A stretch of DNA of 64,000 bases from Eledone cirrhosa (lineage: Eukaryota): NCBI GenBank assembly GCA_964016885.1, contig OZ024740.1:432636001-432700000 (forward strand), in the 5' to 3' direction. Of the stretch, positions 1 to 64,000 are shown in pieces; the stretch's first letter is position 1, and the number at the start of each line of letters is the position of its first letter. Below the pieces are notes generated by a model, which saw only the letters and a program-made list of their open reading frames with translations, was not told the DNA's origin and made no database searches. The translations under genes and the position numbers were made by a program.

Positions 1-1394
1 GTGCTTCCTTTATCCTTAAGGATCCGATGCTGCGTTCAGTCGCTAGGACTGTGACCAAGGTTCTGCCCTGTGGGTTTCACCATTTAAGGATGTGTTTACG
101 GAAGGAAGATGCGTTGGTGTTGCCATGTTCCTTGATACGAACATGTAGGGGTCGGATGGTGCTACCTATATAAAACTTGTTACATTTATCGCATTGAATC
201 TTATATACGACATAGGTGCGTAGGCAATCTGCCTCCCCGTATTGGGCAGTTGTTGAGGGAACACGTCCCATCTGACTCGTCGAGTTTGGTGGAGAGGCAT
301 CTTCGGAGCGAAGGTCCTGTGTGGGCCAAATGTATATCAAGTCCCTCCCTCCGTATGGCCCTGCGAATCGCGTTCGTGGTATATTCACTCAGGTGAGCGA
401 TTTTAAAGTAGCACCTGCTTTTATCTAAGTTTCTAGTGGGTGTCTGTCTATTGGGTCTGGGGTCTCTAATTCCATTAATCAGTCACTTGGGATATCCATT
501 AGACTTGAGTAGATTACGGAATTGCGTGGTATGGGTGAGACCACCCATCGGGTCGCTGCATCTATTAGTGATCTGTATAAGTTCATTTAGGACATAGCCT
601 CTCTTAGCGTTGTTGGGGAGGGCTGAGTTGTAATGCACAAATAAGTCCTTGCACGCTGCCTTGCGGTAGAAGGTGGTGTTTATGTCTCCTTCTTCCGAGA
701 TGTTGATACGGAAGTCGAGGAGGGCGAGTGACCCGTCTTCTTCAGGGTGTTCGATGGTGAAATCGACGTGATGGTCAATGTGGTTAAAGATTTGGTGAAT
801 TTCATTCGCCATCTCCCGGGAAGAAGTGAGTATCAGTATGTCATCAACGTATCTGGAGTAGAAGGCGACGGCATTGGGTTGGCAGGTGTTGAGTGCCTTG
901 CGTTCCAGGTGGTCCATGTACGAGATCGCAAGTATGCCGGACAGACTAGAGCCCATAGGTAGCCCAGAGATCTGTTTGTACGTGTGGCCGAGGAAATTAA
1001 AGAATGCATTATCTACAACGAAGGAGAGGAGTTGGTGGATGTCCGTGTGTGTGAGACCGAAGTAGTGTAAGTTAGATGATCGGACTCGTTCGGTTAACAG
1101 GTACGGAGGTATAAAGGGCGACCACATCAAGACTGAAGGCATATCCGTTGTCCTTTCTGGTGTTGGGCGCCAAATGGTGTAGTCGCTCCAAGACCTCCTT
1201 TGAGCTGCAGACGTGGGCTGGTAGTGTGTGTAGAATGGGTTTCAGTAGTGTGGAAAGCAGCCACGATATTTTGTAAAGTGGGCCCTCCACGCTAGAGACA
1301 ATGGGCCCGATTTTCAAATCGGGTCCTTGTTTATGGGTTTTCACCAGGTGGTAGAAGGTGGGTAGTTTGCTGTTTCTAGTCGTTATACTGTTTC
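1..1394 (-). mobile_element. Penelope-like retroelement (RT + C-terminal GIY-YIG endonuclease), 5'-truncated and decayed; possibly Naiad-type; runs off the window start
   Basis: Minus-strand translation across three frames gives PLE RT motifs LPTFYHLVKTHK..KIGPIVSSVEGP, FSLDVVALYTSVP, YKQISGLPMGSSLSGILA, YSRYVDD, FTIEHPEEDGSLALLDF and FYRKAACKDLFVHYNSALP. These are followed by a Cys linker (CSLNNCP..C) and GIY-YIG VVYKIQCDKCNKFYIGSTIRPLHVRIKEH...LRIKEA. Disablements: frameshifts near 1095 and 237, in-frame TGA at 485-483 and 79-77. Confidence 0.9.
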
Positions 1395-1414
1395 TACTAC
1401 TATATATACTACTA

Positions 1415-1767
1415 TTCTGGCGTCACGCAGTAATACAGGGTACCCGACCTCCCATGGGTACATGCTGAAGCATATAAACAATATGCCCCCACTCCCCCCA
1501 CCGCAAGGTGGTCGTGGAGGTGCCACGGCAAAAAAGCACCCAGCCCACACTGTAAAGTGGACGTGTAGGCGCCACGAAAAAGTACCCAGCACTCACTGTA
1601 AATGAGGTTGGTGTTAGGAAGGGCATCCAGCTGTAGAAATCAAGCCAGATCAGTTCCTGTATGAGCAAGGCATGGTCAGCCGACCAGACACTGCCCACAA
1701 CAGGACAACCCGTCTAACCCATGCTAGCATGGAAGAACGGACGTAAAACGGTGATGATGATGATGAT
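1415..1767 (+). mobile_element. RTE-type LINE subfamily A, 3'-terminal fragment (ORF end + 3'UTR + (GAT)n tail)
   Basis: Near-identical to 8225-8577. Contains GTTGGTGTTAGGAAGGGCATCCAGC and ends in GTGATGATGATGATGAT joined to (AT)n. Confidence 0.9.
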
Positions 1768-2442
1768 ATATATATATATATAACACTACTATATATATAA
1801 CACTACTATATATATATATAACACTACTATATATAACTCTACTATATATATATAACACTACTATATATATATAACACTACTATATATATAACTCTACTAT
1901 ATATATATAACACTACTATATATATATATATATAACACTACTATATATATATATATATAACACTACTATATATATATATATATAACACTACTATATATAT
2001 ATATAACACTACTATATATATATATAACACTACTATATATATATATAACACTACTATATATACAACTCTACTATATATATATAACACTACTATATATATA
2101 TATAACACTACTATATATATATATATAACACTACTATATATATAACACTACTATATATATATATAACACTACTATATATATATATAACACTACTATATAT
2201 ATATATAACACTACTATATATATATATAACACTACTATATATATAACTCTACTATATATATATAACACTACTATATATATATATAACACTACTATATATA
2301 TATATAACACTACTATATATATATATATAACACTACTATATATATATATATAACACTACTATATATATATATAACACTACAATATATATATATAACACTA
2401 CAATATATATATATATAAAACTACTATATATATAACACTACT
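1768..2442. repeat. Compound minisatellite [ACACTACT(AT)n A], block 1
   Basis: Tandem units AACACTACT followed by a variable (AT)n tract; variants AACTCTAC and AAAACTAC. Confidence 0.97.
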
Positions 2443-5400
2443 CATCATCATCATCATCATCAACGTTTAACGTCCGTGTTCCACGCTTGCATGGGTTTGG
2501 ACGGGGGTAGTCCCACTTGAGGCAAGAGTGATTGTCTTGCTCGCATAGGACTGTCTGGCAGGTTTTCTACAGTTGGATGCCCTTCCTAACACCAACCACA
2601 TTTACAGTGTGGGTCTGGGAGGTTTTTACCGTGTTGCCTACACGGCCACATTACAGCGTGGACTGTGTGTTTTTTTGTCGTGACACCTACACGATCTCAT
2701 TTGTTTCGGGCTGGATGGCGCGGCACCAACATAACTTTACATAGAACGGGGTGGTGTGGATGGCGTGGGGGTGGTGGCGGGACGGGGTGTATTTTGTTAG
2801 AGATGCCTACTGGCTGGAGTAGGTTTTACTATATATTTAGGTAAGGCGGGTCTTCTCTGTTACTGAGTACCGCCAAAGGTCTCGGTCCAGTGACATTGTC
2901 TTGGAGAGGTGTAAGTGTGTGAGGTCGGAGTTTATCAGCTCGTCCCAGGTTTTTCTTGGTCTGCCTACTCCGTGGCTACCGTCTATCTTTATTGCCCTGC
3001 ACTTTGTTATACAGCTATCGACTTTCATGCGCCTCACGTGTCCATACCAACGTAGCCTTCTCTCGAGTAAACAACATCTGATCCCTTTTATTTCTAATTT
3101 TTTCCTTAGTTCGTTTATGCTTTGCCGTTCACGTATATTACTGTTACACATCCAGCGGAGCATGCAAGCTTCGTCCCTCTCTAGTCTGCGTATATCCTCT
3201 GCACACAATGCCCAGGTCTCACTGCCGTGCAACATTGCTGTTCATATGCAGGCATCGTACAACCTGCCTTTCATTTTTAGGGAGAACCCTTTAGCAGCTA
3301 ATAGTGGTATAAGCTCTCTGAACTTTTTCCAACTAGTTCTGACTCTAGCTACTGTACTTTCAGAGCACCCTCCCCCACTGCTGATTTTATCGCCCAGGTA
3401 ACGGAAGCTGTCCACTATTTCTATAGAACCCTCTGCGCAATTGAAAGAGCTAGTATTTTGTGGGCACTTGCTGCTACTTATTGTACCAGAGCACCGGCCA
3501 CATGTAAAATCTATGTTCTTAGTTAGCTTACCTGTGATCCCACTACATCTTTTATGCACCCATACATTGTATTTAGGACATAAAATGGAGTTTCTACCTA
3601 CGCCTTTCCTACACACTGAGAATGGCCACTTCCCGGAGGGGACAGCCGCCTTATTTTCTTCCCTACAAACTAGAACTTTAGTCTTAGCCAGGTTAATTTT
3701 AAGTCCTTTTGATTCTAGGCCGTGCTTCCATGTTTGGAATTTCTTCTCTAGCTCGGCCATTGATTCAGCTATGAGTGTCAGGTCGTCTGCGTATAGGAGT
3801 TCCCATGGGCAGCCGGTCTTGAACTCCTCTGTTATAGCCTGAAGGGCAATAATAAATAGTAGGGGGCTGAGAACAGAGCCCTGATGGACGCCAACTTTTA
3901 CGCTAAACTCTTCACTATATTCGTTGTTAACGATGATGCTGCTACGCCAGTCCTTCGGAACAACCCTATTCTGTACGACTTGGTTAACTATGCGGGTGAC
4001 CATGGTGTGTCCCACCGTGCCAGATGCCTTCAGCATCTCACCAACTATTTCCGAAGGCCCAGCCGCCTTACCTGTCTTCATATCCTTGATTGCCTTACTT
4101 ATTATACTCCCCTCGACTAACACTGCTGGTCCCTCTATTGGGTCGATGTGGGGGAGACTGTCTTTCTCCCATTTATTCTCCTCATTTAGTAGCCTTTCAT
4201 AGTGACACTTCCAAGCTACCTTCTTATCAGCGTCGGTGATGGCAAGTACGCCGTCATCATTAAGTACACACTTCTCCCCGACAATATCACGGTTTTCCTT
4301 GACGCATTGCCTAGCAATCCTGAACACCTCACGTTTTTGGTCCTCGCGTTGTAGAACATGCTTGAACTTTCTTTCCTCTGCTTCCCTTCTTGCTAAGTAC
4401 ACTTGTCTCCTAGCTTCCCTCCTGGCCACTTGATAGTCTTCTCTACCTCCCCCATCCCGCCATACTTTCCAAGCCTGCTTTTTGGCCTTAATTGACCCCT
4501 CCACCTTACTGTTCCACCACCATGTTACTCTCCTCCTGCCTACAGGCCTGCTCCTGCCACAGACTTCGTCTGTCGCCATCAGCAGGTTTGCTTTCAGAAA
4601 TTCCCACTGTTCCTCTATATTGTACGACTCTAAATGCTCTTCCTTACTGTCGAAAGCATCAAGTAATATGCTTTGAAATTTATTTCTGGCTGTGGGGTCC
4701 TTTAGCTTCCATATTTTTCTCCTGAGGATAGTCCTCTTCTGCTGTCGAGTACGTCTCGTCCTGACTATGAGGTCGCTAATTATCAGTCTATGTTGGGAGG
4801 TGCATTCTTCATATGGGAGGAATTTAGTGTTTACAACAGACACTCTGTCACGTCTTCTGGTAAGGATATAATCTACCTGGCTTGTGTGTTCCCCGGATCT
4901 ATAGGTGATCAGGTGATTGTCACGTTTTTTGAAGTTAGTGTTACAGATAGTTAGGTTATTTGCGTCACAGAATTCCAGGATTCTGGAGTCTTCCTCATTT
5001 CTAGTACCAAACCCATAGCCTCCATGGATTTCGTCGTAGCCGTCACAATGTTGTCCAACGTGACCATTTAGGTCGCCTGCAATAATTATATAGTCACTGT
5101 CGGATATTTGGGAGGTAGTGAGCATCAGTGTCTCATAGAATCTGTCTTTTATAGTGCCAGGCAGTCCGGATTGGGGTGCGTACGCAGATATTATTGTCAC
5201 CGTAGTTCTATTGAGAACAAGTCGTATTTTAATTATTCTGTCGTTCGCTCTATTTACGTCTATTATCTTATCTGCCCACTTTTCTGCTACCATGATTCCG
5301 ACTCCACCCAGCCCATCGTCGTTTCCCACCCAGAAAAGCTTATAACATCGTTTTTTACCCTCAATGAATCTAGCAGACCCACCCCTCCACCTGGTCTCTT

Positions 5401-5557
5401 GAATACAACAAACATCGATCTCCTTACGTTCAAGCATTTCTACAACCTCGTTAGCGCGACCCTTTAGGGTGCCTACATTTATGGTACCAACTCTGAAGTT
5501 TGGGATTGCGTTTGGAGGGTGGGGGCGGTGGGGGACGGGGGGGGAGATGGGGTTATG
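2443..5557 (-). mobile_element. RTE-type LINE subfamily B, near full-length, non-functional
   Basis: (GAT)n tail at 2443-2460 (reads TCATCA on +), 3'UTR with the AGGAAGGGCATCC motif, and a single APE-RT reading frame. The 5' limit is uncertain and may extend to about 6510. Confidence 0.92.
2837..5500 (-). pseudogene. RTE LINE ORF: APE endonuclease + reverse transcriptase + Cys-rich (PHD-like) insert; one nonsense codon and an internal in-frame deletion
   Basis: FRVGTINVGTLKGR..CIQETRW, SAYAPQ, IIAGDLNGHVG, QVDYIL and SQHRLI (APE). GVHQGSVLSPLLF, LLYADD, GLKINLAKTK and FRYLG (RT). ERRLRWYGHV..GRPRKTW (RTE C-terminus). ORFs 3242..5437 and 2837..3235 are in the same frame, separated by TGA where the paralogue at 7829 has CGA (YDASIRTAMLHG). 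Confidence 0.92.
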
Positions 5558-5744
5558 TTAGCCGTCCGCGGTCGAAACAAAGAGGAGTGCTCGCATTCTC
5601 GTCCACGAGGTGAATTTGTCTTTATCTTTGGCATTTTCGCTGAGCGTCCAGATTTTTCTCTCTCTTCCACTCTCCAGGATTCCGCAGTCCGTCCATCCAT
5701 CCATCCATCCATCATGTATCGAAAAGCAACCGGGCAAGCGATAG

Positions 5745-5875
5745 TATAGGCCTCTGGCTTATGATTGGTCCGCGTAATAACAATGGTGTTGTGTGGGGGC
5801 TCTGGCTTATGATTGGTCCACGTAATAACAATGGTGGTGCGTGGGGGCGGAATGGTGCTGCGTGGGGGCGGGTGG
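5745..5875 (-). promoter_or_regulatory. Candidate Pol II promoter: two GC boxes, two CCAAT boxes (in a 48-bp tandem duplication) and a weak TATA-like TATACT
   Basis: GGGGGCGG at about 5843 and 5864 (+), and ATTGG at about 5764 and 5812 (CCAAT on -). Order on the - strand is GC, GC, CCAAT, CCAAT, TATA-like, pointing into the LINE ORF. Motif-only evidence. Confidence 0.35.
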
Positions 5876-5897
5876 GAGGGATGTTGGGTAGCTAGCT

Positions 5898-6510
5898 GGA
5901 AGGTTAGGATTGTATGCGATCCCCGTTTTTAACAAGCGATTAACCAAAAAAAAAAAAAAAAATACAAGATTTGTTCTGTTCAATACGACAAAAACTCCCG
6001 TATTTAACATAAATAACAAAAAATACAGATTTGCTCTAGGAAAACGTTCGCTACATTTAGGATTTTGCAAGATTGGATGTTTGGACTAGGTACGAAATTG
6101 AAGCATGGAGTTGATAGAAAAATGTGTACATTACGATTACATGGTACACCGTAGTAGGGACAGCAAATGAATTGGCGAAAGTGAGTAACTTGAAGGGGAG
6201 TTTTTATCTTATATATATATATGTAGCTAAGAGAGAGAGAGGGGGGGGGAGAGAGAGAGAGAGAGAGAGATGGATGTAGGTATTGGCGTGGCTAACCGCA
6301 GGCCCTCGTGAAGTAGAGGGAGGGGGTCTGGGGTAGAAGCGGGATTTTTGACTTTTCGAAGTAGCATAATATATTTAAAGGAATTTATAAGAAGCAGAAG
6401 GGAAGGATTTTGTTTTGTTTTGAGAATACGATAGAATTAAGGAATTAAAGGAATTAAGGTTTGTTGGAAGGTTAGGATTGTATGTGATCCCCGTGTTTAA
6501 CAAGCGATTA
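5898..6510. repeat. 45-bp direct repeat pair (5898-5942 and 6466-6510)
   Basis: GGAAGGTTAGGATTGTATG(C/T)GATCCCCGT(T/G)TTTAACAAGCGATTA occurs twice with 2 mismatches. The second copy abuts the minisatellite. Confidence 0.85.
6231..6270. repeat. (GA)n microsatellite interrupted by a G run
   Basis: GAGAGAGAGA GGGGGGGGGA (GA)10 read directly. Confidence 0.95.
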
Positions 6511-6512
6511 CA

Positions 6513-6933
6513 AAAACTACTATATATATATATATAACACTACTATATATACATAACACTACTATATATATATAACACTACAATATATATATAACACTAC
6601 TATATATACATAACACTACTATATATATATATACATAACACTACTATATATAACACTACCATATATATATATAACACTACTATATATATATATATAACAC
6701 TACTATATATATATATAACACTACCATATATATATATAACACTACTATATATATATATAACACTACTATATATATATATATAACACTACTATATATATAT
6801 GACACTACTATATATATATAACACTACTATATATATATATATAACACTACTATATATATATGACACTACTATATATATATAACACTACTATATATATATA
6901 TAACACTACTATGTATATAACACTACGATATAT
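6513..6933. repeat. Compound minisatellite [ACACTACT(AT)n A], block 2
   Basis: Same unit as 1768-2442. Confidence 0.97.
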
Positions 6934-7141
6934 ATCATCATCATCATCAGGTTCAGCGTCCGTGTTCCACGCTTGCATGGGTTTGGACGGGGGTTTTCCC
7001 ACTTGAAGCAAGAGTGGTTGTCTTGCCCGCATAGGACTGTCTGGCGGGTTTTCTATGCCTGGATGCCCTTCCTAACACCAACCACATTTACAGTGTGGGG
7101 CTGGGAGGTTTTTACCGTGTTGCCTACACGGCCACATTTAC
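6934..7141 (-). mobile_element. RTE LINE subfamily B, about 200-bp 3'-end fragment with (GAT)n tail
   Basis: Colinear with and highly similar to 2443-2654 (TCATCATC..CGTCCGTGTTCCACGCTTGCATGGGTTTGGACGG..GGATGCCCTTCCTAACACCAACC). Confidence 0.9.
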
Positions 7142-7523
7142 ATATATATATATATAACACTACTATAAATAACACTACTATATATATAAATAACACTACT
7201 ATATTTATATATAACACTACTATCTATATATATAACACTACTATATATATATATAACACTACTATATATATATATAACACTACTATATATATATATATAT
7301 ATAACACTACTATATATAACTCTACTATATATCTATAACACTACTATATATATATATATAACTCTACTATATATATATATATAACACTACTATATATATA
7401 TAACACTACTATATATATATATATATATATATATAACACTACAATATATATATAACACTACTATATATATATATATATAAAACTACTATATATATATATA
7501 AAACTACTATATATATATAAAAC

Positions 7524-7559
<36 letters not shown>

Positions 7560-7687
7560 CACTACTATATATATATATAACACTACAATATATATATATA
7601 TATCACTACAATATATATATATAACACTACAATATATATATATATATAACACTACTATATATATATATAAAACTACTATATATAACA
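7142..7687. repeat. Compound minisatellite [ACACTACT(AT)n A], block 3
   Basis: Same unit as the other blocks. Confidence 0.97.
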
Positions 7688-8577
7688 GTAGACAGCTGCT
7701 GCTACCTAGGTGACCGAATTAGCAACGGAGGTGGGTGCTCAGAAAGTACAATAACTAGGGTAAGAACGGGATGGAAGAAGTTTAGGGAACTACTACCACT
7801 GCTAGCTGCAAAAGGCTTCTCCCTCAGAATGAAAGGCAGACTGTATGATGCGTCTATCCGAACAGCGATGTTGCATGGTAGTGAGACCTGGGCGCTGAAG
7901 GTGGAAGACTTACGTAGATTAGAGAGAAACGAAGCCTGCATGCTCCAATGGATGTGTAACAGTAATATACGTGAACGACAAAGCATAAATGAATTGAGAG
8001 AGAGACTGAGCATAAGAGGAATCAAATGCTGCGTGCAGGAGAGGCGGTTACGCTGGTATGGACATGTGATGCGTATGAAGGATGACAGCTGCATAAAAAG
8101 GTGCAGAGCACTACAAGTTGATGGAAACCGCGGAGTGGGGAGACCCAAGATGACTTGGGATGAGGTGATAGAAGCCGACCTTACCCAACTACACCTCTCA
8201 AAGACAATGACACACGACCGTGACTTCTGGCGTCACGCAGTAATACAGAGTACCCGACCTCCCATGGGTACATGCTGAAGCATATAAACAATATGCCCCC
8301 ACACCCCCCACCGCAAGGTAGTCGTGGAGGTGCCACGGCAAAAAAGCACCCAGCCCACACTGTAAAGTGGACGTGTAGGCGCCACGAAAAAGCACCCAGC
8401 ACTCACTGTAAATGAGGTTGGTGTTAGGAAGGGCATCCAGCTGTAGAAATCAAGCCAGATCAGTTCCTGTATGAGCAAGGCATGGTCAGCCGACCAGACA
8501 CTGCCCACAACAGGACAACCCGTCTAACCCATGCTAGCGTGGAAGAACGGACGTAAAACGGTGATGATGATGATGAT
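7688..8577 (+). mobile_element. RTE LINE subfamily A, 5'-truncated (C-terminal ORF part + 3'UTR + (GAT)n tail)
   Basis: Open frame VDSCCYLGDRISNGGGCSES..WKKFRELLPLL..MKGRLYDASIRTAMLHGSETW..ERRLRWYGHV..GRPKMTW up to the stop at 8278, homologous to the minus-strand ORF at 2837-3420. Tail GTGATGATGATGATGAT. Confidence 0.92.
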
Positions 8578-9318
8578 ATATATAACTCTACTACATATAT
8601 ATATATATATATATATAACACTACTATATATATATAACACTACTATATATATATAACACTATATATATATAACACTATATATATATATATATATAACACT
8701 ACTATATATATATATAATACTACTATATATATATATAACACTACTATATATATATATAACACTACTATATATATATAACACTACTATATATATATATAAC
8801 ACTACTATATATATATATAACACTACTATATATATATATAACACTACTATATATATATATAACACTACTATATATATATATATAACACTACTATATATAT
8901 ATATATAACACTACTTATATATATATATATATAACACTACTTATATATATATATATATAACACTACTATATATATATATATAACACTACTATATATATAT
9001 AACACTACTATATATATATAACACTACTATATATATATATAACACTACTATATATATATATATAACACTACTATATATATATAACACTACTATATATATA
9101 TATAACACTACTATATATATATATATATAACACTACTATATATATATAACACTACTATATATATATATATAACACTACTATATATATATAACACTACTAT
9201 ATATATATATAACACTACTATATATATATATAACACTACTATATATATATATATATAACACTACTATATATATATATATAACACTACTATATATATATAT
9301 AACACTACTATATATATA
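8578..9318. repeat. Compound minisatellite [ACACTACT(AT)n A], block 4
   Basis: Same unit as the other blocks. Confidence 0.97.
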
Positions 9319-9460
9319 GAAGGCTACTTAGCAACCACCAACATTCAACTAATAACTGACTTAAAGATAGATTTCTACTTCGAAATTGACAGAAAATTTA
9401 TGTCAACATTTAGTCACTGAATATATTTTCTAAGTATGACATGTCGCTTGCTCTCCCAGA

Positions 9461-9767
9461 GTGCTGGTGTCATGACAACGACACCCAGTCCACTCTGTAT
9501 GGTGGTAGTGCTGGTGTCATGATAAAAAACATCCAGTCCACCCTGTAAAGTGGTAGTGCTGGTGTCATGACAAATAGCCCCCAGTCCACTCTGTATGGTG
9601 GTAGTGCTGGTGACATTACATACAAAGACACCCAGTCCACCCTGTAAGGTGGTAGTGTTGTTGTCAAAACAAAAAGCTTCCAGTCCCCTCTGTAATTTTG
9701 CGTTGGTGACACCACAAAAAAATCCTCTAGTAATGTAGTTGTCATTAAGAAGGTCATCTAGTTGTAA
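9461..9767 (+). repeat. Degenerate short tandem array (about 6 units of 47-51 bp) related to the satellite and ending in a decayed RTE 3'UTR motif
   Basis: GTGCTGGTGTCA-type unit starts at 9461, 9508, 9556, 9604, 9655 and about 9700, most containing CCAGTCCAC(T/C)CTGTA..GTGG. The terminal GTAGTTGTCATTAAGAAGGTCATCTAGTTGTAA resembles GTGGTTGGTGTTAGGAAGGGCATCCAGCTGTAG. Confidence 0.8.
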
Positions 9768-9828
9768 CTAAGTAAAAAATGGATCACAACACAAACTGAC
9801 ATTGTAAATATATTTAAAAACTCATTAC

Positions 9829-9902
9829 CTATTTGTTTCTTTTGCTGCTTGTTGCTGAGCTTTACTCAGTTCTTTGCGGAGTTCACAGTTTTCTTCTCGA
9901 AG
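9829..9902 (-). CDS. ENTR1: Internal coding exon of an ENTR1/SDCCAG3-like gene (start of coiled coil)
   Basis: Acceptor tataattttctgtctcAG and donor GTaatgag. The 74 nt encode LREENCELRKELSKAQQQAAKETN(R), in phase 0 with the upstream exon. It resembles the ENTR1 coiled-coil start (LKDENSKLRRKL..., recalled from the human protein). Confidence 0.75.
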
Positions 9903-10254
9903 CTGAGACAGAAAATTATATTTAAGTCAAAACTGAATTCTTTCATCTTCTATTCAATATTTTTAAGGAAAAAAATAACATTAAAAAATATCTCTCTTAT
10001 TACATTAGAAATTGAAACTTCCAACATAAGCATTAACCCTTTCATGACTGTATTTCTGAGTAGAACACCTAAGCATTCCAATTTCAATACAATCAAGATT
10101 TTGGGAGGGTTTAAAAAAAAATACCTGTAACTTTATATATTGGTTTATCATGCTGGTGTTGATCATCTGATATCTCACGTTATCATTGATGTTGTAATGA
10201 GATTTTACTTTATATATGAACACTTTAGTAGAGACAATGTCAGGTAGGTTACTA

Positions 10255-10473
10255 TACAAGGGGCTGCTGAAAACTTCCTGGCTTTAAGGGTATTTAAGAG
10301 GCCTGGTTGAAGACCCAACTTTCCGAGTTCTTTTTACAGGGCTTAAAAAAACTGAAGGAATGCTGCAATAAGTGTGTGAATCAGAGGGGAAGATGTTGAA
10401 TAAAATCATAATTAACTGATCCTCCTGTATTTTACTTTAGCCAAAGCCAGGAACTTTTCAACATCCCCTCGTA
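10255..10473 (+). mobile_element. Tc1/mariner-derived MITE with about 30-bp TIRs and TA target duplication
   Basis: Left end TACAAGGGGCTGCTGAAAACTTCCTGGCTTT vs reverse complement of right end TACGAGGGGATGTTGAAAAGTTCCTGGCTTT (27/31). Interior translates as FLQGLKKLKECCNKCVNQRG..VE*, like a mariner transposase C-terminus. Confidence 0.88.
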
Positions 10474-10569
10474 GACAATGTTACGCAGATTAATATTAAA
10501 AGGTTTTATAAAACTATCAATAGAAGAAACAGTTTAGATAAAATACTTGGTTACAGAAAACAAACTTAC

Positions 10570-11099
10570 CCTTCTCAATTCTAGTTCTGTGTCACCATTT
10601 ATTTGCAGGGCAGCCATCTGACGGCCCTGATTAACTTGGACAGTTATGGCAGGGTAACGGGTGTTATCGTTACTATTAACAAAAGCACCATCAGAAAGAA
10701 AATCAGGAAGACTAGAAGCTAACTGAGGTTGAGAATCTTCTGAGTCACTTTTAAATGATAAATCATTTTCAATATTTGAAGAAGTGTTTGTCAGTTCATT
10801 TCTAATTTGGTGTTCCCCCAACAAAGTCCTGCGCCTTTCCTCAGCTTCATTATTAACCAAATCATTTTTTGTGTTGTTCAAATCACAACCACCAAGATAA
10901 TTAGCACTCAAAATACAGTTTGGAAGATCCAAGACATTCCGGTCTCGAGTGTCTCCGAAGTAGTGGTCCTGTACAAAATCTGGAAGGTCATGTGCAGCAC
11001 CATTATGGCGGCGGTTCTTACAACCAGAATGTGCAAGGAACTTTTTGAAGGAAAATGGGTTTCCATCTGCAGATTTCTTTTTTGGCTTTGATTTTCCAT
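10570..11099 (-). CDS. ENTR1: Internal coding exon of an ENTR1/SDCCAG3-like gene (endosome-associated trafficking regulator 1)
   Basis: Acceptor caaaaattattttcAG (11102-11100) and donor AGG|GTAAGT (10569). 530 nt, phase 1 in and phase 0 out, no stops. Encodes NPFSFKKFL, LPDFVQDH and LPDFLSD motifs, recalled as typical of SDCCAG3/ENTR1. Splices in frame to the coiled-coil exon. Confidence 0.8.
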
Positions 11100-11170
11100 C
11101 TGAAAATAATTTTTGATAAAGATATATATCAGTAAATGCTAGATGAATGCTCAATAATTCAATTAGTTAA

Positions 11171-14100
11171 GTCATGTAGGTGTCACAACAAAAGGTACCC
11201 AGTACACCCTGTAAAGTGGTCATGTAGGTGTCACAACAAAAGGTACCCAGTACACCCTGTAAAGTGGTCATGTAGGTGTCACAACAAAAGGTACCCAGTA
11301 CACCCTATAAAGTGGTCATGTAGGTGTCACAGCAAAAAGTACCCAGCCCACACTGTAAAGTGGTCATGTAGGTGTCACAACAAAATACACCCAGTACACA
11401 CTGTAAGGTGGTCATGTAGGTGTCACAACAAAAAATACCCAGCACACACTGTAAAGTGTTCATGTAGGTGTCACAACAAACAACACCCAGTAAACACTGT
11501 AAAGTGGTCATGCAGGTGTCACAACAAAAAATACCCAGCACACACTGTAAAGTGTTCATGTAGGTGTCACAACAAACAACACCCAGTACACACTCTAAAG
11601 TGGTCATGTAGGTGTCACAACAAAAGGAACCCAGTACACACTGTAAAGTGGTCATGTAGGTGTCACAACAAACAACACCCAGTACACACTGTAAAGTGGT
11701 AAGGTAGGTGTCACAACAAAAGGTACAGAGCACACACTGTAAAGTGGTCGTGTAGGTGTCACAACAAAAAGTACCCAGCACACACTGTAAAGTGGTCATG
11801 TAGGTGTCACAACAAAAGGTACCTAGCACACACTGTAAAGTGGTCATGTAGGTGTCACAGCAAAAAGTACCCAGCACACACTGTAAAGTGGTCATGTAGG
11901 TGCCACAATAAACAACACCCAGCACACACTGTAAAGTGATGATGTAGGTGTCACAACAAAAGGTACCCATCATACACTAAAGTGGTCCTGTAGGTGTCAA
12001 AACAAAAGGTACCCAGCACACACTGTAAAGTGGTCATGTAGGTATCACAACAAAAGGTACCCAGCACACACTGTAAAGTGGTCATGTAGGTATCACAACA
12101 AACAACACCCAGTACACAATGTAAAGTGGTCATGTAGGTGTAACAACAAACAACATCCAGAACACACTGTAAAGTGGTCATGTAGGTGTCACAACAAAAG
12201 GTACCCAGTACACACTGTAAAGTGGTCATGTAGGTGTCACAACAAACAACACACAGAACACACTGTAAAGTGGTCATGTAGGTGTCACAACAAAAGTACC
12301 CAGTACACACTGTAAAGTAGTCATGTAGGTGTCACAACAAAAAATACCCAGCACACACTGTAAAGTGGTCATGTAGGTGTCACAACAAACAACACCCAGT
12401 CCACACTGTCAAGTGGTCATGTAGTTGTCACAACAAAAGATACCCATCATACACTATGTGGTCATGTAGGTGTCAAAACAAAAAGTACTCAGCACACGCT
12501 GTAGAGTGGTCATGTAGGTGTCACAACAAAAAATACCCAGTCCACACTGTAGAGTGGTCATGTAGGGGTCACAACAAAAGGTACTCAGCACACACTGTAA
12601 AGTGGTCATGTAGGTGTCACAACAAAAGGTACCCAGCACACACTGTAAAGTGGTTATGTAGATGTCACAACAAAAGGTACCCGGTACACACTGTAAAGTG
12701 GTCATGTAGGTGTCACAACAAAAAGTACCCAGCACACACTGTAAAGTGGTTATGTAGATGTCACAACAAAAGGTACCCAGTACACACTGTAAAGTGGTCA
12801 TGTAGGTGTCACAACAAAAGCACCAAGTACACACTGTAAAGTGGTCATGTAGGTGTCACAACAAACAACACCCAGTACACACTGTAAAGTGGTCATGTAG
12901 GTGTCACAACAAAAGGTACCCAGCACACACTGTAAAGTGGTCATGTAGGTGTCACAACAAAAAGTACCCAGCACACACGGTAGAGTGGTCATGTAGATTT
13001 CACAACAAAAGGTACCCAGTACACACTGTAATGTGGTCATGTAGGTGTCACAACAAAAAGTACCCAGCACACACTGTAAAGTGGTCATTTAAGTGTCACA
13101 ACAAAAAGTACCCAGTGCACTCTGTAAATTGGTCATGTAGGTGTCACAACAAAAGGTACCCAGGACACACTGTAAAGTGGTTATGTAGATGTCACAACAA
13201 AAGGTACCCAGCACACACTGTAAAGTGTTCATGTAGGTGTCAGAACAAACAACACCCAGTACACACTGTAAAGTGGTCAGGTAGGTGTCACAACAAAAGG
13301 TACCCAGCACACACAGTAAAGTGGTCATGTAGGTGTCACAACAAACAACACCCAGTACACACTGTAAAGTGGTCAGGTAGGTGTCACAACAAAAGGTACA
13401 CAGCACACACTGTAAAGTGGCCGTGTAGGTGTCACAACAAAAAGTACCCAGCACACACTGTAAAGTGGTCATGTAGGTGTCACAACAAAAGGCACCCAGT
13501 ACACACTGTTAAGTGGGCATGTAGGTGTCACAACAAAAGGTACCCAGTACACACTGTAAAGTGGTCATGTAGGTGTCACAACAAAAAGTACCCAGAACAC
13601 ACTGTAAAGTGGTCATGTAGGTGTCACAACAAACAACACCCAGTCCACACTGTAAAGTGGTCATGTAGGTGTCACACCAAAAGGTACCCAGCCCACGCTG
13701 TTAAGTGGGTATGTAGGTATCACAACAAAAGGTACTCAGCACACACTGTAAAGTGGTCATGTAGGTGTCACAACAAAAGGTACCCAGTACACACTGTAAA
13801 GTGGTCATGTAGGTGTCACAACAAACAACACCCAGTACACACTGTAAAGTGGTCAGGTAGGTGTCACAACAAAAGGTACCCAGCCCACACTGTAAAGTGG
13901 TCATGTAGGTGTAGCAACAAAGGGTACCCAGTACACACTGTAAAGTGGTCATGTAGGTGTCACAACAAACACCACCCAGTACACACTGTAAAGTGGTCAT
14001 GCAGGTGTCACAACAAAAAATACCCAGCACACACTGTAAAGTGGTCATGTAGGGGTCGCAACAAATGGTACTCAGCACACACTGTAAAGTGGTCATGTAG

Positions 14101-17100
14101 GTGTCACAACAAAAGGTACCCAGCACACACTGTAAAGTGGTTATGTAGATGTCACAACAAAAGGTACCCGGTACACACTGTAAAGTGGTCATGTAGGTGT
14201 CACAACAAAAGGTACCCAGAACACACTGTAAAGTGGTCATGTAGGTGTCACAACAAAAAGTACTCAGCACACACTGAAAAGTGGTCATGTAGGTATCACA
14301 ACAAAAAGTACCCAGTCCACACTGTAGAGTGGTCATGTAGGGGTCGCAACAAATGGTACTCAGCACACACTGTAAAGTGGTCATGTAGGTGTCACAACAA
14401 AAGGTACCCAGCACACACTGTAAAGTGGTTATGTAGATGTCACAACAAAAGGTACCCGGTACACACTGTAAAGTGGTCATGTAGGTGTCACAACAAAATG
14501 TACCCAGCACACACTGTAAAGTGGTTATGTAGATGTCACAACAAAAGGTACCCAGCACACACTGTAAAGTGGTCATGTAGGTGTCACAACAAAAAGTACC
14601 CAGCACACACTGTAAAGTGGTCATGTAGGTGTCACAACAAAAGGTACCCAGTACACACTGTAAAGTGTTCATGTAGGTGTGACAACAAACAAAACCCAGT
14701 CCACACTGTAAAGTGGTCAGGTAGGTGTCACAACAAAAGGTACCCAGCACACACGGTAAAGTGGTCATGTAGGTGTCACAACAAACAACACCCAGTACAC
14801 ACTCTAAAGTGGTCATGTAGGTGTCACAACAAAAGGAACCCAGTACACACTGTAAAGTGGTCATGTAGGTGTCACAACAAACAACACCCAGTACACACTG
14901 TAAAGTGCTAAGGTAGGTGTCACAACAAACAACACACAGCATACACTGTAAAGTGGTCGTGTAGGTGTCACAACAAAAAGTACCCAGCACACACTGTAAA
15001 GTGGTCATGTAGGTGTCACAACAAAAGGTACCTAGCACACACTGTAAAGTGGTCATGTAGGTGTCACAGCAAAAAGTACCCAGCACACACTGTAAAGTAG
15101 TCATGTACGTGCCACAATAAACAACACCCAGCACACACTGTAGAGTGATCATGTAGGTGTCACAACAAAAGGTACCCATCATACACTAAAGTGGTCCTGT
15201 AGATGTCAAAACAAAAGGTACCCAGCACACACTGTAAAGTGGTCATGTAGGTATCACAACAAACAACACCCAGTACACAATGTAAAGTGGTCATGTAGGT
15301 GTAACAACAAACAACATCCAGTACACACTGTAAAGTGGTCATGTAGGTGTCACAACAAAAGGTACCCAGTACACACTGTAAAGTGGTCATGTAGGTGTCA
15401 CAACAAACAACACACAGAACACACTCTAAAGTGGTCATGTAGGTGTCACAACAAAAGTACCCAGTACACACTGTAAAGTAGTCACGTAGGTGTCACAACA
15501 AAAAATACCCAGCACACACTGTAAAGTGGTCATGTAGGTGTCACAACAAACAACACCCAGTCCACACTGTCAAGTGGTCATGTAGTTGTCACAACAAAAG
15601 ATACCCATCATACACTATGTGGTCATGTAGGTGTCAAAACAAAAAGTACTCAGCACACGCTGTAGAGTGGTCATGTAGGTGTCACAACAAAAAATACCCA
15701 GTCCACACTGTAGAGTGGTCATGTAGGGGTCATAACAAAAGGTACTCAGCACACACTGTAAAGTGGTCATGTAGGTGTCACAACAAAAGCACCCAGTACA
15801 CGCTCTAAAGTGGTCATGCAGGTGTCACAACAAACAACACCCAGTACACACTGTAAAGTGGTCATGTAGGTGTCACAACAAACAACACCCAGAACACACT
15901 GTAAAGTGGTCATGCAGGTGTCACAACAAAAAATACCCAGCACACACTGTAAAGTGTTCATGTAGGAGACACAATAAACAACACCCAGTACACACTGTAA
16001 AGTGGTCAGGTAGGTGTCACAACAAAAGGTACCCAGCACACACTGTAAAGTGGTCATGTAGGTGTCACAACAAAAAGTACTCAGCACACACTGTAAAGTG
16101 GTCATGTAGGTGTCACAACAAAAAGCAACCACTACACACTGTAGAGTGGTCATGTAGGGTTAACAACAAAAGGTACTCAGCACACACTGTAAAGTGGTCA
16201 TGTAGGTGTCACAACAAAAGGTACCCAGCACACACTGTAAAGTGGTTATGTAGATGTCACAACAAAAGGTACCCAGTACACACTGTAAAGTGGTTATGTA
16301 GGTGTCACAACAAAAAGTACCCATCACACACTGTATAGTGGTCATGTAGGTGTCACAACAAAAAGTACCCAGCACACACTGTAAAGTGGTCATGTAGGTG
16401 TCACAACAAAAAGTACCCAGAACACACTGTAAAGTGGTCATGTAGGTGTCACAACAAAAGGTACCCAGCCCATACTGTAAAGTGGTCATGTAGGTGTCAC
16501 AACAAACAACACCCAGAACACACTGTAAAGTGGTCATGTAGGTGTCACAACAAAAGGTACCTAGCACACACTGTAAAGTGGTCATGTAGGTGTCACAGCA
16601 AAAAGTACCCAGCACACACTGTAAAGTGGTCATGTAGGTGCCACAACAAACAACACCCAGCACACACTGTAAAGTGATCATGTAGGTGTCACAACAAAAG
16701 GTACCCATCATTCACTAAAGTGGTCCTGTAGGTGTCAAAACAAAAGGTACCCAGCACACACTGTAAAGTGGTCATGTAGGTATCACAACCAAAGGTACCC
16801 AGCACACACTGTAAAGTGGTCATGTAGGTATCACAACAAACAACACCCAGTACACAATGTAAAGTGGTCATGTAGGTGTAACAACAAACAACATCCAGTA
16901 CACAATGTAAAGTGGTCATGTAGGTGTCACAACAAAAGGTACCCAGTACACACTGTAAAGTGGTCATGTAGGTGTCACAACAAACAACACACAGAACACA
17001 CTGTAAAGTGGTCATGTAGGTGTCACAACAAAAGGTACCCAGTACACACTGTAAAGTGGTCATATAGGTGTCACAACAAAAAATACCCAGCACACACTGT

Positions 17101-20100
17101 AAATTGGTCAGGTAGGTGTCACAACAAACAACACCCAGTCCACACTGTCAAGTGGTCATGTAGGTGTCACAACAAAAGGTACCCAGGACACACTGTAAAG
17201 TGGTTATGTAGATGTCACAACAAAAGGTACCCAGCACACACTGTAAAGTGGTCAGGTACGTGTCACAACAAAAGGTACCCAGCACACACAGTAAAGTGGT
17301 CATGTAGGTGTCACAACAAACAACACCCAGTACACACTGTAAAGTGGTCATGTAGGTGTCACAACAAAAGGTACACAGCACACACTGTAAAGTGGTCGTG
17401 TAGGTGTCACAACAAAAAGTACCCAGCACACACTGTAAAGTGGTCATGTAGGTGTCACAACAAAAGGTACCCAGTACACACTGTTAAGTGGGCATGTAGG
17501 TGTCACAACAAAAGTTACCCAGTACACACTGTAAAGTGGTCATGTAGGTGTCACAACAAAAAGTACCCAGAACACACTGTAAAGTGGTCATGTAGGTGTC
17601 ACAACAAACAACACCCAGTCCACACTGTAAAGTGGTCATGTAGGTGTCACACCAAAAGGTACCCAGCCCACACTGTAAAGTGGTCAGGTAGGTGTCGCAA
17701 CAAATGGTACCCAGCACACACTGTAAAGTGGTCATGTAGGTGTCACAACAAAAGGTACCCAGTACACACTGTTAAGTGGGCATGTAGGTATCACAACAAA
17801 AGGTACTCAGCACACACTGTAAAGTGGTCATGTAGGTGTCACAACAAAAGGTACCCAGTACACACCGTAAAGTGGTCATGTAGGTGTCACAACAAAAAAT
17901 ACCCAGCACAAACTGTAAAGTGGTCATGTAGGTGTCACAACAAACAACACCCAGTACACACTGTAAAGTGGTCAGGTAGGTGTCACAACAAAAGGTACCC
18001 AGCCCACACTGTAAAGTGGTCATGTAGGTGTAGCAACAAAGGGTACCCAGTACACACTGTAAAGTGGTCATGTAGGTGTCACAACAAACACCACCCAGTA
18101 CACACTGTAAAGTGGTCATGCAGGTGTCACAACAAAAAATACCCAGCACACACTGTAAAGTGGTCATGTAGGGGTCGCAACAAATGGTACTCAGCACACA
18201 CTGTAAAGTGGTCATGTAGGTGTCACAACAAAAGGTACCCAGCACACACTGTAAAGTGGTTATGTAGATGTCACAACAAAAAATACCCAGCACACACTGT
18301 AAAGTGGTCATGTAGGTGTCACAACAAAAAGTACCCAGCACACACTGTAAAGTGGTCATGTAGGTGTCACAAAAAGGTACCCAGTACACACTGTAAAGTG
18401 GTCATGTAGGTGTCACAAGAAAAAGTACCCAGCACACACTGTAAAGTGTTCATGTAGGTGTGACAACAAACAAAACCCAGTACACACTGTAAAGTGGTCA
18501 GGTAGGTGTCACAACAAAAGGTACCCAGCACACAGGGTAAAGTGGTCATGTAGGTGTCACAACAAAAAACACCCAGTACACACTCTAAAGTGGTCATGTA
18601 GGTGTCACAACAAAAGGAACCCAGTACACACTGTAAAGTGGTCATGTAGGTGTCACAACAAACAACACCCAGTACACACTGTAAAGTGGTAAGGTAGGTG
18701 TCACAACAAACAACACACAGCACACACTGTAAAGTGGTCGTGTAGGTGTCACAACAAAATGTACCCATCATACACTAAAGTGGTCCTGTAGGTGTCAAAA
18801 CAAAAGGTACCCAGCACACACTGTAAAGTGGTCATGTAGGTATCACAACAAAAGGTACTCAGCACACACTGTAAAGTGGTCATGTAGGTATCACAACAAA
18901 CAACACCCAGTACACAATGTAAAGTGGTCATGTAGGTGTAACAACAAACAACATCCAGTACACACTGTAAAGTGGTCATGTAGGTGTCACAACAAAAGGT
19001 ACCCAGTACACACTGTAAAGTGGTCATGTAGGTGTCACAACAAACAACACACAGAACACACTGTAAAGTGGTCATGTAGGTGTCACAACAAAAGTACCCA
19101 GTACACACTGTAAAGTAGTCATGTAGGTGTCACAACAAAAAATACCCAGCACACACTGTAAAGTGGTCATGTAGGTGTCACAACAAACAACACCCAGTCC
19201 ACACTGTCAAGTGGTCATGTAGTTGTCACAACAAAAGATACCCATCATACACTATGTGGTCATGTAGGTGTCAAAACAAAAAGTACTCAGCACACGCTGT
19301 AGAGTGGTCATGTAGGTGTCACAACAAAAAATACCCAGTCCACACTGTAGAGTGGTCATGTAGGGGTCACAACAAAAGGTACTCAGCACACACTGTAAAG
19401 TGGTCATGTAGGTGTCACAACAAAAGCACCCAGTACACGCTCTAAAGTGGACATGCAGGTGTCACAACAAACAACACCCAGTACACACTGTAAAGTGGTC
19501 ATGTAGGTGTCACAACAAACAACACCCAGAACACACTGTAAAGTGGTCATGCAGGTGTCACAACAAAAAATACCCAGCACACACTGTAAAGTGTTCATGT
19601 AGGAGTCACAATAAACAACACCCAGTACACACTGTAAAGTGGTCAGGTAGGTGTCACAACAAAAGGTACCCAGCACACACTGTAAAGTGGTCATGTAGGT
19701 GTCACAACAAAAAGTACTCAGCACACACTGTAAAGTGGTCATGTAGGTGTCACAACAAAAAGCAACCACTACACACTGTAGAGTGGTCATGTAGGGGTAA
19801 CAACAAAAGGTACTCAGCACACACTGTAAAGTGGTCATGTAGGTGTCACAACAAAAGGTACCCAGCACACACTGTAAAGTGGTTATGTAGATGTCACAAC
19901 AAAAGGTACCCAGTACACACTGTAAAGTGGTTATGTAGGTGTCACAACAAAAAGTACCCAGCACACACTGTAAAGTGGTCATGTAGGTGTCACAACAAAA
20001 AGTACCCAGCACACACTGTAAAGTGGTCATGTAGGTGTCACAACAAAAAGTACCCAGAACACACTGTAAAGTGGTCATGTAGGTGTCACAACAAAAGGTA

Positions 20101-23100
20101 CCCAGCCCATACTGTAAAGTGGTCATGTACGTGTCACAACAAACAACACCCAGAACACACTGTAAAGTGGTCATGTAGGTGTCACAACAAAAGGTACCTA
20201 GCACACACTGTAAAGTGGTCATGTAGGTGTCACAGCAAAAAGTACCCAGCACACACTGTAAAGTGGTCATGTAGGTGCCACAACAAACAACACCCAGCAC
20301 ACACTGTAAAGTGATCATGTAGGTGTCACAACAAAAGGTACCCATCATACACTAAAGTGGTCCTGTAGGTGTCAAAACAAAAGGTACCCAGCACACACTG
20401 TAAAGTGGTCATGTAGGTATCACAACAAAAGGTACCCAGCACACACTGTAAAATGGTCATGTAGGTATCACAACAAACAACACCCAGTACACAATGTAAA
20501 GTGGTCATGTAGGTGTAACAACAAACAACATCCAGTACACAATGTAAAGTGGTCATGTAGGTCTCACAACAAACAAGACACAGAACACACTGTAAAGTGG
20601 TCATGTAGGTGTCACAACAAAAGGTACCCAGTACACACTGTAAAGTGGTCATGTAGGTGTCACAACAAAAAATACCCAGCACACACTGTAAATTGGTCAT
20701 GTAGGTGTCACAACAAACAACACCCAGTCCACACTGTCAAGTGGTCATGTAGGTGTCACAACAAAAGGTACCCAGGACACACTGTAAAGTGGTTATGTAG
20801 ATGTCACAACAAAAGGTACCCAGCACACACTGTAAAGTGGTCATGTAGGTGTCACAACAAACAACACCCAGTACACACTGTAAAGTGGTCATGTAGGTGT
20901 CACAACAAAAGGAACCCAGTATACATTGTAAAGTGGTCATGTAGGTGTCACAACAAAAGGTACCCAGTACACACTGTAAAGTGGTCATGTAGGTGTCACA
21001 ACAAAAGGTACCCAGCACACTCTGTAAAGTGGTTATGTAGATGTCACAACAAAAGGTACCCAGTACACACTGTAAAGTGGTCATGTAGGTGTCACAACAA
21101 AAGGTACCCAGTACACACTGTTAAGTGGGCATGTAGGTGTCACAACAAACAACACCCAGTCCACACTGTCAAGTGGTCATGTAGGTGTCACAACAAAAGG
21201 TACCCAGGACACACTGTAAAGTGGTTATGTAGATGTCACAACAAAAGGTACCCAGCACACACTGTAAAGTGGTCATGTAGGTGTCACAACAAACAACACC
21301 CAGTACACACTGTAAAGTGGTCATGTAGGTGTCACAACAAAAGGAACCCAGTATACATTGTAAAGTGGTCATGTAGGTGTCACAACAAAAGGTACCCAGT
21401 ACACACTGTAAAGTGGTCATGTAGGTGTCACAACAAAAAGTACCCAGCACACACTGTAAAGTGGTCATGTAGGTGTCACAAAAAGGTACCCAGTACACAC
21501 TGTAAAGTGGTCATGTAGGTGTCACAAGAAAAAGTACCCAGCACACACTGTAAAGTGTTCATGTAGGTGTGACAACAAACAAAACCCAGTACACACTGTA
21601 AAGTGGTCAGGTAGGTGTCACAACAAAAGGTACCCAGCACACAGGGTAAAGTGGTCATGTAGGTGTCACAACAAAAAACACCCAGTACACACTCTAAAGT
21701 GGTCATGTAGGTGTCACAACAAAAGGAACCCAGTACACACTGTAAAGTGGTCATGTAGGTGTCACAACAAACAACACCCAGTACACACTGTAAAGTGGTA
21801 AGGTAGGTGTCACAACAAACAACACACAGCACACACTGTAAAGTGGTCGTGTAGGTGTCACAACAAAATGTACCCATCATACACTAAAGTGGTCCTGTAG
21901 GTGTCAAAACAAAAGGTACCCAGCACACACTGTAAAGTGGTCATGTAGGTATCACAACAAAAGGTACTCAGCACACACTGTAAAGTGGTCATGTAGGTAT
22001 CACAACAAACAACACCCAGTACACAATGTAAAGTGGTCATGTAGGTGTAACAACAAACAACATCCAGTACACACTGTAAAGTGGTCATGTAGGTGTCACA
22101 ACAAAAGGTACCCAGTACACACTGTAAAGTGGTCATGTAGGTGTCACAACAAACAACACACAGAACACACTGTAAAGTGGTCATGTAGGTGTCACAACAA
22201 AAGTACCCAGTACACACTGTAAAGTAGTCATGTAGGTGTCACAACAAAAAATACCCAGCACACACTGTAAAGTGGTCATGTAGGTGTCACAACAAACAAC
22301 ACCCAGTCCACACTGTCAAGTGGTCATGTAGTTGTCACAACAAAAGATACCCATCATACACTATGTGGTCATGTAGGTGTCAAAACAAAAAGTACTCAGC
22401 ACACGCTGTAGAGTGGTCATGTAGGTGTCACAACAAAAAATACCCAGTCCACACTGTAGAGTGGTCATGTAGGGGTCACAACAAAAGGTACTCAGCACAC
22501 ACTGTAAAGTGGTCATGTAGGTGTCACAACAAAAGCACCCAGTACACGCTCTAAAGTGGACATGCAGGTGTCACAACAAACAACACCCAGTACACACTGT
22601 AAAGTGGTCATGTAGGTGTCACAACAAACAACACCCAGAACACACTGTAAAGTGGTCATGCAGGTGTCACAACAAAAAATACCCAGCACACACTGTAAAG
22701 TGTTCATGTAGGAGTCACAATAAACAACACCCAGTACACACTGTAAAGTGGTCAGGTAGGTGTCACAACAAAAGGTACCCAGCACACACTGTAAAGTGGT
22801 CATGTAGGTGTCACAACAAAAAGTACTCAGCACACACTGTAAAGTGGTCATGTAGGTGTCACAACAAAAAGCAACCACTACACACTGTAGAGTGGTCATG
22901 TAGGGGTAACAACAAAAGGTACTCAGCACACACTGTAAAGTGGTCATGTAGGTGTCACAACAAAAGGTACCCAGCACACACTGTAAAGTGGTTATGTAGA
23001 TGTCACAACAAAAGGTACCCAGTACACACTGTAAAGTGGTTATGTAGGTGTCACAACAAAAAGTACCCAGCACACACTGTAAAGTGGTCATGTAGGTGTC

Positions 23101-26100
23101 ACAACAAAAAGTACCCAGCACACACTGTAAAGTGGTCATGTAGGTGTCACAACAAAAAGTACCCAGAACACACTGTAAAGTGGTCATGTAGGTGTCACAA
23201 CAAAAGGTACCCAGCCCATACTGTAAAGTGGTCATGTACGTGTCACAACAAACAACACCCAGAACACACTGTAAAGTGGTCATGTAGGTGTCACAACAAA
23301 AGGTACCTAGCACACACTGTAAAGTGGTCATGTAGGTGTCACAGCAAAAAGTACCCAGCACACACTGTAAAGTGGTCATGTAGGTGCCACAACAAACAAC
23401 ACCCAGCACACACTGTAAAGTGATCATGTAGGTGTCACAACAAAAGGTACCCATCATACACTAAAGTGGTCCTGTAGGTGTCAAAACAAAAGGTACCCAG
23501 CACACACTGTAAAGTGGTCATGTAGGTATCACAACAAAAGGTACCCAGCACACACTGTAAAATGGTCATGTAGGTATCACAACAAACAACACCCAGTACA
23601 CAATGTAAAGTGGTCATGTAGGTGTAACAACAAACAACATCCAGTACACAATGTAAAGTGGTCATGTAGGTCTCACAACAAACAAGACACAGAACACACT
23701 GTAAAGTGGTCATGTAGGTGTCACAACAAAAGGTACCCAGTACACACTGTAAAGTGGTCATGTAGGTGTCACAACAAAAAATACCCAGCACACACTGTAA
23801 ATTGGTCATGTAGGTGTCACAACAAACAACACCCAGTCCACACTGTCAAGTGGTCATGTAGGTGTCACAACAAAAGGTACCCAGGACACACTGTAAAGTG
23901 GTTATGTAGATGTCACAACAAAAGGTACCCAGCACACACTGTAAAGTGGTCATGTAGGTGTCACAACAAACAACACCCAGTACACACTGTAAAGTGGTCA
24001 TGTAGGTGTCACAACAAAAGGAACCCAGTATACATTGTAAAGTGGTCATGTAGGTGTCACAACAAAAGGTACCCAGTACACACTGTAAAGTGGTCATGTA
24101 GGTGTCACAACAAAAGGTACCCAGCACACTCTGTAAAGTGGTTATGTAGATGTCACAACAAAAGGTACCCAGTACACACTGTAAAGTGGTCATGTAGGTG
24201 TCACAACAAAAGGTACCCAGTACACACTGTTAAGTGGGCATGTAGGTGTCACAACAAAAGGTACCCAGTACACACTGTAAAGTGGTCATGTAGGTGTCAC
24301 AACAAAAAGCACCCAGAACACACTGTAAAGTGGTCATGTAGGTGTCACAACAAACAACACCCAGTCCACACTGTAAAGTGGTCATGTAGGTGTCACACCA
24401 AAAGGTACCCAGCCCACACTGTAAAGTGGTCAGGTAGGTGTCGCAACAAATGGTACCCAGCACACACTGTAAAGTGGTCATGTAGGTATCACAACAAACA
24501 ACACCCAGTACACAATGTAAAGTGGTCATGTAGGTGTAACAACAAACAACATCCAGTACACACTGTAAAGTGGTCATGTAGGTGTCACAACAAAAGGTAC
24601 CCAGTACACACTGTAAAGTGGTCATGTAGGTGTCACAACAAACAACACACAGAACACACTCTAAAGTGGTCATGTAGGTGTCACAACAAAAGTACCCAGT
24701 ACACACTGTAAAGTAGTCACGTAGGTGTCACAACAAAAAATACCCAGCACACACTGTAAAGTGGTCATGTAGGTGTCACAACAAACAACACCCAGTCCAC
24801 ACTGTCAAGTGGTCATGTAGTTGTCACAACAAAAGATACCCATCATACACTATGTGGTCATGTAGGTGTCAAAACAAAAAGTACTCAGCACACGCTGTAG
24901 AGTGGTCATGTAGGTGTCACAACAAAAAATACCCAGTCCACACTGTAGAGTGGTCATGTAGGGGTCATAACAAAAGGTACTCAGCACACACTGTAAAGTG
25001 GTCATGTAGGTGTCACAACAAAAGCACCCAGTACACGCTCTAAAGTGGTCATGCAGGTGTCACAACAAACAACACCCAGTACACACTGTAAAGTGGTCAT
25101 GTAGGTGTCACAACAAACAACACCCAGAACACACTGTAAAGTGGTCATGCAGGTGTCACAACAAAAAATACCCAGCACACACTGTAAAGTGTTCATGTAG
25201 GAGACACAATAAACAACACCCAGTACACACTGTAAAGTGGTCAGGTAGGTGTCACAACAAAAGGTACCCAGCACACACTGTAAAGTGGTCATGTAGGTGT
25301 CACAACAAAAAGTACTCAGCACACACTGTAAAGTGGTCATGTAGGTGTCACAACAAAAAGCAACCACTACACACTGTAGAGTGGTCATGTAGGGTTAACA
25401 ACAAAAGGTACTCAGCACACACTGTAAAGTGGTCATGTAGGTGTCACAACAAAAGGTACCCAGCACACACTGTAAAGTGGTTATGTAGATGTCACAACAA
25501 AAGGTACCCAGTACACACTGTAAAGTGGTTATGTAGGTGTCACAACAAAAAGTACCCATCACACACTGTATAGTGGTCATGTAGGTGTCACAACAAAAAG
25601 TACCCAGCACACACTGTAAAGTGGTCATGTAGGTGTCACAACAAAAAGTACCCAGAACACACTGTAAAGTGGTCATGTAGGTGTCACAACAAAAGGTACC
25701 CAGCCCATACTGTAAAGTGGTCATGTAGGTGTCACAACAAACAACACCCAGAACACACTGTAAAGTGGTCATGTAGGTGTCACAACAAAAGGTACCTAGC
25801 ACACACTGTAAAGTGGTCATGTAGGTGTCACAGCAAAAAGTACCCAGCACACACTGTAAAGTGGTCATGTAGGTGCCACAACAAACAACACCCAGCACAC
25901 ACTGTAAAGTGATCATGTAGGTGTCACAACAAAAGGTACCCATCATTCACTAAAGTGGTCCTGTAGGTGTCAAAACAAAAGGTACCCAGCACACACTGTA
26001 AAGTGGTCATGTAGGTATCACAACCAAAGGTACCCAGCACACACTGTAAAGTGGTCATGTAGGTATCACAACAAACAACACCCAGTACACAATGTAAAGT

Positions 26101-29100
26101 GGTCATGTAGGTGTAACAACAAACAACATCCAGTACACAATGTAAAGTGGTCATGTAGGTGTCACAACAAAAGGTACCCAGTACACACTGTAAAGTGGTC
26201 ATGTAGGTGTCACAACAAACAACACACAGAACACACTGTAAAGTGGTCATGTAGGTGTCACAACAAAAGGTACCCAGTACACACTGTAAAGTGGTCATAT
26301 AGGTGTCACAACAAAAAATACCCAGCACACACTGTAAATTGGTCAGGTAGGTGTCACAACAAACAACACCCAGTCCACACTGTCAAGTGGTCATGTAGGT
26401 GTCACAACAAAAGGTACCCAGGACACACTGTAAAGTGGTTATGTAGATGTCACAACAAAAGGTACCCAGCACACACTGTAAAGTGGTCAGGTACGTGTCA
26501 CAACAAAAGGTACCCAGCACACACAGTAAAGTGGTCATGTAGGTGTCACAACAAACAACACCCAGTACACACTGTAAAGTGGTCATGTAGGTGTCACAAC
26601 AAAAGGTACACAGCACACACTGTAAAGTGGTCGTGTAGGTGTCACAACAAAAAGTACCCAGCACACACTGTAAAGTGGTCATGTAGGTGTCACAACAAAA
26701 GGTACCCAGTACACACTGTTAAGTGGGCATGTAGGTGTCACAACAAAAGTTACCCAGTACACACTGTAAAGTGGTCATGTAGGTGTCACAACAAAAAGTA
26801 CCCAGAACACACTGTAAAGTGGTCATGTAGGTGTCACAACAAACAACACCCAGTCCACACTGTAAAGTGGTCATGTAGGTGTCACACCAAAAGGTACCCA
26901 GCCCACACTGTAAAGTGGTCAGGTAGGTGTCGCAACAAATGGTACCCAGCACACACTGTAAAGTGGTCATGTAGGTGTCACAACAAAAGGTACCCAGTAC
27001 ACACTGTTAAGTGGGCATGTAGGTATCACAACAAAAGGTACTCAGCACACACTGTAAAGTGGTCATGTAGGTGTCACAACAAAAGGTACCCAGTACACAC
27101 CGTAAAGTGGTCATGTAGGTGTCACAACAAAAAATACCCAGCACAAACTGTAAAGTGGTCATGTAGGTGTCACAACAAACAACACCCAGTACACACTGTA
27201 AAGTGGTCAGGTAGGTGTCACAACAAAAGGTACCCAGCCCACACTGTAAAGTGGTCATGTAGGTGTAGCAACAAAGGGTACCCAGTACACACTGTAAAGT
27301 GGTCATGTAGGTGTCACAACAAACACCACCCAGTACACACTGTAAAGTGGTCATGCAGGTGTCACAACAAAAAATACCCAGCACACACTGTAAAGTGGTC
27401 ATGTAGGGGTCGCAACAAATGGTACTCAGCACACACTGTAAAGTGGTCATGTAGGTGTCACAACAAAAGGTACCCAGCACACACTGTAAAGTGGTTATGT
27501 AGATGTCACAACAAAAAATACCCAGCACACACTGTAAAGTGGTCATGTAGGTGTCACAACAAAAAGTACCCAGCACACACTGTAAAGTGGTCATGTAGGT
27601 GTCACAAAAAGGTACCCAGTACACACTGTAAAGTGGTCATGTAGGTGTCACAAGAAAAAGTACCCAGCACACACTGTAAAGTGTTCATGTAGGTGTGACA
27701 ACAAACAAAACCCAGTACACACTGTAAAGTGGTCAGGTAGGTGTCACAACAAAAGGTACCCAGCACACAGGGTAAAGTGGTCATGTAGGTGTCACAACAA
27801 AAAACACCCAGTACACACTCTAAAGTGGTCATGTAGGTGTCACAACAAAAGGAACCCAGTACACACTGTAAAGTGGTCATGTAGGTGTCACAACAAACAA
27901 CACCCAGTACACACTGTAAAGTGGTAAGGTAGGTGTCACAACAAACAACACACAGCACACACTGTAAAGTGGTCGTGTAGGTGTCACAACAAAATGTACC
28001 CATCATACACTAAAGTGGTCCTGTAGGTGTCAAAACAAAAGGTACCCAGCACACACTGTAAAGTGGTCATGTAGGTATCACAACAAAAGGTACTCAGCAC
28101 ACACTGTAAAGTGGTCATGTAGGTATCACAACAAACAACACCCAGTACACAATGTAAAGTGGTCATGTAGGTGTAACAACAAACAACATCCAGTACACAC
28201 TGTAAAGTGGTCATGTAGGTGTCACAACAAAAGGTACCCAGTACACACTGTAAAGTGGTCATGTAGGTGTCACAACAAACAACACACAGAACACACTGTA
28301 AAGTGGTCATGTAGGTGTCACAACAAAAGTACCCAGTACACACTGTAAAGTAGTCATGTAGGTGTCACAACAAAAAATACCCAGCACACACTGTAAAGTG
28401 GTCATGTAGGTGTCACAACAAACAACACCCAGTCCACACTGTCAAGTGGTCATGTAGTTGTCACAACAAAAGATACCCATCATACACTATGTGGTCATGT
28501 AGGTGTCAAAACAAAAAGTACTCAGCACACGCTGTAGAGTGGTCATGTAGGTGTCACAACAAAAAATACCCAGTCCACACTGTAGAGTGGTCATGTAGGG
28601 GTCACAACAAAAGGTACTCAGCACACACTGTAAAGTGGTCATGTAGGTGTCACAACAAAAGCACCCAGTACACGCTCTAAAGTGGACATGCAGGTGTCAC
28701 AACAAACAACACCCAGTACACACTGTAAAGTGGTCATGTAGGTGTCACAACAAACAACACCCAGAACACACTGTAAAGTGGTCATGCAGGTGTCACAACA
28801 AAAAATACCCAGCACACACTGTAAAGTGTTCATGTAGGAGTCACAATAAACAACACCCAGTACACACTGTAAAGTGGTCAGGTAGGTGTCACAACAAAAG
28901 GTACCCAGCACACACTGTAAAGTGGTCATGTAGGTGTCACAACAAAAAGTACTCAGCACACACTGTAAAGTGGTCATGTAGGTGTCACAACAAAAAGCAA
29001 CCACTACACACTGTAGAGTGGTCATGTAGGGGTAACAACAAAAGGTACTCAGCACACACTGTAAAGTGGTCATGTAGGTGTCACAACAAAAGGTACCCAG

Positions 29101-32100
29101 CACACACTGTAAAGTGGTTATGTAGATGTCACAACAAAAGGTACCCAGTACACACTGTAAAGTGGTTATGTAGGTGTCACAACAAAAAGTACCCAGCACA
29201 CACTGTAAAGTGGTCATGTAGGTGTCACAACAAAAAGTACCCAGCACACACTGTAAAGTGGTCATGTAGGTGTCACAACAAAAAGTACCCAGAACACACT
29301 GTAAAGTGGTCATGTAGGTGTCACAACAAAAGGTACCCAGCCCATACTGTAAAGTGGTCATGTACGTGTCACAACAAACAACACCCAGAACACACTGTAA
29401 AGTGGTCATGTAGGTGTCACAACAAAAGGTACCTAGCACACACTGTAAAGTGGTCATGTAGGTGTCACAGCAAAAAGTACCCAGCACACACTGTAAAGTG
29501 GTCATGTAGGTGCCACAACAAACAACACCCAGCACACACTGTAAAGTGATCATGTAGGTGTCACAACAAAAGGTACCCATCATACACTAAAGTGGTCCTG
29601 TAGGTGTCAAAACAAAAGGTACCCAGCACACACTGTAAAGTGGTCATGTAGGTATCACAACAAAAGGTACCCAGCACACACTGTAAAATGGTCATGTAGG
29701 TATCACAACAAACAACACCCAGTACACAATGTAAAGTGGTCATGTAGGTGTAACAACAAACAACATCCAGTACACAATGTAAAGTGGTCATGTAGGTCTC
29801 ACAACAAACAAGACACAGAACACACTGTAAAGTGGTCATGTAGGTGTCACAACAAAAGGTACCCAGTACACACTGTAAAGTGGTCATGTAGGTGTCACAA
29901 CAAAAAATACCCAGCACACACTGTAAATTGGTCATGTAGGTGTCACAACAAACAACACCCAGTCCACACTGTCAAGTGGTCATGTAGGTGTCACAACAAA
30001 AGGTACCCAGGACACACTGTAAAGTGGTTATGTAGATGTCACAACAAAAGGTACCCAGCACACACTGTAAAGTGGTCATGTAGGTGTCACAACAAACAAC
30101 ACCCAGTACACACTGTAAAGTGGTCATGTAGGTGTCACAACAAAAGGAACCCAGTATACATTGTAAAGTGGTCATGTAGGTGTCACAACAAAAGGTACCC
30201 AGTACACACTGTAAAGTGGTCATGTAGGTGTCACAACAAAAGGTACCCAGCACACTCTGTAAAGTGGTTATGTAGATGTCACAACAAAAGGTACCCAGTA
30301 CACACTGTAAAGTGGTCATGTAGGTGTCACAACAAAAGGTACCCAGTACACACTGTTAAGTGGGCATGTAGGTGTCACAACAAAAGGTACCCAGTACACA
30401 CTGTAAAGTGGTCATGTAGGTGTCACAACAAAAAGCACCCAGAACACACTGTAAAGTGGTCATGTAGGTGTCACAACAAACAACACCCAGTCCACACTGT
30501 AAAGTGGTCATGTAGGTGTCACACCAAAAGGTACCCAGCCCACACTGTAAAGTGGTCAGGTAGGTGTCGCAACAAATGGTACCCAGCACACACTGTAAAG
30601 TGGTCATGTAGGTGTCACAACAAAAGGTACCCAGTACACACTGTTAAGTGGGCATGTAGATATCACAACAAAAGGTACTCAGCACACACTGTAAAGTGGT
30701 CATGTAGGTGTCACAACAAAAGGTACCCAGTACACACTGTAAAGTGGTCATGTAGGTGTCACAACAAAAAATACCCAGCACACACTGTAAAGTGGTCATG
30801 TAGGTGTCGCAACAAACAACACCCAGTACACACTGTAAAATGGTCAGGTAGGTGTCACAACAAAAGGTACCCAGCCCACACTGTAAAGTGGTCATGTAGG
30901 TGTAGCAACAAAGGGTACCCAGTACACACTGTAAAGTGGTCATGTAGGTGTCACAACAAACACCACCCAGTACACACTGTAAAGTGGTCATGCAGGTGTC
31001 ACAACAAAAAATACCCAGCACACACTGTAAAGTGGTCATGTAGGGGTCGCAACAAATGGTACTCAGCACACACTGTAAAGTGGTCATGTAGGTGTCACAA
31101 CAAAAGGTACCCAGCACACACTGTAAAGTGGTTATGTAGATGTCACAACAAAAGGTACCCGGTACACACTGTAAAGTGGTCATGTAGGTGTCACAACAAA
31201 AGTTACCCAGAACACACTGTAAAGTGGTCATGTAGGTGTCACAACAAAAAGTACTCAGCACACACTGAAAAGTGGTCATGTAGGTATCACAACAAAAAGT
31301 ACCCAGTCCACACTGTAGAGTGGTCACGTAGGGGTCGCAACAAATGGTACTCAGCACACACTGTAAAGTGGTCATGTAGGTGTCACAACAAAAGGTACCC
31401 AGCACACACTGTAAAGTGGTTATGTAGATGTCACAACAAAAGGCACCCGGTACACACTGTAAAGTGGTCATGTAGGTGTCACAACAAAAAGTACCCAGCA
31501 CACACTGTAAAGTGGTTATGTAGATGTCACAACAAAAGGTACCCAGCACACACTGTAAAGTGGTCATGTAGGTGTCACAACAAAAAGTACCCAGCACACA
31601 CTGTAAAGTGGTCATGTAGGTGTCACAACAAAAGGTACCCAGTACACACTGTAAAGTGGTCATGTAGGTGTCACAACAAAAAGTACCCAGCACACACTGT
31701 AAAGTGTTCATGTAGGTGTGACAACAAACAAAACCCAGTACACACTGTAAAGTGGTCAGGTAGGTGTCACAACAAAAGGTACCCAGCACAGACGGTAAAG
31801 TGGTCATGTAGGTGTCACAACAAACAACACCCAGTACACACTCTAAAGTGGTCATGTAGGTGTCACAACAAAAGGAACCCAGTACACACTGTAAAGTGGT
31901 CATGTAGGTGTCACAACAAACAACACCCAGTACACACTGTAAAGTGGTAAGGTAGGTGTCACAACAAACAACACACAGCACACACTGTAAAGTGGTCGTG
32001 TAGGTGTCACAACAAAAATTACCCAGCACACACTGTAAAGTGGTCATGTAGGTGTCACAACAAAAGGTACCTAGCACACACTGTAAAGTGGTCATGTAGG

Positions 32101-35100
32101 TGTCACAGCAAAAAGTACCCAGCACACACTGTAAAGTGGTCATGTAGGTGCCACAATAAACAACACCCAGCACACACTGTAAAGTGATCATGTAGGTGTC
32201 ACAACAAAAGGTACCCATCATACACTAAAGTGGTCCTGTAGGTGTCAAAACAAAAGGTACCCAGCACACACTGTAAAGTGGTCATGTAGGTATCACAACA
32301 AAAGGTACCCAGCACACACTGTAAAGTGGTCATGTAGGTATCACAACAAACAACACCCAGTACACAATGTAAAGTGGTCATGTAGGTGTAACAACAAACA
32401 ACATCCAGTACACACTGTAAAGTGGTCATGTAGGTGTCACAACAAAAGGTACCCAGTACACACTGTAAAGTGGTCATGTAGGTGTCACAACAAACAACAC
32501 ACAGAACACACTGTAAATTGGTCATGTAGTTGTCACAACAAAAGATACCCATCATACACTATGTGGTCATGTAGGTGTCAAAACAAAAGTACTCAGCACA
32601 CGCTGTAGAGTGGTCATGTAGGTGTCACAACAAAAAATACCCAGTCCACACTGTAGAGTGGTCATGTAGGGGTCACAACAAAAGGTACTCAGCACACACT
32701 GTAAAGTGGTCATGTAGGTGTGACAACAAAAGGTACCCAGCACACACTGTAAAGTGGTTATGTAGATGTCACAACAAAAGGTACCCGGTACACACTGTAA
32801 AGTGGTCATGTAGGTGTCACAACAAAAAGTACCCAGCACACACTGTAAAGTGGTTATGTAGATGTCACAACAAAAGGTACCCAGTACACACTGTAAAGTG
32901 GTCATGTAGGTGTAACAACAAAAGCACCAAGTACACACTGTAAAGTGGTCATGTAGGTGTCACAACAAACAACACCCAGTACACACTGTAAAGTGGTCAT
33001 GTAGGTGTCACAACAAAAGGTACCCAGCACACACTGTAAAGTGGTCATGTAGGTGTCACAACAAAAAGTACCCAGCACACACGGTAGAGTGGTCATGTAG
33101 ATTTCAAAACAAAAGGTACCCAGTACACACTGTAATGTGGTCATGTAGGTGTCACAACAAAAAGTACCCAGCACACACTGTAAAGTGGTCATTTAAGTGT
33201 CACAACAAAAAGTACCCAGTGCACTCTGTAAATTGGTCATGTTAGTGTCACAACAAAAGGTACCCAGGACACACTGTAAAGTGGTTATGTAGATGTCACA
33301 ACAAAAGGTACCCAGTACACACTGTAAAGTGGTCATGTAGGTGTCACAACAAAAGCACCCAGTACACGCTCTAAAGTGGTCATGCAGGTGTCACAACAAA
33401 CAACACCCAGTACACACTGTAAAGTGGTCATGTAGGTGTCACAACAAACAACAACCAGAACACACTGTAAAGTGGTCATGCAGGTGTCACAACAAAAAAT
33501 ACCCAGCACACACTGTAAAGTGGTCATGTAGGTGTCACAACAAAAGGTACCCAGCACACACTGTAAAGTGGTTATGTAGATGTCACAACAAAAGGTACCC
33601 AGTACACACTGTAAAGTGGTTATGTAGGTGTCACAACAAAAAGTACCCAGCACACACTGTAAAGTGGTCATGTAGGTGTCACAACAAAAAGTACCCAGCA
33701 CACACTGTAAAGTGGTCATGTAGGTGTCACAACAAAAAGTACCCAGAACACACTGTAAAGTGGTCATGTAGGTGTCACAACAAAAGGTACCCAGAACAAA
33801 CTGTAAAGTGGTCATGTAGGTGTCACAACAAAAGGTACCTAGCACACACTGTAAAGTGGTCATGTAGGTGTCACAGCAAAAAGTACCCAGCACACACTGT
33901 AAAGTGGTCATGTAGGTGCCACAACAAACAACACCCAGCACACACTGTAAAGTGATCATGTAGGTGTCACAACAAAAGGTACCCATCATACACTAAAGTG
34001 GTCCTGTAGGTGTCAAAACAAAAGGTACCCAGCACACACTGTAAAGTGGTCATGTAGGTATCACAACAAAAGGTACCCAGCACACACTGTAAAGTGGTCA
34101 TGTAGGTATCACAACAAACAACACCCAGTACACAATGTAAAGTGGTCATGTAGGTGTAACAACAAACAACATCCAGTACACAATGTAAAGTGGTCATGTA
34201 GGTGTCACAACAAAAGGTACCCAGTACACACTGTAAAGTGGTCATGTAGGTGTCACAACAAAAAATACCCAGCACACACTGTAAATTGGTCATGTAGGTG
34301 TCACAACAAACAACACCCAGTCCACACTGTCAAGTGGTCATGTAGGTGTCACAACAAAAGGTACCCATCATACACTATGTGGTCATGTAGGTGTCAAAAC
34401 AAAAAGTACTCAGCACACACTGTAAAGTGGTCATGTAGGTGTCACAACAAAAGGTACCCATCATACACTATGTGGTCATGTAGGTGTCAAAACAAAAAGT
34501 ACTCAGCACACGCTGTAGAGTGGTCATTTAAGTGTCACAACAAAAAGTACCCAGTGCACTCTGTAAATTGGTCATGTAGGTGTCACAACAAACAACACCC
34601 GGTACACACTGTAAAGTGGTCATGTAGGTGTCACAACAAAAAGTACCCAGCACACACTGTAAAGTGGTCATTTAAGTGTCACAACAAAAAGTACCCAGTG
34701 CACTCTGTAAATTGGTCATGTAGGTGTCACAACAAAAGGTACCCAGGACACACTGTAAAGTGGTTATGTAGATGTCACAACAAAAGGTACCCAGTACACA
34801 CTGTAAAGTGGTCATGTAGGTGTCACAACAAAAGCACCCAGTACACGCTGTAAAGTGGTCATGTAGGTGTCACAACAAACAACACCCAGTACACACTGTA
34901 AAGTGGTCATGTAGGTGTCACAACAAACAACACCCAGTCCACACTGTAAAGTGGTCATGTAGGTGTCACAACAAACAACACCCAGAACACACTGTAAAGT
35001 GGTCATGCAGGTGTCAGAACAAAAAATACCCAGCACACACTGTAAAGTGTTCATGTAGGAGTCACAATAAACAACACCCAGTACACACTGTAAAGTGGTC

Positions 35101-38100
35101 ATGTAGGTGTCACAACAAAAGGTACCCAGCACACACTGTAAAGTGGTCATGTAGGTGTCACAACAAAAAGTACCCAGCACACACTGTAAAGTGGTCATGT
35201 AGGTGTCACAACAAAAGGTACCCAGTACACACTGTAAAGTGGTCATGTAGGTGTCACAACAAAAAGTACCCAGCACACACTGTAAAGTGTTCATGTAGGT
35301 GTGACAACAAACAAAACCCAGTACACACTGTAAAGTGGTCAGGTAGGTGTCACAACAAAAGGTACCCAGCACAGACGGTAAAGTGGTCATGTAGGTGTCA
35401 CAACAAACAACACCCAGTACACACTCTAAAGTGGTCATGTAGGTGTCACAACAAAAGGAACCCAGTACACACTGTAAAGTGGTCATGTAGGTGTCACAAC
35501 AAACAACACCCAGTACACACTGTAAAGTGGTAAGGTAGGTGTCACAACAAACAACACACAGCACACACTGTAAAGTGGTCGTGTAGGTGTCACAACAAAA
35601 ATTACCCAGCACACACTGTAAAGTGGTCATGTAGGTGTCACAACAAAAGGTACCTAGCACACACTGTAAAGTGGTCATGTAGGTGTCACAGCAAAAAGTA
35701 CCCAGCACACACTGTAAAGTGGTCATGTAGGTGCCACAATAAACAACACCCAGCACACACTGTAAAGTGATCATGTAGGTGTCACAACAAAAGGTACCCA
35801 TCATACACTAAAGTGGTCCTGTAGGTGTCAAAACAAAAGGTACCCAGCACACACTGTAAAGTGGTCATGTAGGTATCACAACAAAAGGTACCCAGCACAC
35901 ACTGTAAAGTGGTCATGTAGGTATCACAACAAACAACACCCAGTACACAATGTAAAGTGGTCATGTAGGTGTAACAACAAACAACATCCAGTACACACTG
36001 TAAAGTGGTCATGTAGGTGTCACAACAAAAGGTACCCAGTACACACTGTAAAGTGGTCATGTAGGTGTCACAACAAACAACACACAGAACACACTGTAAA
36101 GTGGTCATGTAGTTGTCACAACAAAAGATACCCATCATACACTATGTGGTCATGTAGGTGTCAAAACAAAAGTACTCAGCACACGCTGTAGAGTGGTCAT
36201 GTAGGTGTCACAACAAAAAATACCCAGTCCACACTGTAGAGTGGTCATGTAGGGGTCACAACAAAAGGTACTCAGCACACACTGTAAAGTGGTCATGTAG
36301 GTGTCACAACAAAAGGTACCCAGCACACACTGTAAAGTGGTTATGTAGATGTCACAACAAAAGGTACCCGGTACACACTGTAAAGTGGTCATGTAGGTGT
36401 CACAACAAAAAGTACCCAGCACACACTGTAAAGTGGTTATGTAGATGTCACAACAAAAGGTACCCAGTACACACTGTAAAGTGGTCATGTAGGTGTAACA
36501 ACAAAAGCACCAAGTACACACTGTAAAGTGGTCATGTAGGTGTCACAACAAACAACACCCAGTACACACTGTAAAGTGGTCATGTAGGTGTCACAACAAA
36601 AGGTACCCAGCACACACTGTAAAGTGGTCATGTAGGTGTCACAACAAAAAGTACCCAGCACACACGGTAGAGTGGTCATGTAGATTTCAAAACAAAAGGT
36701 ACCCAGTACACACTGTAATGTGGTCATGTAGGTGTCACAACAAAAAGTACCCAGCACACACTGTAAAGTGGTCATTTAAGTGTCACAACAAAAAGTACCC
36801 AGTGCACTCTGTAAATTGGTCATGTTAGTGTCACAACAAAAGGTACCCAGGACACACTGTAAAGTGGTTATGTAGATGTCACAACAAAAGGTACCCAGTA
36901 CACACTGTAAAGTGGTCATGTAGGTGTCACAACAAAAGCACCCAGTACACGCTCTAAAGTGGTCATGCAGGTGTCACAACAAACAACACCCAGTACACAC
37001 TGTAAAGTGGTCATGTAGGTGTCACAACAAACAACAACCAGAACACACTGTAAAGTGGTCATGCAGGTGTCACAACAAAAAATACCCAGCACACACTGTA
37101 AAGTGGTCATGTAGGTGTCACAACAAAAGGTACCCAGCACACACTGTAAAGTGGTTATGTAGATGTCACAACAAAAGGTACCCAGTACACACTGTAAAGT
37201 GGTTATGTAGGTGTCACAACAAAAAGTACCCAGCACACACTGTAAAGTGGTCATGTAGGTGTCACAACAAAAAGTACCCAGCACACACTGTAAAGTGGTC
37301 ATGTAGGTGTCACAACAAAAAGTACCCAGAACACACTGTAAAGTGGTCATGTAGGTGTCACAACAAAAGGTACCCAGCCCATACTGTAAAGTGGTCATGT
37401 AGGTGTCACAACAAACAACACCCAGAACACACTGTAAAGTGGTCATGTAGGTGTCACAACAAAAGGTACCTAGCACACACTGTAAAGTGGTCATGTAGGT
37501 GTCACAGCAAAAAGTACCCAGCACACACTGTAAAGTGGTCATGTAGGTGCCACAACAAACAACACCCAGCACACACTGTAAAGTGATCATGTAGGTGTCA
37601 CAACAAAAGGTACCCATCATACACTAAAGTGGTCCTGTAGGTGTCAAAACAAAAGGTACCCAGCACACACTGTAAAGTGGTCATGTAGGTATCACAACAA
37701 AAGGTACCCAGCACACACTGTAAAGTGGTCATGTAGGTATCACAACAAACAACACCCAGTACACAATGTAAAGTGGTCATGTAGGTGTAACAACAAACAA
37801 CATCCAGTACACAATGTAAAGTGGTCATGTAGGTGTCACAACAAAAGGTACCCAGTACACACTGTAAAGTGGTCATGTAGGTGTCACAACAAAAAATACC
37901 CAGCACACACTGTAAATTGGTCATGTAGGTGTCACAACAAACAACACCCAGTCCACACTGTCAAGTGGTCATGTAGGTGTCACAACAAAAGGTACCCATC
38001 ATACACTATGTGGTCATGTAGGTGTCAAAACAAAAAGTACTCAGCACACACTGTAAAGTGGTCATGTAGGTGTCACAACAAAAGGTACCCATCATACACT

Positions 38101-41100
38101 ATGTGGTCATGTAGGTGTCAAAACAAAAAGTACTCAGCACACGCTGTAGAGTGGTCATTTAAGTGTCACAACAAAAAGTACCCAGTGCACTCTGTAAATT
38201 GGTCATGTAGGTGTCACAACAAACAACACCCGGTACACACTGTAAAGTGGTCATGTAGGTGTCACAACAAAAAGTACCCAGCACACACTGTAAAGTGGTC
38301 ATTTAAGTGTCACAACAAAAAGTACCCAGTGCACTCTGTAAATTGGTCATGTAGGTGTCACAACAAAAGGTACCCAGGACACACTGTAAAGTGGTTATGT
38401 AGATGTCACAACAAAAGGTACCCAGTACACACTGTAAAGTGGTCATGTAGGTGTCACAACAAAAGCACCCAGTACACGCTGTAAAGTGGTCATGTAGGTG
38501 TCACAACAAACAACACCCAGTACACACTGTAAAGTGGTCATGTAGGTGTCACAACAAACAACACCCAGAACACACTGTAAAGTGGTAATGTAGGTGTCAC
38601 AACAAACAACACCCAGAACACACTGTAAAGTGGTCATGCAGGTGTCAGAACAAAAAATACCCAGCACACACTGTAAAGTGTTCATGTAGGAGTCACAATA
38701 AACAACACCCAGTACACACTGTAAAGTGGTCAGGTAGGTGTCACAACAAAAGGTACCCAGCACACACTGTAAAGTGGTCATGTAGGTGTCACAACAAAAA
38801 GTACTCAGCACACACTGTAAAGTGGTCATGTAGGTGTCACAACAAAAAGCAACCACTACACACTGTAGAGTGGTCATGTAGGGGTAACAACAAAAAGTAC
38901 CCAGAACACACTGTAAAGTGGTCATGTAGGTGTCACAACAAAAGGTACCCAGCCCATACTGTAAAGTGGTCATGTCGGTGTCACAACAAACAACACCCAG
39001 AACACACTGTAAAGTGGTCATGTAGGTGTCACAACAAAAGGTACCCAGCACACACTGTAAAGTGGTCATGTAGGTATCACAACAAACAACACCCAGTACA
39101 CAATGTAAAGTGGTCATGTAGGTGTCACAACAAAAGTACCCAGCACACACTGTAAATTGGTCATGTAGGTGTCACAACAAACAACACCCAGTCCACACTG
39201 TCAAGTGGTCATGTAGGTGTCACAACAAAAGGTACCCATCATACACTATGTGGTCATGTAGGTGTCAAAACAAAAAGTACTCAGCACACGCTGTAGAGTG
39301 CTCATGTAGGTGTCACAACAAACAACACCCGGTACACACTGTAAAGTGGTCATGTAGGTGTCACAACAAAAAGTACCCAGCACACACTGTAAAGTGGTCA
39401 TTTAAGTGTCACAACAAAAAGTACCCAGTGCACTCTGTAAATTGGTCATGTAGGTGTCACAACAAAAGGTACCCAGTACACACTGTAAAGTGGTCATGTA
39501 GGTGTCACAACAAAAGCACCCAGTACACGCTGTAAAGTGGTCATGTAGGTGTCACAACAAACAACACCCAGTACACACTGTAAAGTGGTCATGTAGGTGT
39601 CACAACAAACAACACCCAGCACACACTGTAAAGTGTTCATGTAGGAGTCACAATAAACAACACCCAGTACACACTGTAAAGTGGTCATGTAGGTGTCACA
39701 ACAAAAGGTACCTAGCACACACTGTAAAGTGGTCATGTAGGTATCACAACAAAAGGTACCCAGCACACACTGTAAAGTGGTCATGTAGGTATCACAACAA
39801 ACAACACCCAGTACCCAATGTAAAGTGGTCATGTAGGTGTCACAACAAACAACACCCAGTACACACTGTAAAGTGGTCATGTAGGTATCACAACAAACAA
39901 CACCCAGTACCCAATGTAAAGTGGTTATGTAGGTGTCACAACAAACAACACCCAGTACACACTGTAAAGTGGTCATGTAGGTGTCACAACAAAAGCACCC
40001 AGTACACGCTGTAAAGTGGTCATGTAGGTGTCACAACAAACAACACCCAGTACACACTGTAAAGTGGTCATGTAGGTGTCACAACAAACAACACCCAGTC
40101 TACACTGTCAAGTGTTCATGTAGGAGTCACAATAAACAACACCCAGTACACACTGTAAAGTGGTCCGGTAGGTGTCACAATTAACAACACCCAGTACACA
40201 CTGTAAAGTGGTCCGGTAGGTGTCACAACAAAAGTTACCCAGCACACACTGTAAAGTGGTCATGTAGGTGTCACAACAAAAAGTACTCAGCACACACTGT
40301 AAAGTGGTCATGTAGGTGTCACAACAAAAAGCAACCACTACACACTGTAGAGTAGTCATGTAGGGGTAACAACAAAAGGTACTCAGCACACACTGTAAAG
40401 TGGTCATGTAGGTGTCACAACAAAAAGTACCCAGCACACACTGTAAAGTGGTTATGTAGATATCACAACAAAAGGTACCCAGTACACACTGTAAAGTGGT
40501 TATGTAGGTGTCACAACAAAAAGTACCCAGCACACACTGTAAAGTGGTTATGTAGGTGTCACAACAAAAAGTACCCAGCACACACTGTAAAGTGGTCATG
40601 TAGGTGTCACAACAAAAAGTACCCAGCACACACTGTAAAGTGGTCATGTAGGTGTCACAACAAACAACACCCAGAACACACTGTAAAGTGGTCATGTAGG
40701 TGTCACAACAAAAAGTACCCAGAACACACTGTAAAGTGGTCATGTAGGTGTCACAACAAAAGGTACCCAGCCCATACTGTAAAGTGGTCATGTAGGTGTC
40801 ACAACAAACAGCACCCAGAACACACTGTAAAGTGGTTATGTAGGTGTCACAACAAAAGGTACCCAGCCCATACTGTAAAGTGGTCATGTAGGTGTCACAA
40901 CAAACAACACCCAGAACACACTGTAAAGTGGTCATGTAGGTGTCACAACAAACAACACCCAGAACACACTGTAAAGTGGTCATGTAGGTGTCACAGCAAA
41001 AAGTACCCAGCACACACTGTAAAGTGGTCATGTAGGTGTCACAACAAACAACACCCAGAACACACTGTAAAGTGGTCATGTAGGTGTAACAACAAACAAC

Positions 41101-44100
41101 ATCCAGTACACACTGTAAAGTGGTCATGTAGGTGTCACAACAAAAAGTACCCAGAACACACTGTAAAGTGGTCATGTAGGTGTCACAACAAAAGGTACCC
41201 AGCCCATACTGTAAAGTGGTCATGTAGGTGTCACAACAAAAGGTACCCAGCCCATACTGTAAAGTGGTCATGTAGGTGTCACAACAAACAACACCCAGCA
41301 CACACTGTAAAGTGGTCATGTAGGTGTAACAACAAACAACATCCAGTACACACTGTAAAGTGGTCATGTAGGTGTCACAACAAAAAGTACCCAGAACACA
41401 CTGTAAAGTGGTCATGTAGGTGTCACAACAAAAGGTACCCAGCCCATACTGTAAAGTGGTCATGTAGGTGTCACAACAAACAACACCCAGAACACACTGT
41501 AAAGTGGTCATGTAGGTGTCACAACAAAAAATACCCAGCACACACTGTAAATTGGTCATGTAGGTGTCACAACAAACAACACCCAGTCCACACTGTCAAG
41601 TGGTCATGTAGGTGTCACAACAAAAGGTACCCATCATACACTATGTGGTCATGTAGGTGTCAAAACAAACAGTACTCAGCACACGCTGTAGAGTGCTCAT
41701 GTAGGTGTCACAACAAAAAAACCCAGTCCACACTGTAGAGTGGTCATGTAGGGGTCACAACAAAAGGTACTCAGCACACACTGTAAAGTGGTCATGTAGG
41801 TGTCACAACAAAAGGTACCCGGTACACACTGTAAAGTGGTCATGTAGGTGTCACAACAAAAAGTACCCAGCACACACTGTAAAGTGGTCATGTAGGTGTC
41901 ACAACAAACAACACCCAGTACACACTGTAAAGTGGTCATATAGGTGTCACAACAAAAGGTACCCAGCACACACTGTAAAGTGGTCATGTAGGTGTCACAA
42001 CAAACACCACCCAGTCAACACTGTAAAGTGGTCAGCTAGGAATCACAACAAAAGGTCCCCAGCACACACGGTGAAGTGCTCATGTAGGTGTCACAACAAA
42101 CAACACCCAGTACACACTGTAAAGTGGTCATGTAGGTGTCACAACAAACAATACTCAGAACACACTGTAAAGTGGTCATGCAGGTGTCACAACAAAAAAT
42201 ACCAAGCACATACTGTAAAGTGGTCAAGTAGGTGTCACAACAAAAGGTACGCAGTACACACTGTAAAGTGGTCATGTAGGTGTCACAACTAACAACATCC
42301 AGTCCACACTGTAAAGTGGTCATGTAGGTGTCACACAAAAGGTACCCAGCCCACACTGTAAAGTGGTCATGTAGGTGTCACAACAAAGGGTACCCAGTAC
42401 ACACTGTAAAGTGGTCATGTAGGTGTCACAACAAAAAGTACCCAGCACACTGTAAAGTGGTCATGTAGGTGTCACAACAAAAAATACCAAGTCCACACTG
42501 TAGAGTGGTCATGTAGGGGTCACAACAAAAGGTACTCAGCTCACACTGTAAAGTGGTCATGTAGGTGTCACAACAAAAGGTACCCAGCACACACTGTAAA
42601 GTGGTCATGTAGGTGTCAAAACAAAAAGTACCCAGCACACACTGTAAAGTGGTCATGTAGGTGTCACAACAAAAAGTACCCAGTGCACTCTGTAAATTGG
42701 TCATGTAGTTGTCACAACAAAAGGTACCCAGTACACACTGTAAAGTGGTCAAGTAGGTGTCACAACAAAAGGTACGCAGTACACACTGTAAAGTGGTCAT
42801 GTAGGTGTCACAACAAAAAATACCCAGTCCACACTGTAGAGTGGTCATGTAGGGGTCACAACAAAAGGTACTCAGTACACACTGTAAAGTGGTCATGTAG
42901 GTGTCACAACAAAAGCACCAAGTACACACTGTAAAGTGGTCATGTAGGTGTCACAACAAAGAACACACAGTACACACTGAAAAGTGGTCATGTAGGTGTC
43001 ATAACAAAAGGTACCCAGCACACACTGTAAAGTGGTCATGTAGGTGTCACAACAAAAAGTACCCAGCACACACGGTAAAGTGGTCATGTAGGTCTCACAA
43101 CAAAAGGTACCCAGTACACACTGTAAAGTGGTCATGTAGGTGTCACAACAAAAAGTACCCAGCACACACTGTAAAGTGGTCATGTAGGTGTCATAACAAA
43201 CACCACCCAGTCAACACTGTGAAGTGGTCAGCTAGGAATCACAAAAAAAAGTCCCCAGCACACATGGTGAAGTGGTCATGTAGGTGTCACAACAAACAAC
43301 ACCCAGTACACACTGTAAAGTGGTCATGTAGGTGTCACAACAAACAATACCCAGAACACACTGTAAAGTGGTCATGCAGGTGTCACAACAAAAAATACCC
43401 AGCACACACTGTAAAGTGTTCATGTAGGAGTCACAACGAACAACACCCAGTACACACTGTAAAGTGGTCAAGTAGGTGTCACAACAAAAGTTACGCAGTA
43501 CACGCTGTAAAGTGGTCATGTAGGTGTCACAACAAAGGGTACCCAGTACACACTGTAAAGTGGTCATGTAGGTGTCAAAACAAAAGGTACTCAGCACACA
43601 CTGTAAAGTGGTCATGTAGGTGTCACAACAAAAGCTACCCAGCACACACTGTAAAGTGGTTATGTAGATGTCACACCAAAAGGTACCCGGTACACACTGT
43701 ACAGTGGTCATGTAGGTGTCACAACAAAAGCACCCAGTACACACTGTAAAGTGGTCATGTAGGTGTCACAACAAAAAGTACCCAGTCCACACTGTAGAGT
43801 GGTCATCTAGGGGTCACAAGAAAAGGTACTCAGCACACACTGTAAAGTGGTCATGTAGGTGTCACAACAAAAATTACCCAGCACACACGGTAAAGTGGTC
43901 ATGTAGGTGTCACAACAAAAGGTACCCAGTACACACTGTAAAGTGGTCATGTAGGTGTCACAACAAAAAGTACCCAGCACACACTGTAAAGTGGTCATGT
44001 AGGTGTCACAACAAACACCACCCAGTCAACACTGTAAAGTGGTCAGCTAGGAATCACAACAAAAAGTCCCCAGCACACACGGTGAAGTGGTCATGTAGCT

Positions 44101-47100
44101 GTCACAACAAACAACACCCAGTACACACTGTAAAGTGGTTATGTAGGTGTCACAACAAACAATACCCAGAACACACTGTAAAGTGGTCATGCAGGAATCA
44201 CAACAAAAAATACCCAGCACACACTGTAGAGTGTTCATGTAGGAGCCACAACAAACAACACCCAGTACACACTGTAAAGTGGTCAAGTAGGTGTCACAAC
44301 AAAAGGTACGCAGTACACACTGTAAAGTGGTCATGTAGGTGTCACAACAAAAAGTACTCAGCACATTGTAAAGTGGTCATGTAGGTGTCACAACAAAAAG
44401 TACCCAGTCCACACTGTAGAGTGGTCATCTAGGGGTCACAACAAAAGGTACTCAGCACACACTGTAAAGTGGTCATGTGGGTGTCACAACAAAAGGTACC
44501 CAGCACATACTGTAAAGTGGTTATGTAAATGTCACAACAAAAGGTACCCAGTACACACTGTAAAGTGGTCATGTAGGTGTCACAACAAAAAGTACCCAGC
44601 ACACTCTGTAAAGTGGTCATGTAGGTGTCACAACAAAAAGTACCGAGCACACACTGTAAAGTGGTCATGTAGGTGTCACAAGAAACACCACCCAGTCAAC
44701 ACTGTAAAGTAGTCAGGTAGGAATCACAACAACAAGTCCCCAGCACACACGGTAAAGTGGTCATGTAGGTGTCACAACAAAAAGTACCCAGTACACACGG
44801 TAAAGTGGTCATGTAGGTGTCACAACAAAAAGTACCCAGCACACACTGTAAAGTGGTCATGCAGGTGTCAAAACAAAAAGTACCCAGCACACACTGTAAA
44901 GTGGTTATGTAGATGTCACAACAAAAGGTACCCAGTACACACTGTAAAGTGGTCATGTAGGTGTCACAACAAAAGCACCAAGTACAGACTGTAAAGTGGT
45001 CATGTAGGTGTCACAACAAACAACACCCAGTACACACTGTAAAGTGGTCATGTAGGTGTCACAACAAAAGGTACCCAGCACACACTGTAAAGTGGTCATG
45101 TAGGTGTCACAACAAAAAGTACCCAGCACACACGGTAAAGTGGTCATGTAGGTCTCACAACAAAAGGTACCCAGTACACACTGTAATGTGGTCATGTAGG
45201 TGTCACAACAAAAAGTACCCAGCACACACTGTAAAGTGGTCATGTAGGTGTCACAACAAACACCACCCAGTCAACACCGTAAAGTGGTCAGCTAGGAATC
45301 ACAACAAAAGGTCCCCAGCACACACGGTGAAGTGGTCATGTAGGTGTCACAACAAACAACACCCAGTACACACTGTAAAGTGGTCATGTAGGTGTCACAA
45401 CAAACAATACCCAGAACACACTGTAAAGTGGTCATGCAGGTGTCACAACAAAAAATACCCAGCACACACTATAAAGTGGTCAAGTAGGTGTCACAACAAA
45501 AGGTACGCAGTACACACTGTAAAGTGGTCATGTAGGTGTGACAACTAACAACATCCAGTCCACACTGTAAAGTGGTCATGTAGGTGTCACACAAAAGGTA
45601 CCCAGCCCACACTGTAAAGTGGTCATGTAGGTGTCACAACAAAGGGTACCCAGTACACACTGTAAAGTGGTCATGTAGGTGTCACAACAAAAAGTACTCA
45701 GCACACTGAAAAGTGGTCATGTAGGTGTCACAACAAAAAATACCAAGTCCACACTGCAGAGTGGTCATGTAGGGGTCACAAGAAAAGGTATTCAGCACAC
45801 ACTGTAAAGTGGTCATGTAGGTGTCACAACAAAAGGTACCCAGCACACACTGTAAAGTGGTCATGTAGGTGTCAAAACAAAAAGTACCCAGCACACACTG
45901 TAAAGTGGTCATGTAGGTGTCACAACAAAAAGTAACCAGTGCACTCTGTAAATTGGTCATGTAGGTGTCACAACAAAAGGTACCCATCACACACTGTAAA
46001 GTGGTTATGTACATGTCACAACAAAAGCACCCAGTACACACTGTAAAGTGGTCATGTAGGTGTCACAACAAAAAATACCCAGTCCACACTGTAGAGTGGT
46101 CATGTAGGGGTCACAACAAACAACACCCAGTACACACTGTAAAGTGGTCATGTAGGTGTCACAACAAACAATACCCAGAACACACTGTAAAGTGGTCATG
46201 CAGGTGTCACAACAAAAAATACCCAGCACACACTGTAAAGTGTTCATGTAGGAGTCACAACGAACAACACCCAGTACACACTGTAAAGTGGTCAAGTAGG
46301 TGTCACAACAAAAGTTACGCAGTACACTGTAAAGTGGTCATGTAGGTGTCACAACAAAAAGTACCCAGTCCACACTGTAGAGTGGTCATCTAGGGGTCAC
46401 AACAAAAGGTACTCAGCACACACTGTAAAGTGGTCATGTAGGTGTCACAACAAAAGGTACCCAGCACACACTGTAAAGTGGTTATGTAGATGTCACAACA
46501 AAAGGTACCCAGCACAATCTGTAAAGTGGTCATGTAGGTGTCACAACAAACACCACCGTCAACACTGTAAAGTGGTCAGCTAGGAATCACAACAAAAAGT
46601 CCCCAGCACACACGGTGAAGTGGTCATGTAGGTGTCACAACAAACAACACCCAGTACACACTGTAAAGTGGTCAGGTAGCAATCACAACAACAAGTCCCC
46701 AGCACACACGGTGAAGTGGTCATGTAGGTGTCACAACAAAAAATACCCAGCACACACTGTAAAGTGTTCATGTAGGAGTCACAACAAACAACACCAAGTA
46801 CACACTGTAAAGTGGTTATGTAGGTGTCACAACAAAAGGTACCCAGCACACACTGTAAAGTGGTTATGTAGATGTCACAACAAAAGGTACCCAGTACACA
46901 CTGTAAAGTGGTCAAGTAGGTGTCACAACAAAAACACCCAGTACACATTGTAAAGTGGTCATGTGGGTGTCACAACAAAAAACACCCAGTACACACTGTA
47001 AAGTGGTCATGTAGGTGTCACAACAAAAGGTACCCAGCACACACTGTAAAGTGGTCATGTAGGTGTCACAAAAAAAGGTACCCAGTACACACTGTAAAGT

Positions 47101-50100
47101 GGTCATGTAGGTGTCACAACAAAAGCACCCAGTACACACTGTAAAGTGGTCATGTAGGTGTCACAACAAACAACACCCAGTACACACTGTAAAGTGGTCA
47201 TGTAGGTGTCACAACAAAAAGTACCCAGCACACACGGTAAAGTGGTCATGTAGGTGTCACAACAAAAAGTACCCAGTACACACGGTAAAGTGGTCATGTA
47301 GGTGTCACAACAAAAAGTACCCAGCACACACTGTAAAGTGGTCATGAAGGTGTCACAACAAACAATACCAAGAACACACTGTAAAGTGGTCATGCAGGTG
47401 TCACAACAAAAAATACCCAGCACACACTGTAAAGTGTTCATGTAGGAGTCACAACAAACAACACCCAGTACACACTGTAAAGTGGTCAAGTAGGTGTCAC
47501 AACAAAAGGTACGCAGTACACATTGTAAAGTGGTCATGTAGGTGTCACAACAAAAAGTACTCAGCACACTGTAAATTGGTCATGTAGGTGTCACAACAAA
47601 AAGTACCCAGCACACACGGTAAAGTGGTCATGTAGGTCTCACAACAAAAGGTACCCAGTACACATTGTAAAGTGGTCATGTAGGTGTCACAACAAAAAGT
47701 ACTCAGCACACTGTAAAGTGGTCATGTAGGTGTCACAACAAAAAATACCAAGTCCACACTGTAGAGTGATCATGTAGGGGTCACAACAAAAGGTATTCAG
47801 CACACACTGTAAAGTGGTCATGTAGGTGTCACAACAAAAGGTACCCAGCACACACTGTAAAGTGGTCATGTAGGTGTCAAAACAAAAAGTACCCAGCACA
47901 CACTGTAAAGTGGTCATGTAGGTGTCACAACAAAAAGTACCCAGTGCACTCTGTAAATTGGTCATGTAGGTGTCACAACAAAAGGTACTCAGTACACACT
48001 GTAAAGTGGTCATGTAGGTGTCACAACAAACAACATCCAGTCCACACTGTAAAGTGGTAATGTAGGTGTCACACAAAAGGTACCCAGTCCACACTGTAGA
48101 GTGGTCATGTAGGGGTCACAACAAAAGGTACTCAGTACACACTGTAAAGTGGTCATGTAGGTGTCACAACAGAAGCACCAAGTACACACTGTAATGTGGT
48201 CATGTAGGTGTCACAACAAACAACACACAGTACACACTGTAAAGTGGTCATGTAGGTGTCACAACAAAAGGTACCCAGCACACACTGTAAAGTGGTCATG
48301 TAGGTGTCACAACAAAAAGTACCCAGCACACACGGTAAAGTGGTCATGTAGGTCTCACAACAAAAGGTACCCAGTACACACTGTAAAGTGGTCATGTAGG
48401 TGTCACAACAAAAAGTACCCAGCACACACTGTAAAGTGGTCATGTAGGTGTCACAACAAACACCACCCAGTCAACACTGTAAAGTGGTCATCTAGGAATC
48501 ACAAAAAAAAGTCCCCAGCACACATGGTGAAGTGGTCATGTAGGTGTCACAACAAACAACACCCAGTACACACTGTGAAGTGGTCATGTAGGTGTCACAA
48601 CAAAAAGTACCCAGTGCACTCTGTAAATTGGTCATGTAGGTGTCACAACAAAAGGTACCCATCACACACTGTAAAGTGGTTATGTAGATGTCACCACAAA
48701 AGGTACCCAGTACACACTGTAAAGTGGTCATGTAGGTGTCACAACAAACAATACCCAGAACACACTGTAAAGTGGTCATGCAGGTGTCACAACAAAAAAT
48801 ACCCAGCACACACTGTAAAGTGTTCATGTAGGTGTCACAACGAACAACACCCAGTACACACTGTAAAGTGGTCAAGTAGGTGTCACAACAAAAGTTACGC
48901 AGTACACACTGTAAAGTGGTCATGTAGGTGTCACAACAAACAACATCCAGTCCACACTGTAAAGTGGTAATGTAGGTGTCACACAAAAGGTACCCAGCCC
49001 ACACTGTAAAGTGGTCATGTAGGTGTCACAACAAAGGGTACCCAGTACACACTGTAAAGTGGTCATGTAGGTGTCACAACAAAGGGTACCCAGTACACAC
49101 TGTAAAGTGGTCATGTAGGTGTCAAAATAAAAAGTACTCAGAACAGTGTAAAGTGGTCATGTAGGTGTCACAACAAAAAATACCAAGTCCACACTGTAGA
49201 GTGGTCTGGCAGGGGTCACAACAAAAGGTACTCAGCACACACTGTAAAGTGGTCATGTAGGTGTCACAACAAAAGGTACCCAGCACACACTGTAAAGTGG
49301 TTATGTAGATGTCACAACAAAAGGTACCCGGTACACACTGTAAAGTGGTCATGTAGGTGTCACAACAAAAAGTACCCAGCACCCACTGTAAAGTGGTCAT
49401 GTAGGTGTCAAAACAAAAAGTACCCAGCACACACTGTAAAGTGGTCATGTAGGTGTCACAACAAAAAGTACCCAGTGCACTCTGTAAATTGGTCATGTAG
49501 GTGACACAACAAAAGGTACCCAGCACACACTGTAAAGTGGTTATGTAGATGTCACAACAAAAGGTACCCAGTACACACTGTAAAGTGGTCATGTAGGTGT
49601 CACAACAAAAGCACCCAGTACACACTGTATAGTGGTCATGTAGGTGTCACAACAAAAAGTACGCAGTCCACACTGTAGAGTGGTCATCTAGGGGTCACAA
49701 GAAAAGGTACTCAGCACACACTGTAAAGTGGTCATGTAGGTGTCACAACAAAAATTACCCAGCACACACGGTAAAGTGGTCATGCAGGTGTCACAACAAA
49801 AGGTACCCAGTCCACACTGTAAAGTGGTCATGTAGGTGTCACAACAAAAAGTACCAAGTACACACTGTAAAGTGGTCATGTAGGTATCACAACAAACACC
49901 ACCCAGTCAACACTGTAAAGTGGTCAGCTAGGAATCACAACAAAAAGTCCCCAGCACACACGGTGAAGTGGTCATGTAGGTGTCACAACAAACAACACCC
50001 AGTACACACTGTAAAGTGGTTATGTAGGTGTCACAACAAACAATACCCAGAACACACTGTAAAGTGGACATGCAGGAATCACAACAAAAAATAGCCAGCA

Positions 50101-53100
50101 CACACTGTAAAGTGTTCATGTAGGAGTCACAACAAACAACACCCAGTACACACTGTAAAGTGGTCAAGTAGGTGTCACAACAAAAGGTACGCAGTACACA
50201 CTGTAAAGTGGTCATGTAGGTGTCACAACAAAAAGTACCCAGTCCACACTGTAGAGTGGTCATCTAGGGGTCACAACAAAAGGTACTCAGCACACACTGT
50301 AAAGTGGTCATGTAGATGTCACAACAAAAGGTACCCAGTACACACTGTAAAGTGGTCATGTAGGTGTCACAACAAAAGGAACCCAGCACACACTGTAAAG
50401 TGGTTATGTAGATGTCACAACAAAAGGTACCCAGTACACACTGTAAAGTGGTCAAGTAGGTGTCACAACAAAAACACCCAGTTCACACTGTAAAGTGGTC
50501 ATGTGGGTGTCACAACAAACAACACCCAGTACACACTGTAAAGTGGTCAGGTAGGTGTCACAACAAAGGTACCCAGCACACACTGTAAAGTGGTCATGTA
50601 GGTGTCAAAACAAAAAGTACCCAGCACAGACTGTCAAGTGGTCATGTAGGTGTCACAACAAAAAGTACCCAGTGCACTCTGTAAATTGGTCATGTAGGTG
50701 TCACAACAAAAGGTACCCAGCACACACTGTAAAGTGGTTATGTAGATGTCACAAAAAAAGGTACCCAGTACACACTGTAAAGTGGTCATGTAGGTGTCAC
50801 AACAAAAGCACCCAGTACACACTGTAAAGTGGTCATGTAGGTGTCACAACAAACAACACCCAGTACACACTGTAAAGTGGTCAGGTAGGTGTCACAACAA
50901 AAGGTACCCAGCACACACTGTAAAGTGGTCATGTAGGTGTCACAACAAAAAGTACCCAGCACACACGGTAAAGTGGTCATGTAGGTGTCACAACAAAAAG
51001 TACCCAGTACACACGGTAAAGTGGTCATGTAGGTGTCACAACAAAAAGTACTCAGCACACTGTAAAGTGGTCATGTAGGTGTCACAACAAAAAATACCAA
51101 GTCCACACTGTAGAGTGATCATGTAGGGGTCACAACAAAAGGTATTCAGCACACACTGTAAAGTGGTCATGTAGGTGTCACAACAAAAGGTACCCAGCAC
51201 ACACTGTAAAGTGGTCATGTAGGTGTCAAAACAAAAAGTACCCAGCACACACTGTAAAGTGGTCATGTAGGTGTCACAACAAAAAGTACCCAGTGCACTC
51301 TGTAAATTGGTCATGTAGGTGTCACAACAAAAGGTACTCAGTACACACTGTAAAGTGGTCATGTAGGTGTCACAACAAACAACATCCAGTCCACACTGTA
51401 AAGTGGTAACGTAGGTGTCACACAAAAGGTACCCAGTCCACACTGTAGAGTGGTCATGTAGGGGTCACAACAAAAGGTACTCAGTACACACTGTAAAGTG
51501 GTCATGTAGGTGTCACAACAAAAGCACCAAGTACACACTGTAATGTGGTCATGTAGGTGTCACAACAAACAACACACAGTACACACTGTAAAGTGGTCAT
51601 GTAGGTGTCACAACAAAAGGTACCCAGCACACACTGTAAAGTGGTCATGTAGGTGTCACAACAAAAAGTACCCAGCACACACGGTAAAGTGGTCATGTAG
51701 GTCTCACAACAAAAGGTACCCAGTACACACTGTAAAGTGGTCATGTAGGTGTCACAACAAAAAGTACCCAGCACACACTGTAAAGTGGTCATGTAGGTGT
51801 CACAACAAACACCACCCAGTCAACACTGTAAAGTGGTCATCTAGGAATCACAAAAAAAAGTCCCCAGCACACATGGTGAAGTGGTCATGTAGGTGTCACA
51901 ACAAACAACACCCAGTACACACTGTGAAGTGGTCATGTAGGTGTCACAACAAAAAGTACCCAGTGCACTCTGTAAATTGGTCATGTAGGTGTCACAACAA
52001 AAGGTACCCATCACACACTGTAAAGTGGTTATGTAGATGTCACCACAAAAGGTACCCAGTACACACTGTAAAGTGGTCATGTAGGTGTCACAACAAAAGC
52101 ACCCAGTACACACTGTAAAGTGGTCATGTAGGTGTCACAACAAACAATACCCAGAACACACTGTAAAGTGGTCATGCAGGTGTCACAACAAAAAATACCC
52201 AGCACACACTGTAAAGTGTTCATGTAGGTGTCACAACGAACAACACCCAGTACACACTGTAAAGTGGTCAAGTAGGTGTCACAACAAAAGTTACGCAGTA
52301 CACACTGTAAAGTGGTCATGTAGGTGTCACAACAAACAACATCCAGTCCACACTGTAAAGTGGTAATGTAGGTGTCACACAAAAGGTACCCAGCCCACAC
52401 TGTAAAGTGGTCATGTAGGTGTCACAACAAAGGGTACCCAGTACACACTGTAAAGTGGTCATGTAGGTGTCACAACAAAGGGTACCCAGTACACACTGTA
52501 AAGTGGTCATGTAGGTGTCAAAATAAAAAGTACTCAGAACAGTGTAAAGTGGTCATGTAGGTGTCACAACAAAAAATACCAAGTCCACACTGTAGAGTGG
52601 TCTGGCAGGGGTCACAACAAAAGGTACTCAGCACACACTGTAAAGTGGTCATGTAGGTGTCACAACAAAAGGTACCCAGCACACACTGTAAAGTGGTTAT
52701 GTAGATGTCACAACAAAAGGTACCCGGTACACACTGTAAAGTGGTCATGTAGGTGTCACAACAAAAAGTACTCAGCACACACTGTAAAGTGGTCATGTAG
52801 GTGTCAAAACAAAAAGTACCCAGCACACACTGTAAAGTGGTCATGTAGGTGTCACAACAAAAAGTACCCAGTGCACTCTGTAAATTGGTCATGTAGGTGA
52901 CACAACAAAAGGTACCCAGCACACACTGTAAAGTGGTTATGTAGATGTCACAACAAAAGGTACCCAGTACACACTGTAAAGTGGTCATGTAGGTGTCACA
53001 ACAAAAGCACCCAGTACACACTGTATAGTGGTCATGTAGGTGTCACAACAAAAAGTACGCAGTCCACACTGTAGAGTGGTCATCTAGGGGTCACAAGAAA

Positions 53101-56100
53101 AGGTACTCAGCACACACTGTAAAGTGGTCATGTAGGTGTCACAACAAAAATTACCCAGCACACACGGTAAAGTGGTCATGCAGGTGTCACAACAAAAGGT
53201 ACCCAGTCCACACTGTAAAGTGGTCATGTAGGTGTCACAACAAAAAGTACCAAGTACACACTGTAAAGTGGTCATGTAGGTATCACAACAAACACCACCC
53301 AGTCAACACTGTAAAGTGGTCAGCTAGGAATCACAACAAAAAGTCCCCAGCACACACGGTGAAGTGGTCATGTAGGTGTCACAACAAACAACACCCAGTA
53401 CACACTGTAAAGTGGTTATGTAGGTGTCACAACAAACAATACCCAGAACACACTGTAAAGTGGACATGCAGGAATCACAACAAAAAATAGCCAGCACACA
53501 CTGTAAAGTGTTCATGTAGGAGTCACAACAAACAACACCCAGTACACACTGTAAAGTGGTCAAGTAGGTGTCACAACAAAAGGTACGCAGTACACACTGT
53601 AAAGTGGTCATGTAGGTGTCACAACAAAAAGTACCCAGTCCACACTGTAGAGTGGTCATCTAGGGGTCACAACAAAAGGTACTCAGCACACACTGTAAAG
53701 TGGTCATGTAGGTGTCACAACAAAAGGAACCCAGCACACACTGTAAAGTGGTTATGTAGATGTCACAACAAAAGGTACCCAGTACACACTGTAAAGTGGT
53801 CAAGTAGGTGTCACAACAAAAACACCCAGTTCACACTGTAAAGTGGTCATGTGGGTGTCACAACAAACAACACCCAGTACACACTGTAAAGTGGTCAGGT
53901 AGGTGTCACAACAAAGGTACCCAGCACACACTGTAAAGTGGTCATGTAGGTGTCAAAACAAAAAGTACCCAGCACAGACTGTCAAGTGGTCATGTAGGTG
54001 TCACAACAAAAAGTACCCAGTGCACTCTGTAAATTGGTCATGTAGGTGTCACAACAAAAGGTACCCAGCACACACTGTAAAGTGGTTATGTAGATGTCAC
54101 AAAAAAAGGTACCCAGTACACACTGTAAAGTGGTCATGTAGGTGTCACAACAAAAGCACCCAGTACACACTGTAAAGTGGTCATGTAGGTGTCACAACAA
54201 ACAACACCCAGTACACACTGTAAAGTGGTCAGGTAGGTGTCACAACAAAAGGTACCCAGCACACACTGTAAAGTGGTCATGTAGGTGTCACAACAAAAAG
54301 TACCCAGCACACACGGTAAAGTGGTCATGTAGGTGTCACAACAAAAAGTACCCAGTACACACGGTAAAGTGGTCATGTAGGTGTCACAACAAAAAGTACC
54401 CAGCACACACTGTAAAGTGGTCATGAAGGTGTCACAACAAACAATACCAAGAACACACTGTAAAGTGGTCATACAGGTGTCACAACAAAAAATACCCAGC
54501 ACACACTGTAAAGTGTTCATGTAGGAGTCACAACAAACAACACCCAGTACACACTGTAAAGTGGTCAAGTAGGTGTCACAACAAAAGGTACGCAGTACAC
54601 ATTGTAAAGTGGTCATGTAGGTGTCACAACAAAAAGTACTCAGCACACTGTAAATTGGTCATGTAGGTGTCACAACAAAAAGTACCCAGCACACACGGTA
54701 AAGTGGTCATGTAGGTCTCACAACAAAAGGTTCCCAGTACACGTTGTAAAGTGGTCATGTAGGTGTCACAACAAAAAGTACTCAGCACACTGTAAAGTGG
54801 TCATGTAGGTGTCACAACAGAAAATACCAAGTCCACACTGTAGAGTGATCATGTAGGGGTCACAACAAAAGGTATTCAGCACACACTGTAAAGTGGTCAT
54901 GTAGGTGTCACAACAAAAGGTACCCAGCACACACTGTAAAGTGGTCATGTAGGTGTCAAAACAAAAAGTACCCAGCACACACTGTAAAGTGGTCATGTAG
55001 GTGTCACAACAAAAAGTACCCAGTGCACTCTGTAAATTGGTCATGTAGGTGTCACAACAAAAGGTACTCAGTACACACTGTAAAGTGGTCATGTAGGTGT
55101 CACAACAAACAACATCCAGTCCACACAGTAAAGTGGTAATGTAGGTGTCACACAAAAGGTACCCAGTCCACACTGTAGAGTGGTCATGTATGGGTCACAA
55201 CAAACAACACCCAGTACACACTGTAAAGTGGTCATGTAGGTGTCACAACAAAAGGTACCCAGCACACACTGTAAAGTGGTCATGTAGGTGTCACAACAAA
55301 AAGTACCCAGCACACACGGTAAAGTGGTCATGTAGGTCTCACAACAAAAGGTACCCAGTACACACTGTAATGTGGTCATGTAGGTGTCACAACAAAAAGT
55401 ACCCAGCACACACTGTAAAGTGGTCATGTAGGTGTCACAACAAACACCACCCAGTCAACACCGTAAAGTGGTCAGCTAGGAATCACAACAAAAGGTCCCC
55501 AGCACACACGGTGAAGTGGTCATGTAGGTGTCACAACAAACAACACCCAGTACACACTGTAAAGTGGTCATGTAGGTGTCACAACAAAAGGAACCCAGCA
55601 CACACTGTAAAGTGGTTATGTAGATGTCACAACAAAAGGTACCCAGTACACACTGTAAAGTGGTCAAGTAGGTGTCACAACAAAAACACCCAGTTCACAC
55701 TGTAAAGTGGTCATGTGGGTGTCACAACAAACAACACCCAGTACACACTGTAAAGTGGTCAGGTAGGTGTCACAACAAAGGTACCCAGCACACACTGTAA
55801 AGTGGTCATGTAGGTGTCAAAACAAAAAGTACCCAGCACAGACTGTCAAGTGGTCATGTAGGTGTCACAACAAAAAGTACCCAGTGCACTCTGTAAATTG
55901 GTCATGTAGGTGTCACAACAAAAGGTACCCAGCACACACTGTAAAGTGGTTATGTAGATGTCACAAAAAAAGGTACCCAGTACACACTGTAAAGTGGTCA
56001 TGTAGGTGTCACAACAAAAGCACCCAGTACACACTGTAAAGTGGTCATGTAGGTGTCACAACAAACAACACCCAGTACACACTGTAAAGTGGTCAGGTAG

Positions 56101-59100
56101 GTGTCACAACAAAAGGTACCCAGCACACACTGTAAAGTGGTCATGTAGGTGTCACAACAAAAAGTACCCAGCACACACGGTAAAGTGGTCATGTAGGTGT
56201 CACAACAAAAAGTACCCAGTACACACGGTAAAGTGGTCATGTAGGTGTCACAACAAAAAGTACCCAGCACACACTGTAAAGTGGTCATGAAGGTGTCACA
56301 ACAAACAATACCAAGAACACACTGTAAAGTGGTCATACAGGTGTCACAACAAAAAATACCCAGCACACACTGTAAAGTGTTCATGTAGGAGTCACAACAA
56401 ACAACACCCAGTACACACTGTAAAGTGGTCAAGTAGGTGTCACAACAAAAGGTACGCAGTACACATTGTAAAGTGGTCATGTAGGTGTCACAACAAAAAG
56501 TACTCAGCACACTGTAAATTGGTCATGTAGGTGTCACAACAAAAAGTACCCAGCACACACGGTAAAGTGGTCATGTAGGTCTCACAACAAAAGGTTCCCA
56601 GTACACGTTGTAAAGTGGTCATGTAGGTGTCACAACAAAAAGTACTCAGCACACTGTAAAGTGGTCATGTAGGTGTCACAACAGAAAATACCAAGTCCAC
56701 ACTGTAGAGTGATCATGTAGGGGTCACAACAAAAGGTATTCAGCACACACTGTAAAGTGGTCATGTAGGTGTCACAACAAAAGGTACCCAGCACACACTG
56801 TAAAGTGGTCATGTAGGTGTCAAAACAAAAAGTACCCAGCACACACTGTAAAGTGGTCATGTAGGTGTCACAACAAAAAGTACCCAGTGCACTCTGTAAA
56901 TTGGTCATGTAGGTGTCACAACAAAAGGTACTCAGTACACACTGTAAAGTGGTCATGTAGGTGTCACAACAAACAACATCCAGTCCACACAGTAAAGTGG
57001 TAATGTAGGTGTCACACAAAAGGTACCCAGTCCACACTGTAGAGTGGTCATGTATGGGTCACAACAAACAACACCCAGTACACACTGTAAAGTGGTCATG
57101 TAGGTGTCACAACAAAAGGTACCCAGCACACACTGTAAAGTGGTCATGTAGGTGTCACAACAAAAAGTACCCAGCACACACGGTAAAGTGGTCATGTAGG
57201 TCTCACAACAAAAGGTACCCAGTACACACTGTAATGTGGTCATGTAGGTGTCACAACAAAAAGTACCCAGCACACACTGTAAAGTGGTCATGTAGGTGTC
57301 ACAACAAACACCACCCAGTCAACACCGTAAAGTGGTCAGCTAGGAATCACAACAAAAGGTCCCCAGCACACACGGTGAAGTGGTCATGTAGGTGTCACAA
57401 CAAACAACACCCAGTACACACTGTAAAGTGGTCATGTAGGTGTCACAACAAACAATACCCAGAACACACTGTAAAGTGGTCATGCAGGTGTCACAACAAA
57501 AAATACCCAGCACACACTATAAAGTGGTCAAGTAGGTGTCACAACAAAAGGTACGCAGTACACACTGTAAAGTGGTCATGTAGGTGTCACACAAAAGGTA
57601 CCCAGCCCACACTGTAAAGTGGTCATGTAGGTGTCACAACAAAGGGTACCCAGTACACACTGTAAAGTGGTCATGTAGGTGTCACAACAAAAAGTACTCA
57701 GCACACTGAAAAGTGGTCATGTAGGTGTCACAACAAAAAATACCAAGTCCACACTGCAGAGTGGTCATGTAGGGGTCACAAGAAAAGGTATTCAGCCCAC
57801 ACTGTAAAGTGGTCATGTAGGTGTCACAACAAAAGGTACCCAGCACACACTGTAAAGTGGTCATGTAGGTGTCAAAACAAAAAGTACCCAGCACACACTG
57901 TAAAGTGGTCATGTAGGTGTCACAACAAAAAGTAACCAGTGCACTCTGTAAATTGGTCATGTAGGTGTCACAACAAAAGGTACCCATCACACACTGTAAA
58001 GTGGTTATGTACATGTCACAACAAAAGCACCCAGTACACACTGTAAAGTGGTCATGTAGGTGTCACAACAAAAAATACCCAGTCCACACTGTAGAGTGGT
58101 CATGTAGGGGTCACAACAAAAGGTACTCAGTACACACTGTAAAGTGGTCATGTAGGTGTCACAACAAAAGCACCAAGTACACACTGTAAAGTGGTCATGT
58201 AGGTGTCACAACAAACAACACACAGTACACACTGTAAAGTGGTCATGTAGGTGTCACAACAAAAGCACCAAGTACACACTGTAAAGTGGTCATGTAGGTG
58301 TCACAACAAACAACACACAGTACACACTGTAAAGTGGTCATGTAGGTGTCACAACAAAAGGTACTCAGCACACACTGTAAAGTGGTCATGTAGGTGTCAC
58401 AACAAAAAGTACCCAGCACACACGGTAAAGTGGTCATGTAGGTCTCACAACAAAAGGTACCCAGTACACACTGTAAAGTGGTCATGTAGGTGTCACAACA
58501 AAAAGTACCCAGCACACACTGTAAAGTGGTCATGTAGGTGTCACAACAAACACCACCCAGTCAACACTGTAAAGTGGTCAGCTAGGAATCACAAAAAAAA
58601 GTCCCCAGCACACATGGTGAAGTGGTCATGTAGGTGTCACAACAAACAACACCCAGTACACACTGTAAAGTGGTCATGTAGGTGTCACAACAAACAATAC
58701 CCAGAACACACTGTAAAGTGGTCATGCAGGTGTCACAACAAAAAATACCCAGCACACACTGTAAAGTGTTCATGTAGGAGTCACAACGAACAACACCCAG
58801 TACACACTGTAAAGTGGTCAAGTAGGTGTCACAACAAAAGTTACGCAGTACACTGTAAAGTGGTCATGTAGGTGTCACAACAAAAAGTACCCAGTCCACA
58901 CTGTAGAGTGGTCATCTAGGGGTCACAACAAAAGGTACTCAGCACACACTGTAAAGTGGTCATGTAGGTGTCACAACAAAAGGTACCCAGCACACACTGT
59001 AAAGTGGTTATGTAGATGTCACAACAAAAGGTACCCAGTACACACTGTAAAGTGGTCATGTAGGTGTCACAACAAAAGGTACCCAGCACAATCTGTAAAG

Positions 59101-62100
59101 TGGTCATGTAGGTGTCACAACAAACACCACCGTCAACACTGTAAAGTGGTCAGCTAGGAATCACAACAAAAAGTCCCCAGCACACACGGTGAAGTGGTCA
59201 TGTAGGTGTCACAACAAACAACACCCAGTACACACTGTAAAGTGGTCAGGTAGCAATCACAACAACAAGTCCCCAGCACACACGGTGAAGTGGTCATGTA
59301 GGTGTCACAACAAAAAATACCCAGCACACACTGTAAAGTGTTCATGTAGGAGTCACAACAAACAACACCAAGTACACACTGTAAAGTGGTCATGTAGGTG
59401 TCACAACAAAAGGTACCCAGTACACACTGTAAAGTGGTCAAGTAGGTGTCACAACAAAAACACCCAGTACACATTGTAAAGTGGTCATGTGGGTGTCACA
59501 ACAAACAACACCCAGTACACACTGTAAAGTGGTCATGTAGGTGTCACAACAAAAGGTACCCAGCACACACTGTAAAGTGGTCATGTAGGTGTCACAAAAA
59601 AAGGTACCCAGTACACACTGTAAAGTGGTCATGTAGGTGTCACAACAAAAGCACCCAGTACACACTGTAAAGTGGTCATGTAGGTGTCACAACAAACAAC
59701 ACCCAGTACACACTGTAAAGTGGTCATGTAGGTGTCACAACAAAAAGTACCCAGCACACACGGTAAAGTGGTCATGTAGGTGTCACAACAAAAAGTACCC
59801 AGTACACACGGTAAAGTGGTCATGTAGGTGTCACAACAAAAAGTACCCAGCACACACTGTCAAGTGGTCATGAAGGTGTCACAACAAACAATACCAAGAA
59901 CACACTGTAAAGTGGTCATGCAGGTGTCACAACAAAAAATACCCAGCACACACTGTAAAGTGTTCATGTAGGAGTCACAACAAACAACACCCAGTACACA
60001 CTGTAAAGTGGTCAAGTAGGTGTCACAACAAAAGGTACGCAGTACACATTGTAAAGTGGTCATGTAGGTGTCACAACAAAAAGTACTCAGCACACTGTAA
60101 ATTGGTCATGTAGGTGTCACAACAAAAAGTACCCAGCACACACGGTAAAGTGGTCATGTAGGTCTCACAACAAAAGGTTCCCAGTACACGTTGTAAAGTG
60201 GTCATGTAGGTGTCACAACAAAAAGTACTCAGCACACTGTAAAGTGGTCATGTAGGTGTCACAACAGAAAATACCAAGTCCACACTGTAGAGTGATCATG
60301 TAGGGGTCACAACAAAAGGTATTCAGCACACACTGTAAAGTGGTCATGTAGGTGTCACAACAAAAGGTACCCAGCACACACTGTAAAGTGGTCATGTAGG
60401 TGTCAAAACAAAAAGTACCCAGCACACACTGTAAAGTGGTCATGTAGGTGTCACAACAAAAAGTACCCAGTGCACTCTGTAAATTGGTCATGTAGGTGTC
60501 ACAACAAAAGGTACTCAGTACACACTGTAAAGTGGTCATGTAGGTGTCACAACAAACAACATCCAGTCCACACAGTAAAGTGGTAATGTAGGTGTCACAC
60601 AAAAGGTACCCAGTCCACACTGTAGAGTGGTCATGTAGGGGTCACAACAAAAGGTACTCAGTACACACTGTAAAGTGGTCATGTAGGTGTCACAACAAAA
60701 GCACCAAGTACACACTGTAATGTGGTCATGTAGGTGTCACAACAAACAACACACAGTACACACTGTAAAGTGGTCATGTAGGTGTCACAACAAAAGGTAC
60801 CCAGCACACACTGTAAAGTGGTCATGTAGGTGTCACAACAAAAAGTACCCAGCACACACGGTAAAGTGGTCATGTAGGTCTCACAACAAAAGGTACCCAG
60901 TACACACTGTAAAGTGGTTATGTAGGTGTCACAACAAAAAGTACCCAGCACACACTGTAAAGTGGTCATGTAGGTGTCACAACAAACACCACCCAGTCAA
61001 CACTGTAAAGTGGTCAGCTAGGAATCACAACAAAAAGTACCCAGCACACACGGTAAAGTGGTCATGTAGGTGTCACAACAAAAACACCCAGTTCACACTG
61101 TAAAGTTGTCATGTGGGTGTCACAACAAACAACACCCAGTACACACTGTAAAGTGGTCAGGTAGGTGTCACAACAAAAGGTACCCAGCACACACTGTAAA
61201 GTGGTCATGTAGGTGTCACAACAAAAAGTACCCAGCACACACGGTAAAGTGGTCATGTAGGTGTCACAACAAAAAGTACCCAGTACACACGGTAAAGTGG
61301 TCATGTAGGTGTCACAACAAAAAGTACCCAGCACACACTGTAAAGTGGTCATGAAGGTGTCACAACAAACAATACCAAGAACACACTGTAAAGTGGTCAT
61401 GCAGGTGTCACAACAAAAAATACCCAGCACACACTGTAAAGTGTTCATGTAGGAGTCACAACAAACAACACCCAGTACACACTGTAAAGTGGTCAAGTAG
61501 GTGTCACAACAAAAGGTACGCAGTACACATTGTAAAGTGGTCATGTAGGTGTCACAACAAAAAGTACTCAGCACACTGTAAATTGGTCATGTAGGTGTCA
61601 CAACAAAAAGTACCCAGCACACACGGTAAAGTGGTCATGTAGGTCTCACAACAAAAGGTTCCCAGTACACGTTGTAAAGTGGTCATGTAGGTGTCACAAC
61701 AAAAAGTACTCAGCACACTGTAAAGTGGTCATGTAGGTGTCACAACAGAAAATACCAAGTCCACACTGTAGAGTGATCATGTAGGGGTCACAACAAAAGG
61801 TATTCAGCACACACTGTAAAGTGGTCATGTAGGTGTCACAACAAAAGGTACCCAGCACACACTGTAAAGTGGTCATGTAGGTGTCAAAACAAAAAGTACC
61901 CAGCACACACTGTAAAGTGGTCATGTAGGTGTCACAACAAAAAGTACCCAGTGCACTCTGTAAATTGGTCATGTAGGTGTCACAACAAAAGGTACTCAGT
62001 ACACACTGTAAAGTGGTCATGTAGGTGTCACAACAAACAACATCCAGTCCACACAGTAAAGTGGTAATGTAGGTGTCACACAAAAGGTACCCAGTCCACA

Positions 62101-64000
62101 CTGTAGAGTGGTCATGTAGGGGTCACAACAAAAGGTACTCAGTACACACTGTAAAGTGGTCATGTAGGTGTCACAACAAAAGCACCAAGTACACACTGTA
62201 ATGTGGTCATGTAGGTGTCACAACAAACAACACACAGTACACACTGTAAAGTGGTCATGTAGGTGTCACAACAAAAGGTACCCAGCACACACTGTAAAGT
62301 GGTCATGTAGGTGTCACAACAAAAAGTACCCAGCACACACGGTAAAGTGGTCATGTAGGTCTCACAACAAAAGGTACCCAGTACACACTGTAAAGTGGTT
62401 ATGTAGGTGTCACAACAAAAAGTACCCAGCACACACTGTAAAGTGGTCATGTAGGTGTCACAACAAACACCACCCAGTCAACACTGTAAAGTGGTCAGCT
62501 AGGAATCACAACAAAAAGTACCCAGCACACACGGTAAAGTGGTCATGTAGGTCTCACAACAAAAGGTACCCAGGACACACTGTAAAGTGGTCATGTAGGT
62601 GTCACAACAAAAAGTACCCAGCACACACTGTAAAGTGGTCATGTAGGTGTCACAACAAACACCACCCAGTCAACACTGTAAAGTGGTCATGTAGGTGTCA
62701 CAACAAACAACACCCAGTACACACTGTAAAGTGGTCATGTAGGTGTCACAACAAAAAGTACCCAGTGCACTCTGTAAATTGGTCATGTAGGTGTCACAAC
62801 AAAAGGTACCCATCACACACTGTAAAGTGGTTATGTAGATGTCACAACAAAAGGTACCCAGTACACACTGTAAAGTGGTCATGTAGGTGTCACAACAAAA
62901 GCACCCAGTACACACTGTAAAGTGGTCATGTAGGTGTCACAACAAAAAATACCCAGTCCACACTGTAGAGTGGTCATGTAGGGGTCACAACAAAAGGTAC
63001 TCAGTACACACTGTAAAGTGGTCATGTAGGTGTCACAACAAAAGCACCAAGTACACACTGTAAAGTGGTCATGTAGGTGTCACAACAAACAACACACAGT
63101 ACACACTGTAAAGTGGTCATGTAGGTGTCACAACAAAAGGTACCCAGCACACACTGTAAAGTGGTCATGTAGGTGTCACAACAAAAAGTACCCAGCACAC
63201 ACGGTAAAGTGCTCATGTAGGTTTCACAACAAAAGGTACCCAGTACACACTGTAAAGTGGTCATGTAGGTGTCACAAGAAAAAGTACCCAGCACACACTG
63301 TAAAGTGGTCATGTAGGTGTCACAACAAACACCACCCAGTCAACACTGTAAAGTGGTCAGCTAGGAATCACAAAAAAAAGTCCCCAGCACACATGGTGAA
63401 GTGGTCATGTAGGTGTCACAACAAACAACACCCAGTACACACTGTAAAGTGGTCATGTAGGTGTCACAACAAACAATACCCAGAACACACTGTAAAGTGG
63501 TCATGCAGGTGCCACAACAAAAAATACCCAGCACACACTGTAAAGTGTTCATGTAGGAGTCACAACGAACAACACCCAGTACACACTGTAAAGTGGTCAA
63601 GTAGGTGTCACAACAAAAGTTACGCAGTACACACTGTAAAGTGGTCATGTAGGTGTCACAACAAACAACATCCAGTCCACACTGTAAAGTGGTAATGTAG
63701 GTGTCACACAAAAGGTACCCAGTCCACACTGTAAAGTGGTCATGTAGGTGTCACAACAAAGGGTACCCAGTACACACTGTAAAGTGGTCATGTAGGTGTC
63801 AAAATAAAAAGTACTCAGAACAGTGTAAAGTGGTCATGTAGGTGTCACAACAAAAAATACCAAGTCCACACTGTAGAGTGGTCATGCAGGGGTCACAACA
63901 AAAGGTACTCAGCACACACTGTAAAGTGGTCATGTAGGTGTCACAACAAAAGGTACCCAGCACACACTGTAAAGTGGTTATGTAGATGTCACAACAAAAG
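11171..64000 (+). repeat. 48-bp satellite DNA array, about 1,100 monomers, continuing past the window end
   Basis: Consensus GTCATGTAGGTGTCACAACAAA(AGGT/AAGT/CAAC)ACCCAG(C/T)ACACACTGTAAAGTG repeated head-to-tail in one orientation, with occasional shorter monomers and no visible interruption by other sequence. Confidence 0.99.

Follow-up and report, generated by a model that had tools for sequence, protein, structure and literature searches.

In the octopod Eledone cirrhosa, intron 1 of ENTR1 (SDCCAG3) is, as assembled, 252,292 bases long and 96% tandem repeat (about 241 kb), and its two flanking exons are joined in mRNA, as they are in the satellite-filled gigantic introns of the Drosophila Y-loop type. 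The repeat forms two giant arrays of unrelated units, array A (48 bases) and array B (41 bases). We propose that both arrays probably grew in place by repeated block duplication, that ENTR1 splices exon 1 to exon 2 across them, and that they are passengers which the gene tolerates. The following features lie in the window, by which we mean the whole stretch of 64,000 bases that was analysed, or beyond its end.

G000:C1:432899605-432899392, minus strand: ENTR1 exon 1, the first coding exon, beyond the arrays and outside the window
11100..64000 and on to G000:C1:432899391, minus strand: ENTR1 intron 1, 252,292 bases
G000:C1:432718077-432890028, intron 1: array B, 41-base unit, 171,952 bases, 4,194 copies
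11171..64000 in the window, G000:C1:432647171-432716502 as a whole, plus strand: array A, 48-base unit, antisense in the pre-mRNA
11100..11170, minus strand: unique 3' end of intron 1, 71 bases between acceptor and array A, with the AG at 11101-11100
10570..11099, minus strand: ENTR1 exon 2, 530 bases, entered in phase 1 and left in phase 0
9903..10569, minus strand: ENTR1 intron 2, 667 bases
9829..9902, minus strand: ENTR1 exon 3, 74 bases

The gene that spans these arrays is intact. Its seven exons encode 411 codons plus a stop, align with residues 1-412 of P0001 (70-91% identity, tblastn) and agree with it in phase, as expected of the ENTR1 orthologue; the name is taken from the annotation of the matched source sequences. 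ENTR1 is conserved across molluscs and lies here on C1, a chromosome-scale contig of 443 Mb. Exon 2, first recognised as an exon entered in phase 1 through an acceptor, is indeed preceded by AG and followed by GT, matches Octopus bimaculoides at 88% and Argonauta hians at 86% (16 hits among 713 candidates), is single copy in the E. cirrhosa genome, and has no family in Pfam. Exons 1, 2, 3 and 4 are joined with 0 differences in a contig of run X4 (4,066 bases, depth 48.5), a public transcript that comes from a different sample. Its loose end at 11101 consists of exon 1 letters, its joint 9902-10570 skips the 667 bases of intron 2 (ends CT..AC), and it contains, with 0 differences, exon 3, which is matched by tblastn with P0001 and has AG and GT ends. 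Run X6, from another species, has the same joints. Expression is judged here from assembled contigs of one spliced run of E. cirrhosa, X4, and the broad expression presumed in the first-pass annotation is therefore no more than a possibility. In run X4 the 69 intron bases past the acceptor are not covered, which is uninformative on nascent RNA. Contigs would hide minor mis-spliced forms, and array A carries 1,379 YAG decoys on the gene strand. Most of the 23 listed runs have no library record, and none is recorded as small RNA.

These results bear out the central proposal of the first-pass annotation, that the satellite lies inside an ENTR1 intron with an upstream exon beyond it, for exon 1 was found 252,292 bases away without a gap and spliced RNA links exon 2 to it. 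An unexpressed gene fragment, which the annotation had named as a way to be wrong, does not agree with an intact gene and a spliced contig; nor is a mis-join at 11171 supported, since a contig of DNA run X1 covers 10500-11200, including that junction, with 0 differences, and 0 of the 180 aligned contigs of that run depart from the stretch. The intron is in fact larger than first noted. The satellite of more than 52 kb seen in the window is array A, which comprises 69,332 bases in 1,450 copies (mean 7.4% from consensus; 1,104.5 copies inside the window, as against the roughly 1,100 antisense copies first counted) and ends at G000:C1:432716502, 16.5 kb past the window end. It is followed by a 1,574-base spacer, the second array, 9,363 ordinary bases and exon 1, with no N anywhere in the intron.

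What does the spliceosome meet at the acceptor end? The unique DNA there, estimated earlier at about 70 nt with two branch-site-like motifs, is 71 bases long; TACTGAT at 11134-11128 would put the branch A some 30 bases ahead of the AG, with no further AG in between, and AACTAAT lies at 11168-11162. Relatives B and G align through this segment and, among the differences listed, both read the base G at 11128, which gives TACTGAC on the gene strand. Canonical recursive splice sites (YAG directly followed by GTRAG) occur 0 times in both arrays, the spacer and the unique parts, so that the intron would be removed whole or via non-canonical steps; the looser YAGGT occurs 14, 0, 7 and 16 times in the two arrays, the spacer and the unique parts. 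Likewise, AATAAA is absent from the transcribed strand of either array, and Pol II would consequently meet no canonical stop signal there.

The two arrays differ in their origin. Array A likely grew inside a truncated LINE tail, to judge from its similarity to tails nearby in the window, where the following LINE pieces were found.

8279..8580, plus strand: LINE 3' tail in intron 3, containing the 48-base module twice and serving as the comparison for array A
near 1400-1780 (plus strand), 2440-2860 (minus strand) and 6930-7140 (minus strand): further LINE tails
3242..5557, minus strand: LINE reading frame in intron 3, with Exo_endo_phos and RVT_1 in one frame (Pfam); the RTE label used in the first-pass annotation is tentative

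The array A unit and the LINE 3' tail module share about 79% identity (84 of 106 alignment columns, counted by hand) in antisense orientation, as had been suggested, and a deleted remnant of the tail terminus follows directly after the array, beyond the window. Relative B has a similar module at the corresponding place, as read from a single loose end of 30 letters. The family of array A extends well beyond this locus, with 18,550 exact 30-base matches genome-wide, only 584 of them in array A. Array B, in contrast, is private to intron 1 of ENTR1, where all 2,426 genome-wide exact 30-base matches and all 4,175 genome matches of a 24-base word (up to 2 mismatches) are found. It accounts for 71% of all array sequence in intron 1 and is homogeneous (3.1% from consensus). 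A short-word search of the fetched flanks for the source of the 41-mer returned nothing better than 11-15-base chance matches.

We propose that array A began with the insertion, in antisense orientation and 71 bases from the acceptor, of a truncated LINE tail that carried a short 48-base module within it and left the branch site and the AG intact; the single loose end from relative B would date this insertion to before the split from that relative. The 48-base module and, separately, a 41-base piece of the intron without a copy elsewhere would then have been amplified. Amplification may have proceeded by unequal exchange or by repair-type duplication of kilobase blocks, of which the blocks themselves are observed (see below), as are an even divergence along both arrays and sharp array edges. 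Pol II would read through both arrays, and ordinary exon definition would then join exon 1 to exon 2 in the read-through transcript. The same process probably operates at many loci, most of them near chromosome ends, judging from the arrays sampled on C1 and those in two myosin genes.

Is ENTR1 exceptional in this genome? In the last 20 Mb of C1, seven of 20 samples of 8 kb lie wholly inside one array, the units all different, as do two of 20 interstitial samples. A similar case is myosin-IX, located on C3 close to the end of another chromosome: one of its introns, gap-free and with GT-AG ends, spans about 145 kb and includes an 81-kb array of a 40-mer (local tblastn on fetched stretches). Among 43 multi-exon control loci of four families, counted by hand, four have neighbouring matched exons more than 60 kb apart; arrays exceeding 30 kb occur in two of these four, and large gaps are absent from three loci near contig ends. 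The large gaps of adaptin on C4 and of a myosin on C11 were considered as array-filled introns and are not filled by long minisatellite arrays, and the CCT/HSP60 and cullin genes showed no large intron. Intron 1 of ENTR1 is extreme, not unique, and the one verified case among the 43 control loci indicates that similar satellite-filled introns are likely to be numerous in this genome. Since such introns are rare among control genes, they likely carry some cost. Selection on array orientation was also considered and set aside, as 32 intronic array families from five genes show no bias: T exceeds A in 19 of the 32 (p 0.38), the donor motif is sense in 7, antisense in 7 and tied in 1 of 15 families, and in none of the 32 does either strand hold the polyadenylation hexamer at 1 per kb. 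This lack of strand preference is as expected for passengers.

Could the arrays owe their length to the assembler? If the order of parts were right and the array lengths artefacts, the true size of the intron would be well below (or above) 252 kb. Some blocks of 1.5-5.9 kb are repeated exactly, five in array A and seven in array B with the largest at a 9,235-base offset, and could be assembler duplications. Moreover, exons 6-7 of ENTR1 lie in opposite orientation on a piece between two 200-N gaps. A true inversion breaking the gene there was judged unlikely because one and the same 27-base array reads on across both gaps; the piece is likely mis-oriented, and the assembly is therefore not error-free at arrays. 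Intron 1 itself, however, holds no N, and its arrays contain 310 and 226 monomer types, of which 134 and 73 are seen once; 48% of 300-mers in array A and 35% of 400-mers in array B are unique. The 11171 junction is present in the DNA run, a mis-join reaching exon 1 would take two compensating errors, and there is no other array B locus to jump from. We consider artefactual lengths unlikely.

The intron might be a regulatory delay or dampener of transcription that needs dedicated RNA-binding factors; its size falls within the fly "gigantic" range (PMC11207136), the fly genes need Blanks and Heph (PMC6508621), at least in the accessible portions of these papers, and the transcribed strands of the two arrays have T at 0.37 and 0.42, so that the U-rich RNA could recruit pyrimidine-tract binders. 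Yet the contigs of relatives E and G run unbroken 477 and 278 bases past the aligned part, with no module in the 30 letters listed, and units differ at every locus with no strand bias across the 32 intronic arrays; we regard such a device as very unlikely. The suggestion of the first-pass annotation that the antisense LINE-tail modules in the pre-mRNA feed small RNAs silencing the LINE family gained no support and appears highly improbable. It draws on the derivation of array A from the module, antisense in the transcript, and on the abundance of the family (18,550 matches), which makes it likely that sense partners for double-stranded RNA exist. Nevertheless, when 26-mers of array A were compared with the 8 local LINE tails, none was perfect, 4.5% lay within 2 mismatches and the median was 5, figures that apply to these tails only, as a closer subfamily may exist elsewhere. 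Array A, with its 584 matches, would be a minor source, and most of the array DNA of the intron is the 41-mer, to which the short-word search found no related sequence in the fetched flanks. Finally, array B, at 172 kb homogeneous and confined to one locus, could be taken for a chromosome-specific centromeric or heterochromatic satellite straddled by ENTR1; we find this hardly credible, as a spliced gene spans it and many other arrays of tens of kilobases, with different units, occur in the region and on other chromosomes. From the abundance of such arrays and the absence of a signal in them, we argue that those of ENTR1 are likely tolerated and not functional.

By analogy, the ENTR1 arrays are best read as in-place growth resembling the sequence stuttering described for the introns of genes on avian dot chromosomes (Hron et al. 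2026, PMC12954441), at about a hundredfold scale. In the accessible text of that paper, stuttering is reported in birds and gerbils only. As in birds, locally born repeats of tens of bases are confined to introns, are concentrated in one chromosomal compartment and leave exons intact; array B is private, and the arrays in ENTR1 introns 1, 3 and 5 have different units, the genome-wide family of array A notwithstanding. Similarly, a splice site and exon edge have been copied, as the text describes for birds: a 37-base array of about 19.5 copies ends in the exon 4 acceptor, and the X4 transcript uses the last copy. The differences are of size and setting. The worked example given for birds is an intron of 1.6-2.9 kb, whereas single arrays here reach 69 and 172 kb; the bird regions are GC-rich and without interspersed repeats, whereas GC here is 40-44% (0.30-0.47 across the window), several LINE pieces are present and array A stems from a LINE tail.

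The likeness to Drosophila Y-loop introns that had been put forward extends to size and not to setting, as this genome holds many locus-specific arrays besides those of intron 1. As far as the accessible parts of the reports describe them (PMC6508621, PMC11207136), kl-3 and kl-5 likewise have a short coding sequence, interrupted by tandem repeats that run to hundreds of kilobases, and yield normal mRNA. They are, however, Y-linked and expressed in spermatocytes, with up to megabases of 5-base satellites and dedicated factors, whereas ENTR1, a conserved gene of the trafficking machinery, lies on a contig of 443 Mb and has repeat units of 41 and 48 bases, one of them private. Closer in this respect are Pzl, Myo81F and Mitf, non-Y genes with repeat-filled gigantic introns described there as less sensitive to splicing-factor loss (PMC11207136), although these are three fly genes with assembly gaps and the ENTR1 intron is gap-free. 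The human genes PRIM2, MYO1E and VAV1 also carry satellite inside introns of ordinary somatic genes, in the available text (PMC12653875) as rare, dispersed or short arrays of the centromeric alpha-satellite family, in contrast to the huge, locus-grown arrays seen here. Chicken LL2R (bioRxiv 10.64898/2026.03.19.712899), judged from the accessible part of the preprint, is likewise an array transcribed on one strand and poor in polyadenylation signals. LL2R is a non-coding unit with a retrotransposon promoter and a donor-rich transcribed strand; array B lies inside a protein gene, with its donor-like motif on the untranscribed strand (3,641 versus 0). A literature search by title and start of abstract, with few subscription journals covered, returned nothing on cephalopod satellite-filled introns, intronic satellite in housekeeping genes or octopus LINE piRNA.

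Satellite-filled giant introns have been studied mostly in fly testis genes, where special factors are needed. The splicing of ENTR1 across about 241 kb of repeat, together with the myosin-IX case, suggests that introns of this kind can be handled by the general splicing machinery, and in-place growth of arrays may be one of the main ways in which genes of this octopod have lengthened. A bolder extension, which we offer tentatively and hold to be possible rather than probable, is that in this octopod lineage introns near chromosome ends undergo runaway stuttering: hundreds of ordinary genes would contain arrays of 30-170 kb, each private to its locus, and body cells would transcribe and splice them without a special programme like that of the Y-loops. 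Array length would then be a fast-changing dial on gene output, and array B, unique in the genome, a natural single-locus tag with which to follow Pol II through 172 kb of satellite. The private 41-mer allows nascent transcription, its speed and the chromatin state to be measured at this one locus. Such arrays also call for care in annotation: exon 1 would be missed or end up detached from its gene, and the arrays are places where scaffolds break and become inverted.

What fills the first intron of ENTR1? In this seven-exon trafficking gene (also SDCCAG3, minus strand), exon 2 lies at window positions 11099-10570, and from 11171 a 48-base tandem repeat (array A) fills the rest of the window. 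The first-pass annotation had placed more than 52 kb of satellite inside an ENTR1 intron. This observation is confirmed and extended by a further 200 kb fetched outside the window: exon 1 was found beyond array A and a second array (array B), on the same strand and reached gap-free. The interpretation is supported in part. Intron 1 is 252,292 bases long with zero N, and 96% of it is tandem repeat.

Features of the ENTR1 locus (G000, the assembly; C1, contig OZ024740.1; window, G000:C1:432636001-432700000)
C1:432899605-432899392, same strand as exon 2: first coding exon, with ATG, 214 bases, phase 1, GT donor
Intron 1, in order from the acceptor: unique sequence (71 bases), array A, spacer (1,574 bases), array B, ordinary intron sequence (9,363 bases)
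Array A: 48-base unit, 69,332 bases, 1,450 copies
Array B: 41-base unit, 171,952 bases, 4,194 copies
G000:C1:432616289-432617024: array at the exon 4 acceptor, 37-base unit, 19.5 copies, the unit carrying the acceptor and first exon bases
G000:C1:431844393-432604119: piece with exons 6-7 (interior partly fetched), between gaps at 431844193-431844392 and 432604120-432604319

Exon 2 is single-copy in the genome and 88% and 86% identical to proteins annotated ENTR1 in Octopus bimaculoides and Argonauta hians, respectively (16 hits among 713 candidates). The seven exons total 1,236 bases with matching phases and encode 411 codons plus a stop, exon 4 being taken as 112 bases. At 10887-10948 in exon 2, 12 bases (four codons) present in relatives B, C, E and G are absent in this species. 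Exons 6 and 7 are 757 kb away from exon 5 and in the opposite orientation; the piece that carries them has a 200-N gap on each side. Flipping this piece makes one and the same 27-base array continuous across the gaps, so about 760 kb was likely scaffolded in the wrong orientation. Intron 1 is not touched by this, and array lengths are given as assembled. Introns 3 and 5 contain further tandem arrays. Upstream of the gene, a 29-kb array of 37-mers begins 1.95 kb before the ATG, and beyond it lies a 41-kb array with units of 12-27 bases (G000:C1:432901559-432973282); the promoter lies either within the gap of about 2 kb before these arrays or at a non-coding exon beyond them.

Is the intron removed from RNA? 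Assembled contigs from six different runs (X1, X4, X5, X6, X12 and X15, from 23 listed) were compared with the stretch. Run X4 carries the same species label and comes from another sample, its library type being without record. One X4 contig (4,066 bases, depth 48.5) covers exons 2 and 3 with 0 differences, omits intron 2 (667 bases, CT..AC), and runs on at 11101 into exon 1 letters and past exon 3 into exon 4 letters, using only the last copy of the acceptor array. This contig is a spliced transcript linking exon 2 to an exon beyond the arrays, and the same splice joints occur in run X6, from another species. As for a possible mis-join at 11171, one contig of the DNA run X1 is identical to the window from 10500 to 11200, reaching 30 bases into array A, and none of its 180 aligned contigs departs from the stretch; since the assembly may itself have been built from X1, the junction is thereby checked against reads, not against another animal. 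We infer that Pol II reads through the whole of intron 1. Elongation proceeds at 1-3 kb per minute, so the crossing would take about 1.5-4 hours, and longer in the cold.

The transcribed strand of arrays A and B (241 kb) contains no AATAAA and one ATTAAA, and intron 1 contains no YAG-GTRAG site. Array A holds 1,379 YAG sites, the commonest in an acceptor-like context, which the main transcript ignores; 30 bases upstream of the AG lies a putative branch site, which aligns in relatives B and G. When 32 families of intronic arrays from five genes were tested for strand selection the result was negative, so the lack of signals gives no evidence of selection.

How did the arrays arise? The array A unit is about 79% alike to a two-copy module of the LINE 3' tails in the window, in the same orientation, so that the ENTR1 pre-mRNA carries it in antisense, as had been proposed. 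A remnant of the LINE terminus, itself with deletions, directly adjoins the last unit, so array A represents a module that expanded within a truncated LINE tail. Its family is widespread (18,550 exact genome matches to a 30-base word, 584 of them in array A). At the same place, relative B (about 94% alike) has a loose contig end that resembles the module, and its summed depth for the unit is high; in relatives E and G, contigs extend 477 and 278 bases further, the 30 letters available contain no module, and the unit has zero depth. The seed of array A likely predates the split from relative B. Array B is private to intron 1, which holds all 2,426 exact genome matches to a 30-base word and all 4,175 matches to a 24-base word with up to 2 mismatches. 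Both arrays have sharp edges, divergence even along their length (7.4% in A, 3.1% in B) and blocks of 1.5-5.9 kb repeated exactly, features that fit growth by block duplication.

Other repeats lie nearby. A short diverged array of about 5 copies of the same 48-base module (9460-9695, about 130 bases from exon 3) is an unexpanded sibling of array A. An AT-rich 19-21-base repeat repeatedly follows or interrupts LINE tails (1766-2434, 6516-7684, 8576-9318, and in the left flank), as if growing from the tail's end. Minus-strand fragments at 77-1422 in intron 3 match reverse transcriptase (483-1241) and, weakly, GIY-YIG (77-388); they are likely a broken Penelope-like element.

The suggestion that the array A transcript supplies anti-LINE small RNAs found no support. 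Against the 8 local LINE tails, its 26-mers gave no perfect match, 4.5% within 2 mismatches and a median of 5; the comparison covers these local tails, and closer subfamilies may exist elsewhere, so that the idea is unsupported rather than excluded. The larger array B has no detected relation to LINE.

Published work offers several parallels. Fly Y-loop genes have gigantic satellite-filled introns requiring Blanks and Heph (PMC6508621), three autosomal fly genes with similar introns show lower sensitivity (PMC11207136), and alpha repeats in human introns are reported to be short and rare (PMC12653875). Nearest to ENTR1 is the sequence stuttering of bird dot chromosomes, in which local repeats are confined to introns and sometimes copy an exon edge (PMC12954441). 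In the one assembly analysed, ENTR1 shows both features, the second in the 19-copy acceptor repeat before exon 4, at about a hundred times the size of the worked example there (1.6-2.9 kb). Our search, in which subscription journals were poorly covered, found no literature on satellite-filled introns in cephalopods.

How unusual is the intron in this genome? ENTR1 lies about 10 Mb from the end of C1 (442.9 Mb; genome 3.0 Gb). Among 20 evenly spaced 8-kb samples of the last 20 Mb, 7 fell entirely inside one array and 50% of bases were in arrays (at least 1 kb, unit at least 10 bases), compared with 2 of 20 and 22% for interstitial samples; the units are all different. As controls, four gene families were searched, the searches covering part of each gene and scoring the best candidates alone. 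By hand count 43 loci had at least two matched exons, and 4 of these, all sampled, had a gap above 60 kb between matched exons. Two contain large arrays:

G000:C3:1054933-1200165, near the start of contig C3: Myosin-IX intron, about 145 kb, GT-AG, gap-free, with an 80,984-base 40-mer array
G000:C6:99967001-100003949, 2.6 Mb from the end of contig C6: myosin 45-mer array, at least 31 kb within the gene span

The Myosin-IX intron appears, from genomic sequence, to separate consecutive exons. The introns that follow hold 29-, 59-, 48- and 42-base arrays, and GTGAG, a donor-like motif, occurs on the transcribed strand in most units of its 40-mer and of the 29-mer. Arrays do not fill the other two large gaps, and three control loci near contig ends have no large gap. 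ENTR1 intron 1 is in the extreme tail, yet belongs to a class. Finally, we note an array at G000:C1:280000914-280008000 whose tandem units measure about 1,950 bases and are 94% alike.
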